Below are positions 1 to 64,000 of a DNA stretch of 64,000 nt, piece by piece. Source of the stretch: an uncultured Nitrososphaerota archaeon. GTDB taxonomy: Archaea; Thermoproteota; Nitrososphaeria; Nitrososphaerales; CADDZS01. The number at the start of each line of letters is the position of its first letter. Within the stretch, counting starts at the first letter, position 1. The notes under the pieces were generated by a model. The model saw nothing but the letters and a program-made list of their open reading frames with translations, ran no database searches and was not told where the DNA came from. The translations under genes and the position numbers were made by a program. The stretch lies in the NCBI GenBank assembly GCA_963799845.1, contig CAWCYI010000004.1, positions 1,984,001 to 2,048,000 on the forward strand, given 5' to 3'.

Positions 1-1
1 C

Positions 2-94
2 CATCCGCAGTTTCCAAACGCTCTGATGCCTCTCGCCTTTGCGATCCTCGGGATTGGAATAATTTTCATCGGCATGTACTTGGTGTTAGACTGA
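2..94 (+). CDS. 3' end of a membrane protein (partial, window edge)
   Basis: Frame 2 reads HPQFPNALMPLAFAILGIGIIFIGMYLVLD*, a C-terminal hydrophobic helix. Confidence 0.6.
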   Translation, partial: HPQFPNALMPLAFAILGIGIIFIGMYLVLD

Positions 95-97
95 AAC

Positions 98-122
98 TGT
101 CGTACAATCTGGCATTTTACTT
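98..122 (+). promoter_or_regulatory. TGTCGTACA upstream motif plus GCATTTTACTT
   Basis: Motif ends 34 bp before the ATG at 140; near-identical block at 45499-45521. Confidence 0.6.
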
Positions 123-139
123 ACGTGAAGCTCGGTTAA

Positions 140-3100
140 ATGAGACTTAGCAAGCAAAATAAGCACGAGCAAAATCGGCGCAGGCTGATCATCGGACTAC
201 TCGGCGCACTTTTCGCGCTGTCGATCCTTTCCTCGCTCAGTTCACTGGCCATTCAGAACGCTCTACCTTCGAGCGTTCAAAGCGTTCCTTCATCTGCACC
301 GAACCGAAATTTCCTTTCGGACATTACATCATCAGTGTCAAATTTTCTAAGTGGAGCTGGGAAATCTATTGGGCAATTTATCGTAGCCAATTTCCCTCAT
401 GCGAAGAATGTTTTCGCGAGTGGACCAACTTATGACTATTCAATGGATCAGGCGTGTGTAGCGTCGGGGTGTACTGGTTACACTGGTTCGAGTGCGTTTC
501 CGACGGTTACGGCAGGCGATACCATAATTGTAACTGCTGATAGTGTTTCGAGTGCAATCAGTTCTTGCACGATTTCAGATAGCAGTTCAAGATTAACCTG
601 GACGAGTCTAGGGATTTTACTATCAGCTCCGTACGGCGGGAACGGCGGCGGGGATTGGACGTGGGTGGGCGTTGCTACCTCGACTGGTTCAACAACTGTG
701 AACGTGGCGAATTGCGTCGGCGGCAGCATAATACAATACATCGGTGAGCAATTTACTGGATTAGGCGCATACTCCACTGACCATACGGCCGAGAACTCGG
801 GTTCACCCGTATCTGTTGGTTCGTTCACGCCGACGACAGGGCAGACGGTATATGCCTTTGGCACTTTTTACAATGTTAAAGGTGCGACAGTAGCATCAAC
901 GGGCGGCGCAGTTTATTCAAACATCATCAATGGCATATCTGGATATGCGTCAAATCCTTCATCTGGATCTTGTGCTGGAATCTGTCAAGAAGTTGGAGAC
1001 ATGTATGGTCAGACTACGAGTGCTACTACTGCTAGTATGAGTTGCACGGGTGCAACAGGCGGAGACGAATCTGGCGGCGTATGTAGTCTTGGGGCAGAGC
1101 TTGTTTTAGTCTTTAACGCACCCACAATCATTCAGCCAATCCAATGCACGATGCAATCAGGATCGCAGCATCAGGCGACAATAACAATCTCAGGCGGCTC
1201 GCCATCTCCGTCGCCCTCGACCGTTTTATGCGATGGATCATCTCACAACGTTGCTGTTCAGGGCAGCATCACTCTAACAGCAACCGAGCCTGCTGATGGG
1301 ACGTGTGGAACATCATGCCGAGATCGATTCAGCGTTTCAAGTGCAGCAAGTACCACGATAACTGTTACATCATCAACATCAACTTGGTCCATCACTAATT
1401 ATGAACAATTAAGCAACACGTACCAGGTTACTGCGGAAGCTCAGACGGATTTTGACGCGAGCATGTCTTGGACGGTTACTGGAACGTTTCTCGGAGTTGT
1501 GGGTACCACAATTTGTACGATCTCATCCACGGTTGCGACGACCGATTCTTGCGCGGGTTACGCCGATTCTGATGTGGCAGTTACGATCCCTCAAGCCGCT
1601 ACTAGCCCACCTACAAATACAAGATGGCAATCGAGCGCGGCGTGTTCATCGACCGTAACAACGGGCGGGAACAGCGAGAACTGCAATTCGTATAAGCAAC
1701 TGGATAACACTTACCAAGCTTCCACGAATGGTCAGGGTCCGCCAACTTGGGATTCTGGATTAAGCGCAGTAGTTACAGGATCTCTTTATGGATCCACGGG
1801 TCAGAGCATTTGCACTATCAATCCATCATCGGGAACGACTACTACTGCCTCGTGTACTGGTTATGATGACTACGGTGCTGCCGCTACCGAACCCTCTACG
1901 ATGAGTGGAGCTGGATCAAATATCCAATGGAAGATCTATGGAACTGCATCCTGGACTGATACAAGTCCAAGTACTCACACTGGCACGTACTACAAGCAGC
2001 TTCGAAACACGTACCAAGTAACCGCCGAGGCGCAATCAACTTTCGATACCTCGATGAGCTGGACAGTTACAGGAACAGTCGGGGGTACCGGATCTTCAAC
2101 AGTCTGCACAATTTCATCAACCGCCGCTGCAACCGATTCGTGTTCTGGATATGCTGACTACGATCTAGGCGTTACCATTCCGCAGGCCGCGAGCTCACCG
2201 CCCGCGAGTACTCGCTGGCAATCTTCTGCTGCGTGTACATTTACGCAGACCTCTGGGGGAAATACAAACAACTGCAACTCGTACAAACAACTGACCAATA
2301 CGTATCAGGCTTCCACGAATGGGCAGGGTCCGCCAACCTGGGATAGCGGCCTCTCGGCAACTGTAACGGGATCGCTCTATGGAAATACTGGTCAAACGAT
2401 CTGCACCATAAGCCCCAGCTCAGGAACCACCACGACCGCGACATGCTCGAGTTATGCCGATTACGATGCTGCGGTTTCCGAGCCTTCAACGATGAGTGGC
2501 GCGGGATTCAATATTCAATGGAAGATCTATGGAACGTCGAGCTGGACAGACACCACGGGCGGCAACACCCATACGGGTACTTACTACAAACAGCTCTCGA
2601 ACACCTATCAGGAAACTGCGATCACACCGACGACCTTCGATACCAGTATGTCTTGGGCGGTAACTGGAACGGTCGGCGGCGTTGGATCTTCCGGAGTTTG
2701 CACGATTTCTTCGACCGCTGCAACCACAGACAGTTGTACGGCTTATGCTGATTACGATCTAGGCGTTACGATTCCTCAAGCGGCTTCATCTCCGCCTTCC
2801 GGTACACGTTGGCAATCTAGTGCCGCGTGTACTTTCACTCAAACCACAGGTGGGAATACTAACAACTGCAATTCGTACAAGCAGCTCGATAACACTTATG
2901 ACGCTTCTACAAATGGACAGGGGCCGCCAACTTGGGATTCGGGCCTTAGTGCTGCGGTAACTGGCTCGCTCTATGGTGTTACAGGTCAGACGATCTGTAC
3001 GATTAGCCCGAGCTCGGGTACTACCACTACGGCTACATGCTCGGGTTATGCGGACTACGACGGGGCAATTTCAGAACCTTCGACTATGGCGGGAGCTGCC

Positions 3101-6100
3101 AGCGGGATCCAGTGGGCGATCACTGGTACTGCATCTTGGACAGATACAACAGCCAGTAACACTCACACGGGAACGTACTACAAACAACTAGACAATACCT
3201 ACGATGCCGTTCCAAATCGGAGAACTACCTTTGATGGAATTTATTCAATCAGCGTCTCTGGTACGATCTTCGGAGTTGGTTCTTCATCAGTCTGCACAAT
3301 CACTACGTCGAACGGCGGGGGAACCGCGTCTTGCAGCGGATATGCAGACTACGATCTTGCGGTTACAGTTGGAACGATCTCGGGTGCGCCTGCATCTACA
3401 CGCTGGACGATAGTTGGCACTTCAACCTTCACAGATACGACCGGATCAAACACCCATTCAGTTGAGTACTACAACGAGATCGATAACACTTACCAGGTTA
3501 CAGCCGAGGCGCAAACTGATTTCGACGCGAGCATGTCTTGGACTGTAACTGGAACGTTGGGCGGTTCATCGGGTTCGACTATCTGCACGATCACGTCCAC
3601 TGTCGCAGCAACAGATTCCTGTTCAGGGTACGCAGATTACGACCAGCCTGTAATTATTCCGCAGGCCGCGTCTAGTCCACCAGCCAATTCAAGATGGCAA
3701 TCGACGGCGGCGTGTACCTCGACCTTAACCACGCCTAGCAACACGGAGAACTGCAACTCGTACAAGCAGTGGACGAACACTTACGAAATGGCGGTCGCGG
3801 GTTCCGTGAGTGGCTTCACTGTTGGCAGCGGCAGTGGAGAATCAATGGTAGTACTCGGCTACCTCTATGGATCCTCTGGACAAACGATCTGCACGGCAAC
3901 GGCTTCAAGTGGTGCGAGCGCGACCTGCTCTGGATATTCTGACAACGCCGAAGCTGCTACACTGCCCCAATTTCTGACAGGCGAGGCAGCAAGTACTCAA
4001 TGGCAGGACAGCAACGGCGGATCGCAATCATCGGGATCGATAACCTCTGGGGCGAACACTATCACGGCTGAGTACTATCTTCAACTCTCGAACACCTATC
4101 AAGCCTCGACAAATGGACAGGGGCCGCCAGATTGGGATTCCGGCCTTAGTGCTACCGCGACAGGAACCTTACTCGGGGTAGCGAGTCAAACCATCTGCAC
4201 GATCTCTCCGAGCTCAGGAACGACGACGACCGCTGGATGCACAGGATACGCGGATTATGATCAGCCAGTTTCCGAGCCAGCTACGATGAGTGGAGCTGGA
4301 TCCAATATCCAATGGAAGCTCTATGGAACGTCGAGTTGGACTGACACCACAGCGGGAAATACTCACACAGGCACATATTACAAGCAGCTTCAAAATACGT
4401 ACCAAGTTTCTTCTCACGCCCAAACCGATTTTGATAATGGCCTCTCGTGGTCTATAACTGGTACGATCGGCGGGGTCGGGAGCTCATCGGTCTGCTCGAT
4501 CTCATCGACCGTTGCCGCAACTGATTCTTGCTCGGGCTATGCTGATTACGATCTCGGGGTAACTATCCCTCAAGGGGCCTCGGGAGCTGCCGCGAATACA
4601 CGTTGGCAATCAACAGCAGCCTGCACTTTCACCCAGACAACAGGTGGGAATACGAACAACTGCAATTCGTACAAGCAACTCACCAATGCTTATGCCGCAA
4701 ATCCCGTTGCCCCAACTACATTTTCAGCGAGTATCACCTTCGCGGTTACAGGATCGCTCTATGGAGTAACTGGACAAGCGATCTGCACCGTATCGGTTCC
4801 AGGCTCTCCGTCCTCGGGTAGCTACAACTGCGCGGGATATGCTGACTATGACGCTGCGGGTTCAATCGCGTCGGCGGCCTCGGGTTCCCCTACAAATCAG
4901 AGATGGGAAGTTTCTGGAACGGATTCGTGGACCGACACCACTGGCGCAAACACGCACACCGCGAATTACTATCTGCAAGACTCGACCACGGTTTCTTACT
5001 CAATCATTGGTGGCGCGGGAGCTTCCTCTGCCCCAACTCTGACGTACACATATCTCGGTACAGCTGGCACTACCTATTCGATGACTGTAACGCCAACAGT
5101 AGTTTGGCAGGACAATGGAAAGACATGGACCGCGACGAATCCTCTGCCTGGATCGGGAGCTAGCGAAAGATGGGATGCCCCCACCGGCTATTCAGGCTCG
5201 TCCACTGCTGGCGAAACTATTGACCCGACGTACTACAATCAATTTGATGTTACAGTTACGATCACTTCGATTGATGGTTCCATTCCTGGGCCGAGCGATC
5301 CCACTTTCAGTTACTCGCAATTCGGCAGCCCAGCTACCCTGACAGTAGCGACCTCGCAGACAACTTGGGCAGATGATTCTCAGGCATGGAGTATCACAAA
5401 TCCAATTTCAATTTCCAGCACGGAAAGATTCGATTCGCCATCGACGACCAGCGGCACGATCAGCGCGGCCTCGACCTTCCCCATCACGTACTACCATCAG
5501 TACAAGCAGGGATTTGAGTACAGCGTCGTCGGTATCAGTACCGGATCATCTCCGCCAACTTTCAAATTCTTCTACGAGGGAACGGTGAACAGCACCACGC
5601 TTTCAACGTCGCCAGCTCAACTCTGGCTCGACGCAAACCCCGCAGTTTGGAATTCCACGAATCCGCTGACGGGTTCAAATTCAACCGTGAGTTGGATGAC
5701 GGGAACGCCGACTGGCTCTACGTCAAGCGGTGGAGGAACAACGAACATTGTCTACGATCTAGCCTATGCGGTCATCACACTGTTCAATCCCGACTCGCTG
5801 ACCATCCAGTTCACAAACTCGACAGGTAGCTACACTAGTACGACTTCGCCCCTGAACATCTCGCCTGGCTCTACTTTCACGGTCGTTGGATCCAATTTCA
5901 ACGGCCTCTTTGAAATATCCACTAACGGCTCAACGATCTATCAGGTACCAGCAGGCTTCGGAAATGGAATCCAAGTCTTAAGCTCGGTCAGACTAAATCT
6001 TTTCAATTTCACGGCGGGAGGCACAAATCCATTCTTGAACATGACTGGAACGAGCGCAACGGTGATCGTACTAGATCCAGTTCCAGCAACAGGACTTTCG

Positions 6101-6775
6101 TACGTCTCGACCACGGTAGCGGGATCCTCTTACTCGCCGACTTTCTCACAGAGCAAAACGGTCATTCAGGTTACAACGACAGGAACACAAAATATTCTGA
6201 TGAATTTTGTCGTCGCGGGCCCAGAGACACAAACGCAATGCGTCGGTCCAAGCTGCGGCGGCGGAAGCACTACCGTAACTGCAACGGGAGAGGCTGGCGG
6301 CACAAGTACACTCATCCAGAATGGACAGGTGAGTGTAGAAGCTGGAAGCCCATCGAACCGAACGATCTCGCTGGTTTTGGACAACACCCAATCATCCGCG
6401 ATTACGGAACTGACCCAGCTCAGTTTCTCTAGCATGAGCAATGTTCAGGTGGTCTACAATCCGAGCGAGCTACCGATCAATGTTGGCAGTGGCGATACGG
6501 GTAGTGTTCCAGTCCAAGTACAATACAGCAGCCTAACTCCTGGTTCTTACGTCATCAACGGAACGGCGACCTTCACCCAGTACAGCAGCCAGACCAATTC
6601 GTACGTAACTCTGCACAGCGGATTCACGATCACGCTGTTCGTTCAGGCCCTAACTGGAAAGAGTGATGGATTCAATTTCGCGGCATTTCTAACAGCCTAT
6701 TGGTGGGTTTTCATCAGCGCGGCAATCCTCGCGGTAATTGGTATTGGTTTATTCATTAGAAAGACTGGACGTTAG
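140..6775 (+). CDS. Giant repeat-rich cell/virion surface protein (adhesin- or fibre-like), 2211 aa
   Basis: N-terminal basic+hydrophobic signal/TM; about 12 Cys-containing ~100-aa repeats (types YQVTAEAQTDFD... and YQASTNGQGPPTWD...); C-terminal TM plus RKTGR tail. Confidence 0.9.
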   Translation: MRLSKQNKHEQNRRRLIIGLLGALFALSILSSLSSLAIQNALPSSVQSVPSSAPNRNFLSDITSSVSNFLSGAGKSIGQFIVANFPHAKNVFASGPTYDYSMDQACVASGCTGYTGSSAFPTVTAGDTIIVTADSVSSAISSCTISDSSSRLTWTSLGILLSAPYGGNGGGDWTWVGVATSTGSTTVNVANCVGGSIIQYIGEQFTGLGAYSTDHTAENSGSPVSVGSFTPTTGQTVYAFGTFYNVKGATVASTGGAVYSNIINGISGYASNPSSGSCAGICQEVGDMYGQTTSATTASMSCTGATGGDESGGVCSLGAELVLVFNAPTIIQPIQCTMQSGSQHQATITISGGSPSPSPSTVLCDGSSHNVAVQGSITLTATEPADGTCGTSCRDRFSVSSAASTTITVTSSTSTWSITNYEQLSNTYQVTAEAQTDFDASMSWTVTGTFLGVVGTTICTISSTVATTDSCAGYADSDVAVTIPQAATSPPTNTRWQSSAACSSTVTTGGNSENCNSYKQLDNTYQASTNGQGPPTWDSGLSAVVTGSLYGSTGQSICTINPSSGTTTTASCTGYDDYGAAATEPSTMSGAGSNIQWKIYGTASWTDTSPSTHTGTYYKQLRNTYQVTAEAQSTFDTSMSWTVTGTVGGTGSSTVCTISSTAAATDSCSGYADYDLGVTIPQAASSPPASTRWQSSAACTFTQTSGGNTNNCNSYKQLTNTYQASTNGQGPPTWDSGLSATVTGSLYGNTGQTICTISPSSGTTTTATCSSYADYDAAVSEPSTMSGAGFNIQWKIYGTSSWTDTTGGNTHTGTYYKQLSNTYQETAITPTTFDTSMSWAVTGTVGGVGSSGVCTISSTAATTDSCTAYADYDLGVTIPQAASSPPSGTRWQSSAACTFTQTTGGNTNNCNSYKQLDNTYDASTNGQGPPTWDSGLSAAVTGSLYGVTGQTICTISPSSGTTTTATCSGYADYDGAISEPSTMAGAASGIQWAITGTASWTDTTASNTHTGTYYKQLDNTYDAVPNRRTTFDGIYSISVSGTIFGVGSSSVCTITTSNGGGTASCSGYADYDLAVTVGTISGAPASTRWTIVGTSTFTDTTGSNTHSVEYYNEIDNTYQVTAEAQTDFDASMSWTVTGTLGGSSGSTICTITSTVAATDSCSGYADYDQPVIIPQAASSPPANSRWQSTAACTSTLTTPSNTENCNSYKQWTNTYEMAVAGSVSGFTVGSGSGESMVVLGYLYGSSGQTICTATASSGASATCSGYSDNAEAATLPQFLTGEAASTQWQDSNGGSQSSGSITSGANTITAEYYLQLSNTYQASTNGQGPPDWDSGLSATATGTLLGVASQTICTISPSSGTTTTAGCTGYADYDQPVSEPATMSGAGSNIQWKLYGTSSWTDTTAGNTHTGTYYKQLQNTYQVSSHAQTDFDNGLSWSITGTIGGVGSSSVCSISSTVAATDSCSGYADYDLGVTIPQGASGAAANTRWQSTAACTFTQTTGGNTNNCNSYKQLTNAYAANPVAPTTFSASITFAVTGSLYGVTGQAICTVSVPGSPSSGSYNCAGYADYDAAGSIASAASGSPTNQRWEVSGTDSWTDTTGANTHTANYYLQDSTTVSYSIIGGAGASSAPTLTYTYLGTAGTTYSMTVTPTVVWQDNGKTWTATNPLPGSGASERWDAPTGYSGSSTAGETIDPTYYNQFDVTVTITSIDGSIPGPSDPTFSYSQFGSPATLTVATSQTTWADDSQAWSITNPISISSTERFDSPSTTSGTISAASTFPITYYHQYKQGFEYSVVGISTGSSPPTFKFFYEGTVNSTTLSTSPAQLWLDANPAVWNSTNPLTGSNSTVSWMTGTPTGSTSSGGGTTNIVYDLAYAVITLFNPDSLTIQFTNSTGSYTSTTSPLNISPGSTFTVVGSNFNGLFEISTNGSTIYQVPAGFGNGIQVLSSVRLNLFNFTAGGTNPFLNMTGTSATVIVLDPVPATGLSYVSTTVAGSSYSPTFSQSKTVIQVTTTGTQNILMNFVVAGPETQTQCVGPSCGGGSTTVTATGEAGGTSTLIQNGQVSVEAGSPSNRTISLVLDNTQSSAITELTQLSFSSMSNVQVVYNPSELPINVGSGDTGSVPVQVQYSSLTPGSYVINGTATFTQYSSQTNSYVTLHSGFTITLFVQALTGKSDGFNFAAFLTAYWWVFISAAILAVIGIGLFIRKTGR

Positions 6776-7006
6776 ATCACAGAATCTTCGGGATATTTTT
6801 GCCTCGTCTGCGAAATTCGATTTAGGCCGTCTGCTTTCCCCGAGGCGCAAAAGAAAGGACTGATGCCCTGCTATTTCACTGTCCATAGATGCTCTCACAG
6901 TGCCGTCCTGGATAACTTCCGCTCTGAGAAAAATACTGTCTGGGCCGCGTCTCGTTGCCCTGCCTGCAAGTTTGACTGGCTCTCCAATAAACATCTCACC
7001 AGGAGC

Positions 7007-8254
7007 CTATTCTCCCGAGGGAGCTATATCTACGACTTCTCTGGTTGCAAAATCAGCGGGATTTTTCTTGACCAATAGCAGTATCGGCAGAAGAACAATC
7101 GTAAAGACACCCGTGAGAACCCATGCAAAAGTGTAACCCGAAGACACTGATAGTATACCGAAGATCGTAAGGAAGACAGTTGCAGATCCATACTGAAATG
7201 TGCTGATAATTCCGATTGCGAGCGTCACTCCTTCGCCTTGAGTCTCTGGAAGATAAGATGGAATGAGATATGCGAGAGAGAAAGCAGCTCCAGCTAAAGT
7301 GCCTCCAATCGCATATAGACACCAGATTATCTGCCATGAAACGTATGGGACTAGTATCATAACAAGTCCAAGACAAAATGCGAAAGCTATGACCAAAAGT
7401 CTCTTGTCGATTTTCTTGTTTGCCAACCACGCTACCAAAAGACCACCGAAAGTAACGGCACCTAATCCCGTAGCTAGAATGTACGATGCGATACTGATTC
7501 CCCAATTTGGATGAACCTGACTGACATATTGAATAAAATAATCACTTGCTACGGAAGCCGCAGCTCCAAAACCCAATAATCCAATTGAAAGACTCCAAAT
7601 CGAACGGGATGTTAGGATCTTCTTCACATGTCTCTGAATTTGGAAGTCTTGCGATTTTGGTTCTTTTTCAATTATGGTCGACGGTAGAATAAATAACGAG
7701 ATTGTCGATACTCCGATTATGGTTGCTCCTAGTAAAGTATAGGGCACCGTCCAATTGAAAGTTGATCCTAGGGCTGTGCTCAAGGGGAGCCCAACCACAC
7801 CTCCTACTCCGTTTGTTATTCCATAGAACAGACCAAACCATTTACCCCTCTGATTTTCTGGATAGTAACGAGCAAGAAGATTGTAAACACTTCCATTTGT
7901 TATGCCCCATCCAGACCCAGCTAAGAAACGCAGAAAGGCGAGATCAATAAGGCTGCTGGAAAGTCCAGATACGACAGTAGTTAATCCAGCAAGAAATATG
8001 CCCAGAAGATAAACTCTGCGCGCGCCTATTCTTAGGGCAAGGAAACCAGCAGGAATTTGAAATATCGCAAATCCGAATACGAAGGCACTGAGTACTAGAC
8101 CTAACTCTGAGTTGTTAGCATGAAAAGCTGCACCGACCATCGGAAGAGTTCCAGGTACAACTACACTCACGAAAGTTAGCAGAGATACACCGAGGAGTAA
8201 TATTGCAGTTGAAGTTTTAAGGCGAAGCGAGTTCGTGGATCCGACACTTTCCAA
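7007..8254 (-). CDS. MFS transporter
   Basis: About 12 hydrophobic segments; MFS motif A (GFLALRIGARRV); RFLAG and YPENQRGK motifs. Confidence 0.9.
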   Translation of the reverse strand: MESVGSTNSLRLKTSTAILLLGVSLLTFVSVVVPGTLPMVGAAFHANNSELGLVLSAFVFGFAIFQIPAGFLALRIGARRVYLLGIFLAGLTTVVSGLSSSLIDLAFLRFLAGSGWGITNGSVYNLLARYYPENQRGKWFGLFYGITNGVGGVVGLPLSTALGSTFNWTVPYTLLGATIIGVSTISLFILPSTIIEKEPKSQDFQIQRHVKKILTSRSIWSLSIGLLGFGAAASVASDYFIQYVSQVHPNWGISIASYILATGLGAVTFGGLLVAWLANKKIDKRLLVIAFAFCLGLVMILVPYVSWQIIWCLYAIGGTLAGAAFSLAYLIPSYLPETQGEGVTLAIGIISTFQYGSATVFLTIFGILSVSSGYTFAWVLTGVFTIVLLPILLLVKKNPADFATREVVDIAPSGE

Positions 8255-8362
8255 AATATGAAAATCCTTGGCCGAAAGTCAATCCTGTTCGACTGGTCTC
8301 AGGTTTCCAATCCGACCCATGATCAAAGCAGCATTCGGTTATTATGAGACCCGAGCTTCTAA

Positions 8363-9391
8363 TCAGCTGGAATTAGAGGTTGCAACATAAGCTGACGCAT
8401 TTTTCATTGCTTCCCCAGCTTGATTAACGAGTGTCGTCATGATTTCCGCAGCAGTAGGAAGGTTCGAGATCAATCCTACACTCTGGCCAGCCAACATCAT
8501 GAGACCTTCAATGTCTCCTTCCATCCCAGGAAAAGGATCTTCCATATCGTAATAGTGAATCTTCTTGCCGTCGCGTGTAGTTGCTACTGTCTCGCCTTCT
8601 TTCGGACGCTTCCCTCGGGGTGGTCTCCCTGCTTTCTCCCAGTCTTCAATGGTTTTGTTCCTTAGTGCTCGATGCGGTGCATTCTCCCAATCCGAGTCAA
8701 ACAATATGGTATATTCAGTATCTGTCTCCTCGGCTTTCAAGATCCGCTCTTTGTAAATTTGGTGAAACGGAGACTCCTTGCTCGCAACGAACCGAGTTCC
8801 TAGCCATGCACCCGATGCCCCAAGCATCAATGCGGCTGCGATTCCCCGTCCATCACCGATTCCACCCGCTGAAACGACTGGTTTTGGATATACTGCATCG
8901 ACGACGCATGGGGTAAGCGGCATGGTAGCAACCGTCCCCCACACATGTCCGCCCGCTTCCCACCCTTGGGCAACGATTACATCTACGCCGCTATCGGATA
9001 CTTTTCGCGCTTCCGATGCGCTTGCAACTGTTGATGCAACGATTGCACCAGCGTCATGTAAGGTCTTGATGTAAGGAGATGGATCGCCCCAAAAGAACGA
9101 GACGATTGGTACGCTTTCGTCCAAGCAGGTCTTTAGGTTCTCGTCTGGAGGCCATTGAGGTCTCGATAAGATAAGATTTACCCCGAAGGGTTTGTCGGTA
9201 AGTTTCTTGATTTCGCGAATATTCTTTCTGACTTCGTCTGGGCCTGAATACGTAGGAAGCATCCCGAGACCGCCTGCGTTGGACACTGCTGCAACGAGTC
9301 TGGGGCTTTCAACTATCGGCGCTTCGATTATGGGAACCTCGATATGCAAAAGGTCGCAAAGTTTTGTGTGAAGATTGTATTTCGAGTTCAA
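8363..9391 (-). CDS. Nitronate monooxygenase / FabK-like FMN oxidoreductase
   Basis: AVSNAGGLG, PFGVNL, AQGWEAGGH, AGGIGDGRG, GTRF and AGQSVGLI motifs. Confidence 0.92.
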   Translation of the reverse strand: MNSKYNLHTKLCDLLHIEVPIIEAPIVESPRLVAAVSNAGGLGMLPTYSGPDEVRKNIREIKKLTDKPFGVNLILSRPQWPPDENLKTCLDESVPIVSFFWGDPSPYIKTLHDAGAIVASTVASASEARKVSDSGVDVIVAQGWEAGGHVWGTVATMPLTPCVVDAVYPKPVVSAGGIGDGRGIAAALMLGASGAWLGTRFVASKESPFHQIYKERILKAEETDTEYTILFDSDWENAPHRALRNKTIEDWEKAGRPPRGKRPKEGETVATTRDGKKIHYYDMEDPFPGMEGDIEGLMMLAGQSVGLISNLPTAAEIMTTLVNQAGEAMKNASAYVATSNSS

Positions 9392-9635
9392 AAATAGTAT
9401 TCACCCAGCTGCTGTTCAGTAACGGTGCGTTTGGACATTGTCGGTCAGACCACAGATAACTACTATTAAGTTTGTGAAATTTCAGGAATCTCAGAGATGA
9501 ACATTTCTTCCGTCCGCCGAGCCTAATAGGAGGGATAAAATTATCCCTTGATAGAATGAGATCAGAAACGAACCAGCTTCGGTTCCGAACGGTATTCGGA
9601 CGCGTATTTACCAATAATGGAAGATTTACAAATGA

Positions 9636-12012
9636 TCAGTCCGCGTCGGGAAAACCAACCTTCTTTAGAAATGCCTGAAACCTGGGATCTGAGCGAAAGT
9701 CATCGAAACTAGAATCGGTGTTGATGCCGATGAGATAACCCGCATGTCTTTGGTAGGCCTTCTCCAGCCACTACATCGCTTTGTCCTTTTCACCTAGGCT
9801 CACGTAAACCCCAGCAATTTCTGTTTCTGACATCTGGCTTTGTTCCCTCATCCTCAGCAGATCGGCAAGAATGTTCCTGACCTCATTGACATTTCCCGCT
9901 CAGGCGTAGGCGTACGCGAGATCACTCTTGAAACTCGCGATTTTTCCACTCGAGATTTCTACGGCTGCTTTTAGTTCAGAAATTCCTTTCTCAATCATTC
10001 CCTTCATGACGTATGCCATGCCCAGATTGTCATGCACTAAAGCTGAATTCGGATCCAGTACGATAGCATTTCTCAACACTTCTATAGCTTCGTCAACTCG
10101 TTGAAAATTCATAAGAAGAATACCAGCAAGCACAAATGTCAAGCTTGACAGAGGATCTAATTCCAAAGCACGTTGGCTTTCCAAAAGGCCTTCGTCAAAT
10201 CTTCTTAAATGCATGAGGCAATTCGCGAGTGCCGAGTGACCACCCGCCAGATTGGGACTAAGTTCAAGCGCTCGTCTCGTTTCTATTTCAGCACCTCGAA
10301 AATCCCACTTATGATAAAGCATAACCTGACCGAGTGCAACATGAGATTCAGGAATGGAAGGATCCAATTGTATTGCCTTTTCAGCAAACTTCTCGGCCCG
10401 TAAGAAGGCTTCATCTGAGGGAAGCATTTCTAAGAAACCAATTTGAGTGTAACACCAGGCAATCCCAGCGTAGGCTTGCGCATAATTCGGATCCTTTTGG
10501 ATCGCCTGCTCGTAATAATCTATCGTTTTCTTGAATGATTCAAGAGTGAACTGGCGACCGTAAGTGCGACCCTTTAGATACAGAATGTAAGCTTCCATGT
10601 TCTGGGTTGGTTTCTTTCCTAACTCCTTACTTTCCTTCGATAGGATAGTAACTTGAAGAGAATCAGCCACCTTTTGGGCGATCTCCTTTTGCAACGAAAA
10701 CACGTTCTCGAATTTTCTGTCGTAATCCTGAGACCACAAGTGCTCGTCGCTATCAACGTCGATCAGCTGCGCCGTAATTCGCAGATCGTCGCCTGCTTTT
10801 CTTACACTTCCTTCCAGCACTGCACCGACATTCAGTTCCTTTGCAATTTCAGAGAGATGCTTGCTCGTTTGCTTATAGCCCAACACAGAAGTGCGGGAGA
10901 TGACTCTCAGACCACGAATTTTAGATAGTGTCGAGATGAGTTCCTCGGTCATGCCATCCGCAAAATACTCGTCTTTTGGATCAGGACTTATGTTTGCGAA
11001 AGGTAGGACTGCAATACGGTTTTTACCAGAGATGGTTTCGATCGCACGCTTTTCTTCAAGTTTAGAGGTCTCTAGTTTTGAGCTTGCGGGTTTGGGTACA
11101 ACTTGGTCGTCTTCTAATCTTACGAACGTATTGACAAATTCGTTTCGTAGCGATCCAGCTCTAACCCAAAATTCCTTGTTTTCGGGATCTCCAGCATCGA
11201 AAAGATAATCGAACTTGATCCTTTCTTCCCCAGACGGCATCCGTTCGATACAGTGAAATGCTAGATCCCGAATCTGGCGTGCGCTTTTCAATTTCGGATT
11301 TAGTGCAATATAATAGAGAACCAGCTTTTCGACTTCATCGGCCTGCCGTCCCTTTTCGCTAGAAGCTCGCAAGAATTGCGTGGATGCGACTAGTAGCTTG
11401 TCACCCAGAGCTAAACCAGGAATTGATGATTCATTACGGCTTGGGATTCGACTCAAGAGATCAACTCCCTTGGGACGTTTGGCTATCCTTTCCTTCATTT
11501 CCAAAAGGGAATTTCCACCGCTCCCAGCTAGGATGAAACAAGTTCGGATCGTGTTTCTGTCTGGTGGTTCTAGTGATGGAAGAAGATCTTCATACGGCCA
11601 CGATTCTGAAGGTTTCGAATCTACTTCGTCAATGAAACACAAACGAGGTTTGTTAGCTCGCTCGACCTTGGAAAGCTCCATTCTGAATTTCTGCTCACCC
11701 ATTTGAGTCTAGGTTGAGCTCTGTGTACTCTATTTTGTCGCCCAGAGATTTCGCTATCTCCTGAATGAAGAAGCTCTTCCCACTGCCTGGAGGTGCCCAT
11801 ATCAGATAGTTATCTCTACCACGAGTTTGCGAAGTTAGACTGGTTACTATCCTCTGTTTAGTATCTTTGAGGATGTTTCTTGCAGATTCGTCGTACCTTA
11901 CGATTCCGCCGACGACACGGAAATTCGAAAGCTCAATCTCGTGGAGTTCGCGCACTAGACTGATGGCGTCTTGCTCACTAGAGAGAGACCCAGAACGTTT
12001 TGGTTCATCCAA
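9636..12012 (-). pseudogene. AAA-ATPase + TolB_N-like + TPR protein, degenerate tandem copy
   Basis: Paralogue of 12102-14609 from TTG at 12012; frameshift near 11708 and two in-frame stops (TGA at 9900, TAG near 9773); C-terminus ...RSDPRFQAFLKKVGFPDAD* ends at 9636. Confidence 0.8.
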
Positions 12013-12101
12013 ATCAATATGCGCGACTTGCTCCCGAAAACTCTGCTGGGAACTATTATGATTTTGGTTCCTTTGAAAGGACTTTTCTTGGTTTCGTATC
12101 C

Positions 12102-14609
12102 TCAATTCATGACTGGTTCAGCATTAGCATTGGACAGAGGATTTACGACACAATAGCTACATAGACAATTGTGCTCCCAAGGAATCGAGATTCTAAAAAA
12201 ACCAAGAAACTGGTTTACTATTCTTAGTGATTTGAGCCCTATCCGCTTTAGTAACGAGCCGAAACGCTCGTCTGAGCGAATATTATCAAGCGGGAAACCT
12301 CCCCTAACAATTATGTACATATACGTAGATCTTTCCGTGTATGCTCGTTCTAACCATTCGAACGCTTTGTCTCTATCACCGAGCGCAGAAAAAGCACATG
12401 CCCAGGTGAACGCGCTAACGTGAGGATAGTTGTTTCTGTCCTGCAGTTCCTCGACAATCTTCCTTCCTTCGGTAACTCGGCCTGCTTTTGTTAGTGCATA
12501 CGCAAGATCTAATTGGCCATATGCGTCCTTCCCATGACTGAGTTCGATAGCCTTCTGAATTTCTGCAATTCCTTCACTAAGCATTCCTTTTTGCACATAC
12601 GTTAATCCAAGATTGTCATGTGCATTTGCGACAGTAGGATCTAGACTTATTACTTTCTTGAATTGTTCTATCGCCTCGTCGTAATGGCCAGCATACATTA
12701 GCGCGTTCGCTGCCACAGTCAGAGTATCTGTTGACAAGGGATCCAATTCTAGAGACCTTTTGATCTCTGTAAATGCTTCAGGAAATCTACTTTCATCGCC
12801 ATGGTAGATTGTCCAAATTGCATGATAGACATATGCCCTTGCAAAATTCGGGTTCAGCTCAATAGACCGACGGAATTCATATTCAGCGGCGTCGAAATCC
12901 CAGTCATAATTCAGATGTATCTGAGCCATCGACAGATGAGCGTCTGGAAGCATATTGTCGATTTCCAATGCTCTGATAGCGAATTGCTTTGCTTTCAGTC
13001 CTGCTTCATCTCTCGTTATGTAACTCCAAGCACCTAAGTACCAATAAGAGTCAGCGAGCCCGACAAATGCCAAAGAGAAGGACGAATCTTGTTCTATCGC
13101 TAGTTGGAAGTATTCTATTGCACTTTCAAATTCCTTTCCAGCCAGTTTGTTGAAATGGAACCTTCCTTTGAGATATAGAGTGTATGCTTCTTGGCTTTTC
13201 GTCGGGACCTTTTCGATGATTTCTTTTTCTTTAGGCAGAAGTCTGATCTTCAATGCCTTTGCAACGCTTGTTGAAATTTCGCTTTGGATTGCGAATACGT
13301 CCTGAAGCTCTCTGTCATAGGTTTCCGACCACATATGTTCATCTGTCTTTGCGTCTATCAATTGAACAGCGATTCTCAACCTATTCCCAACTTTTCGAAC
13401 ACTTCCTTCAAGCAAGTTCTCAGCCTGTAATTCCTGCCCAATCTCTGTAGTATTCTTGCTCGTTGCCTTGTACCGCATGATTGAAGTTCTTGAAATTACT
13501 CTCAGGCCATGTATCTTCGATATTGAAGAGATCAGTTCCTCAGTCATTCCGTCTGCGAAATATTCATCTTTAGGATCGGGGCTGATGTTGGCGAACGGCA
13601 GGACTGCAATTCGGTTTTTCCCAGAGATCGTTTCGATCGCATGCTTTTCTTCAAGTTTAGAAATCTCCAATTTTGCGTTTGATGGTTTGATTACTACTTG
13701 ATCGTCCTCTAATCTAACGAAGCTGTTGACAAACTCGTTTCTCAATGGACCCGTGCTGGTCCAAAACTCCTTGTTCTCAGGATCGCCAGCATCGAACAAG
13801 TAATCGAATTTGACCCTCTCCTCCGCAAGGGGCATGCGTTCAATGCAACGAACGGCGAGCTGACGAATCTGACGCGCACTCTTTAGTTGAGGATTAAGCG
13901 CGACGTAGAATAGTACCAGTTTTTCAACTTCGTCTATCTGACGGCCATATTCCCTCGCTGCATTCAGGAACTGGGTTGATACCACGAGAAGTCTATCGCC
14001 AAGTCCAAGCCCTTCAATTACAAAATCGTTTCTCGGTGGAATCCTGCTCAAGAGATCTATTCCCTTAGGGCGTTTAGCTATGTTCTCTTTCATTCCTGAA
14101 AGGGAATTTCCAGAGCTACCTGCGAGAATGAAGCAAGTTCGGAAAATCTTTCTATTTGCGGGTGGTTCTAGGGAAGGAAGTAGAGCTTCATACGGCCATG
14201 ATTCCGTTGGTTTTGAATCTACCTCATCGATGAAGACCAACCGAGGTTTGTCCAGTTTTTCGATTTCAGATAAAGCTCTGCGAAAATCTTGCTCACTCAT
14301 TTGAGCCAAGTTGAGCTCCATGTAGTGAATATGATCACCCATCGACCTCGCAATTTCTTGGATGAAAAATGACTTCCCGCTGCCTGGAGGCCCCCATATG
14401 AGATAATTATCACATCCAAAAGGTTGCGAACTGAGGCTCGAAACGATTCTTTGTTTCGTATCTTTCATCGAATTTCTTGCGGGCTCATCGAACCTTACGA
14501 ACCCTCCAACAACTCGAAACTTTGGAAGATCAATGCTGTATAATTCACGTACGAGACGAATCGCGTCTTGTTCTGATGAAAGAGATGAAGCAGACTTCGA
14601 TTCTTCCAA
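12102..14609 (-). CDS. AAA-type ATPase + TolB_N-like (IAVLPFANISPDPKDEYFADGMTEELI) + TPR protein
   Basis: Walker A GPPGSGKS, Walker B VFIDEVD, TolB-like domain, TPR array, typical RSDERF..LLKRIGL end; last ~40 aa may be a spurious extension. Confidence 0.88.
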   Translation of the reverse strand: MEESKSASSLSSEQDAIRLVRELYSIDLPKFRVVGGFVRFDEPARNSMKDTKQRIVSSLSSQPFGCDNYLIWGPPGSGKSFFIQEIARSMGDHIHYMELNLAQMSEQDFRRALSEIEKLDKPRLVFIDEVDSKPTESWPYEALLPSLEPPANRKIFRTCFILAGSSGNSLSGMKENIAKRPKGIDLLSRIPPRNDFVIEGLGLGDRLLVVSTQFLNAAREYGRQIDEVEKLVLFYVALNPQLKSARQIRQLAVRCIERMPLAEERVKFDYLFDAGDPENKEFWTSTGPLRNEFVNSFVRLEDDQVVIKPSNAKLEISKLEEKHAIETISGKNRIAVLPFANISPDPKDEYFADGMTEELISSISKIHGLRVISRTSIMRYKATSKNTTEIGQELQAENLLEGSVRKVGNRLRIAVQLIDAKTDEHMWSETYDRELQDVFAIQSEISTSVAKALKIRLLPKEKEIIEKVPTKSQEAYTLYLKGRFHFNKLAGKEFESAIEYFQLAIEQDSSFSLAFVGLADSYWYLGAWSYITRDEAGLKAKQFAIRALEIDNMLPDAHLSMAQIHLNYDWDFDAAEYEFRRSIELNPNFARAYVYHAIWTIYHGDESRFPEAFTEIKRSLELDPLSTDTLTVAANALMYAGHYDEAIEQFKKVISLDPTVANAHDNLGLTYVQKGMLSEGIAEIQKAIELSHGKDAYGQLDLAYALTKAGRVTEGRKIVEELQDRNNYPHVSAFTWACAFSALGDRDKAFEWLERAYTERSTYMYIIVRGGFPLDNIRSDERFGSLLKRIGLKSLRIVNQFLGFFRISIPWEHNCLCSYCVVNPLSNANAEPVMN

Positions 14610-14748
14610 TTAAATGAACGCGACTTGAGGACGAAATTTGAGCGTCATCTATTATTATTTTGGTTCCTTTGACAGGGCAAAACCGATCCTAGATCGTTTG
14701 AAATTCTCAGCACTTGAGTTATGAATTCTAGCAGGTCGTCGGGCTCAA

Positions 14749-15213
14749 CTAAGAATCAACTACTTCTGATGCATTCTTGGCGAATAGATGCCCCGTTGTG
14801 TCATCCCTTTCTCGCCATAGAACGTTGATGATTTTCCACTTACCGTTGAACTTGGCTAACCCAATGTAATCGATTCCCCAACTCGCCTCTGTTCTCACTA
14901 TGGCCATGTCCTTATACCGATCAAGAATTGTCATATCTTCCTGGCGCTGAGCAACAGGAGTTCGCTTGACACGAGCTTTCCTATCGCCCCATCCGCCCTG
15001 GGTGTCGCGAATAAGCTTCGAGGCGGTTAACTCGTACATTTTTGTTCGCCCAGTCTTGGGGTCAGTCCAAACCATTCGCTTGACAAGCCTGGGGTGCAAC
15101 GCACGCTTCATACGGGATCCTTCCCACGTGTAACATGATTCGACGTAATCGAGGACTGTCTTTCGTATTGCATATGCTTCGGAGTCCTCCAAAGCGGAAG
15201 AAGTGAGAGCCAT
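14749..15213 (-). CDS. NTF2-like (putative lumazine-binding family) protein
   Basis: AIRKTVLDYVE, MKRALHP and DYIGLAKFNGKWKIINVLW motifs. Confidence 0.8.
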   Translation of the reverse strand: MALTSSALEDSEAYAIRKTVLDYVESCYTWEGSRMKRALHPRLVKRMVWTDPKTGRTKMYELTASKLIRDTQGGWGDRKARVKRTPVAQRQEDMTILDRYKDMAIVRTEASWGIDYIGLAKFNGKWKIINVLWRERDDTTGHLFAKNASEVVDS

Positions 15214-15967
15214 CGAGACCGCGAATGAGTGCGACTATAAAAAAGATTCCAGAGAAATTGAACTCTTACGAAAGTTGCTGATTGAGGATCGTCACAGAAA
15301 GAAACTCTAGTTAAGCAAGAGCAAGCCCCAGTGCCCAACAATTGTCGTAGCAGAAAGTGAATATCTCGAAGTAGATGTACGATCAGAGAGTTTCCCATTA
15401 GACTTTCTCATGATGCTTGTCCTTCATGTGACCATCCGAGAACATTGGGTTTATCTTGCCTTTACAAAGGCTGCAAACGTAAATGTTCCCATCTCTGCTC
15501 GTGTCAAATAGCTCGAAGTGTTGTTGCAATGACAAGTTCACAACTTCTGTAGCAAGAAATTTCTTTCCTAACTTTGAAAAGCGCTTCTTCGTCTCGAATG
15601 TGCAAATATCCTCCTTGAAAGAACTTGGACGACTCAGAACGATTTTTGGGGATCTTGGTGGAATAAAGAGTTCGTCCAAGGGCTCGGCTCAGAAATTCAC
15701 AGTTTCACGTGTTTTACCAGCTTTGAAAAAAACCGCGTGTACTGATAAGGAAGGATTAGAAACTATCCGGAGATTCATGGATAACCTGGACGAATTTCCA
15801 TTTCTTGTGACAATTGTCAAGGACCAGGTAAACTACATGATTGTCGATGGTGAAAAGCACGCCGTGGCATTCTGTGAACATTCTCGGAAAAAACCAAATG
15901 AGGACGAAATCGTTTTCAGGGCATAACTCATTTCTCCAAAGTAAGAGTCACGATGATTTCTAATTTC

Positions 15968-16309
15968 TTACTGGAGAAGGTGATCCGTTTTGGTTGCCAT
16001 GATGAAGTCATTGCGATGCAATCCCTTGATCTTGTGAGTCCACCAAGTAACTGTAACTCTTCCCCATTCTGTTAGTATCGATGGATGATGCCCTTCCTCT
16101 TCTCCTATCTGACCCACCTTGTTTGTAAATGCTAGCGCTTCCGCGAAGTTTTTGAATTTGAACACTTTTTCAAGCCGTTTGATGCCGTCTCTCTCGACTA
16201 TTGACCAACTCACCACCTGTGGCTGAAGCCGAGTGATTTCTTCGGAAGTGACAGTTGGTTCTCCCGCACGACAAGCAGTGCACTTTGTTTGGGAGAGTGG
16301 CTGTTCCAT
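15968..16309 (-). CDS. phhB: Pterin-4a-carbinolamine dehydratase
   Basis: [18 protein letters not shown] and [17 protein letters not shown] motifs. Confidence 0.95.
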
Positions 16310-16708
16310 CGGAGAATAATCCTTCTAAAATAATCATCTTTGGTGCAATTATTAGTTATTCTGGGAAGAATGGTCGATTCTTGACGGTTATCCGCCAGAA
16401 CTCGGGGTCTTTGTCCGTGGAAAACAGATCACTTATCTTCGATATTCCTTAAGGCGATGCCCCGAGGTCCAACTTGACCGTTGTCTTCCAGACTGCTCTC
16501 GCGATGGGAACTAACAAGTCGAGATTTAAGAAAAGCGATCTATGCGAAAATGGTTCCGTTAAACTCTATCGGGATGATTCTCCTTCATGTGCTCATCCCA
16601 AAACATGGGGTTTATCCTTCCTTGGCATAGGCTGCAAACGTAATAATCGCTCGGACCACTTGTATCAAAACGCTCAACGTATTTTGGTAAAGACAAATTA
16701 CTACAGTC

Positions 16709-17632
16709 TTACTTTGAAATGTTGACCTTCGGTTTTCTTGCGACTACAATCGTTGGGACTGGCGGCTCTTCATTTTTCACTGGTGTTTCTTCCAATGATG
16801 AACCTGAATCCAACTGAAGGACACCCTCGCTCATTCCCATAAGCAGCCATAACTTCCCATCTTTTCTTTCGTAAGGATAAATGACCGCAGTGTAGTACTG
16901 GTATCCTCTACCCCACGAGAAAAACGCAACTAAAGCGGTCTGCTTTTCGAGAAGATTTCTAGCGAACTTGTTGACTCTGTTTTTTGATTCACGGACTTTC
17001 TTATCTGGATCAGCTGCGAGCATGTAAACCTCTTTGAAACTGTATTCTGGCACGCGTTCTAATGAAAGATGAGCGTCTTCAGAAACTTCGATCTCGGTAG
17101 TTCGATCGAACGGCTCTATGGCTTCGTCATCTTGCTTGTCAACCACTTGGCTGACTGGAACTTCAGTAAATTTTCCGTTGATCTCCAGGTCATCTCTGAG
17201 AAAGTATCTCCTCTCGGTCTTCGCAAAAACGAGATATTCATTGTCTTTATCGAAACGCACCTTATCCTTCACTTCCTCGTACGGAATCTCTTTGACATCA
17301 AGGCGCTCGCCATTCGGTCCCAAATGATAAGCGAACAACTTCGGAACGTCTTTTGCGATCACTTCGTTTCCAGATTCCTTGTCGACTCTCTTGTACTGGA
17401 CTGGCGTTTGATCGCCATGAATCTTCGCTGCCCTTAGATGATATTGTAACGAGCCTAATCCAAGCTCGGGAACGTTCAAAGTCAAGACACCGCGCCACAA
17501 TGCTCGCGTTGTGACTTTGGCGGAAGCCTTCTCGACTTCAGCGAATACGTCGGTCTGCAAGACTGGAACTGTTACTGTTAGATCTTCTGCGAAATTTAAG
17601 TCGGCCCGTGGACTGTTTCTATCGGAATGCAA
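16709..17632 (-). CDS. Divergent Ku-like (beta-barrel) DNA end-binding protein
   Basis: TRALWRGVL, VQYKRVDKESGNEV, EIEV...FKEVYMLAAD and ALVAFF...AVIYP resemble the prokaryotic Ku blocks in order; real start probably downstream. Confidence 0.55.
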   Translation of the reverse strand: MHSDRNSPRADLNFAEDLTVTVPVLQTDVFAEVEKASAKVTTRALWRGVLTLNVPELGLGSLQYHLRAAKIHGDQTPVQYKRVDKESGNEVIAKDVPKLFAYHLGPNGERLDVKEIPYEEVKDKVRFDKDNEYLVFAKTERRYFLRDDLEINGKFTEVPVSQVVDKQDDEAIEPFDRTTEIEVSEDAHLSLERVPEYSFKEVYMLAADPDKKVRESKNRVNKFARNLLEKQTALVAFFSWGRGYQYYTAVIYPYERKDGKLWLLMGMSEGVLQLDSGSSLEETPVKNEEPPVPTIVVARKPKVNISK

Positions 17633-17701
17633 TCATAGGTAAAACAAACTAGACCCTCTTCTTTCAGGCCAAGTTAACGAGAACAGACTAGCTGGTTTCG
17701 T

Positions 17702-18752
17702 TTAGAACCCATCTGCGTCTCGCTCAACGATTGCGAGGAACCACTTCGGCTTTGCCAGGACGAGGGCAATCGTAAGCAGTATGATCGGAATTATGACGTG
17801 GGCGGAGAAATCGATCCAGAATGTTACGAGGCCCGAGGATCCAGCTAGGGCGCGAATAACCTGAAAATCCCCGAATGGTGAAAGTGCTGGATTAGATACA
17901 AGTGTGAATCTGCCGCCAAGCGTCAGGATGCTGTACATGGAGTACGGAAGGGCGATCACATCTCCACCGATTAGAGCGAGGACCGAAGCTATGGATCCTC
18001 TTATCGCAGCGTCGAAAGTATCACTCTGCTTGTAGATCGTGTACGCAAAGAGAAAGAGGAACAGGTCGTACACTGTTTGAGTTACGTAGTAGAGGATGAA
18101 GGTCAGGATCGGGTTTGTCGCGGAAGCACTCCAAGCCTCATATTGATTGTTCAGTAAGTCAGCTCCATATCGCTGCCATAATCAAGACGACTAGGAGAAG
18201 GTACGCTTTCAGTTGGTCTTGACGCTTTGAGGAATATCCGCCGACGATCTCTATGAACCAATGCGGCTCTGCGATAACTAGGGCCGCGCCCAAGAGTAAA
18301 ATTGGAAAGATCACCTGACTTCCAAAATCATTCCAGAAAGTTACCACGCCAGACGGACCCGCGATGAATCGGATCAACTGATAACCGCCGAAAGGGGTCA
18401 GCAGCGGATTGGGAACGAGTATCAGGGTTCCGCCAAAACTCAGGATGCTGCTGGTTACGTGTGGCAGCGACATAACATCAAGACCAACGAGGGCGAGAAT
18501 CGAGGCAATCGTTCCCCGAATTGCAGATCCTAGAGACTTGTCAGATTTGTACACGTTGTACGCGAACAGGAAGATGAAAAGATCGTAGAGGGGCTGACCG
18601 AAATAATACGCGAGGACAATCAGGATCGAGTTTGTACTTGGAAGCGCACTCCAAAGGACGTAATCATTGTTCAGGACGTACGCAAGAATCGCGGCAGCGA
18701 TGAAGTTCGCGAGAACGAGATAGGCTTTCGCCGCTGTCCTGTTGAACGCCAC
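17702..18752 (-). CDS. Internally duplicated multi-pass membrane protein (split by a 1-bp insertion at ~18160)
   Basis: Two homologous halves (KAYL...NN.Y..WSA...YDLF.FLFAY...AIRG.IAS.LAL...NP.L.PFG); removing one base at AGCT(G)AC joins the ORFs. Confidence 0.75.
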
Positions 18753-18776
18753 AAGATCAAAAACGCTTTTTCTTCC

Positions 18777-19160
18777 ATGCCGAGGAAGCGGGCGCGGTAT
18801 CGTCTTATCGATAGCAAAAGGAACGTTGCGATCCTCTGTGCAATCATCGTCGTAGCAGCGATAGTTGTCTCACTGGCATTTTTCCGAGTCTCATCAACGA
18901 ACAGCTCAAATTGTCAGGTCGAGATTTCGGTCAGCCCTTCCAGTGGCGGATCGGTTAGCTCAGCATCAAGTTTCGCTTGCATCTCGGGCGGAACACCGCA
19001 GAGTCTAGCGATGAGAGCAACGCCGAATCCTGGATATGGATTTCAGAGCTGGACCGTTTCAGGTGGTTATGCCGATTGCGCGACATGCGCCTCGACATAC
19101 GTTTGGGCGGATTCCGGTACGACTGTTATCCAGATGACCGCGAATTTCGCGCCTAACTAG
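18777..19160 (+). CDS. Membrane-anchored InlB-B/Flg_new-like repeat domain protein
   Basis: Basic N-terminus + TM; ATPNPGYGFQSW...MTANF. Confidence 0.7.
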   Translation: MPRKRARYRLIDSKRNVAILCAIIVVAAIVVSLAFFRVSSTNSSNCQVEISVSPSSGGSVSSASSFACISGGTPQSLAMRATPNPGYGFQSWTVSGGYADCATCASTYVWADSGTTVIQMTANFAPN

Positions 19161-19576
19161 CCTTTCCAGAATCCCAAAGCTATCCCGACGAAAAAGAACA
19201 AACCTTCAATCGGGATTAGGATCGAAAAGTCATTGATGATTGTTTGAAGCCCAGAGATTCCAAAACCGAGTAACTGACTGAAAGCCGTTGGGATTGCCAG
19301 TCCAGTAATCAAAATGATCACCACAATTATCACTCCGAAAATTATCAGAGTGATACCTTTCTTCAAGAGGACACCAAAGAAAAGTCCGATTAGGAACGCG
19401 ACGAGGATGGACGCGGCCCACTCTGGAATTGGAATATGCGGCAGCTTCCCCGCCCAAGACGTGAACCAATTTGTGAGCCACTGAATTGCAGTATTGGAGA
19501 TGATGGAGGAACCCGAACTACTCGTCGATGTGCTGGTGCTGTTCGTCGTAGCCACTAGGAAAATTTGGCCGATCAT
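19157..19576 (-). CDS. Small membrane protein, FUN14-like
   Basis: FLIGLFFGVLLKK..LIIFG and C-terminal FFVGIALGFWKG resemble prokaryotic FUN14 proteins. Confidence 0.5.
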   Translation of the reverse strand: MIGQIFLVATTNSTSTSTSSSGSSIISNTAIQWLTNWFTSWAGKLPHIPIPEWAASILVAFLIGLFFGVLLKKGITLIIFGVIIVVIILITGLAIPTAFSQLLGFGISGLQTIINDFSILIPIEGLFFFVGIALGFWKG

Positions 19577-19992
19577 GAATGGATCACTGGAAGGAAGCGA
19601 GCCATCAGGTCCGCTATCAAAGCAAAATTATTGTTCAACACTAAAATCGATAGTCCATTAACAAAAATCAAAACTCCTAGAGCTGCCTCATCATCAGTCA
19701 GACTGTACGGCGTGAGGGCAACGACCGCCCAAGTGATGAAAGCGACCGCACCGATTTCCAGGGACTTAATTCCAATGAGTGTCAAAGCCAATCCGTACTT
19801 CGGGATCAGCCACTCCAGCAAAGGATTCGCCTCTTTGAAACCTGATTGAGTAAGAGCGAAAGCAGTTGTCAATAGGTCGAGGAGCTGCAAAGCGATGAAA
19901 ATTCCGAGGACCAACGAGAGGCTGATTTGCAACTCTTTCCTCTCGGATCTGGCTGGCTTTCGATGGCGGGAGCTCTGGAATTGCCGTGGCAC
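19573..19992 (-). CDS. DUF5658-like membrane protein
   Basis: LLDLLTT...GFKEANPLL motif with 4 TMs. Confidence 0.7.
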   Translation of the reverse strand: MPRQFQSSRHRKPARSERKELQISLSLVLGIFIALQLLDLLTTAFALTQSGFKEANPLLEWLIPKYGLALTLIGIKSLEIGAVAFITWAVVALTPYSLTDDEAALGVLIFVNGLSILVLNNNFALIADLMARFLPVIHS

Positions 19993-20013
19993 AATCTAAA
20001 AACTCAAAAATTG

Positions 20014-20022
20014 TGTCGGACA
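20014..20022. promoter_or_regulatory. TGTCGGACA variant of the upstream motif
   Basis: Lies between divergent starts at 19992 and 20051. Confidence 0.5.
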
Positions 20023-20050
20023 ATCCGAAAAAGACTTTTTTCAGTTAAGT

Positions 20051-21145
20051 ATGCCCTACAAGAAGCAGTATCATCTAGCTTCCAGTAAGAGAACAATGGC
20101 GGTCATCACAATCGGTGTAGTCGCGATTGCAATAATTGTAGCCTCGCTTTTCTTTTTCATTGCCCCGAATGGAGACTGTACATTGGCGTTGAGCGCGAAT
20201 CCCAGATCGGGAAATGCGCCACTTGTCGTTACTATCGTACTGACTGAGCAAACGTGTAACGGTGGAAATGAGCTCCCGATTACTTTCAAGCTGAATACCA
20301 ATATGATATTCGACACCTCTCAGAGCGAATTCGTAGCTCAGCCTGGCAATCAATTCATCGAGCAGACTGTAAGTGCGGCCTCGGCCACTTTCCAAGTAAC
20401 ACTTTCGACAGCGCAGACATGGAACCCCGTGGGCATGTCGACTGATAACGGCGGTAGAGTAGCCAACGTTGAAGGCGGAACGATTCAGGTCGGGTCCACA
20501 TCCACATCAAGCACAACATCTGTATCGAGTTCGTCGTCTGCCGCTGTATCATCGTCATCGTCATCGTCATCGGCAGCGTCCAGTCAAACTCAGGGCTTGT
20601 CGATCACTTCACTTAGCCCTAATGGAATTGGCGGAACATCCAGTTTTCCAGTGGGATCTACAGTCTCATTTGGAGTAACAGTTAGCGGCGGGCAACAGCC
20701 TTACTCGTACGCATGGAGCTTCGGTTATGGAGGTACTTCGGCTACGGCCCAGAGCCCAACATTTTCCTATCCATCGCCAGGAACGTTCACAGCTCAGGTG
20801 ATTGTTACAGACGCTACGGGAAAAGCGGTTGCTGCGACTGAGACATTCGACGTAACACCGACAGGCGCGGCCTCGACCGTGAGCCAGCAGCAGATTGTTT
20901 CCTCAACGCAAAGCACACAATCAGTAACAACAATCGTGATGACTGTTTCGAGCAACGTAACGAGCGTCATTAGCTCTAATGGACAACAGCAGACAATCAC
21001 TTATGGCACAACTTACGTAACATCTTCGACCTCGCAGATCTCACAGGGAATCGCAGCGGGTACCGAGTCGTTGATCGCCTTCCTCGTAGTGGTTTTCGCA
21101 GCAGTTATCGGCGCGACGATTCTTTCTAGGCGGAAGAAATTCTAG
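20051..21145 (+). CDS. PKD-domain surface protein, N- and C-terminal TM
   Basis: PYSYAWSFGYG...PTFSYPSPGTFTAQVIVTDATG; Ser-rich linkers. Confidence 0.85.
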   Translation: MPYKKQYHLASSKRTMAVITIGVVAIAIIVASLFFFIAPNGDCTLALSANPRSGNAPLVVTIVLTEQTCNGGNELPITFKLNTNMIFDTSQSEFVAQPGNQFIEQTVSAASATFQVTLSTAQTWNPVGMSTDNGGRVANVEGGTIQVGSTSTSSTTSVSSSSSAAVSSSSSSSSAASSQTQGLSITSLSPNGIGGTSSFPVGSTVSFGVTVSGGQQPYSYAWSFGYGGTSATAQSPTFSYPSPGTFTAQVIVTDATGKAVAATETFDVTPTGAASTVSQQQIVSSTQSTQSVTTIVMTVSSNVTSVISSNGQQQTITYGTTYVTSSTSQISQGIAAGTESLIAFLVVVFAAVIGATILSRRKKF

Positions 21146-21146
21146 G

Positions 21147-22025
21147 TTGCCCAAGAACTACTTTCTCGAACCTCGCCATAGACGAATGATCATTGTCATA
21201 GTGATCGTGGCAGCGATCCTGATCGGTGGGATCGCGATTGGTAGTTTCCTGATAGTGAACGCGAGCTGGCAATGCGGCCAAGTTCAGCAGGGCAATTTCA
21301 ACGTAGCCTGCACATCCAACCCAACGGGAACTGCGCCGTTCTCTTATGTCTGGAATTTCGGAGATGGATCGGCACTTTCATATTTGCAGAATCCGACTCA
21401 CCAATATTCCTCAGCGGGAACGTACACGATTACCTTACAGATCACTGACGGCAGCGATGCGATCTACAAGAATTCGCAGAGCCTCTGCGTCGCTGATTCA
21501 AACGGGAATTGTCCAACGGTTAGAAGCACGAGCCCTAGTTACTCTGCGACAATCAGCGCGTCCAGCATGAATCCAGTCGTCGGCAGTTTCGTGAATTTCG
21601 ACGCGAACATTCAGGGTGGAGTTTCGCCTTACCTGTACGCCTGGAACATCGCGGGGTCAGCTTCCTCACTTCCAAGCCCGAGTTACCAATTCCAGAATCC
21701 CGGATCTTATCCGGTACAGCTGACTATCGTAGACTCGAAAGGCAATCAGATCAGCAGCAACATCATCTACGTCCTAGTTGGGTCCAGCTCGACCACCTCG
21801 GGACAGAGCTTCCAAGCCAGCACAAGTTCGACAACGAGTTACAACAGCTTCTACCTGACTTCATCAAGCAGCCAGTCCACACAAATCACGACCAGTACGA
21901 CTCAGAGCGTTGCAAGCACCACGAGTACATCTGGCATCAGCAGCGAGGAATTGTTCATAGCTCTATTCGCGGTCGTAATCGGATCTGCCCTCGCCGTGGG
22001 GATAGTGGCGAGCAGAAAACACTAA
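21147..22025 (+). CDS. Two-PKD-domain surface protein
   Basis: YVWNFGDG...NPTHQYSSAGTYTITL; second YLYAWN...PGSYPVQL; TM at both ends. Confidence 0.88.
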   Translation: MPKNYFLEPRHRRMIIVIVIVAAILIGGIAIGSFLIVNASWQCGQVQQGNFNVACTSNPTGTAPFSYVWNFGDGSALSYLQNPTHQYSSAGTYTITLQITDGSDAIYKNSQSLCVADSNGNCPTVRSTSPSYSATISASSMNPVVGSFVNFDANIQGGVSPYLYAWNIAGSASSLPSPSYQFQNPGSYPVQLTIVDSKGNQISSNIIYVLVGSSSTTSGQSFQASTSSTTSYNSFYLTSSSSQSTQITTSTTQSVASTTSTSGISSEELFIALFAVVIGSALAVGIVASRKH

Positions 22026-22052
22026 GCCGAAATACCGCCAATTTGAGCGCGG

Positions 22053-22067
22053 ATTTGTCGTACAAAT
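22053..22067. promoter_or_regulatory. Extended palindromic motif ATTTGT-CGT-ACAAAT
   Basis: Core TGTCGTACA at 22056-22064 ends 35 bp before the ATG at 22099. Confidence 0.6.
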
Positions 22068-22098
22068 TCAGAGATTTGCTTTGTTTTCTGACGGTCAG

Positions 22099-23247
22099 AT
22101 GGAATCAGACCAAAATTTACGCCCAAAAACTAACGTCGCGCAAAAGATCGTAGAAGCCCGCAACAGCGGCAGAGGCCAGAAAGCGGTTACGCCGATAGTA
22201 GCGGCGGTCATCGCTATCGTGATCACCCTGTTGATTGTTGGAGCTGTCGTCTACGTCGCTTACGTGATGCCAAGTTCAGCCAACCTCGTCTCAACCAGCA
22301 CATCATCATCCAGCAGCACAACTTCGTACACTTCTGCGTGTACCAGCGGGACACCTTACTACTGCGGAACACTAAGCTTTACCGCAAGTGGTCAGGATCA
22401 CTTCTCGTCCACGACAGCATACACCACGGCGAGTAACATCGCAGTAACCCTGTTCACGAATCCAACTGGAAACGCTTTCCAAAGCTTAGGGTCGGTCCCT
22501 AGCGGCGGAACGCTTTCAGCGAACCTCGCACCCAACGCCAACGGAATCATCTACGCAGAAGTTGGTCCACAGTCAGGACAAAGCTTGTACGTAGATACAG
22601 CCCTCACGATGGCGCGGAACACGCCTTACATACAGGGATGGACTTACCAGCCAGTCGACAACACGAACACGAACCACTTTGTGTTCAAGCTGAATACCGC
22701 TGGAATCCCGGTAGCGTCAGGAATCACGCCGACCTTCACCTTCTACCCATACTTCATTGCATACAGCGCAGTAACGCTCTCCACACCCACGAACATCACA
22801 GATGTTGGAACCTCGTCAGTGAACGAATTTGTCCAATGGACAACTAGCCTGGCGACCGTGAACACTGGTGCAGAGATCACAGAGGCGATCCTTACAGTCA
22901 ATAACACCAACCCCGCAGTTGCACAGCCACTCTACTTGAATAACCCGACAGTTGGGGCAACAGGAACGATCCCACTCTCGGCGATGACAAGTACTCTACT
23001 GAGCAGCAGCTACCAGTACAGCTACTACTTCACGACAAGCAAGACCACGACTGACCTGAGCTCAGGCGCGTTTGTAACTTACGGACAAAACGCTCTAAAC
23101 TCAGCAGCATGGACATTCGCATACACTAACAACTTTGGGGCATGTACAGTTGCCTGCGGCGGAGTCGCCATAACTTTGCAGCTCTACGTGCTGCAACCAG
23201 CGGGAACACCCGTTGTAGTGCAAACTCAATGGACCGCGAGCAAGTAA
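22099..23247 (+). CDS. Exported beta-rich protein with archaeal class III (pilin/archaellin-type) signal peptide; candidate major structural protein
   Basis: RGQKA|VTPIVAAVIAIVITLLIV; own motif upstream and terminator downstream. Confidence 0.65.
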   Translation: MESDQNLRPKTNVAQKIVEARNSGRGQKAVTPIVAAVIAIVITLLIVGAVVYVAYVMPSSANLVSTSTSSSSSTTSYTSACTSGTPYYCGTLSFTASGQDHFSSTTAYTTASNIAVTLFTNPTGNAFQSLGSVPSGGTLSANLAPNANGIIYAEVGPQSGQSLYVDTALTMARNTPYIQGWTYQPVDNTNTNHFVFKLNTAGIPVASGITPTFTFYPYFIAYSAVTLSTPTNITDVGTSSVNEFVQWTTSLATVNTGAEITEAILTVNNTNPAVAQPLYLNNPTVGATGTIPLSAMTSTLLSSSYQYSYYFTTSKTTTDLSSGAFVTYGQNALNSAAWTFAYTNNFGACTVACGGVAITLQLYVLQPAGTPVVVQTQWTASK

Positions 23248-23298
23248 AATCTTGTGAGGATTACAGGGCGTAACAAATCAATCCCACTAACGAAATAA

Positions 23299-23342
23299 TC
23301 TGCGCCCACAGCGCAGACCCCCTTCTTTTTTCTTTTTATTTT
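23299..23342 (+). terminator. Hairpin TCTGCGC-N5-GCGCAGA plus long T-tract
   Basis: 7-bp perfect stem followed by TTCTTTTTTCTTTTTATTTT downstream of 23247. Confidence 0.7.
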
Positions 23343-23355
23343 GAGCTGAAATTCT

Positions 23356-24503
23356 TTGCAGAGATCTCGGACCAAAATCTTCGCGCAAGATCGCGAGGAT
23401 AGTACCGGCGGCCTCATTACTTGGATGCTCGTTTCTGCCGTTGTCGATATTCTGCTGATTCTGCTTTCGCTTGCAGAGGGAACCGAGGACACCGCCTTTG
23501 CGTTCCTGATAATGGGACTGATCGCTTTCGTTCCTCTAATGCTGCTACGTTTTGAAGCTGAAGAAACCGATCAGCGAGCCAGTCTATTTTGAGAAACGAG
23601 CTTTCTTGGTGGGATCTGCTTATCGGATTTCTGACGGGCGAGCTCGTCTTGGCGGCGAACATTATCGCCGTTTCTTACGATCTGCTGAGTGGAAAATTCG
23701 ATCTAGTACCGTCGAATGTTCTGCCATCGGTCGCGTACAATTCCATTCTTTACGTGCCGCAGTTTTTCACGATCCCCTCGGCGTTCTTTAACGTGATAAT
23801 TAATTCCGTGAGCCAGTACGTTTTCACGGCTTGGGGAGAGGAACTGATGAAAGCAGCCGCGATCTACGGACTGTATCGCCTGACGAAGAACGGCCCAGTC
23901 TCAGTTGCAGTGGCGATTGGTGTCTGGGCGGGAGCTCACACAATTCTTGCGGGTTTCAGTCTTTTCGAGGTCATGCTGGCCGCCTTCTCGGGAGTCGCTT
24001 TCTTTTTCGCGTGGGCCCTGACTGGAAATCTGATCACCGCGATTCTGGCGCATGGAACATACAACGCCTCGATCACGATCCTCTCGGCAGCTCTCGTTCC
24101 TAGTGCAAGTGGGTTCATCGTACCTTTGCTCGCGTACAACGTGATTACGGGTGCAGCGATCTATTTCGTCGTGTGGAAGCTATCAGGCATGTCGTACATC
24201 CGCAGTTTTGGGTTTTTAGGATATGGCCAGCAGGGCAGCGGTAGCGGCGGCACTACTCATCAGCGTCATAATTTTAGTGTCAGTTTTCATCGTGATCATT
24301 CCGTCGATTCAATCAGGAACCTTTTCGATAGGATTGCCAAAAGGGGCAAGTCTAATCGGACAAGCTCCGATCTCAGTAACGGGAATCAGTCTCTCACAGG
24401 GCGGGTCGATCCAAAATCAGTACCTCATCAACACGTATTGGGACGTGGCTCTATCCGTACGTGGTTTAACAAGCACAGCCTTTCTCAAGTTTGGTCCTGG
24501 TAA
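23356..24503 (+). CDS. CPBP (Abi/CAAX-type II) intramembrane metalloprotease, frameshifted near 23550-23595; true end probably near 24220
   Basis: EELMK, WAGAH and HGTYN motifs in TM context; N-terminal part in ORF 23356-23592. Confidence 0.75.
24190..24198 (+). promoter_or_regulatory. TGTCGTACA motif
   Basis: Ends 25 bp before the ATG at 24223. Confidence 0.5.
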
Positions 24504-26452
24504 CGCCAGCGCATCGGTCAGCCTCGGGAACGGCGGCACGGCTACTCCCCAATCGCAGATCTATGTTAGGATAGATCCTGGAACGCCGTACGCCCAAGTT
24601 GCCCTAAGGCCGATCAATATCGAGTGGTCGCCAGCTTCCTCGGGATGGGGAGATCCGAGCAAAGGCGTGTTCTGCGGTGTAGTTCTCCAATTCACAGGTT
24701 GCTTCCAGTACACATATCACTCCAATCCAGCACAGACGACTACCTTCTACGTTCCAGCGCAACAGTACCTGGACGTTCCACTATCCAATGACGATCACCG
24801 TTCAGAAAGTTGGTGGAACCAATCCCTTCACAGAGAGCCAGAAAATTGACGCTGTAAGCCAGAACAGTGTTACAATCGGTGCGCCCAATGATCCCGATGA
24901 GAATGTAACGATTAATCAGCTCGGATTTAATGCGGGTGCTTTGAGTCAGGTACCCGTCGGCACTCCAATCTTCTTCAATGGCGGTTCAGTTTGCGGTACG
25001 GCCAATCTCTGCGGCTTTGCTGGCGATGCACAATCCCAGATCCAGAATTACGCGCAGTATTGGTACGGCAGCGAGACAACATGGCCTTCTCTCGGTTACA
25101 ACATCTGCAACTGCTCGACCCCAGGACAGAATTTAGGCAACACGCAAGATAATCCAGTTCAAGCGTACTACCCCGGCCATCCAGGCTGGAAACAAATCGA
25201 GACTTACAACAACGGACAGACCCAGTACACGTACCAACCCATTGCCCCAAGTCTTACCACAAATACGCCAGGCTTGACCAGCAATCTGATCTACAACGGC
25301 TACACGAGCAGCGGTGGAATTGGACAGGGAGACAGCGAGAAGAATTCCACTCAAGCGGGCCTCTCATTTCTGAACTGGATGTACGCCCAAGCTCCGAAAG
25401 TTATCGGCGGCGCGGTCGACCCTTCACTAACGGCGTACTCAAATCCTTACGGGAATTCAAATCCGTGGTCAGTCTCGACGCAGCAGCTTACCATAGATCT
25501 TTCTGGATCGGGTTCGCTTCTTTCCAGCGTGATCATTCCCCAGACGCAGCTTTTGGTTAGCACGAGTCTTGCAGACACAGTGGTAAATCAGGTGAATTCC
25601 GCACCGTTCACCATCACTCAGATCGCTGCAACATCAAGCACACTCGGCGGCGGTCAGATTACAAACCTCGGGGTTACGGTCCAGAACACGGGCAGCTATC
25701 CTGGAAGCGCGACCCTATCATTTTCGCAAAGCGGTGATTTGATTAGCCTCTCGCCACCAGCCGCGACCTTCACATTGAATAATGGCGCGAGTCAAACTTT
25801 CAACTTTGCAGCAACGGGACTGTACACCACAACGCCAACTTCCGACCAACTGACTTTCTTCGTGATGAATTCCGCAGGATTGGTTACGGATTCCAAAACT
25901 TTTACGTTCACCGTCCAACCGCCACCCCAAGCTGGATCCACTGAGTTTAAGATCACAAATGTTTCGCTTCCTAAATCCGTGGCCGTTGGGGCGCAAGTGT
26001 CAATGACGGTCGACATTCAATCAATCGGCATAGCTGGAACCGCGTTCATCACTGCCACATCAGCCTCGAATCAGATCGCCAGCGTGAACCCGACCCACAT
26101 CAATCAAACAATGGGATCTGGAAACACGGTACCTGTTGGATTTACTGTCGTCGGAGTTGCGCTGCCCACGGGAGTTACACAACAGAGTGTTACCATCGAC
26201 GTTCAGGTTTCAAATGGATCCGCGATCTCGGAATCAATGGTGTCCATTCTCGTAACTTCAACGGGCGGAGTTCCGTGCATAATCAACTGCAACAACAATA
26301 ATTCTAGCGGCATATCTCTGACCGAAATCATCGCGATCATACTTGTGGTAGTAGCTGCGGGCGCGGGAATCGTCGCAGTAGTGAAACGGAAGAAAGGGCC
26401 GTTCAAAAATCCGATAAAAAGAAGAAAATCGCCCTTCAAGAGAAAACGCTGA
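24223..26452 (+). CDS. Large membrane-anchored Ig/CARDB-like surface (spike-like) protein, split by a frameshift near 24786
   Basis: ORF 24223 has a signal/TM; ORF 24788 continues with VTVQNTGSYPG Ig-like domains, C-terminal TM and very basic tail KRKKG...KRKR. Confidence 0.75.
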
Positions 26453-26453
26453 C

Positions 26454-26945
26454 TTGCACCGCCGAGCCCGCTTCTTCGTTGCGACCCTAGTTACTTTGGT
26501 ACTGCTAACTCTCGTCGCGGTCTTGCTGCCGATTTCAAAAGCTCAGGCGGCGCAAGAGTACTCGCAGCTCCAGACCCAACTCGCCAATCCCACCCTTCTC
26601 TCGATCTTCATCAACAACTTTGGGATCGCAATCATCGGGTTCTTGCCTTTCGTCGGGGCGATCTACGAAGGGTTCGTGCTGTTCAATACGGGCCTCGCGG
26701 TCGCAGCCATCGGAACGACGAAAGGAGTTCCGGCCACGTATCTTCTAGCTGTCTCAATGACCACGCCTTTCTTCTGGATGGAGTACGTCTCTTACAGCAT
26801 CGCGATCAGCGCGGCAGCTTTCCTGATTGTGTCGATTCAGCAACGCCGCTTCCGAATGGAATTCAAATACTTCCTCTTGCAGATCGCCCTCGTCGCGGGG
26901 CTGCTCTTGGCGGCTGTCTTCATCGAAATAGCCTATGTGGCCTGA
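26454..26945 (+). CDS. Stage II sporulation protein M-like membrane protein
   Basis: IFINN...LPFVG...FNTG...PFFWMEYVSY...AVFIE pattern. Confidence 0.65.
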   Translation: MHRRARFFVATLVTLVLLTLVAVLLPISKAQAAQEYSQLQTQLANPTLLSIFINNFGIAIIGFLPFVGAIYEGFVLFNTGLAVAAIGTTKGVPATYLLAVSMTTPFFWMEYVSYSIAISAAAFLIVSIQQRRFRMEFKYFLLQIALVAGLLLAAVFIEIAYVA

Positions 26946-26964
26946 GAAATCGCCTTTTTGGAAT

Positions 26965-27105
26965 ATGGGATACATCAGAGACAGGCTGGATGCAATCGAC
27001 AAGAAACATGCCCACCGTTTCACCAGGAAGAACGCTGTCATCATAACATCGATCCTGATAGCAGTAGTAGTGGTTCTGGAAATCATCGTCGTACAGATCC
27101 ACTAA
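26965..27105 (+). CDS. Small single-TM protein (46 aa)
   Basis: MGYIRDRLDAIDKKHAHRFTRKNAVIITSILIAVVVVLEIIVVQIH*; fills the gap, below the ORF-track cutoff. Confidence 0.6.
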   Translation: MGYIRDRLDAIDKKHAHRFTRKNAVIITSILIAVVVVLEIIVVQIH

Positions 27106-27121
27106 ATCTTCTTTTTCTTGC

Positions 27122-28559
27122 ATGAACGCCTCGAAAGTTCTGGCGATTCTCTTTGTGGTCCTTATCGCCAGCGGATTCCTAGTCTACTTTTTCACGCCGA
27201 TCTCATCTGCGGCTACGAATATTTGGTGCTTCCCGCAGAATCCATTAGCGAGTTGCAGTACAAGCTCTTCCTCGGGAACGACTACCATCTCGACTAGTAC
27301 GCAGCAAACTACCCAAACTGGAACGACCGTTTCCAGTTCAAACAATGCCATTAGTTTGAGTGTTGGGAACAGGAATCCCCAGATCTCAATCGGCGGCAGC
27401 AGCAACGATCCCTTCACAGTTACGACTAGAATACCGTTGAACATCACGGCCATCGCGCCCTCGGGATTTGTGGTTACTCCTAGTCCAAAGGCGATCTCTA
27501 CAAGTTCGCCAACAACGGTTGGCTCGGTTTCGATCTATGTGCCTAACTCGATCACGTATGGGAATTATGTAGTAACTTTAGAGGCGGTTTCAGGTCCGAT
27601 CACAATCGTTACTCAGACGATCACGGTTACAGCTACAACGCCAACTCCTATCGAGACGCAGTATTACTACGGGGTCGTTTCGCAGTTCAGTTTGAACATC
27701 ACCAGGGCTTTCGTCGGCGAGGATGGAAAGCTGACAGGAAGCGTGAGATTGGATGAGCTATTCGGCGCGGGCGGCGGTGGCGGCAGCGTAACCACGAATT
27801 CCAATGGACAGGTTTCAAACAGCGGAATTTATCCTGCAATTCCCACGGTCGGTTTTACAAAGTACTGGGTTACAATTACCTCGACGGCTGCACCAACAGC
27901 ACCTAGTACGTCGTACTTTCTCGCGAGCTTTGAAGTGTTCGGTACCCTCAACAATCCGAATGAGATCGCGAATACTGCTGGCTCGACAGTCTACACCGCG
28001 AATGGGTGGGGAATCTATCTCTACTCTCAGCAAATTCCTCTCTCGGGTGGGAGCTTTTCCGTGCAGTTCAATAACACTGCTCTAATTGATGGAGAGTTCA
28101 ACGCACAGGCCGATTTGCTTGGTCAAGCACAGATACCAGGAAATATGGCAAACATACTGACAGCGTATCGGGATCCCAGTGAGTGAAGGTCAGGGCTATG
28201 CGGGGGTCATCAGTACCGTTCAGATCAACGACTATCGCAACGTGCTGGACAATATCGAGACAGTGAACGATATTTTGCAAATTCCTTCGACACCAAATCC
28301 GCTTAATCCCGCCTTGTCCACTTCGACCACTAGCACGGTAACAAGCGTCTGTCTCGGGGACAGGCCCCAAGTCTGCTCGCTTTCGCTGCTGCAAAATGGA
28401 TTCGCGTTGAATCTCGCGGGAAGTGCCTCGGGCGGCCCTGGCATAACTTCGTTCTGGACCGTTGCGACAGGAACTCTGTGGCTTGTTGGGGGAGCTGGGA
28501 TGATCGGCGTTCTGGTCTACTCGCTGCGCGGACGCAAACAAGGAAAATGGCACTATTGA
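27122..28559 (+). CDS. Membrane-anchored surface protein (split by a 1-bp insertion at ~28165)
   Basis: Removing G in AGC(G)T gives ...ILTAIGIPVSEGQGY, joining ORFs 27122 and 28179; TM at both ends. Confidence 0.75.
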
Positions 28560-28781
28560 TTTTGGCACGGCAACTCTAGCGGACTGGTGACAAACCAGCT
28601 ACAATCTTGCAATACTACACGAAGTTGAGACCGCCTTTGATAAGACAAGAGGTGAACGGGAGCTCCTATAAAATAGTGTAAATAAAAAACAATGAGAGAT
28701 GCTAAGTGTGTAGATAGGGAGCGGGAATGGTAAGTAAGTTGTCCATAAGGGAGAAAATTACGCGCGGGACGGCGCGACAAA

Positions 28782-29108
28782 TTACTTCTGGATTGTTTCC
28801 GCGTCTTGAGGCGTGGCGTAGGCTTCTTTCTGAGTCAAAGTTTGTTCCTTTGGCTGAGGTTTGGCTTTCGTTTTCAGGATTGCGAGAGCATAGATTAGAG
28901 AGGCAATTCCTATGACGATGAATGCTAGTCCTAAGATTTGTATAATAGGGCTGGTCGAGTAGATTTCTGTTTCGTATGCGTGGTTGCCTATTTGGTATTG
29001 GTCGGTGCCCGCTGGGAATTGTGCGCCAGTTAATAGAATAAAGAATCCGCCAGCCGCTGCGACAACTCCGAATATCACGAAGGCGTAGCGTAGCGTTGTC
29101 GCTTTCAT
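28782..29108 (-). CDS. Small 2-TM protein
   Basis: Two hydrophobic helices. Confidence 0.7.
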   Translation of the reverse strand: MKATTLRYAFVIFGVVAAAGGFFILLTGAQFPAGTDQYQIGNHAYETEIYSTSPIIQILGLAFIVIGIASLIYALAILKTKAKPQPKEQTLTQKEAYATPQDAETIQK

Positions 29109-29271
29109 TAGTGAACGACTTGCGAATTTAGTATAAAGTAACTATGGATTTGTGGTTCAGATTGCGTAAGGAGTTTGTGATTGTGATGAAATACCTTTTG
29201 CGTGTGCATTAACGAAATATTGTTCTCGCAATTTACTAAACAGTGATATATCGAAACAACTGTTCAATAAC

Positions 29272-29907
29272 TTAAGGATAATAATTTGAGAAAGACAACA
29301 AATTCCCCACTACCAAGTAATAGTCTAAGGTACACGTATACGGGGCCGAACTGAATGTCCAAGCGAGATTGAAATTGTAAGTTCCGTTGGAAATCGGTCT
29401 TGAATGAATAAGAAAAGTAATGACTAAACCTTCTCTTGCGTCTTCAGTATTTCCAATTGTTAGGTTCTGTGATGACGAGATTAGGGAAAAATTCGCCAGT
29501 GCGTTATCACTAGACGCTGAGTTATTTATCCTACCAGATAAGGAAATGTAATTGAGAGGATCTATCGTTATCGGTGCTGTCTCGTTATAATAGTAAAATG
29601 CAACACAAGCATACATCGAAGAGTTCTCATTCAAATGGAAAGATATCGGCTGCACTCCTTCTCCATAAGGATAAGGAGAACTGGCGTTCAATTCTGGGGA
29701 TGAACTTGGACAAAGTGAAGATAGATTTGTCGGAATTTGAGTCGCAAACGAAGATGTCATCGAAACCGTGCTGAACACTGTGGATGTCGTGGTCAGGGCT
29801 TGGGTCGTAGTTTCTGTTCTCCCAAACACAAGAGAGGCTGCTGTGAATCCGATAACCAACATCACTACTCCCACAGCGACGATTTGAACTACTGTCGATT
29901 TGTTCAT
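29272..29907 (-). CDS. N-anchored exported protein with Thr-rich linker
   Basis: TM + TETTTQALTTTSTV + Cys/Asn-rich domain. Confidence 0.75.
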   Translation of the reverse strand: MNKSTVVQIVAVGVVMLVIGFTAASLVFGRTETTTQALTTTSTVFSTVSMTSSFATQIPTNLSSLCPSSSPELNASSPYPYGEGVQPISFHLNENSSMYACVAFYYYNETAPITIDPLNYISLSGRINNSASSDNALANFSLISSSQNLTIGNTEDAREGLVITFLIHSRPISNGTYNFNLAWTFSSAPYTCTLDYYLVVGNLLSFSNYYP

Positions 29908-30123
29908 CTAGATCTGTCTACTCGAAGGCGTACTATAAGGTTCTAGCCTTAAGAACAGAAGGGGTGGTGACTGACCCAAAGTCAAAAATCCTAATCTACT
30001 AAATGTCGTGTTGATACTTTTCAAAACATAATCGGTTGCGATGCACAAATGCCTTCATTCAAAGGATTAACAAGACCTAAATCTTAGAATATTCCCTTTC
30101 TGTTATTTGGTAGCAAGAAGAAG

Positions 30124-30386
30124 ATGAGGAAAAAATCGGCAATTGTTTTCTCAATTTGTCTGATTACCGCTGCCCTCTTCGTACTCTTGGTGCCTGTTGT
30201 TCCAATGGGCTTGGGGTTATACAACCCGTATCCCAATGTAACCGAAGCAACTCCGATGAACGGTCTTTGAGTATCTATTTTGCTCATTTTGGCGGGCAGT
30301 TGTATTTCTACAATAATACTCAAATGGTCTATATTTTCGGAATGTTGAACGTTCCTAGAAGTGGGCCTTCAATGACTCGAAACTGA
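30124..30386 (+). CDS. Small exported protein (frameshifted near 30255)
   Basis: MRKKSAIVFSICLITAALFVLLVPVVP... continues in the frame of ORF 30156-30386. Confidence 0.5.
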
Positions 30387-30458
30387 TAACTCCTTAGAGG
30401 AATTTTTCTCGGTTTCTTTCGTGCGCTCTCTTGCTTCCTTTGGCGAAAGGAGTTAAGC
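30387..30458 (+). repeat. Intergenic repeat family R, copy A (TAACTCCTT...AAGGAGTTA inverted ends)
   Basis: Core AATTTTTCTCGGTTTCTTTCGTG shared with other copies; starts immediately after the TGA at 30386. Confidence 0.75.
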
Positions 30459-30636
30459 GGGCTTGCAGGAAAAGGAAATGGCGTTCGCTTGCGTTAGCAA
30501 AATGGTAAAAAAAACATGGGAGCAGAGAGACAAACTACAGAGAGATACTTTCGAAGTTTGTGTGTCTCGTGGTTAGTGGGAGAGGTGAACGCTATTGACA
30601 AAGCGTAAATCCAAAAATCTTGCATTTGAAGGGACG

Positions 30637-30996
30637 ATGAAATACATCCGAATACTCGTGCCAATAATTTCATTCGCATTTCTGTTTGTGTTTTTCCTGC
30701 CGATTATTCATTACACGACGCCTTGCTTTGGTAGTTCGTTTCCTTCATGTAGCGGATACGAATCTATTGGATGGGCGGTGGTCGGCTGGGGCGCATATAC
30801 AATCGCGAACACTGCCATTTATTCGCCTCCGTATATCGCGTTAAGTCCAAGTTATCAATTCACTTCAATTGGCGCGTTGCTTTTTGCTGCTCTTCCAATT
30901 TTTCTGATAGGCATTGCATTCCTATTTGCTGAACTGAAGAAGATAGTAAAGAGCCGACAAACTCTTCCAAAGTTAAGCACCGAGTCGAAATTATGA
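30637..30996 (+). CDS. Small 2-TM protein
   Basis: MKYIRILVPIISFAFLFVFFLP...; second TM near the C-terminus. Confidence 0.7.
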   Translation: MKYIRILVPIISFAFLFVFFLPIIHYTTPCFGSSFPSCSGYESIGWAVVGWGAYTIANTAIYSPPYIALSPSYQFTSIGALLFAALPIFLIGIAFLFAELKKIVKSRQTLPKLSTESKL

Positions 30997-31001
30997 TAGA
31001 A

Positions 31002-31350
31002 TCACAAAGGTTGCATTTCCATAATCGTCTTTATTTCTTCAACAATGGCGTAACGCTCGGATTTTGTTAATGGGTCTGCCTCCATTGTAGTTTTGTTTTT
31101 CTTGGTTGCGGTTTGACCAAAGAGAAAGACCATTAGCGAGACAATAAGAAATCCAATCCCGACCACAATGATAGTATTCCCTGTCGGAGTGATGTAGATA
31201 TTCGTGTTTTGAAATGTATGAGCACATGACGCCTGTCCAGTGGGAGATATTGCACAACCCCCAAAATCAAGCATTCTAATGTAGAGACCAGAGAAAACTA
31301 GGATTTATTCCGATAGCAGATAAGCAGATGATTATTTTTGGATGCTTCAA
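31002..31350 (-). CDS. Small 2-TM protein (N-terminus frameshifted)
   Basis: TTG at 31350 gives MKHPKIIICLSAIGI, joining ...ILVFSGLYIRMLDFGG after one indel. Confidence 0.55.
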
Positions 31351-31408
31351 CGATGAGAATATTTCCTCCTGTTTCCTGTCTTATCTTGCTTCAGGATTTG
31401 TGAAGCAG

Positions 31409-31453
31409 ATATTTGAGACTATACAATCGCATGCCCGTTCTGGCAAACGGAAC
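31409..31453 (-). promoter_or_regulatory. Promoter-like repeat P, copy 1 (ATATTTGAGACTAT...GTTC-N9-GAAC)
   Basis: Four copies with identical 28-bp spacing, each upstream of a minus-strand gene. Confidence 0.7.
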
Positions 31454-31456
31454 AAA

Positions 31457-31525
31457 GGTTAATCCTTAGGGGAATTTTTTCTCGCTCTCTTCGTGTCTGC
31501 GCTTGCTTCCCTTGGCGAAGGTAAC
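31457..31525 (+). repeat. Repeat family R, copy B
   Basis: TCCTTAGGGGAATTTTTTCTCG...CTTGCTTCCCTTGGCGAAGG. Confidence 0.75.
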
Positions 31526-31564
31526 AAGGAATAATTATTTGATTGTGCCTGAGTAGTATTTAGG

Positions 31565-32035
31565 ATGCGTAAAATCGTAATCTCGCTTGGCATGTTAGTG
31601 TTTGTGATGGCAATAATTATAGTCGTCACATTTTTTGGGTCACTGATAATTCCAAGTCTCCTGCACCGCTCTCCACCCGTAACTACGAATACCACGACCA
31701 CTTGCACAGAACAATTTGACAATCAATGCATCGGAAACTGGACTGCCTACTTTTCAATATCAGTAAACTACACGAGCGAATGGAAGGTTTCTTACAATGC
31801 AACTGGCACTATTATCAATAATTTTAGTGGAAACTACACGGGGACAGGTGACAATTCTACCCAAATAGTTGTGGATGCATACGGTGTTGTGGTGATTATG
31901 TTTTGCGCTACAGCGCAGAAAATGGATTCATCAAACTCTACGCTTTCTCTTACCGTTAATTTCGCTGGAACAGGAGACCCAAGCACTTCGCTTCCTTTTG
32001 GTTCAGTGCAACAGTGTGTTTCTGTAGGAATCTGA
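31565..32035 (+). CDS. N-anchored exported protein
   Basis: TM + TTNTTTT + beta-rich domain with Cys pairs. Confidence 0.75.
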   Translation: MRKIVISLGMLVFVMAIIIVVTFFGSLIIPSLLHRSPPVTTNTTTTCTEQFDNQCIGNWTAYFSISVNYTSEWKVSYNATGTIINNFSGNYTGTGDNSTQIVVDAYGVVVIMFCATAQKMDSSNSTLSLTVNFAGTGDPSTSLPFGSVQQCVSVGI

Positions 32036-32038
32036 ATA

Positions 32039-32132
32039 GTTCCTTCGCTTCCGAGAGCAGGAGAAACGCAAAACCACCTTACCGTATTTTTCTCGGTTTC
32101 TCTTTTGCGTCCTTGAGCGATAGGAGTCAGAT
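32039..32132 (+). repeat. Repeat family R, copy C
   Basis: TCCTTCGCT...TTTTTCTCGGTTTC...CCTTGAGCGATAGGAGTCAGAT directly after the stop at 32035. Confidence 0.7.
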
Positions 32133-32173
32133 GTTTTTGCAGAACGTAAATTAGTCCTAATCGCCGAAATCTG

Positions 32174-32491
32174 TTATTGACGTCTTTCCAGTTCTGCCCG
32201 AATATCCCTAATCTTAGTCGTGATAACTTCTCGTGCCTGAGGATTATCAATTCTTAGACGGTCAAATTCAATCAAACTCCCTTTCAAATTCTTGAGAAAA
32301 GTCTCAAGCGAATCTGTAGGGATTTCCGAATACTTTCCTTGTTCAATCAGAGGAACGTAATCCGTTCCTTCAATTTTGGCTTTGAAGTTCACAACTTTCT
32401 CTTTGTCTTTATTCACGGTTCCGAAGAACAAAGAAAGCAAAGTCAGTATAAAAGGAATAATCAAACTCGGCGAAAATGACAAAAGACGCAA
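32174..32491 (-). CDS. Small N-anchored protein
   Basis: Hydrophobic N-terminus, charged helical remainder. Confidence 0.6.
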   Translation of the reverse strand: MRLLSFSPSLIIPFILTLLSLFFGTVNKDKEKVVNFKAKIEGTDYVPLIEQGKYSEIPTDSLETFLKNLKGSLIEFDRLRIDNPQAREVITTKIRDIRAELERRQ

Positions 32492-32510
32492 CAGAAAACA
32501 TTATTCTGTT

Positions 32511-32577
32511 AGGAAGAAAATTTTTCACGCTTTCTTTCGTGTGTTCTTTTTGCGTCCATTAGCGAAAGGAGTTAGGG
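32511..32577 (+). repeat. Repeat family R, copy D
   Basis: AATTTTTCACGCTTTCTTTCGTG...AGCGAAAGGAGTTAGGG. Confidence 0.75.
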
Positions 32578-32676
32578 TATAAGGGAAGAGGGGTAGGCAT
32601 CTCTTTTTTGTGCTGAAGGCGTAGTAACAAAGAATAAAGCGGAATCTTAGGAGAGACCTTTAGTTTCCGTTCTCCG

Positions 32677-33303
32677 ATGAGAAGAGAAATCGTTTCAACT
32701 CTGATAGTAGTGGCTTTGATTGTCGGTGCTGGAATAGGATATTTTGCAAATACTACCAGCAAGACAACTCAAACCGTGACTTATACGGAAAGTAACACTA
32801 CGACTGAGGAAATCACATCAATTGTAACATTGCCAATCGTCGAACAAAACAGCACGAATAGTTCTTCTTATAACGAGACAGGTGTCAGCACGGTTTATTG
32901 TGTGGTTTCGGTCGAAGGCAGCGGAGTATACCTTCGAATTGCGGATTCTTCGAACCACTCACTAGTCGGTCTGACAGTCTACGCGGTTCCAAAGGCGACA
33001 AGTTGTCTGGGAGAGCCTCCATTTCCCACACCTTTCGAGCAAACTTCCAACGCGACAGGCTGGGTCGCCCTAAACTCTCCGAATATTCAGGCGAATTACT
33101 ACTATCAAGTTACCGTCCTTGATTACGGGGGGAAAAACTACTCGCTCGTCCTGCCCCAATGGCCTCTACAGACTACTCTCGCAAATCTGAGTTTGCCCTC
33201 TGGAAATCTTACTGTTCAATTCTGTCAGACTCTCTTCGAGCCGACTAGGTTTTCGTGTAACCCCTTCGTAAATTCGACATCCACCTCTTCGACAACACCC
33301 TAA
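32677..33303 (+). CDS. N-anchored exported protein with Thr-rich linker
   Basis: MRREIVSTLIVVALIVGAGIGYF + TTSKTTQT + Ig-like (TSNATGWV) domain. Confidence 0.78.
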   Translation: MRREIVSTLIVVALIVGAGIGYFANTTSKTTQTVTYTESNTTTEEITSIVTLPIVEQNSTNSSSYNETGVSTVYCVVSVEGSGVYLRIADSSNHSLVGLTVYAVPKATSCLGEPPFPTPFEQTSNATGWVALNSPNIQANYYYQVTVLDYGGKNYSLVLPQWPLQTTLANLSLPSGNLTVQFCQTLFEPTRFSCNPFVNSTSTSSTTP

Positions 33304-33406
33304 ACGATACTCCTTTGCTTCCTTGAGCGTCAATTTTGGAGGTATTTTGGATTCTAATCTAGAATCTACAAATCCAAAATAAACTGTCCGTGAAATACGA
33401 ACCTGT

Positions 33407-33673
33407 TTGAACAAACAGTATCTTGTCTGCGGTGCAATTGTCACCATTTTCGGGTCTTTCTTGATACCTATTACATCGTTCCTCAATGGATATCCTATTT
33501 GTTTGTGCTTACAAGTAGGTGGAATCCTGTATCTGACCGTTCTGAGAATTATTGCCTCTCCCCTAATTGTCATTGGAGTGGGATTAATTTTAGTAGGAAT
33601 CTTTTCGTCCGACAAAACCCCTCACCATGTCCTTCTTAAGACAGAATCAGAGGAATCTAAGGAAGAAGTATAG
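33407..33673 (+). CDS. Small 2-TM protein
   Basis: Two hydrophobic helices. Confidence 0.6.
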   Translation: MNKQYLVCGAIVTIFGSFLIPITSFLNGYPICLCLQVGGILYLTVLRIIASPLIVIGVGLILVGIFSSDKTPHHVLLKTESEESKEEV

Positions 33674-33679
33674 TTATCT

Positions 33680-33733
33680 TACTACCTTTCGCTTGTGGAG
33701 AATTTTTCTCGGTCTCTTTCGTGGTCGTTTTTT
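33680..33733 (+). repeat. Repeat family R, copy F (left half)
   Basis: TACTACCTTTCGCT...AATTTTTCTCGGTCTCTTTCGTG after the stop at 33673. Confidence 0.7.
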
Positions 33734-34093
33734 CTATGGACAATTATTTGCGTGTTCATTTGTCGGCGGAGTGGGGCTCACGCAATAGTAGGTTGAATTG
33801 TCATACCAAATCATATAGACAACAGCATTGACTGTGTAATTTGAATCGTAGTAGTATTTGCCCTGAAACAGTATGAGTTTAGCGGTGATAGTCTGATTAA
33901 GTGATGTTATACAAGGGAGTTGCAACGCACCACATGGTATCCCCGCTGTCTCGCCAAAGACAGTAATGTTATTCTTAACCACTACGTAAGTGGACGAGGA
34001 TGATTTTGAATAGTAAAACATCCAAAAGAGAATCCCGATAGCAATCAAAAGCACTACTAGAAGGCTTATCGCAACAACTAGCCTTGTTTGCAT
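33734..34093 (-). CDS. N-anchored small exported protein
   Basis: TM then Cys-containing domain. Confidence 0.72.
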   Translation of the reverse strand: MQTRLVVAISLLVVLLIAIGILFWMFYYSKSSSSTYVVVKNNITVFGETAGIPCGALQLPCITSLNQTITAKLILFQGKYYYDSNYTVNAVVYMIWYDNSTYYCVSPTPPTNEHANNCP

Positions 34094-34125
34094 TTTTTGA
34101 GTATTTGGTGGATTTGAGTGTCGTA

Positions 34126-34169
34126 ATATTTGAGACTATGCAATGACAGGACTGTTCTCACAACGGAAC
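34126..34169 (-). promoter_or_regulatory. Promoter-like repeat P, copy 2 (GTTC-N8-GAAC)
   Basis: Begins 33 bp upstream of the ATG at 34093. Confidence 0.7.
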
Positions 34170-34199
34170 TGGATATCATAGCGTAATTAGGAGCATCTC

Positions 34200-34245
34200 T
34201 GAGGCGAATTTTTCTCGATTTCTTTCGTGTGCTTTTGAGTCGAGC
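34200..34245 (+). repeat. Repeat family R, copy G (core)
   Basis: GAATTTTTCTCGATTTCTTTCGTGTG. Confidence 0.7.
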
Positions 34246-34248
34246 ATA

Positions 34249-34653
34249 TTATTCGATTTCCAATTCTCCATTGATTGTGTCTCCGCTCGTGAAATTCAAA
34301 AAATAGCCAACAAACGTTCCCTTCACAATAGTAACTGGTATTTGGATAGTTACATTCGTAATCTTCCCCGATGGAATCGGAATAGTCGATGTTGATTCTT
34401 TGATTACTAAATTGGTGGTCGTATTGAAGATTTTAACCTCATTCAACGCTGTCTTTGCGTAAGGATTGTTTATCTCAAAGAAGCATTCCTTTGTGGAAGC
34501 AAAGCAAGAGTATTCGGAAAGAGTAGGGATTTGGGGAGGAATAGAATAAGTTCCCCAAGTGAATAACCCGACGGTAACCACGACGGCGACTACAAACACG
34601 CCAAGGGCGATGAAAGAGACTAAAATTGTCTTTGTTATTCCAAGTATTTGCAA
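34249..34653 (-). CDS. N-anchored exported protein (pilin-like layout)
   Basis: Long hydrophobic N-terminus VVAVVVTVGLFTWG followed by a small beta domain. Confidence 0.65.
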   Translation of the reverse strand: MQILGITKTILVSFIALGVFVVAVVVTVGLFTWGTYSIPPQIPTLSEYSCFASTKECFFEINNPYAKTALNEVKIFNTTTNLVIKESTSTIPIPSGKITNVTIQIPVTIVKGTFVGYFLNFTSGDTINGELEIE

Positions 34654-34802
34654 AATTCGGACTTACCCACTTTGAAGAATTTTCAAATCAAATTAAGACG
34701 TATGGAATCCAAATACAGATTCTTTGAATTGCCTCGCTTTGGATGATTACGCTTACCTGTAATCGTACTTCGTTTGATATCATAATTTAGGCATAAATGG
34801 AA

Positions 34803-35372
34803 TCATGTAGTTGTCGTGCTTGTTCCGTTCGGAACAACACAACAAGCGTAATCTATAGACATCTGAGGTATGTCATAGACCTCGGCACTTGAACTAATAT
34901 TCAGAAGTGGCACTGTTACTGTCAGCATGCTAACGGTCTCGTTTCTGGCGAAGGCGCATGTTACGGTTTGATTGCCATAACCAATGAATACGACCACGGT
35001 ATCATTTGGCAGAGTGGTCGTTACGCCATTTACAGTTTGCACTCCGTTACTTTCATTGTAACCGTAGGCAAGAGTATAGGGCGTGTTATTTTCGGCTTGG
35101 ATAAATTTGGGGTAGTATGCTACGCTGAGAGCAAGGTTGTGAATGTATGGTGGATTTGGGCATGCCGTAAGGTTCGTCAGCCCTAGAATCCTTGTGGTCA
35201 CCTTTTGTATCAGAGTAAGAGTGGTTGAGAGACTAATCGTTGAATGGTAAGTCTCAGTTGTTGCAGTGGTTGTAGTTATTTTCGGTAAAGCAAAGTATCC
35301 TACGGTTGTGCCGAGCGTAAGACCAATAATTGCGACTACGATAACGAGGGCAACAACCTGACCTGTTTTCAT
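34803..35372 (-). CDS. N-anchored exported protein, MKTGQVV family
   Basis: TM + TTTTATTET + variable domain. Confidence 0.75.
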   Translation of the reverse strand: MKTGQVVALVIVVAIIGLTLGTTVGYFALPKITTTTATTETYHSTISLSTTLTLIQKVTTRILGLTNLTACPNPPYIHNLALSVAYYPKFIQAENNTPYTLAYGYNESNGVQTVNGVTTTLPNDTVVVFIGYGNQTVTCAFARNETVSMLTVTVPLLNISSSAEVYDIPQMSIDYACCVVPNGTSTTTT

Positions 35373-35408
35373 TTTTCCTTGAATCTATTCGAGGGATTTG
35401 TAATGCCG

Positions 35409-35453
35409 ATATTTGATGCTATCCAATAGCATGGACGTTCTCACAAACAGAAC
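35409..35453 (-). promoter_or_regulatory. Promoter-like repeat P, copy 3 (GTTC-N9-GAAC)
   Basis: Begins 37 bp upstream of the ATG at 35372. Confidence 0.7.
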
Positions 35454-35465
35454 GACAACGAACGC

Positions 35466-36065
35466 TCAATCGACGCAGTAATACTCAGTAATAGATACGA
35501 ACCATCCGCATCCAATTTGATAATTTGAGATATTCGGACTCACAGAGTAAACTGGTAGTCTTACGGCATCTAGTTTTTCATAGTTAGACGGAGAATTTGT
35601 CTGATTGGGATTTCTAATTATGAGATAAATATCATAGGTAAAATTATTCGGCACCTGAACGGTGTAAGTCCCGTTGAATTCTTGTGCGCTGGAAACATCT
35701 AGTGTGCTTTTAGCAGTCCAATTTTCAATATTTGATATGGGAGAACTATAATTCTGATTTCCGCAGAAAGCACTACCAAGGATACCAGTCAAATTACCGT
35801 AGTAACAAACACGGAAACTAATTTCAACTGGCACATAACTTTCCGCTCTGACCGTCCCACTCACCGTGATGATTTTTGGAGAGGACACTGAGGTTATCTT
35901 TGTCGTCGTTACTGATTGAATAATTACGACACTAGACTGGTTTGTAACGGTTTGCGTCAGAGTCGTAGTTTTTCCTGAAGAAACACTGTATCCTAAAGTG
36001 GTGCCGAGAGCGAGAGCAATAATTGCGATTATTATTACGATTGCAACGACTTGTCCTGTTTTCGT
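35466..36065 (-). CDS. N-anchored exported protein, MKTGQVV family (start codon reads ACG)
   Basis: Frame is open upstream of the tracked GTG: (T)KTGQVVAIVIIIAIIALALGTTLGY, matching the 35372 leader. Confidence 0.7.
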   Translation of the reverse strand, partial: TKTGQVVAIVIIIAIIALALGTTLGYSVSSGKTTTLTQTVTNQSSVVIIQSVTTTKITSVSSPKIITVSGTVRAESYVPVEISFRVCYYGNLTGILGSAFCGNQNYSSPISNIENWTAKSTLDVSSAQEFNGTYTVQVPNNFTYDIYLIIRNPNQTNSPSNYEKLDAVRLPVYSVSPNISNYQIGCGWFVSITEYYCVD

Positions 36066-36097
36066 GCTCTTTCCAATTCCAATGATTTCATTAGCCC

Positions 36098-36143
36098 ATA
36101 TTTGAGGCTACGCAATAACAATACTGTTCTTAACGTTAGAAAC
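36098..36143 (-). promoter_or_regulatory. Promoter-like repeat P, copy 4 (GTTC-N9-GAAAC)
   Basis: Begins 33 bp upstream of 36065. Confidence 0.65.
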
Positions 36144-36385
36144 GAAACAAAGGAAAATCAACGCCCTTTTCTCCCCAAACTTTCGAGTCCGCGCGAATGT
36201 CAGAGCCTAGTACTGTGAATCCGTGAGTTTCTAGGACGCGGCAGATCGCGCGGTTGCCCGAGGCAGGATCCCAGACCTCACCCGCGAATGTTTCTTTTCC
36301 AGAAGCTTCTAGACTACAATGCTCGGTGTTCGTAGAAATCTCCCTTCGATCTGCTTTTCTTGAAATTGTGTCCAGCGAACCTCAT
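36136..36385 (-). pseudogene. Truncated phage-type SAM-dependent DNA methyltransferase
   Basis: Hand translation: MRFAG...GDFYE(TP)...ETFAGEVWDPASGNRAICRVLETHGFTVLGSDIR...GVDF, then stops; no NPPF/Y motif. Confidence 0.65.
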
Positions 36386-36427
36386 CGTCTCGCGAGTTTG
36401 ATTTTGGAGTACGCTAATCTGTTTCAA

Positions 36428-37066
36428 CTAGTACTTCTCCCCGAATCTTGGTCTGTATGCCAGAGCTCGATCTTTGTCGCCAGAAGTACCGAGAACTTTC
36501 GCAGTGTTATCCGTGTAGAAATGATGCAGCTCGAAGGGATAGTGATACTGCGGCCCGTGTGTCGTGTGCGGATCTTTCAACGGGTACTGATGCCTGAACG
36601 TCGAGAGGTTAGGTACTCCACCTTCATCGAGCTTAGGGCGGGCTTCGTAAAGAGCAGGTCGAGCCGGCACGGAATCCCAGGTCGGCTGATCGTGCCACGC
36701 TTTCAGAGCTCGCATTGCGGAATCGCTCATGTCGAAGGAAATACTTGCGATCTCAAAGGGCGCGTGGAAATTCTTTCCCTCAAAACGCAGCCAAGCCCAG
36801 GCGAGGTTCACTGTTCCAAATCCCTTCGGTTTCTTCTCTAGCATCTGGACCGCGAAATAATCTCGCTCGGGTTTCGGACGCGGAACAGTCTCTCTGACGA
36901 TCTTCCCCACGTCTTGAAGCTGCTCGTAGAGCTCGGGCAAACTGAGGGGTTCAGGCTCTCCGCGTTTTCGAGTGAATATCCTGAGTCTGCCACTGTGCTT
37001 TTCCATAATCCAAGCTTTGAAAATTACGGTGCGACGAAAAACTGAGGCAGACCTAGTGAAGCTCAA
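36428..37066 (-). CDS. Hypothetical protein
   Basis: Co-oriented member of the 41667-36136 operon; likely start MEKHSG. Confidence 0.6.
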   Translation of the reverse strand: MSFTRSASVFRRTVIFKAWIMEKHSGRLRIFTRKRGEPEPLSLPELYEQLQDVGKIVRETVPRPKPERDYFAVQMLEKKPKGFGTVNLAWAWLRFEGKNFHAPFEIASISFDMSDSAMRALKAWHDQPTWDSVPARPALYEARPKLDEGGVPNLSTFRHQYPLKDPHTTHGPQYHYPFELHHFYTDNTAKVLGTSGDKDRALAYRPRFGEKY

Positions 37067-37081
37067 GCTCGATGATCAAAG

Positions 37082-37381
37082 CTACCTGTTCTTTTTATGC
37101 AAGCTGTCTCGGGCGTTCTTGAAGGCAGTCGTCGCGTCGTCTAAAATCTGCCCCCACTGATTGAACGCAGCTTCATGGCTCTCGTCCTCGACGCGGAAAG
37201 AAAATTTGGGATTAGGGGCGTTGGCAGAGTTGTTTGGTTCGACGAATTCCATAGAGACAACTTTCTTGTCCTTCTTCGTGCTGAAACTGAATGTTATGAG
37301 TACGCCGCGCACTAATTTCGCGGTGATGCAATCCCTCTGAATCGCGTCGTTGTCTCGCAGCTGATCTGTCCTAGAACTCAT
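37082..37381 (-). CDS. Hypothetical protein
   Basis: Overlapping operon gene. Confidence 0.65.
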   Translation of the reverse strand: MSSRTDQLRDNDAIQRDCITAKLVRGVLITFSFSTKKDKKVVSMEFVEPNNSANAPNPKFSFRVEDESHEAAFNQWGQILDDATTAFKNARDSLHKKNR

Positions 37382-37628
37382 ACTTCGCTTTCATCCTCTT
37401 GATTTCTGCCTCGATTGCATCAGAATTTTCTCGCAGCCGTTTCCTGAGTTTCCTCGATTTGTACCCCGCGAGGCTGAGACAAAGTAAGCTCAACCCTTCG
37501 CACATCAACGCCTGATTGTGATTCACCTGTCGGACTTTAGGATCGCTGCTCTGGCGAAAGACTCTCGCCAAAAGCTCAAACTGTTTCGATTGCCGCTTGA
37601 ATTCAAGCTTGTCTTGTTTGCTGACCAT
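37371..37628 (-). CDS. Small basic hypothetical protein
   Basis: Overlapping operon gene. Confidence 0.65.
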   Translation of the reverse strand: MVSKQDKLEFKRQSKQFELLARVFRQSSDPKVRQVNHNQALMCEGLSLLCLSLAGYKSRKLRKRLRENSDAIEAEIKRMKAKYEF

Positions 37629-38070
37629 TGTTATTCTCCTTTAGAGTAACCCTTCCGTGGAAATCCTGTCGGACTGTGTAACTAACATGGCTGCCGTTCT
37701 TCGACTGTTCCAGTACTCGCAGTTTGATCAAATCTTCCAGAGTGTCGCGCAGTTTCGAGCCGCTACTAGCGTATGCGTAGACGTTCTCCAACTGTTTCAC
37801 AACGTCGCTCATGTTGAACCTCTCCTGCGGTAGCTTGTTGTGATAGATCAGTGCGAACACTTTACCTAAAGTGTCAGAGTCGCTCAACTCCCTCGCTGGA
37901 AGATTCTCGGTGAAAATGTAACGCGGAAAACTTTCGACCACGTTGATCTTAGCCGGTACTTCTATCGTCGCACCAGCAGGCGGCAGAGGACCACCTTTCA
38001 GCCTAGCCTCGATCCGGGTGTCGACGAGCTCGTTGATTACTTTCCGCAGCGGATCTATTTCGTATGCCAA
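37603..38070 (-). CDS. Winged-helix-like protein
   Basis: FNMSDVVKQL...KLRDTLEDLIKLRVLEQ...VSYTV wHTH pattern. Confidence 0.6.
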   Translation of the reverse strand: MAYEIDPLRKVINELVDTRIEARLKGGPLPPAGATIEVPAKINVVESFPRYIFTENLPARELSDSDTLGKVFALIYHNKLPQERFNMSDVVKQLENVYAYASSGSKLRDTLEDLIKLRVLEQSKNGSHVSYTVRQDFHGRVTLKENNNGQQTRQA

Positions 38071-38264
38071 TCCAGATCACCGATTGCTGCCAGAATCTCT
38101 TGCGCCTCGCCCGAGAGTTTGTGGATCTTTTCCAGATTTTCTCTGCCTATCTCGGGATGTCGATCTAGTAGAACCTGGGCGATGATCCCGACCATAGATT
38201 GAGACTTGATCATTTCCTTCACCAGCTCCGAGACTGACTTCTCTCGAATGGGTACTGCGCTCAT
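38055..38264 (-). CDS. Small hypothetical protein
   Basis: ATGA-type overlap with the ATPase stop. Confidence 0.6.
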   Translation of the reverse strand: MSAVPIREKSVSELVKEMIKSQSMVGIIAQVLLDRHPEIGRENLEKIHKLSGEAQEILAAIGDLDWHTK

Positions 38265-41200
38265 ATTCCTCTGACCTCTGGATTGAGTTGGTATTTTCCG
38301 TTGACCTTCACGATGAGTCCAATGGTCGTGAGATTAGAGAGTGCGTTCTTGAATCCGCCCGATACCTGGTAGCCAGTAGCTTCCGCAATTTCCTCTCTAC
38401 TGAACCCCTGATCAGGGTTCCTCAGAAGATACTCGTAGATTTTCTGTGGCTGTCCGCCGCCAAGATGTTTGAGCCATTCTTCCAACGCATCTACGCTCGG
38501 TTCTCTGTACTCATCTCCGAGAATTGCGATTATCTCGTTCAAGCGGTCCTCATTGACCGAGAAGCGATTTCCCCTCTGCAAAATGTAGCCCGCTGTTTTC
38601 AGCTTGCTCAAAGAATTCTTGAAGCCGCCTGATGTTGCGCTGTAAATTGTCATCGCCCCGATCTGTTCTCGCGAGAAATCTTTTCCAGGTCGTAATGCGA
38701 GCCACGCTAGGATCTTCCGTTCTGCTTTTCCGAGTTTAGATTCCTCACTGTCCAGTTCATCACTTTGAACAGGCATGGCTTGAACCACAGAGCGAGGCGT
38801 TATGACAGGTTTTGGTGCTTGTATTGGAATCGTTGCCCTAGTTGGAATCGTCTGAGCTTTGACCACTGGCTCAAATGGGATCACCTGCGGAATTTCGGGA
38901 ATCTCGGTCGCGAGAAACCTGTCCGCTTGATCTTTGATCGCAGCACCCTGTTTTCCGATGTTATCTCCGAAGGAACTAACCTGTCTCATAACATCCTTAG
39001 CTTTGAGGAACGCAGTCTGGATCGACTTGAAGCCAGCATTGAATTTCTCGATCATCGCGTTCTGACCTCTCGCGAAATATTCCTCTTGGATCGCCTTAAC
39101 TTTCTCAGGACTCATCGGAGCTTCAAACTGCTGCTGCGCGACCTTCGTTTCCAGATTCTTGTTTTTCATCGTGAGGCTCTGAATTGTGTTCAGGTGTTCG
39201 CGATCTCTAGTACGCAGCTCTCTCAACTCGTCGAGTTTTTTCCTCTTGACCTCGGGGATCTCCTGGAAAGCTTCGAGCTGGGGTTTCACGGCTTCGGGTG
39301 TCGGCGGCGGAATGTAGACCTGACCCGCTTCTTCGGCCTCGGGGTGATGCGTTTGGACCTGACCGACCTTCACCATTCGCAATCCTGAACTGAATATACC
39401 GCCAGAGGCGTAGAAGTACCCTGGCTCAATATTTCTTAATCCCTGCGTCTGCTCTTTGCCCTCTTTCCCGCTGCTAAATCCCAGAATGTCTGCGGCGCGA
39501 TCCTGATCTACATCGGCGTTGGTATTTCCGATCATGTAATTCTTGAGCTCGGCCACCACGTCTTTGCTAAGTTTCGCGAGTCGCTGCGTTGCAAGTACAA
39601 TCGCAAAGCCTCGCTTCCTTCCTTTGCTCGCCAGATCGCGCAGAGCTTGAAGCGAGCTGTCCTCTGGCGATTCCGAGGACGAACCCCTTCTGTGTCCCGA
39701 CTCGGCAGCATAATCGTGGGCTTCATCTATCCAGATCAGGGCCGGATGCCATAATTCCCTCGGGGCATTGACAAGCTGCTCGACAAATCTCGCAACGTAG
39801 ATCTGTCGCTCGGTAACTTTCAATTCGGAAATATCTACAATTAGAGAAGCTTTGGTCCGTAGAGCAGTTAGGGCGAGTGCGTCAGCGGTATTGGGATCCG
39901 CCTCAATGTCTCCCATTAACTTTCCGTCGTCATCGCGCTCGGCGGTCGCGAGGACAAAACCGAATTTCTCTCTGAGACTGGAAAACTCTCCCTCGGGATC
40001 GATTATGATCTGCTGGACGTATCCGAAGAAGAGCTCCATCAGCATCCGCATTAACCAAGAATTGTGTACAAAGATTCCATTTGCGTAGAAGTTTTCGTTG
40101 TCCTCAACTGTCAGGTCGTACACGAAATCTGTCGTCGATGGGAGTTTTTCCACTTCTGTAATTTCATCCCAGTACACGTCCGAATAGGCAAGCCGTTTGA
40201 TGCTGCTCAGTTGCAACTCCTCGACTATGTTTTGTAGTCGCCTTCGTCCTATTACTCCTGTTTGAACAGCCCCATCGATAGAACCGATTGGAGTCCACAC
40301 TGGATTGCCCTTAACATATCGCCCCCGTGAATCGAGCTCTTGCTTTGCATCTTGATACAATTTTGGAGTTGCTGGAATTACGTCGAGAGAATCATACTGC
40401 CAGGGTGAATCTTCGTGGAGAAGTTTCATTCTCCCGCCGATAGTTTCTAGGAATCTGTCGTATGATTCGCCCGAGAACGCTGCTCTATGGTATGGTGTGC
40501 CTCCGACAATCTTGGGTTTTAGATTCAATCGAGCTACGATGCCAAAGCGAAGCAGTAGAACAGCAATATCGGGTTTCAATTTTTGGCTCTTGGTAACATA
40601 TTCGATTGAATGGTGCTTCTTGCCTCTTGGATAGCCGTCGCCGTCAAAGTATCCCTGTAACAGACCCACACAGAATTCATCAGGCGCGTTAAGTACCCAA
40701 TTCGGTATTTTCTTGTTGCTAGATCCCGAACCGAATTGCTCGCTGATCCAATTTGCGAAAGAAATGCCAAAGATTGCAGCCTGACCGTTTCGCCCTGTTG
40801 AGTGAAAGCCGAGACTTTCACCAAAAGTTTTGACGCGATCTAATGTTTCCTGATTATTCTGAGTAACGTACGTTCCCCCGTGATGGACATGCCCTTCTGC
40901 CAGGTAGATGCCACAGAAGTAACCGAATTCGAGATCGAGCTGTAACTTTCTTTGTAAAATCTGGTGAGTGGCAAAATGTCCCTTCTGCGTCCACAAGTCG
41001 GCATTAATCTCTCTAATTGGCTCAGATGAAGGTAGAGATCTGGGAAGTGGAAAACACATTCCCTTTGACAGCTCACTTCCTTTGATCGCCACCCAATCAT
41101 TTTCTCTGAATACGAGAAAGCTATGATCATCTGTTCCAGTTACGACCCGACCCGATCTGGTGTGGACTCGGACGAGATTGTTAGGCGATTTGTGTTTTTG

Positions 41201-41545
41201 TACGGCGAGAACTCGTTTCCACTCTACCTTCAATTCATGGCTGAGCGAAAGCGTCTTGATCTCTGAATGGCGTGGATAAATCTCCGAGGCGAAAGCTTCC
41301 ATAGTAGTTAGGCGAATCTCTCCGTCGATGTTCAATAGAAGCTCGCTGTCGCCTGTTACGGACTTACCACCGCCACTTGAGGCTTCGATGATCATGCGAG
41401 TCTTGATCAGTTTGGGAAGGTCGATGGTCGCCTTTCCGTCCTCTTTGTAGTGCTGCTTTCCCTTCGAGTCAGTCTCGGTCTGTTCGACCCAGGTACCGAA
41501 ATCGAAGTACTGTTTGGATCGCTGCGATGTTTTCTGTGCGCTCAA
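38261..41545 (-). CDS. HerA/FtsK-superfamily (DUF87-like) ATPase with intein, coiled coil and two C-terminal wHTH domains
   Basis: Spliced Walker A ASSGGGKS; IIDPEGEF; Walker B WIDEAH; GRKRG; ATQR. Confidence 0.88.
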   Translation of the reverse strand: MSAQKTSQRSKQYFDFGTWVEQTETDSKGKQHYKEDGKATIDLPKLIKTRMIIEASSGGGKSVTGDSELLLNIDGEIRLTTMEAFASEIYPRHSEIKTLSLSHELKVEWKRVLAVQKHKSPNNLVRVHTRSGRVVTGTDDHSFLVFRENDWVAIKGSELSKGMCFPLPRSLPSSEPIREINADLWTQKGHFATHQILQRKLQLDLEFGYFCGIYLAEGHVHHGGTYVTQNNQETLDRVKTFGESLGFHSTGRNGQAAIFGISFANWISEQFGSGSSNKKIPNWVLNAPDEFCVGLLQGYFDGDGYPRGKKHHSIEYVTKSQKLKPDIAVLLLRFGIVARLNLKPKIVGGTPYHRAAFSGESYDRFLETIGGRMKLLHEDSPWQYDSLDVIPATPKLYQDAKQELDSRGRYVKGNPVWTPIGSIDGAVQTGVIGRRRLQNIVEELQLSSIKRLAYSDVYWDEITEVEKLPSTTDFVYDLTVEDNENFYANGIFVHNSWLMRMLMELFFGYVQQIIIDPEGEFSSLREKFGFVLATAERDDDGKLMGDIEADPNTADALALTALRTKASLIVDISELKVTERQIYVARFVEQLVNAPRELWHPALIWIDEAHDYAAESGHRRGSSSESPEDSSLQALRDLASKGRKRGFAIVLATQRLAKLSKDVVAELKNYMIGNTNADVDQDRAADILGFSSGKEGKEQTQGLRNIEPGYFYASGGIFSSGLRMVKVGQVQTHHPEAEEAGQVYIPPPTPEAVKPQLEAFQEIPEVKRKKLDELRELRTRDREHLNTIQSLTMKNKNLETKVAQQQFEAPMSPEKVKAIQEEYFARGQNAMIEKFNAGFKSIQTAFLKAKDVMRQVSSFGDNIGKQGAAIKDQADRFLATEIPEIPQVIPFEPVVKAQTIPTRATIPIQAPKPVITPRSVVQAMPVQSDELDSEESKLGKAERKILAWLALRPGKDFSREQIGAMTIYSATSGGFKNSLSKLKTAGYILQRGNRFSVNEDRLNEIIAILGDEYREPSVDALEEWLKHLGGGQPQKIYEYLLRNPDQGFSREEIAEATGYQVSGGFKNALSNLTTIGLIVKVNGKYQLNPEVRGI
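40061..41362 (-). mobile_element. Intein (434 aa) with LAGLIDADG homing endonuclease; Ser at position 1
   Basis: SVTGD...; block B TDDHSF; GIYLAEG and GYFDGDG; VYDLTV...FVHN|S. Confidence 0.92.
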
Positions 41546-41667
41546 GAGGTCTGCACCCTATTCTTTTCAATGTCGATCTTCTTGCCGCAATCAGGACAGG
41601 TCGCTCGGGTGGTGTTACTGCCCCCGTAATTCCACTCGTGGCCGCAGTTTGGACAGCGTAGCTCCAT
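41542..41667 (-). CDS. Small Zn-ribbon protein (CPNC...CPDC)
   Basis: MELRCPNCGHEWNYGG...ATCPDCGKK; type common in archaeal viruses and plasmids. Confidence 0.75.
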   Translation of the reverse strand: MELRCPNCGHEWNYGGSNTTRATCPDCGKKIDIEKNRVQTS

Positions 41668-41723
41668 TCGACTACTACAACTACGACTACGAACCATGCT
41701 TTCCCTTATAACGTAAGGCAGGG

Positions 41724-41732
41724 TGTCGTACA
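41724..41732 (+). promoter_or_regulatory. TGTCGTACA motif
   Basis: Ends 34 bp before the ATG at 41766. Confidence 0.6.
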
Positions 41733-41765
41733 TTTCCCCAAATTCTGTTTTAGATTCAGAGACTT

Positions 41766-42155
41766 ATGGAAAAGTCCTCAAAGCGAGTCATAGGTGTCGT
41801 CGGCATCGCACTACTCCTGGCGTTAGCTTTCCTGTTCCTCAACATCTGGGGGCTTCTGCTCATTGCGATAGGCGCAGTGTTCGGAGCTAGGAAGTGGGGA
41901 TACAAAGGATCAGCACTTTCAACGTTGGTCCTATTCATCATAGGATTCGGCATCTTCGCCCTAAGTGTCGCCATCACATCGCTCGCTGCAACGCCTTTAC
42001 TGGCATGGTTCTCCGTGAGTGGAGTGTTCCTGAATTGGTTCCACGCGGCGGTCGCTGTACTGCTCGTGCTGGTACTGACCTTCGGGATCGTTCTCAGCTT
42101 CAGATTCAACTATGTCGGCTATTGGTTCGGCAAACAATACTTGAAAGCAATGTAA
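41766..42155 (+). CDS. Small multi-pass membrane protein
   Basis: Four hydrophobic segments. Confidence 0.7.
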   Translation: MEKSSKRVIGVVGIALLLALAFLFLNIWGLLLIAIGAVFGARKWGYKGSALSTLVLFIIGFGIFALSVAITSLAATPLLAWFSVSGVFLNWFHAAVAVLLVLVLTFGIVLSFRFNYVGYWFGKQYLKAM

Positions 42156-42198
42156 CAGCCTCGTCGCAGCGAACCCGATAAGGCTACCTTTCTTTTTT

Positions 42199-45100
42199 CT
42201 ACCATTTTGCTACAACGGCATCATTGCCCTTAGTGTCGAGTGCGAATTCTTTCTCGACCTGTTCCTTCGCCACTTCGCCAACGTCAGCTTCCCGCCAAAC
42301 CCCAGGATTTTTCACGATGAGTTTTTCCAGAGGCGTATTGGTCCGCTTGCAGTAGATTGTGTAGATGGCCTCGTTTTCTTTAGAGACGATCTGCGGCATG
42401 AAAGGTGGGGGCATCGGTTGGATCAAATTGATTTCGTGGTTCAGCCGATTGTACCAGAACATCAGGTGCTTCGCTTGCTTCCTCTGGAAAATCTTGCTCA
42501 TCGTCATCTGCCTGACGATTTCTTTGTCCTCGTCGTCCGCAGCGAAAGTTGCCAGAAGATTTTCCAGCGGAGATTCAGAGTCCGTGCGATCACTCGTGAG
42601 GCCGCGCCAGAAAGTATTCGCAGCCAGCCGCCTGACCTGTGGGGAAATTTCGCGGGTTAGCTGGGTCGCAACGTCCATCGCCATCCCGAAACGCCTCGCA
42701 GACCTGACACCTTTCTCGATCTGATTTCTCATCTGGACGTTCTCGCGCATCGAGGGATTGTTAGTACCTGCATCCGCAGCCTCGTCCAGAATGGATCGCA
42801 TAGGCAACTGCGTATGCTTCATCTTCCATGCGAGGGCAGAGTACCAGACGTTGATCGCGTTCCGCAGCTCCATATCTACGGGTTTGTGGGTCTTGTCATC
42901 TGTCCACTGCCGCCCGAGGTTTCGGACCGCTATGATCCCCGCTGCCCTGTCGTAACCAAACTCGGGCCCTTCCGCGATAGCTTTCAACTCGTTCAAACAA
43001 TCGGGAATATCAATCGCGAAATTTTCGTACTTCTCGACTTTGATTATCCGGTCATACTTGGTCATCACTTCACCATTCAGCACGTCCAGATTGTCTACAA
43101 TGTTCAGGATCAAGACGGGAACGCCCTGTGGCGGTATCTCGACTTCCTCGGCGCAGAATTTGTACGAGATGTTGCCAGGCATATTCATGTACGGCATGAA
43201 GGCCAGTGTCGGCCAGTTCGACGTTTCAGAAAGCGGGATCAGTACCGGGGCTTTGTGTTCGATAACAGTCTGGGCTGCGAGACGCGAAAGAATCGTAGAT
43301 TTTCCTGAATTGTGAACGATGAGTCCACAGCTCAGGACGTCACTGTTTGTTCCTGGTACATGTAAGTCAAAAGTGTCGGCCTCACCAACTCTTTCAATGG
43401 AGAGGATAGTAGCACTTGCGAGATTCTTGCAGGTCCAGCTCGAATATCCGTCTCGGTAAGTGTTATCGGATAGAGTCCAGCCATTCGCAAAAGTATCAAA
43501 CGTTCCTCGTCCCGTTGTGAATCCTGATGCCAGCGATCCCCATTCGCTTCGATTACGAAAATGGAATTCTTGATCCGAGATTCTGGAAATAAGAATCTGC
43601 CCGCTACGTGTACGCACTTGTTCCAATCCCATTCCAAGTTCATCATGTCGAGGACACGCGATACGTCGCGATGACGGCAACCGATATTTCGGCAAATGAT
43701 AGTGATCCTCTTTTTGGGAGTCAGTTTCTCCCGAATAGTTCTGGCGCAAGTTCGGCTGCAAAAACGGCGTTTGCTTGCGACGGGCTGGAAGGTTCCCTTT
43801 AGACAGTCGGGGTTCTCGCATTTCTTTGGTGGCGCGCGCGCGCATACGAGTTTCTTTGCCAAAGGCGGCTATTCGATCTCCAACATTCAGATTTTCAAGT
43901 GTCTGCCATTGCCCACCCAACTGCAAGAATTTGTGATCTGCGGTCGCGAGGACGATGCCGCTGCTTGTGGTCAGGCGATAAAGCATTTGTCGCTTGTTTT
44001 GAATTGGGATTGCTGATCTGAAAGCAAAGCTACCGTCTCTTTCCAGGGAGAGAACTTTCAGATCCTTTTGCCCCATAACGTCAGCAATTCTCCGTGGACC
44101 CGAGATTGTCTCGATTTGTGTCTCTGCGGACAAGCATCCGGGGTCGCCCGCGAAAAACGAGACTACTGCATATTGAGGACTAGGCATGTAGCGAAAATCG
44201 TAATCAAAGTACGCCTGAACAGTTCCAGTGAGTTCTCCGCTTCGCCAGAAATCTTGATCGATTGTCTGGAAAATAGCGTCGCCTCGGAAGCCGTCCTGAA
44301 TCCGTTGCTTCGATTCATCCGTATCTCCGACCTTATCCCAGATAATTTGCAGAGGTTCGGAGTATTCCACTTCTGCCCTAAACTTGTTGATCAGCGGCCC
44401 CTCGGTTAGAGCCATCATCTCTCCGAAAACTTGGTGGATCTGTTCCCACTCCGCGCCGAACTGAACTTTGTGATACTCTTTCAGCCAGCCGATACACTGC
44501 ACGTTGCTGGCTACTCGAAACAGATCCTGAATGTTGAAGTACCGCTTTGATCCGCCAATTTTGTCAATCGGTGTTTTCAAATCCAGCCCATTGTAAGCCG
44601 CGTAAATCATCAGTTGCAAGATCGCTTTCTCGTCGATGCTCGTGTTTTGCTCTCCGCGAATTGTCTCGAAGTGGAGATCTGAAAGGTAGCGTCGGTACTC
44701 CAAGTTGGAAATCTGAAAATGCTTCCAGCCGTAAGCCTCGTTCACGTCATCCATCAATGTAATGAGTGTCATGTATGCAGCAGCGTAAGCTTTCTCCATC
44801 GCCTCGTACGCGTACCATCCAGCCACGATAGCAGCGTCAGGTTCCACGCCCCTCATTGCAAACATTTCCTCAATTCTCGCGTAATCGTTCACGATTGCGT
44901 TTTCCAGCCTTTCGTACAAATCCTCGATGTTCAGGTTGAGGTCTGCGTAGTCGCTGGTCGCGATCCCCCGCCACGCCCTAGCGTTCCTATCTGAGACTTG
45001 CATCATGCGGTACTCGATGATCGTTTCGAGCTCTCGGGCATCCCGCTTTCTGCGGTTCTTCAAGTCGATTACTTGCAGCATGGTATTGTAGACACCGAGC

Positions 45101-45387
45101 GCGGCGTACATTTTCTCGCGCCATCCGAGAAAGGTCGCTAGACGCTTTTCGTGAACTTGAGCTCGGAAGGCAAATCGATTGAACTGCTCCAGTCCGTTGA
45201 ACCCGGCCATAATGCCCTTAATCTGCATCAAGAGGCCATATCGCTGATCGGCAATGCTGGTCGGATCAGCCTCCATCCTTTCCTGCGCGGCTTTTTGATC
45301 ATCCTCGAACTTCTGCGCCTCGTTCTGGAAAGTTTTCGCTACATTTTGCGGTGCGTATTCGTTGGAAACGCCAGAATCTTGAGCCAA
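42199..45387 (-). CDS. Large FtsK/HerA-like P-loop ATPase (packaging/secretion-type candidate) with intein
   Basis: Spliced Walker A GDPGSGKS; Walker B ILDEA; ARRFG; VATQ; long helical N-terminus. Confidence 0.8.
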   Translation of the reverse strand: MAQDSGVSNEYAPQNVAKTFQNEAQKFEDDQKAAQERMEADPTSIADQRYGLLMQIKGIMAGFNGLEQFNRFAFRAQVHEKRLATFLGWREKMYAALGVYNTMLQVIDLKNRRKRDARELETIIEYRMMQVSDRNARAWRGIATSDYADLNLNIEDLYERLENAIVNDYARIEEMFAMRGVEPDAAIVAGWYAYEAMEKAYAAAYMTLITLMDDVNEAYGWKHFQISNLEYRRYLSDLHFETIRGEQNTSIDEKAILQLMIYAAYNGLDLKTPIDKIGGSKRYFNIQDLFRVASNVQCIGWLKEYHKVQFGAEWEQIHQVFGEMMALTEGPLINKFRAEVEYSEPLQIIWDKVGDTDESKQRIQDGFRGDAIFQTIDQDFWRSGELTGTVQAYFDYDFRYMPSPQYAVVSFFAGDPGCLSAETQIETISGPRRIADVMGQKDLKVLSLERDGSFAFRSAIPIQNKRQMLYRLTTSSGIVLATADHKFLQLGGQWQTLENLNVGDRIAAFGKETRMRARATKEMREPRLSKGNLPARRKQTPFLQPNLRQNYSGETDSQKEDHYHLPKYRLPSSRRIACPRHDELGMGLEQVRTRSGQILISRISDQEFHFRNRSEWGSLASGFTTGRGTFDTFANGWTLSDNTYRDGYSSWTCKNLASATILSIERVGEADTFDLHVPGTNSDVLSCGLIVHNSGKSTILSRLAAQTVIEHKAPVLIPLSETSNWPTLAFMPYMNMPGNISYKFCAEEVEIPPQGVPVLILNIVDNLDVLNGEVMTKYDRIIKVEKYENFAIDIPDCLNELKAIAEGPEFGYDRAAGIIAVRNLGRQWTDDKTHKPVDMELRNAINVWYSALAWKMKHTQLPMRSILDEAADAGTNNPSMRENVQMRNQIEKGVRSARRFGMAMDVATQLTREISPQVRRLAANTFWRGLTSDRTDSESPLENLLATFAADDEDKEIVRQMTMSKIFQRKQAKHLMFWYNRLNHEINLIQPMPPPFMPQIVSKENEAIYTIYCKRTNTPLEKLIVKNPGVWREADVGEVAKEQVEKEFALDTKGNDAVVAKW
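43309..44136 (-). mobile_element. Intein (276 aa) inside Walker A
   Basis: CLSAET...; block B ATADHKF; TFDLHV...IVHN|S. Confidence 0.9.
43332..43862 (-). CDS. Zn-finger + DUF559/Vsr-like endonuclease in the +1 frame inside the intein
   Basis: CENPDC...RRFCSRTC; VIEANGDRWH; RDEERLILLRMAG...LTETDI. Confidence 0.65.
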   Translation of the reverse strand: MAKKLVCARAPPKKCENPDCLKGTFQPVASKRRFCSRTCARTIREKLTPKKRITIICRNIGCRHRDVSRVLDMMNLEWDWNKCVHVAGRFLFPESRIKNSIFVIEANGDRWHQDSQRDEERLILLRMAGLYPITLTETDIRAGPARISQVLLSSPLKELVRPTLLTYMYQEQTVTS

Positions 45388-45481
45388 AAGTCGTCCTCAG
45401 CACAAAAAGGTAGTAGAAATGTTGGGCGGATGCTCTCCCCGGATCACCATCGAGGAAGCTACGGCGGCGTAACTGCAATCC

Positions 45482-45521
45482 TAGCGCGCGCGCTAAAGTG
45501 TCGTACATTTGCATTTTACTT
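45482..45521 (+). promoter_or_regulatory. Perfect 14-bp palindrome TAGCGCGCGCGCTA + TGTCGTACA + GCATTTTACTT
   Basis: Between divergent starts at 45387 and 45525. Confidence 0.6.
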
Positions 45522-45524
45522 TAG

Positions 45525-45995
45525 GTGGAACGTACGGAAACTGAAACAAAAGGAATAGCTGAGCTTGAAGAGATCAATCCCGCACCGCCCGCTGCAAAGC
45601 GACTGGCGGTCGACTTTCGCGCAGACAACTATCTGCGTGACAAGATAGAGTATTTCAAGAAGGTTCTCTGCCGACTCAGAGGAACCGATGAGAGTGCTAC
45701 CAGCGAGATAACCGATTCCGTGATCCTGAAAGGAGTAACTGACTTTGGGATCAGCTTTTTTGACGGTCTTGAAAGAGAGACGGCGAAGAAGCATGGAAAC
45801 TTCCGTCGCACAATCTATCATTATTGGTTCACCGCAGAGTCTTGGAAAGGCCACGGACTTACCTGGAAGGATTCGGCTAAACGCGCCGCCCTCGATTTCG
45901 ATGAAAGGACATTAGGGAAGGTCGCAAAGGAAGCACTCACGCAGCTCGGTCGTTCAGATGTTTTCAGGGAACCCGAGCCGTCCGCGTCCCAATAG
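45525..45995 (+). CDS. Hypothetical protein
   Basis: First gene of a tight + strand operon. Confidence 0.65.
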   Translation: MERTETETKGIAELEEINPAPPAAKRLAVDFRADNYLRDKIEYFKKVLCRLRGTDESATSEITDSVILKGVTDFGISFFDGLERETAKKHGNFRRTIYHYWFTAESWKGHGLTWKDSAKRAALDFDERTLGKVAKEALTQLGRSDVFREPEPSASQ

Positions 45996-46010
45996 AGGAC
46001 TGTCTGCAAA

Positions 46011-46835
46011 TTGAAAGCAGAACGGGCAGTGTCGATAATCTGCCTTCTCATAGTTTCCTTTAGCTTTCTCGGCATCGCGGAAACACACGTCGAGGCGGCA
46101 GGCGGACAATTTGGAAATTCTACGAACAGCAGCTCCGTAAATTCCACGAGTACCGCATTTTCGGCCATCCCCAATAACACAGTCTCGGCGATCATAACAA
46201 CGACGACGAATTTCAGCCTGACAACTACCAACAGCAGTAGCGGATTCCAGAACGCGACCGTGGGATCGCAGTACGTCGTCGGCGTTGCCCCCCAAGTTAT
46301 CTATGGCGGTTTCAGCCCAGCTACATTCGTCGTGAATTTCTTCCACACGGGAGTGATCAATACGAGCGTGGACGCGCTTAACAGCGGCCTCTACACCTAT
46401 TTGGCTCAGAACGGCAATCCCACGTCCTCGATCAGTTTCAATCTGAATTCGTCCGACACTTACATCATCTTCATTCAAATTACGTACCCGTATGCCATCA
46501 GTTCTAATCTGACTTGGCGACTCACGGATCCGGGGCAGTTTCCCTCGGGCGGGTCCGAAGGTTTCGTGAAAACCAATATCATTGATTTGGAATTTCAGAT
46601 CAGCTTGCTCGAATACTTTTCAATTCCCTCGGCTGCTCAGATCGCCAACGCCACGGTCTTTGCCGAGCATGATTATCTGGATGAGCAAGTTGTGGATCTT
46701 CACAACGAAGAATTGAATTTCGAGCAGACGACCAACATGATTGTCTTTTGGGATAATATCGGAGTGATCATTGCGGTTATAATCACCGTAATTGCTGCAA
46801 TCTTCATGTACAGGCAGGCGAATAAGATCCGATGA
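46011..46835 (+). CDS. Exported membrane-anchored glycoprotein-like protein
   Basis: Signal peptide, many N-x-S/T sites, C-terminal TM. Confidence 0.75.
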   Translation: MKAERAVSIICLLIVSFSFLGIAETHVEAAGGQFGNSTNSSSVNSTSTAFSAIPNNTVSAIITTTTNFSLTTTNSSSGFQNATVGSQYVVGVAPQVIYGGFSPATFVVNFFHTGVINTSVDALNSGLYTYLAQNGNPTSSISFNLNSSDTYIIFIQITYPYAISSNLTWRLTDPGQFPSGGSEGFVKTNIIDLEFQISLLEYFSIPSAAQIANATVFAEHDYLDEQVVDLHNEELNFEQTTNMIVFWDNIGVIIAVIITVIAAIFMYRQANKIR

Positions 46836-47865
46836 TAACTCCACTCGCCGTTAGCGTCGGAACAATCGCGACCAGCATAGTAGAAATTTTTGTAATCCTG
46901 GTGGTCATCGCTGTTGGATTTCTTTTCATCTTCCGAGACATTAGACCAGCTTGGAGAGAAGGCACAGCACTTGGGGCTTTCAAGATCTTTCTTCGGACCA
47001 GCGATGGGATCGACGATGTATCTACTAGCTGCGTTGATCTAACCTTCCAGATCAAACATGCTGGCGGGGCCGTCCTAAAGATGTTGTCCAGTGTAGTTAG
47101 ATCCAAAAACTTCGAGGTCGATGATGCTCAAAGACGGGAATTCCTCGCATTGATCCTCAGCTACCAATCCTGCGGATTTCATAGGCGATGGAAATTTTCA
47201 ATGGGCTTTGGTCGGCCTCAAATCTTTCCTTTCGAGGAAGCGAGCTCTTTGGTGTCTCCTGGAAAAGGACAGGACTTTCGGATCATATGCCCGCCCCTCA
47301 TCAAAGAGGAACTATTCCTGGGGTGGACTCATCACAAGAAATATCATCGACGGTGATTTCGTTCCGATCCCTTTCCCACTAGATCTGGGAAACATTGGTG
47401 CAGATATTTACTCGGGGTTCTTCATTCCCACGTCCGTTATCCACAGCCAGAAAGCGGACATGGCCAGGGCAAGCATAGAAAAAATGACGACGCTTTACGC
47501 ACAATTTTTCAGCCTGCTTTCTACTGCACAGCCATCGGCCCAGCTGATCGAATCGAAGGACAAATACATCGCTGACCTGGAAGCTCTTAGACGACAGGAT
47601 CAGGAAACAATCGCGGGTCTGTCTGCAAAGGGAATTGCCGACACTTACACAGGAAAGGGCTTAGTCAAACTTTCTGGCGGTGCAGGCAAAACCCCCATTG
47701 TCAGAGGACAGAGGCAGTGGCTCACGTATCTGCTGATCTGGTTGATACCAATGATTGCCGTGGGAATCGCTGCGGCCGTTGCACCAAAATCATCGATCTT
47801 TGCTTTCGTGGGCCTAGTCAGCTGCCCTTCCAGTGATCACCATGATCCTGAGCATACGGAGATGA
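46832..47865 (+). CDS. Membrane protein (split by 1-bp insertions at ~47158 and ~47819)
   Basis: Corrections give ...LILATNPADFIGDGNFQWALVGLKSF... and ...GLVAALPVITMILSIRR*. Confidence 0.7.
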
Positions 47866-47869
47866 AAAT

Positions 47870-48877
47870 TTGTCCGCACTAACGAGCATCCGCCTCTTAC
47901 GGGAAATTGAAGCGATCACCAGCCGACGCAAAACACACCAAGACAAATTCGAGGCTCTAATAAAATTCGTGAACGACGACGCGCAATTTCTGAAAGACAC
48001 TGGCGAGAAATTCTCTCAAACGGTGGGAGATTGGTCGCCCTTTGTCATCGAACCCACGGTCGGAGCTTTCTTCAACGCACAGATCCAGAATCAGACACCA
48101 GCTCTGATCACCCCCTCGGGTCAAGCCGCGCTGTTGCCTCAAACAATCATGCAGCAGCAGCAGCCGCTAAATCTCCAAAATGGTGTCGGAGCTAACGCGG
48201 GGAAAGTTGCGAAATTTCTCTCGGGGTGGCAACAGGTCATCATCGCTTGCGTGGTTCTCGTTTGCATAACTATCATCGTGTCTGCTCTAGTAATTTACAA
48301 ACTGATCAATCCGATTCTCGGTCTGGAAATTGCAGTACTTGTAATTGGGATCACCATCGGCCTCATCTTCGTCGCGCCAATCGTGATCAAGTTTCTGGAC
48401 AGGAAAGAGCTTCAAGAGATCGAGACTAAAATCGAGCCGACGATGCGGGATATGTTCCGCGATATGGACGACACTTACATTACGGGAGTCTTTCTCACGA
48501 AGTATTTGGCGGGTTCAAAGAACGCCGAGCAGATCACAGTACAGGTAAAGAAATCGATAGCGAGAGAGTTACAGGACGTTCTACACGCAAGTATCGTTCC
48601 GATTGATCCGTCAGCCGCGCCCCAAAATCAGACAGGAATGTATCAGGTAACTTTCACCGCGTACTCTGCGATAACCGCGATGAAAGACGAGCTCCTGACA
48701 AGTGTTCCCAAACAGGCGCAGGTAATCTTCCGTGGTTACATTTTGGATCTGGCGCGGCAGATCTATTTCATTTCAGACCGATCGTACTCTCAATTACTCG
48801 AAGCAAACAAGCTCAGCGCGAAGGAAGTTGCCACGGGCCTCTCAAGCAAAGGGATCAACTCGGACGTAGCAGGGTGA
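47870..48877 (+). CDS. Membrane protein with two central TMs
   Basis: Hydrophobic hairpin with helical flanks. Confidence 0.75.
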   Translation: MSALTSIRLLREIEAITSRRKTHQDKFEALIKFVNDDAQFLKDTGEKFSQTVGDWSPFVIEPTVGAFFNAQIQNQTPALITPSGQAALLPQTIMQQQQPLNLQNGVGANAGKVAKFLSGWQQVIIACVVLVCITIIVSALVIYKLINPILGLEIAVLVIGITIGLIFVAPIVIKFLDRKELQEIETKIEPTMRDMFRDMDDTYITGVFLTKYLAGSKNAEQITVQVKKSIARELQDVLHASIVPIDPSAAPQNQTGMYQVTFTAYSAITAMKDELLTSVPKQAQVIFRGYILDLARQIYFISDRSYSQLLEANKLSAKEVATGLSSKGINSDVAG

Positions 48878-48881
48878 TAGA

Positions 48882-50294
48882 TTGTCTGGAATAACTAATT
48901 TCGTCCACTCTAATCTTGCTGCTATGGTCGAGGTCATAGTGCTGATCTGGATCGTAGCTATGGTCATCTTGTTCTATTTGTATTGGAAGAAGGGTCGTCT
49001 TGAGGGAATAGGCAAAGACGTGAGGGCCATCGAGCAGAAGGTAACCGCTGCAACGGGGAAGATCTTTTGCCCCAAATGTGGAAAGCAGATGGATATGGCG
49101 AAGCCATGCGAGAGTTGTGGATACGACCTGAAAAATCCACCGACGACAGGGCAGACAGAAGCTCCAATGATCACTGCCGCCACTTCTCCAACATCAGAGA
49201 TAGACCTTGGCCACGGTTTCAAGATCAGAGGACATGGCGGGTTCATCGACAATCTGCAAGAGGCTCTACTATCGCCCTCACTCGCTAGTTTGAAGAATAA
49301 CGGCAACGGAACGAAAGAACATGCTATACCACAGACTACGATGAAGGATCCATCACCACCAACACCGTCAGTGACGATCAAGAAAGATGAGCCGACTTTG
49401 GATCAGCTCGTCGATCAAAGAATCGCAACATTGCCGAGCATGGACACGGGTAAGCTGATCGCTCTAAAGACCGAGTTAGACACTCAAGTAGAAACGTATC
49501 AGTCTGCTGTATCGGAGCTGAACATGGAGCTCGGACCATATCGACGGCTACAAAAGGCGACCACGCGAAATCTGATCACAAATCTTGTGAAAGACGGGGC
49601 AATAGACCTGAACGCAAATCCAGAGCTAAAGAGTTTGATCAACGCACCACCCGAAGGTTCGCAGATTATCGACACGTCGAAAGCTTTGCCATCTGATCAT
49701 CCTGTTCTAACGCCACAGCCCGCACTCGCAGCAACAGCTCCCCCAAAGCCTCAGCCGCCACCCGAACCTGAACCGGCTAAGTCAGAGCCAAACGGTCCAG
49801 AGCCAACCAATCCAGAAGATATGGGACACACCGATCCGAATCCAGAACAGCAACATGAAAGTATTCAGAAAGAGCCTGCTATCGAATCCCCGTCAGGAGA
49901 GCCGACTGAGCTGGGTAATACTACCCCTATTACAAACGTGAAGAAAACCGCAAAGGCCGGTCGGTCCAGAAAACGAAAGAGGCAAGAACAAGTACCACCC
50001 GAGGAACCAAAGGATACAGAACCAAAGGATGAACCACCGACACATGAAACTGCCCTAAGTTCAGGATCCAGCCAGCAGTTAGTTGTGCAGACTTATCTAA
50101 ATGAGCAACCGACGAAGGAAGAAACTCAATCAGAGGAATCTGAGGAAGCAGAGTCCGCGTCAGAACACGGTGAGGAATTTGCAGATACGGGATTCTTCGT
50201 AAGCCAGCACTCTGACCCAGAGGAAGGTAACACTGAGGAAGATACTGATGAAGAATCTAGCAACGGCAACAGCGAGGACGAAGATGGCTCTTAA
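48882..50294 (+). CDS. TM + double Zn-ribbon + coiled coil + Pro/acidic disordered tail
   Basis: CPKC...CESC; PEPEP; EEDTDEE. Confidence 0.78.
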   Translation: MSGITNFVHSNLAAMVEVIVLIWIVAMVILFYLYWKKGRLEGIGKDVRAIEQKVTAATGKIFCPKCGKQMDMAKPCESCGYDLKNPPTTGQTEAPMITAATSPTSEIDLGHGFKIRGHGGFIDNLQEALLSPSLASLKNNGNGTKEHAIPQTTMKDPSPPTPSVTIKKDEPTLDQLVDQRIATLPSMDTGKLIALKTELDTQVETYQSAVSELNMELGPYRRLQKATTRNLITNLVKDGAIDLNANPELKSLINAPPEGSQIIDTSKALPSDHPVLTPQPALAATAPPKPQPPPEPEPAKSEPNGPEPTNPEDMGHTDPNPEQQHESIQKEPAIESPSGEPTELGNTTPITNVKKTAKAGRSRKRKRQEQVPPEEPKDTEPKDEPPTHETALSSGSSQQLVVQTYLNEQPTKEETQSEESEEAESASEHGEEFADTGFFVSQHSDPEEGNTEEDTDEESSNGNSEDEDGS

Positions 50295-50336
50295 CGGCCG
50301 ATCTTTAAGGTAAGAGTCCAGATTATCGGCCTTTAA
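50291..50336. terminator. Inverted repeat between convergent operons
   Basis: TTAACGGCCGAT ... ATCGGCCTTTAA. Confidence 0.5.
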
Positions 50337-50362
50337 CAAATAAAGCGAGCGTCGGAAAGTCG

Positions 50363-50689
50363 TCAGCCAACGGCTGGAAGCTGGTTTGCCAGCATCCGAC
50401 CTAATTTCTCGACGTGTTCAACGGTTATCTCGGGCAGCAGGATAGATCCGTAGGCTCTGTGCCGATCACGACCTTCGAGCATTGGAAAACGTCTGATTCT
50501 CCCACGGGCGTAGAGCCTGTTCACCGAATTCTGAGTCTGCCACCGAGTAGTGGATAACTCTTTCATTATTTCTGAGACACCCAAGTAGGCGAGTCCAGTT
50601 TTCTGATCTTCTTCCGTCAGGGCGCGAGCCTTTGAGTCGAGCAGCGCGAGGATTTTCTTCTGTGTGTGTCCTCGGCGGATCGCGCTCAT
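50363..50689 (-). CDS. Winged helix-turn-helix protein
   Basis: LGVSEIMKELSTTRWQTQNSVNRLYARGRIRR. Confidence 0.7.
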   Translation of the reverse strand: MSAIRRGHTQKKILALLDSKARALTEEDQKTGLAYLGVSEIMKELSTTRWQTQNSVNRLYARGRIRRFPMLEGRDRHRAYGSILLPEITVEHVEKLGRMLANQLPAVG

Positions 50690-51726
50690 TTGCTAACGAT
50701 CTGTTCCTCGCGCTCGTACATTTCTTTGATAGCTCGCGCCACGTCGAGCTTTTCTAAAAACTCGATCCGTTCCCTCAAGTCAGAGGACAATAGGTGCTTT
50801 CTCTCCGCGAGATATTCAACACACTTGCCAGCCTGTTTTCCGAGGAACGCTGGTGATGGCGGTTCGTCTTTTCTGGGCTTGGATCCGGATTTACCTTTCT
50901 CGCCCTCAGTCTCGCCCTGGGGAGCTTCGATCTGAGCAGGCTTGCCCATCCGCAGCCGTTTCCTGTTGATCACACTCGCTTTCGCAAAATCTGTAATCTC
51001 GGGCATCGGCTTGTTGTCGGCGATCATTTTCAAAAGTTCGAGGCGATCCGATTTGTCCTTCACTTGAGTAACAAGAGCTAGGTGCGGTTCTTTCATGTTC
51101 TTCACGATGTTGTTCCGAAGTTCCACCGCGTCTTTGATACCTTCCTGCTCGTCCAAAACTTCATCCATCGTTGCAGCGATCTGCAAACAAGTAGCAATGC
51201 GGTCCCGAGCTTTGTTGAAAAAGTCTGCGAGTCCAGGCACGTCGCATTTCAGAATCTTGCGCCCGATCATGTAGAGCTTTCCTTCTTCGTACATCTTGAG
51301 CTGTCGCCGCTGCAAGTTGTCGTCTGCCACGATTTTCATTACGACTAGCTGGCTGACGTTATCGAGGCATTGAAACTCTGCACTTTTGACCTCGGGCATG
51401 AACATCTTGATCGCGCTGCAACGCCTGTGTCCGGTAACTAACTCGTAATAGCCATCTTTCGCTTTTCTCGGATCGGAGTGAGGCACGATGATAGGGCGGG
51501 AGATCAGGCCATTCGCTCTAATGCTGTAAGCGAGCTCTTCCAACCCTTTGCGATCTTCGTAACCGAAAATTCGAGTCTGGTACTTGGACATTACAAGATG
51601 ATCCATGAACGCCGTTACGATATGCGAGTCGAAATTTCGGAGCTTCCCTGCGACCGTGATCTGATCATGCTTCTCGCTCGATGAAACGTGTTCGGGGTTT
51701 TGGCCTTCCTGTGCCGGCATTACCAT
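50686..51726 (-). CDS. ParB/Srx-family protein
   Basis: LEELAYSIRANGLISRPII, YELVTGHRR and DNLQRRQL motifs, then an HTH. Confidence 0.85.
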   Translation of the reverse strand: MVMPAQEGQNPEHVSSSEKHDQITVAGKLRNFDSHIVTAFMDHLVMSKYQTRIFGYEDRKGLEELAYSIRANGLISRPIIVPHSDPRKAKDGYYELVTGHRRCSAIKMFMPEVKSAEFQCLDNVSQLVVMKIVADDNLQRRQLKMYEEGKLYMIGRKILKCDVPGLADFFNKARDRIATCLQIAATMDEVLDEQEGIKDAVELRNNIVKNMKEPHLALVTQVKDKSDRLELLKMIADNKPMPEITDFAKASVINRKRLRMGKPAQIEAPQGETEGEKGKSGSKPRKDEPPSPAFLGKQAGKCVEYLAERKHLLSSDLRERIEFLEKLDVARAIKEMYEREEQIVSK

Positions 51727-51738
51727 TCTTTTCCACCA

Positions 51739-52398
51739 CTAAACAAAGCCAACAAAGAGCGAGTCTTGTTTCACGTTCAGGATTGAACGCATACCGTTTG
51801 CAGATTCCAGCATCCGATCCCGATGTTCAAGATCATCGTAATCTCCCATAATATCGCCACCTGCCCTCGTACTGGCGTAGTGATCGACTGTTGACAACTT
51901 CTCTCCCTTCATTGGGTCAGCAATCGTGCCGATGAGAAGCAATCGAGTCCGAGATTTTATTTTCGCAGTGTCGATCCACGGCTTTGCTTTGCGGCTCGGG
52001 TCCACGCCAGTTTCTCCGTGCTTCATCAAAGCCGTTCCAACGTTCTGCTTGAGCTGCATCATGTTGCGCGAGTCCTCGATCTCGGGGATATGCCCTTTCA
52101 GGAGATCGTGGAGTACGCCCGCATCTCGAAGCTCCTGGATGAATTTTCCAGTGGTGTGCGCGGTTCCCTTTGAATCGCCGTACACTAGCGAGCTGTCAGG
52201 GCCGCGACCGTACTTTTCTCCCGCTGCAAAACTCACAGGAACGAATCGAAAATCTTGAGATTGTTCTGCCCCGCAGCCACTACAAACATATTGAGTGCCG
52301 AAGGCTTCGTTTTCGTCTCGAACTATTTCGCCACCGCAAACTTTTCCATCGCCGAGGCGAGGAACTTCACATATCCACTGAGCATCTGCCGTACCCAC
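51739..52398 (-). CDS. Protein with TFIIB/TFB-like Zn ribbon N-terminus
   Basis: C..x..CGGEIVRD...QYVCSGCGAE...GPDSSLVYGDSKGT; cyclin repeats not evident. Confidence 0.5.
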   Translation of the reverse strand: MGTADAQWICEVPRLGDGKVCGGEIVRDENEAFGTQYVCSGCGAEQSQDFRFVPVSFAAGEKYGRGPDSSLVYGDSKGTAHTTGKFIQELRDAGVLHDLLKGHIPEIEDSRNMMQLKQNVGTALMKHGETGVDPSRKAKPWIDTAKIKSRTRLLLIGTIADPMKGEKLSTVDHYASTRAGGDIMGDYDDLEHRDRMLESANGMRSILNVKQDSLFVGFV

Positions 52399-52553
52399 AG
52401 GAGATTTCAGAAATTGCGCTGTGAAAGAATCGATATAAGGTGTATTCTTATGTAAAAATCCTCTAGTTTGACGTTCACCCCTGATGTATTTTGCACCAAA
52501 ATTTAGGCTCGATATGAGCTGAATACCCCGACTACTACTACTACCAGAACAAG

Positions 52554-53156
52554 TTAGTCGTTTCGCGCGCGCTCTGTGGCCACTTTCAAAAGTTTAGAGC
52601 AAGCAACGAGGAAATCTAGTCTGAGATCCATTGTAGCAGAGCAAACTTGGAAAGATATTGGATTGCAACCGTTAGTGCCGTATTGAGTGAATGGAGTCGA
52701 GCTGCCGATGGATGCTTGATATGATCCCTCTGGCACTCCTTTGATTATCGTTTGAGCTGAAAAGTAATAGGCGTACTGCGCGGCTGGCACGTTGACAGTA
52801 ATCGTGTAAGGCCCGTGCGTTACTCCCGAGCTATCGACGACCTGGATCGTGAATGTGAAACTCAGAGGAAAGATGTTCTCCTGTGGAATTACGAGCTGCT
52901 GATACTCAGGAACGCCTAGCAGATCTAGCGCGGAAGGTGCAGCGCATTGGGTTGCCCCGTACTGAAAGACAAATCCGCTGACCCAATGTGAGAGGCCGTT
53001 GTCGTTGTATGTTCCCTCGACAATTAGAGTAGTGTTGCAGATTGGCGTGGAGCTGCCGCCGAAGGCTGCTGCGGGAATAGATCCGAGAGCTAGCACTACT
53101 CCCGCTGCGACAAGCAAGATCAGAAAAAATGCGATGTATGCTTTAGCACTCGCCAT
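52554..53156 (-). CDS. Exported beta-rich protein
   Basis: Signal/TM followed by an Ig-like segment. Confidence 0.7.
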   Translation of the reverse strand: MASAKAYIAFFLILLVAAGVVLALGSIPAAAFGGSSTPICNTTLIVEGTYNDNGLSHWVSGFVFQYGATQCAAPSALDLLGVPEYQQLVIPQENIFPLSFTFTIQVVDSSGVTHGPYTITVNVPAAQYAYYFSAQTIIKGVPEGSYQASIGSSTPFTQYGTNGCNPISFQVCSATMDLRLDFLVACSKLLKVATERARND

Positions 53157-53630
53157 TTATCTTCGCCTAGAGTTGAGGACGTTTGCTCTCTCGAACACGA
53201 TGACAGCTACCGTGAAATCGAGAACCGCCGCAATAATCGCGAGAATGATGAAGGCCACGGTCGGACCGACTGGGATCGCCATAGAGGATTTTCCAGTAAC
53301 CGAAAGCAATGCAAAATAATTGCCTGGCGATGAGAACGCGCCAGTTGCCAAAAAGTAGCTGAGTATTAGGAGTCCAACGAATGTCGCAACGCCGACGAGC
53401 GCGAGTTTCGCACCCTGTTTCGAGAGGATCAGCAAAGCGATCAGCCCGGTACCCGCGAAAATCAATGGGAAGAACCACTGACTAAGCCAGCCTAGCGTAG
53501 AGGAAAAGACGTAGCCGATCAGAACGCCGCCCACGGTGAAGATCAACAAAACGAGGGGCAGGCCCACGGTACCCAACGCCGTAACTAATATCCCGAGAGC
53601 CACGGCCACGTCTATGATCTTGCTGACCAT
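53157..53630 (-). CDS. Multi-pass membrane protein
   Basis: Start MVSKIIDV chosen to avoid overlap with 53658; about 5 TMs. Confidence 0.7.
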   Translation of the reverse strand: MVSKIIDVAVALGILVTALGTVGLPLVLLIFTVGGVLIGYVFSSTLGWLSQWFFPLIFAGTGLIALLILSKQGAKLALVGVATFVGLLILSYFLATGAFSSPGNYFALLSVTGKSSMAIPVGPTVAFIILAIIAAVLDFTVAVIVFERANVLNSRRR

Positions 53631-53657
53631 GAAAGAAAAACCACTTTTTCTGTTGTC

Positions 53658-53990
53658 ATGCCTTCGACACATATCCTCAAGATGATCGGCTTTGGGTTCC
53701 TCTCGGCTGCAATCGGGGTGATCCTGCTGATCAACGCATACATCATTCACCCGCCTTACATCTATCTGCCGATAGTACTGGCTGCTGTAATGATTCTGAT
53801 CGCAGCGGTAACAATGCTATGCACCCAGAAGCTCTCGGAGAAGCTGGCGGATTTCTTCTTGGTGATCCTCGGTCTATTACTTTTGTTAGTGCCGATCTTT
53901 AACGCGCCAGTACTATCTACCGTGGTAGTTGCGGCAATCATCCTGATTGTGGGAGTTATCGAAATCGTCATCGGTCTTGTTATGGCGTAG
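53658..53990 (+). CDS. Small 4-TM protein
   Basis: Almost entirely hydrophobic. Confidence 0.7.
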   Translation: MPSTHILKMIGFGFLSAAIGVILLINAYIIHPPYIYLPIVLAAVMILIAAVTMLCTQKLSEKLADFFLVILGLLLLLVPIFNAPVLSTVVVAAIILIVGVIEIVIGLVMA

Positions 53991-53998
53991 TTGAGAAA

Positions 53999-56051
53999 AT
54001 GAGACTAGAGAAAGGACGGTTTTCTGTAAAGAAAATTAGTCCTTTGGCAGTAATCCTGCTCTGCGCCCTCGCTTCTATGGCTGCCGTGCCGAGCCTTTTC
54101 ACGAGATCTTTTGCAGACACCGCGAATGTCATCCAATCAGGACAGACCATCCATTGCAGTTCCACTGCCACTCTGACGTTGGGAAGCGACGTAACCGCTG
54201 GTGATGTTCTGATCGTTGGAATTGATTTTGGGGCGGCAGAATCGGGTCCAACGTACAGCGCCCATCTGACCGACAGCCAGAGTAATTCATTCGCCGAACA
54301 AGTTTTGCATGAACGCACCAGTACGCTTTCACCACCCGACGGCGGCGGAGAGTATGAATCTGGGATCTACACTGCGGTTGCGAAAGCGAATTCTTCAGAC
54401 ACTTTCACGCTGACCGCGCAGTATGAATCGGAAGATACCGACACCTGTTACAGCATCCAGGTTGTCGAGGCATCAGATATTTACGCTACACCGATCAGCA
54501 CGGGGATCGGCAGCGGGAATGAAGGAAACTGCTGCGGTCTGAATTCGTCTCTTACCTTCAACACGATTGATTTCGCTACCGCCCTAACCGACGACACGGG
54601 CGAAGGGACGTGGAGCTGTACCAACAGCAACTTCACCTGCCTGACCGCAAGCCAGACTGAATTCTTCGGCGGAAATGGCAACGGAGAGTACGCGCTGATC
54701 GATGGAAATCAATCAACTAGCCAGATGAACATGACCCTAACAACGGCAAAGGACGTGTTCGTTGAAACTGCTGCGATCTTTGAACAGGTGATCCCGCCAG
54801 TGATAGTGTACGATGTGGGTTCGAGCAATGGGGCCTGCAACGTCGCGAGCCTCACAAATTCTCTCACCACGAACAACGCGAGCGAGGTAATTGTGGGTCT
54901 AGTCTCTTGGTCAAACACTAGCGCATTTACGATCAACTCGGGATGGAATTTCCGTCAGTCCGAATACATAGATCCGGGCGGCAGTGGAAACGTCCAGTAC
55001 GGCGAAAATCTAACGGAGTACTGGATGGATGCCCCGACCCCAGGTACCTATTCCCTTACCGTAACTGAGAATCCTAGCAACACAGAAGCCTGCATTGGGA
55101 TAATTGAATTCTCGGTGATAGGAGTGAACACTACCGCGCCCTTCGATCCCTCGTTCACTTTGCCCTCGGTTACGACAGACACTACCGGACTTCCAAATGG
55201 AACCGTGGTAGCTACCACGAATCCCAATAATATGATCATAGGACTCGAAGGGGATCAGCAAAGCAGTAATCAGATAGCTGGCTCTGGATTTACGCTCGCT
55301 CAAACAAACTCTAATGGCGAGGACGTTAGCGCGGAATATCTAGTGGTGAACCAAACCCAGAGCGATCTAGCAGTACCATTCGCGCAAAGCCTGACCTATC
55401 CGTGGATACAGTTCACCGATGCCCTAACCCACGGCGACGGCACGGGTGCGCCCATTCCACCTGGTCCAACAACAACAACAGCAAACAACGCGGGCTGCTG
55501 CCAAGTATTCAATCCAACAACATACACCTCAAGCAATTTCCTGACCTCGACCTCGACAGTTACCTCGTCCACGACCACAAAGACGACTATCACTTTCACC
55601 AGGGAGTACCCGTACATTGATGACATTGTTACCAACGTGCCGCCGAACAAGCCCCTTCTCGCAGGTTACAATTTCGTAGTGGATAATTCTGGCGCGGGCA
55701 ATCAGACACAGCTCTTGCAGATTACTCTCAAATATCCAAATTCCAAAATACAAGTCATCTATCCTGCATCCGAGCTTCCAATAATGGTCGCGGCTGCGAG
55801 CAAAGCAAATCTGCCCTTCAACCTCTCGATCTCAAGCCCAGGTCTGCCGACGAAGAGCTGACGTGATTCAGGGAACAGCGGAATTCCTGAAATTTAACGG
55901 GCCGACTTTCGCGTACGTCAATAGCCCGTTCACGATCACAGTGAATTCAGGCTCTGCCATCCTCGTAGAATTGTTTCCATGGATCCTAGTAGTTGCAATG
56001 GTCCTATTAGTGGGCGCGGTACTAACCGTGATCGTCCAGCGCAGACGGTAG
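53999..56051 (+). CDS. Surface protein paralogous to the giant protein's termini (split by a 1-bp insertion at ~55860)
   Basis: VTAGDVLIV at the N-terminus; QVIYPASELPI...KS(Y)VIQGTAEF...FTITV then TM and QRRR. Confidence 0.8.
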
Positions 56052-56054
56052 AAA

Positions 56055-57095
56055 TTGAAGAAAAGAATTCTGATCGCCATCGAGGTTTTGCTTGTCGTCA
56101 TTACGGCTAGCTTTTCCACTCCGTCAGCATCAGCCAGCGGGGTCGGTTTTCTCGCCTCGTTTGACACAAACACCAACAATCCTCATTTCGCAGTTCTGGG
56201 AATTTCACTAGCGAATCTCTCGGACACTGGACAGTTGGCCACCGCTTACACCAACTATTGTTTGGGATGCAGCACCGTCTCGATTCCCTCGATCAGCGTA
56301 CTAGTGGGGCAAACATATCTTGTCCTCGTTTCGGTGAACACCAGCTCTTCGAGTTGTGGCGGATTGTCTGACACCTTAAGGCAAACCTTCACGCCAACGG
56401 CTGCGGCACACAGCTCCACCGGACATGCAACAGTCTGCGCCTATAATGAAGGAAGCATTACGTCGAGTGGCATGGACGCTATCAGTGTTACGGATCTTTC
56501 GCTGAATTACAACATAGAAGTCTATGTCTACGTCCTAACAGGTTACTCAAATGGAACCCTCGGCTACAACTCTGCTGATGATGCGACCTGTTCATGCAGC
56601 CCCACGATCCCCCAGCTCTACTTCAATTATGTCTCGGTCAATCCTGGATGGTTTGGCGCGGGGGCCTATGACAGCACCGCGCTGACTACTGTACAGCTGA
56701 CCTATGAGGCTGGCACTACTGGGATCGGCGAAGGCGTTAGTGGCGGTCAATATGCGGGCTTTGGTGGAGAATATTTCATCAATACTGGACCCATCACCAG
56801 CACGGTTACGACGACCACGCCTATCACAACTACTACAACTTCGGCAGTTACGACAACTGCGCCCGGCCCGTGCTGCGTCCAAGTTCAGGGCGGCGGCGTT
56901 CAAACTACAACGGCCATCGGTCCTACAACCGTGAGCGCGAGTACGCTAACTCAGGTCAGATCGTCCTCGGTCAAATCCATCCTGACTATCTTCGAGCTAT
57001 CGAGCTCGGAATGGTTCGTCGCGATCATCGCAGTAGCGATTGCTGTCCTCGCAAGCGTCGTCGTAGTGATCCGCGTGAGGACTCGCCATTTCTAG
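56055..57095 (+). CDS. Cys-rich surface protein with C-terminal TM
   Basis: Signal peptide, Thr-rich linker, GPCCVQ, TM + RTRHF. Confidence 0.8.
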   Translation: MKKRILIAIEVLLVVITASFSTPSASASGVGFLASFDTNTNNPHFAVLGISLANLSDTGQLATAYTNYCLGCSTVSIPSISVLVGQTYLVLVSVNTSSSSCGGLSDTLRQTFTPTAAAHSSTGHATVCAYNEGSITSSGMDAISVTDLSLNYNIEVYVYVLTGYSNGTLGYNSADDATCSCSPTIPQLYFNYVSVNPGWFGAGAYDSTALTTVQLTYEAGTTGIGEGVSGGQYAGFGGEYFINTGPITSTVTTTTPITTTTTSAVTTTAPGPCCVQVQGGGVQTTTAIGPTTVSASTLTQVRSSSVKSILTIFELSSSEWFVAIIAVAIAVLASVVVVIRVRTRHF

Positions 57096-57487
57096 CCGAT
57101 TTTGAAAAACTGTCTCGCGCTAGGACTCAACTCGGCCACTAAGACGGCTACGCCAAGTACCAAAGCGGGGATCAGAAAAATTTCATTACCCAGAGCTACG
57201 AATAGTAATGTTGCCGAGAACAGGATGATGAGAACCGATGATAAAAGGGTGAAGGCCCAAGCAATCCGAATTCCAGCAAATAACCAAATGAAAAGGATCA
57301 ATCCGACCAGACCTAATGCGATATAGAAAAACCCAAACAGGCCGTTGAGGGCTCGGTTTTGAAGCTGCATGATATTAGCTAATCCAAACCAAGCAGCTAT
57401 GCTACCCATAACGAGAAGATACATGCTTTCAACTCCCTGCAACACTCCTAGCGCGATTACACCATTCGTCCTTTTTCCGTGCGCCAT
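57092..57487 (-). CDS. Small 4-TM membrane protein
   Basis: KRTNGV...GIRIAW...PSARQFF pattern. Confidence 0.7.
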   Translation of the reverse strand: MAHGKRTNGVIALGVLQGVESMYLLVMGSIAAWFGLANIMQLQNRALNGLFGFFYIALGLVGLILFIWLFAGIRIAWAFTLLSSVLIILFSATLLFVALGNEIFLIPALVLGVAVLVAELSPSARQFFKIG

Positions 57488-57569
57488 GTAACTAAAAGGA
57501 AATCTTGTAGTTAGTACAACGTACCGAGAAATTTCCTTTTACATTTACGAAGGAAAAGCGCAGCTAAAA

Positions 57570-58358
57570 ATGCCGAAGTTCTTCCTAGTCGGTAGTGCCG
57601 GTCAAAGCCGCCACCACTTTGAACAGCGTTCTCAGCGAAAGCAAAGGAAAGCTACCGCTAGGAGATCCTCGGTAGTCAAAAAGAAATCCCGAGCCGTCGA
57701 GCGTCCAGTTCCCAAGAAGATCGAAAAGCGGGAAATGGAAGCTAAGGCAGTAGCTCAAGTTGTTTCGCAAAGACCACCCCTTGGGGCGCACACGGTTGAT
57801 ATTACTCAGGACGTTGCCAGGGCGATTGAGAATTCTAAATTTGGTCCGCTGATCAAAGCGCGAGAAGCTGCGGCAAAGTCAGCCCCAACAAATGAGCAGA
57901 TCATTCGATTTCCAAACAGACCCAGGCCGAGGCCGCCTAGTCGCCCGTACAATTCGATCCAAACTCAGAAGGAAGCTGCTGCGGTCAGAGAGCAGAAGAA
58001 AGAGACTAGAGAGCTTATCAAAGAATTTCCAGACCTGAATTCAAAGGAAAAAGATCTCATCAAGAAAGCTGGACTTGTCGGCGTTGGAAAACCGAAAGTC
58101 TCGATCAGCAAACCCGACTCTACAATAGTGGTGCAGCAAAAGGTCGTTCAGACTCCGACGACGAGCAGTGGGCATGATACGGGTTGGGATCTCGTGGGGA
58201 AAGTTCCTTCATCCAGCGGCCACGGAGATTACGAGATTAAGATCAATCGGAACACGGGAAGATTAGGCTGTTCTTGTCCGCGATACAAATTCAGCGGTAT
58301 GCAGAGCTGCAAACACACGGAAGCGTACCAAGCGAACCCAGAAGCCTATAAGGTCTAA
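57570..58358 (+). CDS. Basic protein with C-terminal SWIM Zn finger
   Basis: VPSSSG..YEI...CSCP...CKH. Confidence 0.8.
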   Translation: MPKFFLVGSAGQSRHHFEQRSQRKQRKATARRSSVVKKKSRAVERPVPKKIEKREMEAKAVAQVVSQRPPLGAHTVDITQDVARAIENSKFGPLIKAREAAAKSAPTNEQIIRFPNRPRPRPPSRPYNSIQTQKEAAAVREQKKETRELIKEFPDLNSKEKDLIKKAGLVGVGKPKVSISKPDSTIVVQQKVVQTPTTSSGHDTGWDLVGKVPSSSGHGDYEIKINRNTGRLGCSCPRYKFSGMQSCKHTEAYQANPEAYKV

Positions 58359-58363
58359 CGCCC

Positions 58364-59497
58364 GTGCCGAAGTACTTCCTCGCGAAGCACTATCCACGCA
58401 GAGCTCCGCCAGCAAAAAAGAATCCTCGCCCTAAATTTGAGTACAAGCACGAGGAAGCCAAATACCGCGTAGATCTAAAACGCGATCTGCGAGTCCGAGG
58501 AATTCCGTTTAACAAAGAAGCCAAGACGGAGATTCTGGAAAAGGCACACGAGAGAGTTGGCGAAACCTATCCGCGTGTTACTGTGATGGGTGGGATGTTC
58601 TCAAATCTGATTACATCTCCACGCGCAATTTTGCTGGACAGAAACCTGGCGGGAAAAATCAGTTCTGTTTGTGGACATGAACGGTGGACCGAAAGATATG
58701 GTGCGAGTGCTGTATCTCACGGGCCGAGACGCTGGAAAGATCGAGAAGGTCAGGCTAGGAAATCTCAACGCTGATATGTACGACAGGACCCCGATGACGT
58801 TGAAAGAGGCGAAGGACGAGGCTGCGAAAAATCTCAAGCGATCCAAACTGGAAGCTTTCGCGAATTCACACGCAGTTACTCGTAACGAAGTGGTTGCCAT
58901 TGCAGCTGAAGATGAGGAAAGATCTTCACGCCTCTCCAGATGGGCTGCAAGTGATGAGCCACGGTCTAATGAAAGACAGCGACCTTCAAATCACAGTCAA
59001 GATGCCCGAGGGAAAACGGATCTCCCAGAATCAAGTGAAAGAGGCGATCCGCAACGCTGGATACAAAGGCGAGATGGAAACTTTCCTCTTGGGCCGCGTG
59101 ATTGAGGTCAGGTTCATAGTACCGGGTCAGGATAAGGCGCGTGAAGAACTGGAAAAGATTGAGGCAGAGGAAGAACGGAAATCTCGAAATGATCTGGCGC
59201 GTCGAAGTCGGCAGGACAGAAAAAGCCGACCTGCTTCGAGAGGATTTGAAGAAACGGAATCTCCCAGGAGCTTTCATCTTGGGATACGACGATGCGGTTC
59301 GCAGCACGGATCCTAACAACGTCAATTACGACAAATCATTCGACGCGAGCAAGCCAGAGGAAATGTCACAGCGAATCATAAACAGTTTTGGTGATCCGAA
59401 ATTGCAGACCAAGCAGTACGCTGATGGAGTCAGAGCCTTCGTGAAAGCGAAGAAAGAAGGAAAGGACGTTTCAAAACCGTTGGACTGGTTACTATGA
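58364..59497 (+). CDS. Basic KHYP-leader protein, fragmented by several frameshifts (ORFs 58364/58671/58894/59141)
   Basis: Staggered overlapping ORFs; leader MPKYFLAKHYPRR. Confidence 0.55.
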
Positions 59498-59577
59498 AAA
59501 AAATTAGAAGATCTGTGACAATCACTGACAAAAAATCAAATTCCATCCTGAAGCTTTGTAAAAGCACCAGCCGAGTT

Positions 59578-61401
59578 TTAGGTGGAGGGGAATGGAGAAT
59601 AGTATACCTCAGTGAGAGAGCTCAAGCCCGGTGAGAAGTCTAGTCCTCCGACGCAGAAGATCTCAGCTTTGGCAGTGAAACATGATTGGTCTGAGACAGC
59701 TGAAGGATAGTCGGATCCAGCACTCCAATTGCCTAAACCTGACGAACTCACAAGGGAATAGTAGGTCTGATTCAACGAGTAGCCACTCGCATTCTCCCCT
59801 CCGACGCACTCTATTATTCCCGTGTTGTAGGCACACGCCGCGCTTGCAACCGCCCATGGGTACGCGGGACCCTGCGACCACGGCCCGATTTGCCCATTCG
59901 AGAATGGTGCGTAATACACGGCGTTAGTTACGCCATTCGGTCCATAGCCTCCGACACAAATGATCCAGCCTCCGCCGCTCGTGCATGGCATGCTGTAGTA
60001 AATGGAGACCGGATAGTTATAGGGAGAGAGTCGCCATTGTCCTAGACCGTTGCTCGTCATAGTCGCGTAATACACCGAGTTATCGTTTCCAGATATGCAG
60101 TAAACATAGTCTGATATTGACGCGCAGCTTCCAACAAAGTTCATTGGATAGCTGGTTGTCTCTTTCCAAACTCCGACTCCTGAGGATGAAATGGGGGCAT
60201 AATAGGTCGCATTGGTGTCACTGGGTGCGGCGTCGTCTCCACCAATGCAGTACACAAAGCCCCCGTAGGTGACGCACTGCAGATCCGTGTCGTTCAAAGG
60301 GTACGGAGTGGTGCTCTGCCACTCGCCTAAGCCACTAGAAGTTACCTCCGCGTAATAAGTCGCGTTTGATCCAGATTCATTGCCAATTCCGGCTATACAG
60401 TATACATAACCAGAGCTCTGCACACAGGACCCGTCGGCGAACTCTTGGGGATAGGTTGTCGTCGCGTTCCACAAAATGCCGTTGCTAACGACAGGATTCG
60501 GACCGGGGTAAGTGATTTCTGGCAAATACAGGAAAACGGTGAAATTGTTAGTCAGTGACCATTTCTGAGTAAACATTGTTCCTGAAACATTCTTCGAATC
60601 GATCGCGAAGCTCAAGCTGATACTGAAATTAGTCTGGGGACCGGTATAATTCTGCTGCATCACTTCGCCGATTTTGCCTTCTAGAAACTTTCCACCGCCC
60701 AAAGACCAATTGACATCTGTTGGTGGAGACCCACCATTAGGGACGTTCAGGCTCACCACATCAAAATCGAATGTACTAGAGCCAACCTGAGTAATGTTGA
60801 ACGATACAGTATCGAGCGGCATTTCGTTGTAGGGATCAGTAGCAGGATATACCGCATAGCAGGTCATCGTATTCTGGTTTGTAAAAATTGGGTAGGACTC
60901 TCCTCCACCACTCATGTCGCCACAATCCAGGCCGATCCCGGTCTGATTACCTGCCAGAAAATCACTGGTGTATTGAGAAATCCCAGCTGAGGGGCCACTC
61001 AACTGTCCCGAACTAAAGACCAGACTAGTGAAAACACCTCCGAAATGGCAGGGAGGTGGTGGCATGGTCGCGTTACCCTGCGAGCACGGCGTAAAAGTCG
61101 AGGTAGTCATCGGTGTCGAAGTAAAGTTTGTAATCACCCTAGTCGTGTTTGTCGAGCTATTCTGAATCGAAGAGTAATTTGCAATGTGTGAACCGCTCGA
61201 ATTGGAATATTCGCTGAGAGTTGTAGATTCCTGTGAAGAGGTGGTTGTAGCTGCCGAGATTGCAGTCGTTGTTGAAGAAGGTTGATCCAATACTACCGAA
61301 GATTGAGTAGAAGAGGTTACTTCAACAGCCGCAATGACTAATGCAGCAACAACAATCAAAGCACCGATAGCAAGGAGGGATGATCTCCCTGGCCGAGGCA
61401 A
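59578..61401 (-). CDS. N-anchored surface protein with C-terminal Kelch-like beta-propeller
   Basis: Six repeats of W..TT.YP....C....YVYCIGG...YYA. Confidence 0.85.
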   Translation of the reverse strand: MPRPGRSSLLAIGALIVVAALVIAAVEVTSSTQSSVVLDQPSSTTTAISAATTTSSQESTTLSEYSNSSGSHIANYSSIQNSSTNTTRVITNFTSTPMTTSTFTPCSQGNATMPPPPCHFGGVFTSLVFSSGQLSGPSAGISQYTSDFLAGNQTGIGLDCGDMSGGGESYPIFTNQNTMTCYAVYPATDPYNEMPLDTVSFNITQVGSSTFDFDVVSLNVPNGGSPPTDVNWSLGGGKFLEGKIGEVMQQNYTGPQTNFSISLSFAIDSKNVSGTMFTQKWSLTNNFTVFLYLPEITYPGPNPVVSNGILWNATTTYPQEFADGSCVQSSGYVYCIAGIGNESGSNATYYAEVTSSGLGEWQSTTPYPLNDTDLQCVTYGGFVYCIGGDDAAPSDTNATYYAPISSSGVGVWKETTSYPMNFVGSCASISDYVYCISGNDNSVYYATMTSNGLGQWRLSPYNYPVSIYYSMPCTSGGGWIICVGGYGPNGVTNAVYYAPFSNGQIGPWSQGPAYPWAVASAACAYNTGIIECVGGENASGYSLNQTYYSLVSSSGLGNWSAGSDYPSAVSDQSCFTAKAEIFCVGGLDFSPGLSSLTEVYYSPFPST

Positions 61402-61541
61402 TTTTCTCCGGACCCTTTCACTTGGAAGTTATGAAGTGCGGTTACTTTAACTTTGAAGAGACGTTCGCGCTTCGGAAGCATTACTTCCTTGGAAAGACAG
61501 AAATTTATAATCGCCCTCTGTTGATAGAATAAGGTGAAAAT

Positions 61542-61985
61542 ATGCTAAAGACGAGCCCGTTTCTTCTGTTTGACGGAAACTGCGCTGAGGCAATGACTTT
61601 CTACCACGAGTGCTTTGGAGGAGAGTTAAGACTGACAAAGCTTGCCGATTCACCTATGAAGGATATGCTACCTCCCGAGAAACACAACCGAATCATCAAT
61701 GCATATCTGAAAAATGGCATCATTGAGATCTCGGCCACCGACTGGATGGCGGCCCCGCAGTACGAACCAACCCTGGGAGAGATGTACGCCGTATTTGTCA
61801 GGGGCAATTATGACGAGGTAAAGCCGGTATTTGACAAGCTTGCAGTTGGGGCAGAGAAGGATAGGTTCCAAGAACTGCACCAGATGCCGTTTGGAATGTA
61901 CGGACAGATGTATGATAAATTCCACAGGCATTGGATATTTGTGGCGGATGAAAAGAATAACCCGGCTGATGCTACCCAAAAGTGA
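61542..61985 (+). CDS. VOC / PhnB-like (3-demethylubiquinone-9 3-methyltransferase family) protein
   Basis: PFLLFDGNCAEAMTFY...FG.YGQ.YDKF..W. Confidence 0.9.
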   Translation: MLKTSPFLLFDGNCAEAMTFYHECFGGELRLTKLADSPMKDMLPPEKHNRIINAYLKNGIIEISATDWMAAPQYEPTLGEMYAVFVRGNYDEVKPVFDKLAVGAEKDRFQELHQMPFGMYGQMYDKFHRHWIFVADEKNNPADATQK

Positions 61986-62302
61986 AGGAAAGAAACTTGT
62001 GCAGCCGTAAACAGCTTCTATCTTGATCCTGTTTGGGGCGGCGAAGACACGGCTCCTCTGTTCAATACTGTAACATTTGGATAGTGAGCAGATCTAAATT
62101 CTAAGATGCCGCGGTCGCAGAGGTTCCTGAATCAAGTCGTCTACTGGCCCCTCGAAAATCAGTCGAGAACAGACGGCAGAAGATCAAGAAACGCGGGTTA
62201 AGAAACGCCTGGATTTGAAGCACTGACAAAACCCGATCCCGAGGAAGAAAAGAAAGAGCAGGCGCGACGATTGAGAAACTTTCTAAATCCGCTGTACTTC
62301 AA

Positions 62303-62809
62303 CTAGCAGAATCCAAAGTAGTCTGAGGATTCAGAATTTTCTCGTAATTTACATCGCTCATCAAGAATAGTTGCCCCTGTTCGGCCATGTCCACGATCAG
62401 CTCGAGCTCCCTTCGGCAACAAGTACTCATCAATATCCTCGGGATTGATCTTCTCGTCAGGATTGTTGTCGTCCTCTGTCAGATACCATTCAACACCGTC
62501 GCGAGTAGCCAGCCACAAAACTTTCGCGTCAGGTCCGAATCGTTTTTCGATCTCAACAAAAATATCTGCGAGTTTGGAATTCTTCCGCATCCCCCGGTTC
62601 TCCGCAATCTCGCCCCTCTCGTCGTTGTGCAGCTCTTTGATTTCATGGGTGATAACTTCTTCCGAGTTTCTGTATCCCTCGCCGTACGCTGTCTCTGTGC
62701 GGTATCCCTTCATCGCAGAGAGAATTTCGCGAGCTTCCTTCGTGCGTTCAGGAATTCGGATCTTGTGTGCAGCTCGCTTCGGTCCGCGCTGCGGATAATG
62801 CTTACTCAA
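62303..62809 (-). CDS. KHYP-leader hypothetical protein (frameshift near 62403)
   Basis: MSKHYPQR; correction gives ...PKGAELIVDMAEQGQLFL. Confidence 0.65.
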   Translation of the reverse strand: MSKHYPQRGPKRAAHKIRIPERTKEAREILSAMKGYRTETAYGEGYRNSEEVITHEIKELHNDERGEIAENRGMRKNSKLADIFVEIEKRFGPDAKVLWLATRDGVEWYLTEDDNNPDEKINPEDIDEYLLPKGARADRGHGRTGATILDERCKLRENSESSDYFGFC

Positions 62810-62982
62810 AGAGAATCTTCGAGATCGTCGCCGCTTTCCAGCCTGTCGCTCGTCGAGAATTTAGCTTCCAGTTCCTCGGGCGGTTCCCGATCCTCGCTGG
62901 GCTTCCTCTTGTGCGATTTGCCGAAATGCGGTCGTTTAGATTTGCCACTAGCCGTTCTGTTTGGATAGTGGCGGCTCGGCAT
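62806..62982 (-). CDS. Small RHYP-leader protein (58 aa)
   Basis: MPSRHYPNRTASGKSKRPHFGKSHKRKPSEDREPP...; stop overlaps the next TTG; below the ORF-track cutoff. Confidence 0.7.
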   Translation of the reverse strand: MPSRHYPNRTASGKSKRPHFGKSHKRKPSEDREPPEELEAKFSTSDRLESGDDLEDSL

Positions 62983-62984
62983 GT

Positions 62985-63290
62985 CTATCGCCCAAGCGAT
63001 CTGACGTAACTTTCGTCCACTTTTGCAGTGGCTAGAATATCTCGTCCTTTGTTTCTGTGCCAGACGACCAAGTTGTTCAATGCGTGGATAACTGCACCTG
63101 AGCCGTGTCTTTCGACGGCCATTCGCAGGGCAGCTTCCCTTTCGCCTCTGGACAGATCGACATGGTATCCCTCATCTGTCAGGATCCCTGGGTGGACCCG
63201 AGGAATTCTAATCTTCGGCTTTCTCGTACCACGGGCACGGCCTCTCGACCGCGATTTAACGGTACGTTGCGGGTAATGTTTCTGAGACAA
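62985..63290 (-). CDS. KHYP-leader + DUF5771-like viral domain
   Basis: GILTDEGY...REAALRMAVERHG...VIHALNNLVVW.RN...D.SYV. Confidence 0.6.
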   Translation of the reverse strand: MSQKHYPQRTVKSRSRGRARGTRKPKIRIPRVHPGILTDEGYHVDLSRGEREAALRMAVERHGSGAVIHALNNLVVWHRNKGRDILATAKVDESYVRSLGR

Positions 63291-63324
63291 TTCCGTCCAA
63301 TTCTAAAAACACTTTTTCTAGTGC

Positions 63325-63894
63325 ATGGCCAAGAATCCTCGGCATCATTTCTACCTCGCGAAAGTTGGGAAGAAAACTCGATCTCCCAAGCCCAAACCGA
63401 GAGCGAAAAAGAAACCCAGAGCAGTAGAGCCATTTGTATCGGGCGTGAAGGAACTGCGGGAAGAATTCCCGCAGGCGACGATCATCACTGCTAACGGGAT
63501 TTCGACCCCGCCAGAACACGGGATCGAACATTATCAGAAAAGACCTGAACCCGATCTGACGCTGAAAGACCTCGGCCAATATTACGGATCGCAGGAATGG
63601 CAACGGGACCGTCTGACTGGCGTACTTCTAACTGATGGAGTCCGCTACATCATGGAGAACGGGTACGGCTGGTTTGTCTCCGATGCACTTCCAGTATTGA
63701 AAGAAAACGAGGCGAAAGGCGAGGCGTTCCAAGTCGTCGAATTGAAGTTGGGCCCAGGCAAAACAGCTGATCTGACAATCGGTGATGGAAATAATCACCA
63801 GCTCTACAAGAAACACATCAACTACACGGACGCGAAGGCGAAGCCCAAACTCTACTTTACTGATAATGTATTGATGCTCGCTGGCGAGTATTAG
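63325..63894 (+). CDS. Basic leader + DUF6876-like domain
   Basis: LGQYYGSQEW...LTDGVRY...FQVVEL...DGN...YTD...VLMLAGEY. Confidence 0.75.
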   Translation: MAKNPRHHFYLAKVGKKTRSPKPKPRAKKKPRAVEPFVSGVKELREEFPQATIITANGISTPPEHGIEHYQKRPEPDLTLKDLGQYYGSQEWQRDRLTGVLLTDGVRYIMENGYGWFVSDALPVLKENEAKGEAFQVVELKLGPGKTADLTIGDGNNHQLYKKHINYTDAKAKPKLYFTDNVLMLAGEY

Positions 63895-63910
63895 GGCAAC
63901 GGTCTAGCCT

Positions 63911-64000
63911 TTGGCGCGTAAGCACTATCCTTCGCGCCGTCCACGCGCCAGAAGATCAAGAAAGAATCCACTCTACACGGAATCAATCAATCGATTCCGT
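63911..64000 (+). CDS. KHYP-leader protein (partial, window edge)
   Basis: TTG GCG CGT AAG CAC TAT CCT = MARKHYPSRRPRARRSRK... Confidence 0.65.
   Translation, partial: MARKHYPSRRPRARRSRKNPLYTESINRFR

Follow-up and report, generated by a model that had tools for sequence, protein, structure and literature searches.

The window analysed here, a stretch of 64,000 nucleotides rich in genes for membrane and surface proteins, raises the question of whether it holds one mobile element and, if so, of what kind. We write wN for a window position, w-N for a position left of the window and C4 for the host contig. The window is chromosomal, lying on a 2.1-Mb contig with an archaeal 16S, and is best read as part of a large island of mobile DNA integrated in the chromosome of a soil or peat archaeon. 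The region is a mosaic and not a single clean element: its components are a module with integrase, methylase and TFB-like genes to the left of the window, a duplicated block of host-like genes (w0.1–17.6k), clusters of surface proteins, the operon of a HerA-wHTH ATPase and a core around a Pfam-less HerA/VirB4-like ATPase family (w42–53k). The original prediction had proposed a coherent unclassified element. Its mobile and membrane-rich character holds, but the window combines at least two element families with a host block, and the kind is already known, related integrated elements of Thaumarchaeota being described in the part of PMC6563490 drawn on here. The features are as follows.

w-10726 to -9446: integrase, intact
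w-6008 to -3373: two N6/N4 methylases, left of the window
w-2218 to -779: TFB homologue (probability 99.6%, 273 columns)
w1–17700: host-like block by Pfam assignments, with an MFS transporter, nitronate monooxygenase, three TPR-AAA genes, a lumazine-binding protein, pterin dehydratase and the next two genes
w140–6775, plus strand: Ser/Thr-rich surface protein, 2211 aa
w16709–17632, minus strand: Ku-like gene
w17701–17704: junction, left edge of the DNA without match in relatives
w17702–28559: membrane/surface protein cluster, with a 554-aa anchored protein and the next five entries
w17702–18073 and w18159–18752: paralogue pair
w19573–19992: DUF5658 (Pfam, E 4e-7)
w20051–22025: two PKD proteins, anchors N- and C-terminal
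w22081–23247: pilin-like protein (Pilin_N below threshold)
w23589–24503: Rce1/CPBP-like protease (Pfam, E 2e-6)
w28553–36220: small secreted or anchored ORFans of low GC (40–45%)
w36428–38264, minus strand: five small soluble ORFans, downstream of the HerA-wHTH ATPase and co-directional with it
w38261–41545, minus strand: HerA-like (HerA-wHTH) ATPase, 1094 aa
w41766–42155, plus strand: 129-aa protein with 3–4 transmembrane segments, between the two ATPases
w42199–45387, minus strand: ATPase of a rare Pfam-less family, 1062 aa
w45525–53750: conserved core, common to a 12.4-kb contig of another genus (G012), with the next seven entries
w46011–46835: anchored secreted protein
w47208–50294: membrane proteins
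w50363–50689: small protein
w50686–51726, minus strand: ParB (Pfam ParB_N E 2e-6; TIGR00180 1.9e-13)
w51739–52398, minus strand: Zn-ribbon protein, directly preceding ParB
w52554–53156: secreted protein
w53157–53750: 4–5-TM protein
w53999–61401: more surface proteins, of 620 aa (with a 62-aa anchor piece) and 346 aa; a protein of 131 aa with 2 hydrophobic segments scored; three soluble ORFans; and a Kelch-repeat surface protein of 607 aa
w61542–64000: module with a VOC-family protein and the next two entries, continued past the window by an LPD29 protein, an NmrA-like gene and the truncated integrase
w62985–63290, minus strand: DUF5771 (Pfam, E 1e-7)
w63325–63894, plus strand: DUF6876 (Pfam, E 5e-22)
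w69456–69788: integrase, truncated to a 111-codon remnant
w131513–132151: integrase gene or fragment

Comparison with relatives supports, at the level of sequence, the view that the region is mobile DNA and not vertically inherited core. Twelve relatives from the same family share hardly any DNA with w17.7k–w60k but do match w9.6–17.5k. The w42199 ATPase occurs in one of 40 relatives and full-length members of its family in 6 out of 400 further class genomes, the relatives behind this argument from absence being incomplete MAGs (58–96% complete), a kind of assembly that often lacks mobile DNA. Matches to family relatives end at about w17.56k, close to loose assembly ends in runs of two studies, X1 (w17704) and X7 (w17701). 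The loose 30-mers at these ends are absent from the genome, and a contig of run X1 also spans w16692–17807 with zero differences. The genes of the host-like block have paralogues elsewhere in the same genome, and w12.2–16.4k shows 80–88% DNA identity to C4:506–515k.

ORFan-rich DNA runs past the window on both sides and host-like genes are enclosed within it, which bears out the expectation of an element longer than 64 kb with interspersed host-like cargo. Matches to relatives or paralogues end 60 nt before the left integrase and restart at a DUF998 gene abutting the truncated right one. These belong to three tyrosine-recombinase genes or fragments outside the window, two of them truncated, which the first reading of the sequence had missed and had proposed to look for. 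A search for att sites had likewise been proposed as a check; the window's element showed neither att repeats nor a tRNA gene at its flanks, and no gene for replication.

To describe the gene content, we called 79 ORFs greedily in the window and scored hydrophobic segments (Kyte-Doolittle, 19-aa window, threshold 1.7). At least one was present in 40 of the 79, and in 37 of the 61 ORFs of w17.7k–w61.4k. The 50-kb bin that holds the window (C4 2.00–2.05 Mb) reaches 61% (37/61), the highest of 43 bins, versus 25% genome-wide (1198/4860), in agreement with the predicted abundance of TM-anchored or exported proteins. ParB, CPBP, DUF5658, DUF5771 and DUF6876, all named beforehand, were matched in Pfam. 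The proposed pilin-type leader protein does match Pilin_N, but below the cut-off of 25.2 bits (18.9 bits, E 0.011, in six frames; 14.7 bits for the called ORF). On the other hand, the candidates for SpoIIM-like and FUN14-like proteins (w19157–19576 and w26454–26945) gave no Pfam match at E<=5, and the claimed methyltransferase remnant was not recovered: PF01555 is absent from C4:1984001–2048000 and six methyltransferase queries had no tblastn match there. Capsid, portal, relaxase and integrase had been reported as lacking, and none was matched in 72 of the 79 ORFs with Pfam or in 58 ORFs with PHROGs and NCBIfam.

Among the ORFans at w28553–36220 no Pfam family passed its cut-off, and their conserved 5' regions reappear at w85–101k. 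Those at w36428–38264 had no family match in Pfam, PHROGs, NCBIfam and PADLOC scans. The 620-aa surface ORF has a paralogue at w104903–106030. A shared upstream motif was confirmed: TGTCGTACA has 6 copies versus 0.35 expected, a count reached in 0 of 100 shuffles. Four copies lie 24–41 nt upstream of the starts of ORFs w140, w22081, w41766 (41 nt) and w45525; the first, at w98, precedes the 2211-aa giant protein.

The core at w42–53k is collinear with contig G012:C196 at 33–42% protein identity (tblastn, phmmer), and sequencing runs on soil and peat from 5 studies contain a near-identical core, 3 of the runs with at least half of the sampled words. The Zn-ribbon protein w51739 matches host TFBs in their ribbon alone (28 columns, probability 44%).

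Both predicted FtsK/HerA ATPases were confirmed as P-loop ATPases of that fold. The w38261 ORF contains a 434-aa intein with a LAGLIDADG endonuclease (w40061–41362) within the Walker A loop (GGGK|S); the ORF matches Pfam Intein_splicing (3e-22) and LAGLIDADG_3 (5e-20). The mature protein of about 660 aa is predicted to consist of the ATPase, a coiled coil and two C-terminal winged-helix domains, and intein-less 659-aa relatives with 90–94% identity carry PF01935. Its structure model (pLDDT 80) gives VIA Z scores of 28.0 against HerA, 22.2 against VirB4, 20.0 against TrwB, 17.2 against FtsK and 17.1 against B204. The stated lack of a terminase holds with a qualification, since the sole PHROG match to a 'terminase large subunit' (phrog_2666, 1.7e-10) is this HerA-like ATPase, which also matches phrog_7035 (4.6e-11). 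In genome G149, an ATPase of the w38261 family lies 3.6 kb from an integrase homologous to that at w-10726, in an element that also carries a DNA methylase, a TFIIB-like gene and MCM and is bounded by a 16-bp direct repeat over about 14.9 kb. Only 1 of the 16 ORFs inside the repeat has a hydrophobic segment; with no membrane proteins there, the w38261-type ATPase appears to need no membrane apparatus.

The w42199 ATPase carries a 276-aa mini-intein (w43309–44136), again in Walker A (GDPG|SGKST). The inteins of the two ATPases had both been overlooked. The mature w42199 protein, about 786 aa, is modelled as an all-helical N-terminal domain of about 330 aa followed by a HerA/VirB4-like ATPase domain (pLDDT 86). 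Its family counts 80 representatives in 1.84 billion proteins, and no Pfam family occurs in more than 3 of 38 members. The best Foldseek match of the family model is the STIV2 B204 packaging NTPase in the PDB (E 4e-6) and a protein of Haloarcula hispanica virus PH1 in BFVD (E 9e-7); the VIA Z scores are 23.5 for HerA, 19.7 for VirB4, 16.4 for TcpA, 15.7 for FtsK/TrwB and 15.4 for B204, so that both ATPases score best against HerA. The only PHROG match of the C-extein is phrog_7035 (1.4e-5). No match to a Pfam family of VirB4, TraG or TrwB was obtained. Both inteins retain the termini for splicing (position 1 is C or S; HN is followed by S) and the long core ORFs are intact; therefore the ATPases are probably still made.

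At 5 of 8 w42199-family loci outside the host genome a PF00589 integrase lies 1.6–7.2 kb from the ATPase, the other 3 being short contigs (12.4, 3.9 and 3.0 kb); at G109:C11 both adjoin a DUF6876 gene. In related loci the ATPase is accompanied by a CPBP protease, a protein with 3–4 TM segments and Ser/Thr-rich proteins with anchors. The elements traced elsewhere span at least 17–23 kb and encode, besides integrase and methylase, one ATPase and a set of adjacent proteins with signal and anchor. The two families did not co-occur among 400 class genomes sampled, so a joint function is not required. Since they are found apart elsewhere and are accompanied there by different integrase types, the window is a composite in which at least two element families and a duplicated host block meet.

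We see about an even chance that the stretch from w17.7k to about w69.8k is an integrated element of conjugation-like type, decayed in part, which has fused or become nested with a smaller element of a second type, the duplicated host genes (w0.1–17.6k) lying between the two. The second type has the intact integrase at w-10.7k. Once spliced, the w42199 ATPase would form a hexameric motor that, together with small multi-pass membrane proteins (w41766, w47870, w53157, w57092), powers a membrane channel. The w38261 ATPase may recognise element DNA through its two winged-helix domains and pump it double-stranded in the manner of FtsK or actinomycete TraB. Cell contact would fall to the Ser/Thr-rich anchored proteins and the pilin-like protein, partition and element-specific transcription to ParB and the TFB-like/Zn-ribbon proteins, possibly via TGTCGTACA, and integration to a tyrosine recombinase. 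The modelled HerA/VirB4-like folds of both ATPases and the predicted coiled coil and wHTH domains of w38261 are consistent with this, as are the excess of ORFs with hydrophobic segments, the sub-threshold Pilin_N match, the gene content of the related loci, and ParB with a Zn ribbon, TFB and an ATPase pair, which echo thaumarchaeal ICEs as described in part of PMC6563490. Virion proteins, VirB6, VirD4 and relaxase were not recognised. The lack of a VirB4 or VirD4/TraG assignment for either ATPase, the separate occurrence of the two ATPase families, the G149 element without membrane proteins, the missing att repeats and the remnant state of the right integrase count against the conjugation-like reading; because of the truncation, that part is probably no longer independently mobile.

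The viral Foldseek matches of w42199 also count against it, and they would fit a provirus, or what is left of one, from an archaeal virus with a membrane (pleomorphic, spindle-shaped or icosahedral with an internal membrane). In that reading the HerA-fold ATPase would serve to package or extrude the genome, with the Ser/Thr-rich anchored proteins as spikes and the small multi-pass proteins as envelope components. STIV2 B204 and PH1 are packaging NTPases of archaeal membrane viruses, the phrog_2666 and phrog_7035 matches lean the same way, the organisation of the related elements fits small enveloped proviruses, and, according to the part of PMC6563490 used, the majority of cryptic integrated elements in Thaumarchaeota might represent new families of viruses or plasmids. 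Yet no capsid, portal or spike family was matched in Pfam or PHROGs, IMG/VR yielded no relative of either ATPase, and for both the Z scores against HerA and VirB4 exceed those against B204. The mature ATPases are several times the length of the roughly 200-aa packaging-NTPase chains in the PDB, and the ATPase-adjoining protein of related loci, with its 3–4 TM segments, is not a jelly-roll capsid candidate. A region of 52–80 kb would also be large for known pleomorphic or spindle viruses. We hold a provirus to be unlikely.

It is also unlikely that no functional element exists and that IS copies, duplicated host genes and the remains of several integrated elements unrelated to each other have piled up in a chromosomal 'graveyard' or hypervariable surface-protein region, the ATPases being relics or used by the host. 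The truncated integrases, the duplicated host block, the differing partners of the two ATPase families elsewhere and the missing att sites favour it, as do a broken IS110, a group II intron and transposases of the IS66 and rve types in the vicinity, host-like genes (DUF998, a 327-aa ORF) scattered right of the window, and a 232-bp inverted repeat whose copies, 136 kb apart, hint at rearrangement. Against it stand the intact long core ORFs and intein termini, the collinear core in another genus and its near-identical copies across studies, and the enriched upstream motif linking genes across the region. A HerA-based anti-phage system on a defence island seems very improbable. An intein-less w38261 relative partially matches 11 PADLOC HerA models (best 3.1e-14, 50.5 bits; 13 family matches in total) and NCBIfam HerA_antiphage (8.9e-6, 24.5 bits, cut-off 800), the best structural neighbours include Sir2-HerA and DUF4297-HerA complexes, and GmrSD, HNH and methylases occur in the wider island. 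However, the PADLOC/HerA matches are confined to the Walker B region, the w42199 family has none in PADLOC, no Sir2, DUF4297, NurA or other known effector partner was found in 50 proteins scanned, and the neighbours are ParB, integrases and surface proteins.

The conjugation-like reading can be set beside known systems. FtsK and actinomycete TraB are double-stranded DNA translocases with a RecA-like hexameric motor and C-terminal winged-helix domains. The predicted w38261 protein has such a motor fold and such domains, which could read a DNA motif, but it has no transmembrane anchor and is nearer HerA than FtsK. The packaging NTPases of STIV2 (B204, 196–208 aa) and PH1 (240 aa) share the ATPase fold of the w42199 family but are far from its length of about 786 aa with a 330-aa helical N-domain; they are said, in part of PMC6563490, to adjoin a double jelly-roll capsid gene, whereas no capsid gene was recognised in the window.

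As far as the excerpt of Beltran et al. 2023 (PMC9905601) goes, Ced/Ted systems and Sulfolobus conjugative plasmids work without relaxase and combine a VirB4/HerA-like ATPase with small 2-TM and 6–7-TM membrane proteins. Their components lack recognisable similarity between systems, so non-detection here is expected, and no CedA/TedA- or VirB2-like protein was demonstrated in the window. Unlike integrase-linked islands, they are host-encoded importers or plasmid-borne.

The remaining comparisons draw on part of Krupovic et al. 2019 (PMC6563490). Cryptic integrated elements of Thaumarchaeota are multigene elements with an integrase and mostly ORFans, a class that the 14.9-kb relative in G149 fits; the window's region is far larger, surface-protein-rich and combines two element types. 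Thaumarchaeal ICEs have a TFIIB-ParB pairing, an ATPase pair, pilins, no relaxase and a median size of 64 kb. The window's ATPases have no firm assignment to VirB4/TrbE and VirD4/TraG, its ParB-upstream protein retains only the TFB-like Zn ribbon, both its ATPases carry inteins and a replication module was not recognised; VirB6, VirB3, TadC, FlaI/PilT and prepilin peptidase had no match in the submitted ORFs from w-40k to the contig end at cut-offs of 1e-4 to 0.01. The window's element nevertheless resembles the ICEs in its chromosomal integration over tens of kb, its pair of FtsK/HerA-superfamily ATPases (compared by description only), its many membrane proteins, pilin-like protein and tyrosine integrases, its ParB with a TFIIB-type protein adjoining or nearby, the lack of a relaxase, and its recombined, non-syntenic modules. 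What is new here is a variant of these poorly understood integrated elements of related archaea, with two intein-bearing, DNA-pump-like ATPases.

The region surrounding the window, referred to here as the island, is in all probability integrated mobile DNA of some kind. In DNA comparisons, 12 members of the same family align to w9.6-17.5k (w denotes window position; negative values and values above 64k lie outside the window), a stretch made up of multi-copy host families, and show almost no match from w17.7k to w60k; these relatives are MAGs of 58-96% completeness, the unpublished genome G001 among them, and the counts depend on their incompleteness. The original prediction had proposed looking for an integrase outside the window, and we found an intact copy to the left and remnants to the right:

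w-10726 to -9446: intact tyrosine recombinase of 426 aa, R...HxxR...Y residues visible (Pfam E 0.15)
w69456-69788: truncated integrase of 111 codons, C-terminal half, its upstream end overlapped by a conserved DUF998 gene
w131513-132151: integrase copy of 213 codons, 79% identical to the w69456-69788 copy and adjoining a broken IS110

On the left side, matches to relatives and paralogues end at w-10788, 60 nt before the intact integrase. Beyond this gene lie ORFans, a ParB-methylase fusion, a second methylase, a 378-aa ORF and, about 2.5 kb downstream of the fusion, a full TFB homologue (w-2218 to -779; probability 99.6% against host TFBs). At w-260 to -92, the 3' part of a gene similar to w17702-18073 faces the full copy across a host-like block. 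At w17701 and w17704, contigs of two sequencing runs from two studies diverge into DNA absent from the source genome, and another contig, from run X1, bridges the w17.70k junction exactly. Run X4 covers w19.7-28.3k and lacks w9-19.6k; the uncovered part is not evidence and was not used. An SSV-type split integrase at the left junction was rejected, as w17702-18073 encodes a membrane protein and not an integrase N-half. To the right, the expectation that the element exceeds 64 kb held up: the DNA remains ORFan-rich to the contig end at w154.6k, and the last 3 kb of the contig have no match elsewhere in the assembly.

The att sites that were also to be looked for did not emerge beyond chance from shared exact words at the candidate ends, from a self-BLAST of the island or from short-word BLAST of the integrase-proximal 200 nt. 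Whether or not introns were allowed for, no tRNA target was detected on the contig from 1.9 Mb to its end; a 70-nt segment shared between genomes (stretch L003:6513-6590) was negative as a tRNA in ARAGORN and Rfam and falls at the 3' end of a called ORF. A crude CRISPR scan matched only an 84-bp coding tandem repeat. Two repeats were observed near the left integrase. A 41-49-nt hairpin-containing sequence just upstream of it (w-10836 to -10788; L002:9164-9212) recurs at 92-100% identity on contigs C7, C6 and C4 (the window's contig) and in a same-genus genome, and could represent a short repeated element or a site favoured for integration. The two arms of an inverted repeat of 232 bp (97.4% identical) stand 136 kb apart, at w-9389 to -9160 (L002:10611-10840), 57 nt past the intact integrase, and at w126974-127205 (L009:2974-3205), where it forms the 3' end of a 356-aa ORF.

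The source genome (4.6 Mb in 9 contigs, with the window at C4:1984001-2048000; GC 47%, completeness 86.7%, contamination 4.9%) carries a partial SSU rRNA on contig C1 whose best score is archaeal (776 bits), and the sequencing runs matching the core come from soil, peat and wetland. Its 20 TFIIB-repeat matches are read as about nine TFB paralogues, and 32 of 35 tRNAs contain introns in an intron-aware ARAGORN run, where part of the very long introns called may be artefacts. Together with the genome sizes of relatives, these features point to a putative Nitrososphaeria-type (thaumarchaeal) soil archaeon; amoA gave no match, in a search whose control likewise gave none. A 1.1-kb IS has at least 17 copies, all identical or nearly so. 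The class genomes compared measure 0.7-4.3 Mb, and the size of this one derives partly from stacked mobile elements, IS copies and segmental duplications. To the left of the island, a patch dense in transposable elements (L001; contig positions 1944001-1964000) contains an rve transposase, IS66 and an IS110 broken by a group II intron reverse transcriptase/maturase. Small contigs overlap pairwise at their ends (C2/C3, C5/C9 and C7/C8; 96-99.6% identity over 2.4-3 kb), and C2 and C3 also bear integrase-like matches; such contigs may derive from strain variation or represent extrachromosomal elements.

The window encodes two ATPases, a HerA-like protein with winged-helix domains (w38261-41545, minus strand; w38261 hereafter) and a HerA/VirB4-like protein without a Pfam family (w42199-45387, minus strand; w42199 hereafter). 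In both, the Walker A loop is the exact site of an intein:

w40061-41362: intein of w38261, 434 aa with a LAGLIDADG endonuclease, between GGGK and S of the host motif
w43309-44136: intein of w42199, a 276-aa mini-intein, between GDPG and SGKST of the host motif

Matches to the Intein_splicing family reach 3e-22 in w38261 and 3.7e-7, under the cut-off, in w42199, and the termini of the two inteins are S...HN followed by S and C...HN followed by S. Intein-less metagenomic alleles exist for both families: P0001 (791 aa, about 87-91% identical to w42199) has the contiguous motif GDPGSGKST, and P0083-85 (659 aa) are 90-94% identical to w38261. Inteins are recognised by a splicing domain, a first residue that is Cys or Ser, a terminal His-Asn followed by Ser, Thr or Cys, and intein-less alleles in which the host motif is contiguous; both insertions show these features. 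At least five w42199-family representatives of 1116-1164 aa, matched in 2-3 stretches several hundred residues apart, are likewise read as putatively intein-bearing, with the insertion in the P-loop.

The w42199 family is rare. A word-indexed search of 5.8 billion clusters returned 3 matches, and 80 came to light when 1.84 billion representatives were searched exhaustively with an HMM, 39 of them at E<=1e-30. In an alignment of 38 members (36 full-length intein-less matches, P0001 and the ORF of genome G012; fragments and intein-bearing rows were left out), K425, D597, E598 and R627 are invariant or nearly so, each Pfam family is present in at most 3 members, and the VirB4 family in none. The AlphaFold model (pLDDT 86.2, pTM 0.74) presents an all-helical N-domain (residues 18-346) and an ATPase domain (350-745). 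Its top Foldseek match is the STIV2 B204 packaging NTPase (E 4.2e-6), and VIA-align gives Z scores of 23.5 for HerA (292 residues aligned, rmsd 3.3), 19.7 for VirB4 (4ag5; 246 residues, rmsd 3.2), 16.4 for TcpA, 15.7 for both FtsK and TrwB and 15.4 for B204. In the ESM Atlas, only DUF87/TrwB/CedB-like clusters were retrieved, a lead and not evidence.

For w38261, the word index yielded 29 relatives, of which 25 were aligned; four long ones (914-979 aa) were left out, and one of these, P0095, carries intein domains. Pfam assigns DUF87 only, and the hydrophobic-segment scan shows no TM anchor. The model (pLDDT 79.9) consists of a beta-hairpin, an ATPase domain (43-300), a long coiled coil (316-444) and two winged-helix domains, with VIA-align Z scores of 28.0 for HerA, 22.2 for VirB4, 20.0 for TrwB, 17.2 for FtsK and 17.1 for B204. 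Both proteins combine Walker A and B motifs with a RecA-like fold. Since both families score best against HerA, with 249-292 residues superposed, the models place both ATPases in the FtsK-HerA superfamily, with HerA closest, and neither can be called VirB4 or VirD4. Scanning IMG/VR with the C-exteins of both ATPases gave no relative, and scanning GTDB-representative contigs with the ATPase alignment gave nothing beyond the known G012 contig.

We then turn to where these families occur. Among 40 relatives, w42199 is present in one, G012, which belongs to another genus and holds a collinear core with the ATPase, w46011, w47870, w50363, ParB and w52554 at 33-42% identity. (An ESM Atlas search with w47870-48877 was uninformative, best score 0.79.) Full-length members were found in 6 of 400 other class genomes (G047, G073, G109 twice, G131 twice, G119). 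Five of eight loci have a PF00589 integrase at a distance of 1.6-7.2 kb from the ATPase; the remaining three consist of contigs of 12.4, 3.9 and 3.0 kb. Scanning covered 103 of the 131 ORFs of at least 90 aa at these loci. A protein with 3-4 TM segments (X1) and a coiled-coil protein (X2) stand directly ahead of the ATPase in G109:C11, G109:C8, G131:C49 and G119; in G047 a methylase and other ORFs separate them from it, and in G073 they lie about 6 kb away on the opposite strand. Also conserved are a small protein (X3), a methylase, DUF6876 and a block comprising a DUF2341 surface protein, a CPBP protease and several Ser/Thr-rich proteins with signal and anchor. These integrase-bearing elements, traced over at least 17-23 kb at three longer loci, form a family seen in L036 (G109:C11:1-17200), L026-L027 (G047), L030-L031 (G073) and L037 (G131:C49).

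The source genome shares with these loci the ATPase, the anchored protein w46011-46835, DUF6876 and the integrase type. HMMs of ten further families from the loci (X1-X4, B0-B5) gave no significant match in it (best, B0 against w52557-53156, E 0.006), and the HMM of the anchored-protein family matched w46011-46835 alone. The w38261 family is full-length in 2 of 400 class genomes, G149 and G188, both without the w42199 family. In G149 this ATPase lies 3.6 kb from an integrase homologous to the left integrase of the island (E 6e-27) and is followed by an MT-A70 methylase, a TFIIB-like gene, a TPR protein and an MCM. There (contig C19, L040:14819 to L041:9712), a putative element of about 14.9 kb would be delimited by a direct repeat of 16 bp; among its 16 ORFs, hydrophobic segments are limited to the TPR protein. 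Four parts make up the mosaic of the island: a G149-type element (left integrase, methylases, TFB-like gene, HerA-wHTH operon), a G012/G047-type element (the w42-53k core, DUF6876, truncated right integrase), surface-protein clusters, and a duplicated host block.

Gene content was assessed on greedy, crude ORF calls of our own (79 ORFs of at least 50 aa in the window), of which 72, all except the seven shortest, entered the Pfam scan. The host-like part, w1-17.6k, contains genes with paralogues elsewhere in the genome, among them MFS, nitronate monooxygenase, pterin dehydratase, a Ku-like gene and three genes of a TPR-AAA family that has many copies here and in same-genus relatives. Within it, w12187-16362, spanning a TPR-AAA gene, a lumazine-binding gene and the pterin dehydratase, is a segmental duplicate of contig positions 505980-515033 (80-88% DNA identity). 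Beyond w17.7k nearly all ORFs lack a Pfam family, the exceptions being two PKD proteins, Flg_new_2, DUF5658, Rce1/CPBP, ParB_N, the inteins, DUF5771 and DUF6876, with a sub-threshold Kelch-repeat match (PF24681, 30.9 bits, cut-off 50); PHROGs and NCBIfam contribute ParB and HerA-type matches only. The protein directly upstream of ParB (w51739-52398) aligns to host TFBs over the Zn ribbon only (28 columns, probability 44%).

Hydrophobic segments are present in 40 of the 79 ORFs; their share is 61% in the 50-kb bin of the window, 50% in the next bin and 25% across the genome. A pilin candidate, w22081-23247, reaches 18.9 bits with Pilin_N (E 0.011, cut-off 25.2) and ranks third in the genome. 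Several small proteins at w96278-103578 (L004/L005) are paralogous to two ORFs at contig positions 857863-858384 and 865203-865715, which have sub-threshold Pilin_N matches, so the wider island would hold more pilin-like genes. Separately, w28553-36220 is a low-GC (40-45%) stretch of small secreted ORFans, whose 5' regions (40-180 bp) recur at 72-90% identity ahead of other small secreted genes 50-65 kb distant, in L004 (w85.7-101.3k).

A 9-mer, TGTCGTACA, occurs six times in the window against 0.35 expected, about 17-fold enriched, and four copies begin 24-41 nt ahead of start codons:

w98, 22056, 24190, 41724, 45499 and 58777 (minus strand): copies of TGTCGTACA
w140-6775: repetitive Ser/Thr-rich surface protein (2211 aa), anchored at the N-terminus and with a TM segment at the C-terminus

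The giant protein matches no Pfam family, and its gene is internally repetitive, with DNA repeats of 300-1100 bp that are 66-74% identical. The motif lies 41 nt upstream of it, which ties this gene, despite its place in the host-like block, to the regulation of the element. TGTCGTACA may serve the element as promoter or operator. A doubled copy was also noted at w147594.

There is about an even chance, in our judgement, that the window region represents a conjugation-like, partly decayed integrated element, its mechanism being inferred. That it is instead a non-functional graveyard appears rather unlikely. Adjacent ORF pairs resemble single frameshifted genes at w9900-12105, w27122-28559 and w53999-56051, and contigs of run X1 show single-base indels relative to the window at w11708, 18160, 18757, 23560, 23598, 24768 and 28165. 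Because of the indels at w11708 and w28165, the splits w9900/11695 and w27122/28179 are probably assembly frameshifts, and by analogy the pair w53999/55863 probably is too; the two indels suggest homopolymer assembly errors rather than pseudogenes.

We consider a provirus of a membrane virus unlikely. The best BFVD match of the w42199-family model is the ATPase of Haloarcula virus PH1, and no viral protein there spans the whole model (TMq <=0.30). By sequence methods, no Pfam or PHROG match to a major capsid, portal, terminase or jelly-roll capsid was obtained in 58-72 window ORFs; X1 was ruled out as a double jelly-roll capsid by its 3-4 TM segments. A HerA-based defence system is highly improbable: PADLOC returned partial HerA matches on one ATPase only and no effector partner among 50 proteins.

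We tentatively raise the possibility that the w42199 family defines an undescribed class of archaeal integrative elements with a minimal DNA-moving apparatus, of which the element in the window would be the largest, chimeric member. Such an apparatus would comprise one motor ATPase, a partner with 3-4 TM segments and anchored Ser/Thr-rich surface proteins matured by the CPBP protease, and would dispense with VirD4, VirB6 and relaxase. The element in the window would have captured a second motor, an FtsK-like HerA-wHTH DNA pump, and P-loop inteins would have colonised both. If true, this class would constitute a new conjugation mechanism or a new enveloped-virus lineage. Almost nothing is known of DNA exchange among mesophilic soil archaea, whose described integrated elements are mostly of obscure function, and we know of no conjugation or virus system demonstrated experimentally for those of this group. 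The locus offers two rare ATPase families that are modelled with confidence and have natural alleles without inteins, open to expression, a candidate DNA-recognition module predicted from the two winged helices, and a candidate regulatory motif; the related, much smaller elements of other genomes (about 15-23 kb) are better suited for experiments.

In comparison with known systems, the ORFs submitted from w-40k to the contig end gave no Pfam match to VirB6/VirB3/TadC, a FlaI/PilT ATPase or a prepilin peptidase; VirB6-like proteins frequently escape sequence detection. In its component list, PMC6563490 places these among the 'other conserved components', not as universal. Literature listed from 2020 on, on conjugative mobile elements of Nitrososphaeria and of peat, contained nothing specific to such an element type. 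The ICE descriptions in PMC6563490 give thaumarchaeal ICEs two FtsK/HerA ATPases (one VirB4/TrbE-like, the other a VirD4/TraG-like coupling ATPase), a TFIIB homologue immediately ahead of ParB, pilins with a class III signal peptide, membrane proteins and tyrosine integrases with defined element ends, without relaxase. Like the ICEs so described, the island has two FtsK/HerA ATPases, many membrane proteins and tyrosine integrases, in part remnants, and no relaxase; where they have ParB-TFIIB and pilins, it has a ParB preceded by a Zn-ribbon protein, plus a TFB homologue and a candidate pilin-like protein. Because this inventory echoes the ICEs of PMC6563490, and because archaeal DNA-transfer systems, in the account that PMC9905601 gives of them, are unrecognisable by sequence between lineages, we favour the conjugation-like reading.

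Follow-up and report, generated by a model that had tools for sequence, protein, structure and literature searches.

A nine-letter word, TGTCG[GT]ACA, recurs upstream of genes in a 64-kb stretch of DNA (the window, 64,000 nucleotides) from an uncultured Nitrososphaerota archaeon, and the locus raises the question of what this word does there. The initial annotation placed it usually at the BRE position of promoters and took it to mark a dedicated late/structural regulon that ties the giant gene at 140 to the block at 17.7-64 kb. Because the word stands before about eight island surface-protein genes and almost nowhere else near start codons, it is probably a switch for their joint activation.

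Table 1. Motif sites and genes of the island (window coordinates unless prefixed C4)
Feature	Position	Strand	Description
Site 1	98..106	+	TGTCGTACA; 33 nt to ATG 140, giant gene
Site 2	20014..20022	+	TGTCGGACA; 28 nt to ATG 20051
Site 3	22056..22064	+	TGTCGTACA inside palindrome 22053-22067; 34 nt to ATG 22099, 16 to TTG 22081
Site 4	24190..24198	+	TGTCGTACA; 24 nt to ATG 24223; coding-potential frame switch here
Site 5	27087..27095	+	CGTCGTACA; 26 nt to ATG 27122
Site 6	41724..41732	+	TGTCGTACA; 33 nt to ATG 41766; divergent region
Site 7	45499..45507	+	TGTCGTACA; 17 nt to GTG 45525 (start uncertain); divergent region, adjoins palindrome TAGCGCGCGCGCTA
Eighth upstream site	C4:2062819	-	CGTCGTACA; 28 nt to 84-codon ORF; 14.8 kb beyond window
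Sixth exact copy	58777..58785	-	Within coding sequence, no start codon behind
Giant gene	140..6775	+	2211 aa; hydrophobic segments at N- and C-terminus; 32% Ser+Thr; internal coding repeats
Gene run behind sites 2-5	20051..28559	+	PKD-domain proteins 20051, 21147; then 22099-23247, 24223, 24788, 26454, 27122, 28179
Ser/Thr-rich protein	22099-23247	+	382 aa
Protein behind site 6	41766..42155	+	129 aa; five hydrophobic segments
Gene run behind site 7	45525..50294	+	Five or six genes, the majority with hydrophobic segments
HerA/FtsK-type ATPase	38261..41545	-	1094 aa; intein with LAGLIDADG domain
Second ATPase, same kind	42199..45387	-	phrog_7035 common to both; shorter intein-like insert, sub-threshold
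Small zinc-ribbon ORF	41542..41733	-	Longest start overlaps site 6
Winged-helix protein	50363..50689	-	108 aa; probable; candidate motif binder
ParB-like protein	50686..51726	-	Pfam ParB_N 28.1 bits (cut-off 26.3); PHROG ParB-like E 1.2e-12
Zinc-ribbon protein	51739..52398	-	219 aa; directly upstream of ParB-like gene, same strand; candidate TFIIB-like factor, weak homology
TFB homologue	C4:1981782-1983221		479 aa, divergent, full-length; 0.9 kb upstream of site 1; zinc ribbon and both cyclin repeats

The five exact copies of TGTCGTACA annotated initially, at 98, 22056, 24190, 41724 and 45499, all lie on the plus strand at those positions, and the variants TGTCGGACA (20014) and CGTCGTACA (27087) were likewise recovered. 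A sixth exact copy, overlooked at that stage, lies on the minus strand at 58777 and is probably a chance match. Shuffling the window 100 times with dinucleotide frequencies kept gave a mean of 0.35 copies and a maximum of 3, with no shuffle reaching 6, and the other 4.54 Mb of the 4.6-Mb genome hold 20 further exact copies, at chance density and nearly all intragenic. The resulting Poisson P for the window against the remaining genome is ~7e-7 with ~46,000 9-mers tested, so that count enrichment alone is only borderline after correction; three further 9-mers with an equally good count score are coding repeats, mostly within the giant ORF. At the eight upstream sites the forms are TGTCGTACA five times, CGTCGTACA twice and TGTCGGACA once, and the five that share all nine letters agree better than is usual for the sites of a factor, which speaks against such a site. 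The sites at 98 and 45499 (1 and 7) have GCATTTTACTT in common, and site 3 lies within a 15-bp palindrome centred on CGT (ATTTGTCGTACAAAT, 22053-22067), both as initially described; the flanks of sites other than 1 and 7 share only loose T-runs. A tandem pair of the motif occurs at C4:2131594. A literature search for the literal 9-mer TGTCGTACA matched 138 papers, and the 10 among them that were listed concern unrelated subjects.

The strong evidence is placement rather than count. Six of the seven window copies of TGTCG[GT]ACA lie 17-34 nt before a start codon on the same strand. They fall in an upstream zone to which 1.95% of possible placements belong (binomial P 3.8e-10), and chance is thereby excluded; outside the window, 3 of 60 copies fall in this zone (Fisher P 5.6e-6 against the window). 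The commonest 9-mer over the 84 upstream zones of the window is again TGTCGTACA, in a count that one site entered twice via two candidate starts; among 300 shuffled sets the highest count was 5, seen in one set. All eight upstream sites, which span 79 kb, are directed toward their gene, the centre CGT being asymmetric (two-sided P 0.008). The gaps listed in Table 1, counted between the last motif base and the start codon with starts taken from longest-ORF calls and coding potential and no trained gene finder, agree under the initial counting convention with the spacing of 18-35 bp, three at 34-35, claimed before. They spread over 10 nt (24-34), plus 17 at site 7, which is loose for a fixed activator geometry. 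The motif is not a general host promoter element, as its copies in the rest of the genome are at chance density and nearly all within genes and its near-start placement is concentrated in the window. The plus-strand island operons at 53999 and 57570 are without the motif.

The genes behind the motif are of one broad kind. The first of them encode an N-terminal hydrophobic segment in 6 of 8 cases, and several also have a C-terminal one and 27-32% Ser+Thr; the giant gene matched no Pfam family. Judged from their sequences, the majority of the downstream genes are predicted to encode Ser/Thr-rich surface or membrane proteins with anchors, which makes the 'structural' label of the proposed late/structural regulon reasonable; it is this part of the label that the predicted products support. 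The motif appears to mark an island gene set expressed jointly, consisting of the giant surface protein, PKD-domain proteins and membrane proteins beside the ATPases. This would be a first grouping by function for an island whose genes hardly ever belong to a known family. The common motif and product type likewise support co-regulation of the giant gene with the block at 17.7-64 kb, but do not make the two one physical element, since the DNA between them (7000-17650) is of host type and has a paralogue at C4:505980-515033 that is 88% identical to it. The island, poor in known gene families, extends far past the window on both sides and reaches the contig end. No close relative of the element turned up in 13 genomes from the family or in 301 sampled from the order, a 401-genome sample gave one weak ParB-like match, and IMG/VR held no relative for two ATPase queries; neither of two metagenome contigs with 95% identity spans a motif site.

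The position of the motif relative to the promoter bears on how it might work. At the seven sites with an ATG start the motif begins at -43 to -33 from the ATG, and at site 7 at -26 from the uncertain GTG, while host TATA-like hexamers begin at -43 to -28 with a peak at -30. It is promoter-proximal, in the BRE/TATA zone and directed toward the gene, in line with the BRE-position claim. The remark that TATA boxes are not obvious downstream also proved correct: none of the 7 window sites has a TATA-like hexamer before the start codon, such a hexamer is absent after the motif at 7 of all 8 upstream sites, and the 8 nt directly behind the motif are TATA-like at no site. An archaeal BRE adjoins the TATA box on its upstream side, at about -38 to -32 relative to the transcription start, has a purine/A-rich consensus, and is contacted by the helix-turn-helix of the second TFB cyclin repeat; none of the motif words TGTCGTACA, TGTCGGACA and CGTCGTACA matches that consensus. 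The transcription start itself may be near the ATG. In metatranscriptome run X12, two variant contigs start at 22098 and 22099, that is, at ATG 22099, 34 nt past site 3, where the motif occupies -43 to -35; another contig starts 1 nt ahead of ATG 32677. These starts fit leaderless transcripts, although contig ends are weak evidence. The gene at 22099-23247 is the only one clearly covered by RNA-run contigs (X12, X14) in the stretch compared. In run X6, the alignment of a diverged DNA contig is lost over 24083-24189 and regained exactly at 24190, the first motif base.

Several island proteins are candidate readers of the motif. The minus-strand row of TFB-like, ParB-like and winged-helix genes has its own TTATAT box (read by eye). 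The winged-helix assignment at 50363 is weakly supported, with an AF2 model of pLDDT 61.6 and a best Foldseek E of 3.4e-3; among the matches listed (ranks 1-50, duplicate chains omitted) all were MarR-family or other winged-helix regulators. For the 'TFB-like' protein at 51739, a zinc-ribbon stretch (pairwise E 8e-4), language-model leads of 0.86-0.89 (below 0.9) and the published TFIIB-ParB gene order speak for the label, whereas Pfam and PDB sequence searches returned no match and neither detected a cyclin repeat; its structure model failed (pLDDT 42.8). The zinc ribbon annotated at 41542 was recovered by sub-threshold Pfam matches only, and this ORF more likely starts at ATG 41667, behind a TTATAA box. 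The 479-aa TFB homologue matches the Pyrococcus TFB core of 1AIS chain B over residues 22-189 (E 2.8e-8), and its BRE-reading helix is ETIRRHSKN, where the host TFBs have VTEVTIRNRYK in four copies and one-residue variants in two more. Both large ATPases matched phrog_7035 and, weakly and below the curated cut-offs, HerA/DUF87; neither was placed in VirB4 or VirD4.

The reading we favor, with a probability of roughly 0.55, is that TGTCGTACA is a putative directional cis-element common to about eight promoters, bound by an island-encoded factor that recruits the host transcription machinery. The motif has two properties of an upstream activator or operator site: it recurs at promoters of related genes and is rare elsewhere, and it lies directly upstream of or overlaps the BRE/TATA zone. 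We infer that a sequence-specific DNA-binding protein encoded by the island, possibly the 108-aa winged-helix protein, the ParB-like protein or one of the TFB-like proteins, sits on the motif ~24-34 nt ahead of the start codon, in a place that overlaps the host BRE/TATA position or lies just before it. It would recruit host TBP, TFB and RNA polymerase, and the surface/membrane genes, including that for the giant 2211-aa protein, would be turned on jointly. Activation is more likely than repression. Archaeal activator sites placed directly upstream of the BRE are described in the consulted excerpts of PMC5512572.

The alternative that survives best, although we regard it as unlikely, is that the motif is itself a non-canonical core promoter, with TGTCG as BRE and TACA plus A/T-rich bases as TATA, read by an island TFB paralogue in place of the host TFBs, in the way a phage sigma factor diverts a bacterial polymerase. 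The motif does occupy the range of host TATA hexamers and has no TATA box behind it, but the 8 nt that follow are not TATA-like either, and, if transcription starts at the ATG as the RNA contigs at site 3 hint, -43 to -35 is upstream of the expected BRE. Strict orientation and a length of 9 bp suit an asymmetric core element, whereas the variable gap would, under a fixed geometry, imply starts within the ORF for sites 4 and 5, and the motif is unlike the purine-rich BRE consensus. A candidate reader is the full-length TFB with its changed recognition helix, encoded close to site 1, and the excerpts consulted report that TFB paralogues of other archaea have promoter sets of their own. The second zinc-ribbon protein occupies the TFIIB position of the published TFIIB-ParB pair, but it lacks a detected cyclin repeat and a confident model. 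A related and similarly doubtful proposal is that the TFIIB homologues of thaumarchaeal conjugative elements are element-specific initiation factors, with TGTCGTACA as their promoter word. In a first version, the 479-aa TFB may read TGTCGTACA directly through its changed helix, replacing BRE/TATA; in a second, the short zinc-ribbon TFB-like protein, tethered by ParB-like and winged-helix partners, may recruit RNA polymerase without TBP-TATA recognition. If true, either version would be an archaeal counterpart of the phage/plasmid sigma-factor switch and would provide the first cis target for mobile-element TFBs of this class.

Less probable still is a repressor operator that silences transfer/surface genes until induction, on the model of KorB (IncP) or the aCcr1 box (Sulfolobales). 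Small palindrome-like repressor boxes of 9 bp are documented in archaea and their viruses in the excerpts of PMC9976878, but our motif is upstream of the zone cited there for such boxes. A ParB-like gene lies within the regulator row; the orientation of the motif is strictly kept, however, and a symmetric dimer would not need that. Site 6 is also 12 nt upstream of the TTATAA box facing the divergent minus-strand zinc-ribbon/ATPase operon, so one bound protein could act both ways there. Promoters without a recognizable TATA box fit activator dependence better, and the gene behind site 3 is covered by RNA-run contigs. A non-regulatory origin, as a partition (parS-like) or recombination site or a duplicated promoter remnant with possible chance matches, is very improbable. 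In its favor are the nearby ParB-like protein, the GCATTTTACTT of sites 1 and 7 that could mark a common origin, the perfect match among five copies, which suits an enzyme target or recent copying, and the borderline count enrichment. Against it, a centromere or recombination site would be free in position and direction with respect to start codons, and ParB/parS sites disregard promoters, whereas all eight sites here point toward a start codon 17-34 nt away; beyond sites 1 and 7 the flanks have only loose T-runs in common, so the sites are not copies of one segment, and the placement P of 3.8e-10 excludes chance.

The switch that we favor can be set beside several known systems. The KorB operators (O_B) of IncP plasmid RK2 are a dozen dispersed palindromic sites near the element's own promoters, bound by a ParB-family protein of a conjugative element. 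KorB is bacterial, represses, and has fully palindromic operators at variable promoter distance, whereas the motif here is asymmetric, keeps one orientation and stays within a narrow range of distances. Archaeal BRE/TATA systems with paralogue-specific TFBs resemble the motif, in the excerpts consulted, in core-zone position, directionality and a divergent TFB with a changed helix; unlike them, the motif is off the BRE consensus, has no adjoining TATA box and varies in spacing by 10 nt. Methanococcus maripaludis has EarA sites at its fla promoter, and Saccharolobus solfataricus has the ara-box; as far as the excerpts of PMC5512572 describe them, both are like the motif short words directly upstream of BRE/TATA, and the EarA sites likewise drive cell-surface structure genes at promoters that depend on the site. 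EarA sites are, in those excerpts, 6 bp long with four at one promoter, whereas the motif is 9 bp, has a single copy per promoter at about eight promoters (a tandem pair at C4:2131594), is set in a mobile island and has a candidate binder only. The aCcr1 box of Sulfolobales and their viruses is, in the excerpts of PMC9976878, similarly a 9-bp, partly palindromic word at a small promoter set, and its reader is a small factor also encoded by mobile elements; unlike that box, the motif is upstream of the aCcr1 zone and confined to the island's own genes, and no RHH protein was identified.

The closest comparison is with thaumarchaeal integrative-conjugative elements, which, according to the excerpts of Krupovic et al. 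2019 (PMC6563490), always have a TFIIB homologue, usually beside a ParB-like gene, carry a VirB4/TrbE-like and VirD4/TraG-like ATPase pair, and integrate by means of an integrase at flanking attachment sites, often at a tRNA gene. The island differs in that its ATPases were not placed in VirB4 or VirD4, the 219-aa protein resembles TFIIB weakly, and the marks of integration were not found: there is no tRNA gene in the window plus 110.6 kb of flanks (175 kb), no attachment site came to light in the same 175 kb, and there was no integrase family in Pfam scans of 181 ORFs. It is similar in being large, in having paired HerA/FtsK-type ATPases amid many membrane proteins, in the zinc-ribbon, candidate TFB-like gene directly upstream of a same-strand ParB-like gene, and in that family scans of the island detected no relaxase-type family. 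The gene order, as published, of two ATPases, zinc-ribbon TFB-like, then ParB-like and winged-helix genes suggests, from sequence resemblance, that the island is conjugative-element-like. The word 'promoter' is absent from PMC6563490, so no common upstream motif is described in that paper and it names no target for the TFIIB homologue. The sharply defined 9-bp word at about eight island promoters is a concrete candidate for that target.

The five plus-strand copies of the 9-mer TGTCGTACA that the initial annotation had located were all recovered, as were its variants TGTCGGACA and CGTCGTACA, the GCATTTTACTT common to the copies at 98 and 45499, and the 15-bp palindrome around the copy at 22056 (see table). 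A sixth exact copy, absent from that annotation, is found at 58777 on the minus strand, within coding sequence and with no start codon behind it. In 100 dinucleotide shuffles of the window the mean was 0.35 copies, and six were never reached. Of 26 exact copies in the whole genome (4.6 Mb, nine contigs), 20 are outside the window; they occur at chance density, in contexts that resemble coding sequence. Enrichment in the window over the rest of the genome (Poisson P ~7e-7) becomes only borderline after allowing for ~46,000 9-mers, three others of which score equally.

Placement, rather than count, is the decisive evidence. For the degenerate form TGTCG[GT]ACA, six of the seven copies in the window fall in the zone upstream of a gene start, which makes up 1.95% of placements (P 3.8e-10), as against 3 of 60 copies near a start outside the window (Fisher P 5.6e-6). 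TGTCGTACA ranks first among the 9-mers in the 84 upstream zones of the window; among 300 shuffled sets, one reached a count of five and none a count of six, with one real site counted twice because it has two candidate starts. When upstream regions of the island, the conjugative-element-like region around the window, were compared with those of the rest of the genome, the top 7-mer was TGTCGTA (5/125 versus 9/3635). Thus, the motif is neither randomly placed relative to starts nor a general promoter element of the host, in keeping with the initial annotation. No wider degenerate family was detected, one-mismatch copies of TGTCGKACA numbering 29 in the window where 22.9 are expected.

Motif sites and associated features (C4, contig CAWCYI010000004.1; other positions are those of the window, C4:1984001-2048000)
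Feature	Position	Strand	Motif or product	Start codon	Motif end to start (nt)
Site 1	98	+	TGTCGTACA	ATG 140	33
Site 2	20014	+	TGTCGGACA	ATG 20051	28
Site 3	22056	+	TGTCGTACA, in palindrome 22053-22067	ATG 22099	34
Site 4	24190	+	TGTCGTACA	ATG 24223	24
Site 5	27087	+	CGTCGTACA	ATG 27122	26
Site 6	41724	+	TGTCGTACA	ATG 41766	33
Site 7	45499	+	TGTCGTACA	GTG 45525 (uncertain)	17
Site 8	C4:2062819	-	CGTCGTACA	84-codon ORF, very basic product	28
Giant gene	140-6775	+	2211 aa; N- and C-terminal hydrophobic segments, 32% Ser+Thr
HerA/FtsK-type ATPase	38261-41545	-	intein with LAGLIDADG domain (Intein_splicing E 3.2e-22, residues ~63-496)
Second HerA/FtsK-type ATPase	42199-45387	-	shorter intein-like insert (residues ~416-693; 30.5 bits, below the cut-off of 35.8)
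TFB/ParB-domain group, just upstream of window	C4:1977992-1983221 (L001:13992-19221)		ParB_N + N6/N4 DNA methylase fusion, second methylase, 479-aa TFB homologue

Gene starts were set by crude longest-ORF rules. The ATG at 24223 is backed by coding potential, which shifts out of frame 3 and into frame 1 at ~24190-24235, and the ATGs at 140, 20051, 22099, 27122 and 41766 are each followed by a basic segment and a hydrophobic helix. Besides the giant gene, the genes behind the sites encode two PKD-domain proteins, a Ser/Thr-rich protein of 382 aa and others with hydrophobic segments; a series of five or six such genes begins at 45525. All eight counted sites are oriented toward the gene, despite the asymmetric centre CGT (P 0.008). 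Their flanks show no conservation, and a T-run follows every site, beginning at -25 to -10 relative to the start codon.

Several other sequences were considered and set aside. The enriched k-mers CCATAGAGC, CGAGGCGCA, ATAACACTTA and CTGCAATTC are coding repeats rather than second motifs and lie mostly within the giant ORF, which has several diverged internal coding repeats (CTGCAATTCGTA...ATAACACTTA recurs at ~1681, 2866 and 4660). The tandem copy TGTCGTACGTGTCGTACA at C4:2131594-2131611 (minus strand; L006:3594-3611), intergenic and 83 kb past the window, was left out of the promoter sites, as the ATG 34 nt behind it opens only 16 codons. Two more copies, at C4:537225 and C4:1465453, sit at an ORF start or inside one, and we regarded them as probably due to chance. 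The divergent region 57488-57569, between 57092-57487 (-) and a gene at 57570 (+), contains GGTACGTTGTACTA, which differs from the motif (CGTTGTACT) at three positions and lies 25 nt ahead of the minus-strand ATG; CTTTTAG comes next, as at site 6 and site-8-like promoters, and the sequence was not counted. Site 7 is adjoined by TAGCGCGCGCGCTA at 45482-45498. Alternating (GC)5 tracts have 45 overlapping plus-strand matches genome-wide, and at least 12 of the 25 matches listed lie in the island from C4:1973000 on, ~3.6% of the genome.

In a hexamer histogram, TATA-like hexamers of the host have their first base between -43 and -28 relative to the first ATG, most often at -30 and seldom at -27 to -21, a profile that fits leaderless or short-leader transcripts; anchored at longest-ORF starts, the host profile gave almost no signal. 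The motif begins at -43 to -33 at the seven sites with an ATG start and therefore lies in the BRE/TATA zone. No TATA-like hexamer stands behind it at seven of the eight sites. We compared contigs from two metatranscriptome and two DNA runs with 19500-39400. Two variant RNA contigs from peat metatranscriptome run X12, with 0 and 22 differences, start at 22098 and 22099, that is, at the ATG of site 3, and another starts at 32676, one base ahead of the ATG at 32677. Contig ends cannot prove a start, and these point weakly to leaderless transcription in this organism; were that correct, the motif would span -43 to -35 of the transcript. The gene 22099-23247 is the only one in the stretch clearly covered by RNA-run contigs, and the absence of such contigs elsewhere was not read as silence. 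A diverged contig from DNA run X6 is unaligned over 24083-24189 and exact again from 24190, the first base of site 4, which makes one case of a conservation boundary coinciding with the motif. The stretch diverged in X6 is the tail of an Rce1-like CAAX protease ORF (23589-24503, +), which stays open 280 nt beyond the start of 24223-24849 (+) in another frame; coding potential favours the latter from ~24235.

The initial annotation had taken the motif to place the giant gene in the same element as the block at 17.7-64 kb. Co-regulation of the two, though not their union in one contiguous element, is supported: they have in common the motif, the extra GCATTTTACTT and the architecture of their products. 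Between them, 7000-17650 is host-type DNA inside the island, with genes for MFS, nitronate monooxygenase, TPR/AAA proteins and pterin dehydratase. It belongs to multi-copy gene families, and part of it recurs at C4:505980-515033 with 88% identity; the TPR/AAA family has numerous members both here and in related genomes. Within the 17.7-64 kb block, a stretch at ~28800-36400 has a GC content of 0.40-0.45, against ~0.50 around it, and looks like an insertion. A related metagenome contig carries a homologue of 36428-37066 and then, within ~180 nt, matches to 33627-33788 and 28553-28780, and runs X3 and X6 have little or no depth across most of the stretch. Beyond the window, the ~90 kb to the contig end (C4:2048001-2138642, L002-L006) is nearly devoid of known families: it has a Pfam match at E <=1e-5 in 8 of 76 ORFs of at least 100 aa and holds an IS110-type transposase (split into two ORFs) and GmrSD-N, HNH and NUDIX genes. 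No tRNA genes were found in the 175 kb of window and flanks.

Taken together, we favour the motif as a candidate factor-binding site that co-regulates, probably by activation, about eight island promoters without a TATA box, at a probability of roughly 0.55. An island-encoded factor would bind the motif and thereby co-regulate these TATA-less promoters. Several candidate regulators are encoded nearby. A ParB-like gene in the window is directly preceded by a gene for a 219-aa zinc-ribbon protein and directly followed by one for a 108-aa protein. For the latter (model pLDDT 61.6), the Foldseek matches listed (ranks 1-50, duplicate chains omitted) are all MarR-family or other winged-helix regulators; the best E value is 3.4e-3, and none among them is <=0.001. 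Searches of Pfam and of PDB sequences gave no match for the 219-aa protein, and its structure model (pLDDT 42.8) is unusable; in its CSGCGA ribbon stretch it resembles a TFB homologue, and its language-model neighbours include TFIIB-bearing clusters (0.86-0.88). A genome-wide search for a KorB-like palindrome, TTTAGC..GCTAAA, gave no match.

The main competing explanation, appreciably less probable, is that the motif serves as a non-canonical core promoter, recognised by a TFB of the island. The 479-aa TFB homologue upstream of the window, encoded 0.9 kb ahead of site 1 in what is a second TFB/ParB-domain association besides that in the window, aligns with the Pyrococcus TFB core over both cyclin repeats (E 2.8e-8). 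It has ETIRRHSKN where four host TFB copies have VTEVTIRNRYK and two more have one-residue variants, and it carries a C-terminal extension of ~190 aa with a second zinc ribbon. The host genome has at least eight TFB genes and is therefore archaeal. A repressor operator is unlikely, and a non-regulatory site or remnant more so, because of the position of the sites, their strict orientation and their unrelated flanks.

Searches for relatives of the element gave few matches. A query with the ATPase against 301 genomes of the order gave one full-length match (32% identical) and 23 weak partial ones; the 40-kb neighbourhood of the former, in genome G219, has no other shared gene and no repeated upstream word. 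No relative of the element was found in 13 genomes of the family, a query with the ParB-like protein against 401 genomes of the order gave one weak match, and two ATPase queries of IMG/VR found no relatives. A pattern scan of IMG/VR for the motif plus GCATTTTAC gave two single matches in coding-like context, which we took as chance. Two short metagenome contigs are 95% identical and cover no site. The 108-aa winged-helix and the 219-aa TFB-like proteins have homologues, 74-85% identical, encoded on metagenome contigs no longer than 8.6 kb.

The literal 9-mer was matched in 138 papers, of which the ten listed have titles and abstracts on other subjects; neither these nor Krupovic et al. (2019, PMC6563490), from which the word 'promoter' is absent, gave a description of the motif. 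Archaeal activators usually have their sites directly upstream of the BRE, EarA sites and the ara-box being examples (PMC5512572). Among known kinds of element, the closest is the thaumarchaeal integrative-conjugative element (ICE), because the window has the same gene order. According to Krupovic et al., most of these ICEs carry a VirB4/VirD4 ATPase pair, and every one has a TFIIB homologue, whose gene in most cases directly precedes a ParB-like gene. Here, however, the TFIIB homology is weak and the ATPases are typed only as HerA/FtsK. No integrase or attachment site was found for the island. Judged by its gene content, the island is thus a candidate, not a proven, member of the thaumarchaeal ICEs.

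Follow-up and report, generated by a model that had tools for sequence, protein, structure and literature searches.

A short N-terminal leader is most likely a common address tag on about thirty otherwise unrelated small soluble proteins, which are encoded in one part of a 4.6 Mb archaeal genome. In our own ORF calls, 32 ORFs began with M-x(0-13)-[KRHQN]-H-[YF]-P-x-[RK]-x-P followed by a Lys/Arg/Pro-rich tract, and all of them were located within C4:2041570-2126708. This 32-member set was defined by eye together with the motif. The motif core, [KRH]-H-[YF]-P-x-[RK]-x-P, lies inside the first 2-15 residues; variants read H-H-[YF]-F-L-A-K-P, and a second [YF]FL copy is sometimes present. The predicted start codons were ATG (20 genes), TTG (9) and GTG (3), and the motif followed the start codon at a distance of 1 to 14 residues. 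No published description of the shared tag was found.

A six-frame scan of the genome (4.60 Mb) was used to map the motif. The pattern [KR]HYP.R was matched 19 times, and 11 of these matches were strictly N-terminal, that is, 1-10 residues past the start codon of an ORF with at least 46 further codons. All 11 fell in C4:2042385-2126013, as expected from the proposal in the earlier note that the label is specific to the element; the chance of finding 11 of 11 inside one 86 kb stretch is ~1e-19. Equal frequency of the motif in host proteins, which the same note had set in advance as counting against the label, was not seen: a relaxed N-terminal pattern matched 27 of 1,736 candidate starts in the region versus 33 of 101,870 outside (binomial P = 6e-32). 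Thus 27 of the 60 relaxed matches sit in 1.9% of the genome, and those outside the region fall mostly at internal starts and lack the basic tract. The 173 ORFs of the region (25,116 residues) contained 21 relaxed matches within their first 20 residues and one at a later position, and this single match becomes N-terminal with a later start codon. The tag is strictly N-terminal and restricted to the element region. Membrane-like segments were present in none of the 32 leader proteins versus 32 of 82 other ORFs of at least 90 aa. Only soluble proteins are tagged, and the tag is absent from proteins with a membrane-like segment.

The five leaders first reported, at 58364 (+), 62809 (−), 62982 (−), 63290 (−) and 63911 (+), are all present at positions 57570-64000 of the window, the whole 64,000-nucleotide stretch of DNA that was analysed. 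Two more, at 57570 (+) and 63325 (+), had been missed in the same span. The assembly of this span contains at least two single-base indels, and these two lie outside the leaders. The protein at 57570..58358 (+, 262 aa) starts with MPKFFLVGSAGQSRHHFEQR followed by the basic tract, and it carries a C-terminal CxC...CxH Zn-finger-like motif, which we take to be SWIM-like; a Pfam search of this protein gave no match. The next leader ORF, at 58364..58774 (+, 136 aa as assembled), starts with MPKYFLAKHYPRR, which is readable as a tandem pair of motif copies. Three overlapping ORFs (58671-59105, 58894-59316 and 59141-59497) come next, in other frames of the same strand. The ORFs in 58671..59497 probably represent the rest of a longer leader gene that has been interrupted by frameshifts, and at least one of these frameshifts is either an assembly indel or a strain variant. 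Base 58908 is absent from short-read contigs, and its removal would join ORFs 58671-59105 and 58894-59316 in one frame.

Three leader genes are encoded on the minus strand. The protein at 62303..62809 (168 aa as assembled) starts with MSKHYPQRGPKR (MSKHYPQR), and its orthologue on contig L110 retains the leader; its C-terminal part is uncertain because a base at 62403 is missing from every covering contig. A 58 aa miniprotein at 62806..62982, starting MPSRHYPNR, has a basic N-terminal half and an acidic C-terminal half, and its 59 aa orthologue in L110 starts MPSCHYPNR. The protein at 62985..63290 (101 aa, starting MSQKHYPQR) contains DUF5771 at residues 35-98 (E 1e-7); it has orthologues in L110 and L111, with a pN/pS of 0.08 over the first 45 codons. 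A divergent intergenic spacer of 34 bp (63291..63324), containing the palindrome AAAAA-N3-TTTTT, separates this gene from the plus-strand gene at 63325..63894. The latter encodes 189 aa starting MAKNPRHHFYLAKVGKK (MAKNPRHHFYLAK). In its structural model residues 1-38 are disordered, residues 38-47 form a helix and residues 79-189 form DUF6876 (E 5e-22; profile positions 3-117 of 117, hence complete). The last leader gene of the window starts at 63911 (63911..64000, +) with MARKHYPSRRPRARR (MARKHYPSRR); its 145 aa product continues past the window and gave a weak GNAT match.

All synonymous codons of the motif are in use in the 32-member set. His was encoded by CAC (20) and CAT (10), Tyr by TAT (19) and TAC (8), Pro by CCA (4), CCG (9), CCT (5) and CCC (2), and the motif Arg by five different codons. 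For four orthologue pairs compared with L110, the first 45 codons showed a pS of 0.39, a pN of 0.12 and a pN/pS of 0.30, and the rest of the same proteins a pN/pS of 0.21. In the congeneric genome G002:C144, three adjacent genes that are 37-61% identical to G000 genes keep their leaders (MAKHYPQREPRSP, MSSHHFPRRSPKKK and MSSHHYPNRRSPTK), and leaders are also kept on metagenome contigs L110-L112. The motif core is kept in the orthologues, and the flanks vary by gain or loss of residues. Since all synonymous codons are used, pN/pS is low and orthologues keep it, the tag is selected as a peptide. On these sequence comparisons, the leader is a peptide under purifying selection and not a conserved DNA element, in agreement with what the earlier note had read from synonymous codon changes. 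The leader was not found on G167:C19, a related thaumarchaeal element that also encodes an integrase, a TFIIB-like protein and a homologue of the ATPase, so elements of this kind do not bear the tag in general.

The Lys/Arg-rich stretch that had been described behind the leader is a property of the whole set: the 40 residues past the motif contain on average 10.1 Lys+Arg and 3.8 Pro, versus 4.6 and 1.6 in 1,097 background ORFs. The leader is disordered in AlphaFold, with pLDDT <50 at residues 1-38 and 1-37 in two models. The domains that follow are unrelated, as first suggested, and the proteins are not full-length paralogues: after removal of the first 40 residues, only 1 of 351 pairs among the 27 proteins >70 aa gave E <1e-3. 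Pfam recognised four families in five of the 32 leader proteins (DUF6876, DUF5771, LPD29 and two GNATs) and none in the other 27. Three of four DUF6876 database homologues are bare proteins of 111-120 aa, and the fourth, 79% identical, bears the leader. Among the matches listed for LPD29 (100 plasmid records), alignments start at query residues 49-56. Because the same domains occur elsewhere without it (bare DUF6876, plasmid LPD29), the leader is, as judged from these alignments, a modular add-on. Of the plasmids carrying LPD29 homologues, 75 of 100 are typed conjugative, and on a Xylella plasmid two LPD29 genes adjoin a Trb operon and a gene for a 1,495 aa zincin polyvalent protein. A conjugation link is documented for only one of the 32 cargo proteins (LPD29). 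DUF6876 homologues were found on only six plasmids, one conjugative and four non-mobilizable by typing. According to the available text of PMC5512222, LPD29 was originally defined in polyvalent proteins, which are thought to travel with DNA.

The gene context looks like a thaumarchaeal integrated element, a reading based on two intein-bearing HerA/DUF87 ATPases, ParB, TFIIB-like and integrase genes and on the failure to find capsid genes. ATPase 1 (38261..41545, −, 1094 aa) contains a LAGLIDADG intein at residues 87-495; homologues of 659 aa without the intein, 90-94% identical, occur in metagenomes. Members of its family, DUF87 with two winged-helix domains, occur widely in bacteria and DPANN archaea and are 30-45% identical to it, and the C-extein of ATPase 1 gave a match (E 1.7e-10) to a PHROG annotated as terminase large subunit. 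ATPase 2 (42199..45387, −, 1062 aa) contains an intein at residues 462-693; for its C-extein, similarity to DUF87 / TrwB_AAD_bind / FtsK clusters was seen only in language-model features. Both are members of the HerA/FtsK superfamily; we attempted to assign either of them to VirB4 or VirD4, and neither match was established. A 346 aa protein with a ParB N-terminal domain (ParB_N) is encoded at 50686..51726 (−), the region contains a tyrosine integrase gene, and a TFIIB-like gene, a second ParB-like gene and a methylase gene are located directly upstream of the window. As integrase-like genes occur more than once in the region, several tandem elements are possible, and the leader genes may not share one element with the ATPase genes. 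Pfam and PHROG surveys of 116 other ORFs of at least 90 aa detected no capsid, portal, scaffold, prohead-protease or tail family and no recognisable protease family. A 69 aa ORF at C4:2059036-2059245, below the 90 aa cut of these surveys, contains an HExxH motif read by eye.

We propose that the leader serves as a portable tag confined to a single element lineage. Its short linear motif and the disordered Lys/Arg/Pro-rich chain of ~30-70 residues stand ahead of 30 or more small soluble proteins, unrelated to one another, in a large integrated mobile-element region of a soil/peat archaeon. The motif probably serves for recognition by a single putative partner common to all, presumably encoded by the element, on which all tagged proteins would dock. 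The basic tract may bind DNA or give a free end for threading. The likeliest partner would be the element's DNA-transfer apparatus, a putative module of the two HerA/FtsK-type ATPases, and ready-made establishment or anti-defence proteins would then reach the recipient cell along with the DNA. To this hand-over to the DNA-transfer machinery we give slightly less than an even chance.

Other functions could be served by a leader of this kind. It is rather unlikely that it acts as a generic nucleic-acid-binding tail (an N-terminal arm or an AT-hook/SPKK-type tract), with no protein receptor and no transfer, which would concentrate the proteins on element or host DNA, the HYP motif being part of the DNA/RNA contact. 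The tract is indeed strongly basic, Pro-rich and modelled as disordered, its sequence and length change from orthologue to orthologue, as in composition-driven tails, and the GNAT, LPD29 and Zn-finger-like cargo is plausibly DNA- or chromatin-acting. However, an electrostatic tail explains neither the near-invariant His-Tyr/Phe-Pro-x-Arg core at residues 2-15, which is kept while the tract drifts, nor its strict N-terminal position. DNA binding by the tract would fit the transfer reading too, if it were the route of co-transfer. Very unlikely is a 5' nucleic-acid signal, either a promoter, initially transcribed region or translation-initiation element of one regulon, or what is left of a single ancestral 5' cassette that recombination has spread. 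A palindrome, AAAAA-N3-5-TTTTT[CA], does occur within 30 nt upstream of the start in 10 of the 32 leader genes and is 4.4x denser in the region than elsewhere, and the spacers of three divergent gene pairs are only ~28-38 bp, so that promoter elements may enter the coding sequence. Against this, third codon positions are free to vary while the amino acids are retained, the pN/pS of 0.30 over the first 45 codons is near the value for the domains, the distance from start to motif is variable, and self-BLASTN of the region shows no DNA-level similarity among leader genes. Codon variation and pN/pS already largely refute such a signal, as far as the sequences tell.

The leader might also mark the proteins for degradation or processing, as a degron common to their N-termini or as a site cleaved by a protease or unfoldase of the element or the host, and so keep them short-lived or activate them jointly. 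AAA+ unfoldases need a short motif and a long disordered N-terminal stretch to engage a substrate. The leader has this layout and the element has AAA-type ATPase genes, the HExxH motif of the 69 aa ORF might belong to a peptidase, and polyvalent proteins are typically processed by zincin peptidases, according to the available text of PMC5512222. Such a tag nevertheless seems quite improbable, as the surveys recognised no protease family and no conserved cleavage-like residue pair was found behind the motif. We consider it improbable that the leader directs packaging into virions or vesicles in the manner of phage T4, the region then being or containing a provirus or a vesicle-forming element. 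The terminase match of ATPase 1 favours packaging, whereas the 116 ORFs lack the structural families named above and the 32 leader proteins gave no strong PHROG structural match (best 'portal', E 0.007). The absence of capsid genes is only weak negative evidence, because Pfam and PHROGs often miss archaeal virus capsid proteins.

Variants with H-H-Y-F-L-A-K or P-R-F-F-L-V near the N-terminus superficially resemble a Tat signal, the consensus of which is S/T-R-R-x-F-L-K. A Tat signal was rejected, as the leader has neither a twin arginine nor a hydrophobic h-region, none of the 32 proteins has a membrane-like segment and a highly charged tract follows.

The capsid-targeting sequence (CTS) of phage T4 is removed by prohead protease. 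It is described as a short conserved N-terminal peptide, the sole shared part of diverse small proteins, many of them basic, which counter host defence and move with the DNA (available text of PMC3012670). The earlier note had drawn this analogy, and its logic stands: as in T4 IPI-III and Alt, a short N-terminal peptide is common to otherwise unlike small proteins. The analogy goes no further than this logic, because the 116 other ORFs yielded no gene for a capsid, portal or prohead protease. The CTS of T4, a tailed phage, targets the scaffolding core, whereas no capsid, scaffold or protease gene was detected in the leader region, and the leader differs in its archaeal host, its unrelated motif, its long basic disordered tract and the lack of an evident cleavage site.

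Substrates of type IV secretion and conjugation are, like the leader proteins, unrelated proteins with a common, often positive, signal. In the available text of PMC11288057, these signals are mostly C-terminal or internal and read by the VirD4 coupling protein; positively charged C-terminal tails, and a C-terminal domain common to Xanthomonas antibacterial effectors, are also described (PMC11288057, PMC8740702, in part), as is the transfer of numerous plasmid-encoded proteins into recipients by conjugation, for example with plasmid pED208 (same sources). The leader, in contrast, is N-terminal, its presumed machinery is archaeal, and no VirD4 could be assigned. The gene make-up of the region matches the large thaumarchaeal integrative-conjugative elements of Krupovic et al. 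2019, with their pair of big P-loop ATPases, ParB, TFIIB homologue and integrase; the available text of that article (PMC6563490) does not mention a shared N-terminal tag. Polyvalent proteins are described as delivered with invading DNA to secure establishment (Iyer et al. 2017; available text of PMC5512222). LPD29 comes from their repertoire and the role proposed for the leader proteins is the same, but a polyvalent protein is a giant chain that unites 2-15 domains, whereas the leader proteins are separate, small and individually tagged. If the transfer reading is true, many singly tagged small proteins would play the part of the large polyvalent proteins and type IV secretion substrates of bacterial conjugative elements, and the leader would do the same job as the capsid-targeting sequence of phage T4.

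The earlier note had drawn attention to five N-termini that share a His-Tyr-Pro-x-Arg motif ahead of a basic tract. It had proposed that this leader is specific to a mobile element, that the peptide rather than the DNA is conserved, and that the domains behind it are unrelated. All five N-termini were found exactly as given, and two further leaders were recognised in the same span, at window positions 57570(+) (MPKFFLVGSAGQSRHHFEQR) and 63325(+) (MAKNPRHHFYLAK). A six-frame scan of the complete 4.60 Mb source genome for [KR]HYP.R returned 19 matches. In 11 of them an ORF of real size has its start codon 1-10 residues ahead of the motif, and every one of these falls within positions 2042385-2126013 of C4, the contig on which the window spans 1984001-2048000; the remaining eight are dispersed, none being N-terminal in a substantial ORF. 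With a relaxed N-terminal pattern, 27 of 1,736 candidate starts matched inside the region compared with 33 of 101,870 outside (binomial P = 6e-32). The leader is thus specific to the element region, as had been proposed. The N-termini of ORFs, which like their start codons were our own predictions, were inspected, and variants such as HHYFLAKP, HHFFLASP and QHYFLIKP were added. The resulting working set comprised 32 leader ORFs from C4:2041570 to 2126708, seven of which begin within the window and 25 past its end. Since the set was chosen by the motif, statistics on it are descriptive.

The motif-anchored consensus of the 32 leaders was x-[KRHQN]-H-[YF]-P-x-[RK]-x-P-[KR], with the motif beginning at residue 2-15 (median 4). 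An ATCUN-type metal site, which requires a His as the third residue of the mature chain, was ruled out because the His ranges from residue 3 to 16. Among the region's 173 ORFs the relaxed motif was N-terminal 21 times and internal once, and the single internal case vanishes if an alternative start codon is taken. A second word, [YF][FY]L[AVGI], was present in the first 45 residues of 10 of the 32 leader proteins, compared with 9 of 1,486 background ORFs. It is placed ahead of, behind or fused to the first motif, so that several leaders resemble two copies of one motif. The 40 residues past the motif contain on average 10.1 Lys+Arg and 3.8 Pro, compared with 4.6 and 1.6 in the background. Membrane-like segments were found in none of the 32 leader proteins and in 32 of the 82 other region ORFs of at least 90 aa. 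A Tat signal peptide was ruled out by this lack of a hydrophobic segment and by the absence of RR from the motif. Behind the basic tract a further word, [LIM]-x-[EQKR]-[EQK]-[FY]-[PS] (such as LREEFPQ, IKEFPDL and IREFSNL), was detected in 4 of 32 leader proteins compared with 26 of 1,486 background ORFs. Its locations are C4 2041570+, 2047325+, 2049657- and 2097169+, as well as contig C144 of the congeneric genome G002 (7571-8275(-)). In the predicted model of the DUF6876 protein (window 63325-63894(+)) this word is a short helix.

Synonymous codons were all in use for the motif residues (His, CAC 20 and CAT 10; Tyr, TAT 19 and TAC 8; four codons for Pro and five for Arg), and self-BLASTN of the region revealed no DNA likeness between leader genes. 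In the first 45 codons of four orthologue pairs, compared with the metagenome contig L110, pS was 0.39 and pN was 0.12, giving a pN/pS of 0.30 against 0.21 for the rest of the proteins. The leader is therefore translated, and the constraint on it is about equal to that on the folded domains; these results bear out the proposal that it is the peptide which is conserved. Contig C144 of G002 carries three adjoining leader genes, orthologues of C4 2126001+, 2097169+ and 2094322+ at 61, 37 and 56% identity, respectively. They retain the H-[YF]-P-x-R core; the flanking residues differ, and the basic tract has gained and lost residues. Leaders were also retained in the metagenome contigs L110-L112 (88-94% identical), and the altered gene order in L112 indicates that the leader gene set is modular. 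Near-identical DNA was present in contigs of soil and peat metagenome runs. The three leader genes on C144 adjoin two very large ORFs of 1,123 aa and more than 713 aa (positions 1-5478). The latter contains a WWARRPL motif, which we take to be that of DUF1156-type DNA methylases, and the two ORFs call to mind the pairing of methylase and helicase in polyvalent proteins.

When the first 40 residues were removed from the 27 leader proteins longer than 70 aa, one of 351 pairs was clearly paralogous (2051141- with 2126001+, E = 9e-24), and the next-best pair had an E of 0.012. Pfam recognised four different families in five of the 32 leader proteins and none in the other 27. These were DUF5771 (window 62985-63290(-), residues 35-98), DUF6876 (window 63325-63894(+), residues 79-189, the whole profile), LPD29 (C4 2049657-, residues 53-111, E = 9.5e-13) and GNAT (two proteins). 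The cargo domains are thus indeed unrelated, and the proteins are not full-length paralogues. They range from 47 to 380 aa with at most one recognised domain each; across all 32, NCBIfam gave a GreA match at chance level and nothing else, and PHROGs made no useful addition. Four database homologues of the DUF6876 protein were found, of which the one at 79% identity bears the leader and the three at 42-46% are bare domains of 111-120 aa. Plasmid homologues of this protein align only from residue 48-82 onward, and those of the LPD29 protein, among the matches listed, only from residue 49-56 onward. As judged from these alignments, the tag is an add-on. AlphaFold2 gave pLDDT below 50 for residues 1-38 of the DUF6876 protein, where the leader precedes a confident DUF6876 domain, and for residues 1-37 of the C4 2126001+ protein. 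Fold searches with both models, the latter of low confidence, returned nothing at E ≤0.001; the top match of the DUF6876 model was an Enterococcus protein of unknown function. No homologue of the DUF6876 protein was detected in 60 relatives, no member of the C4 2126001+ family in the metagenome contigs, no usable match to the 380 aa leader protein in the ESM Atlas and no match to the DUF5771 protein in phage and plasmid collections.

The DNA pattern ARRCAYTAYCCNNNNMGN was counted over 401 genomes of the class, including the unpublished G401. It matched 13 times in the source genome (control 2), 58 times in G203 (control 1) and at most six times in the others. G203, which belongs to the same order and another family, was ruled out as a leader carrier because its matches are one dispersed identical repeat. 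The 17-mer AGACATTATCCAAAACG occurs there more than 50 times, on both strands and dispersed over the 2.2 Mb genome, suggesting a small repeat or insertion sequence that is present in very many copies throughout. Over the family's 13 genomes, including the unpublished G001, the same pattern revealed real leader genes in G002 only, a fragment. Beyond such tallies, no result draws on the two unpublished genomes. A leader profile searched against 1.84 billion representative proteins gave no match at E up to 0.001; with 39 columns it is too short for significance. A word search with the profile among longer proteins gave three matches at E up to 10. One is on a contig equal in length to C4, and the other two are as long as leader proteins of the source genome; all seem to be this genome's own proteins or nearly identical copies. 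In the literature we found no description of the motif or of shared N-terminal tags in archaeal conjugative elements. Address tags on diverse mobile-element cargo are of a known kind; as far as our searches show, this is the first archaeal, and apparently non-viral, case.

The source genome comprises nine contigs with 47% G+C, and its archaeal marks are a partial archaeal SSU rRNA (459 bits), about ten TFIIB genes and LAGLIDADG inteins. Some twenty families with genomes of 1-3 Mb make up its order, and its phylum is probably Nitrososphaerota. The sole archaeal SSU rRNA match (C1:57-823) is partial, at a contig end and in three pieces with short gaps in the model. No amoA match was obtained in this genome, and the same search was also blank in all 14 control genomes. 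At 58908 and at 62403 the window has one base more than the short-read contigs of three or four runs. Assembly errors of the homopolymer type, or strain variants, are the likely source; two leader genes are frameshifted as a result, and both extra bases fall outside the leaders. At 58364-59497 the overlapping ORFs therefore probably derive from a single longer leader gene that assembly or strain indels have broken in part, and the C-terminus of the 62809(-) protein is uncertain. One contig of run X5, at depth 3 and a likeness threshold of 85, joined 58395 to 62806; the joint was rejected as a probable cross-match of two leaders.

Together, the window and the 90 kb beyond it resemble a single large mobile-element region or a tandem series of elements. 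In the stretch that immediately precedes the window, a 426 aa integrase-like ORF (judged by its N-terminus), a ParB-like gene and a methylase were recognised by eye, and a TFIIB-like ORF is located at C4:1981782-1983221. The window encodes two intein-split ATPases of the HerA/FtsK superfamily, ATPase 1 at 38261-41545(-) with a LAGLIDADG intein at residues 87-495 and ATPase 2 at 42199-45387(-) with a shorter intein at residues 462-693, as well as a ParB_N protein at 50686-51726(-). A tyrosine integrase (PF00589) is encoded at C4:2115564-2116022, and a C-terminal fragment resembling it at C4:2053453-2053746. Other ORFs of the region encode an IS110 transposase and GmrSD_N, NUDIX, HNH and AAA proteins, the last clamp-loader-like by PHROGs. 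Beyond the window, a block at C4:2065047-2087578 contains more than 10 small membrane-anchored proteins with an N-terminal membrane helix followed by a Thr-rich part. Several begin alike (MQTRQVVA..., MKGTTVLSLVG...), and the proteins of the block are candidates for the element's surface or pilin-like proteins. Neither att repeats nor a tRNA gene was found at the region ends. A 232 bp inverted repeat of 97% identity has copies 136 kb apart, at C4:1974611-1974840 and 2110974-2111205, one beside the 426 aa ORF and the other within an ORF of 356 aa; related elements may have recombined and left it behind. A 2,211 aa ORF at window 140-6775(+) has internal repeats of about 0.3-1.1 kb with about 67-74% DNA identity (C4:1985415-1988792).

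Intein-free homologues of ATPase 1 (659 aa, 90-94% identical) are present in metagenomes, which indicates that the intein gain was recent. The DUF87 match is weak in ATPase 1 of the window and clear in these homologues, and the consensus of the family reads as having two C-terminal winged-helix-like repeats. Members of this family are common among bacteria and DPANN archaea, at 30-45% identity. A 33% identical copy in the thaumarchaeal genome G167 lies in a typical integrated element, adjoining an integrase and a TFIIB-like gene; that element has no HYP leaders. A match to phrog_7035 is common to both ATPases, and ATPase 1 has a second one, to a PHROG annotated as terminase large subunit. For the C-extein of ATPase 2, a likeness to DUF87, TrwB_AAD_bind and FtsK clusters emerged by language-model features only, and a look-alike cluster of one ATPase in that search carries the label Nitrososphaerota. 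Neither ATPase matched a Pfam VirB4 or VirD4 family, and a PDB sequence search with the exteins gave weak HerA matches for ATPase 1 only.

Ten of the 32 leader genes, and a few other genes of the region, have the palindrome AAAAA-N3-5-TTTTT[CA] in the 30 nt ahead of their start codons, and its density in the region is 4.4 times that in the rest of the genome. Examples are located at window 63291-63324 and C4:2056111-2056148 and 2061663-2061690, with others in C4:2041000-2127000. Three divergent leader-gene pairs have spacers of just about 28-38 bp built round this palindrome, which probably serves a regulon as its shared promoter or operator.

The tag is restricted to the element, N-terminal, selected as a peptide, modular and found on soluble proteins only. 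We lean, with slightly less than even confidence, towards a signal that hands proteins over to the DNA-transfer machinery of the element. Through the motif, all leader proteins would dock to the same partner; the disordered basic tract would bind DNA or provide a free end. Tagged proteins would be passed to the machinery, and ready-made establishment or anti-defence proteins would reach the recipient along with the DNA. Such a hand-over is favoured because LPD29 belongs to the polyvalent-protein repertoire (available part of PMC5512222), and because conjugative plasmids account for 75 of the 100 that carry a homologue, the homologues on a Xylella plasmid adjoining Trb genes and a zincin polyvalent protein. 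It is also favoured by precedents in the available parts of three sources: many plasmid proteins are moved by conjugation systems (PMC11288057), anti-defence genes cluster in the leading region of plasmids (PMC11541004), and the phage T4 capsid-targeting sequence follows the same logic (PMC3012670). Four points weigh against it. No reader of the tag was found, most known type IV secretion signals sit at the other end of the protein, a conjugation pedigree is seen in one cargo family only, and the leader genes may belong to another element than the ATPases. A complex prediction of a leader (alignment A5) with an intein-free ATPase 1 homologue (A3) scored 0.00, which counts neither way.

The richness of the tract in Lys and Arg is also consistent with a plain nucleic-acid-binding tail, which we consider unlikely, the motif ahead of it being constrained at the peptide level and confined to N-termini. 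A tag for packaging into virions or vesicles, for which T4 provides the model, is less probable again: no capsid, portal, scaffold, prohead-protease or tail family was detected by Pfam and PHROGs in the 32 leader proteins or the 116 other ORFs of at least 90 aa, a search that divergent archaeal capsids could escape. The disordered N-terminal position would also suit a degron or processing tag, which we regard as improbable. A signal in the 5' nucleic acid would likewise lie at the start of each gene, and is largely excluded by the free synonymous codon use and the pN/pS of 0.30, so that its probability is very small.

The movement and cargo of archaeal conjugative and cryptic integrated elements are little understood, and in the available part of PMC6563490 neither a relaxase nor a substrate signal is defined for them. 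A sharply defined tag on about 30 unrelated proteins offers an experimental handle, the peptide being usable as bait for its reader, and the leader set provides candidate establishment or anti-defence proteins, 27 of them without a known family. It is conceivable, if rather doubtful, that the His-Tyr-Pro-x-Arg tag and basic tail send about 30 ready-made proteins with the element DNA into the recipient cell. If so, archaeal conjugation would have its first described protein-delivery code, an alternative to the bacterial way of fusing all the parts in a single polyvalent protein. Being transferable, the tag could then be attached to proteins of choice to deliver them from one archaeal cell to another, and its reader would reveal the substrate receptor of the archaeal transfer machine. 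Even a mere DNA-binding tail or degron would be an unusually clear short linear motif organising the whole accessory gene set of the element.

Thaumarchaeal integrative-conjugative elements have a VirB4/VirD4-like ATPase pair, ParB and TFIIB and no relaxase, according to the available part of Krupovic et al. (PMC6563490). The region carries ParB_N, a TFIIB-like gene, a PF00589 integrase and a pair of large ATPases placed at the level of the HerA/FtsK superfamily only, a make-up that matches theirs as far as sequence can assign it. Set beside the internal proteins of phage T4 and the polyvalent proteins of bacteria, the leader set suggests that the tagging of diverse cargo for delivery has independent origins. 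Polyvalent proteins combine 2-15 effector domains per polypeptide, whereas leader proteins have at most one recognised domain; from the polyvalent repertoire (LPD, zincin peptidase and methylase-helicase), LPD29 occurs in one of the 32 and the others have no such family. Like the T4-type capsid-targeting sequence, the leader is a short conserved N-terminal peptide common to otherwise unrelated small proteins. In the T4-type system, however, a protease removes the tag, and the region has no capsid, scaffold or prohead-protease match in Pfam or PHROGs. The leader is positively charged, as type IV secretion substrate signals often are, but most of those signals are C-terminal or internal, whereas the leader is strictly N-terminal.
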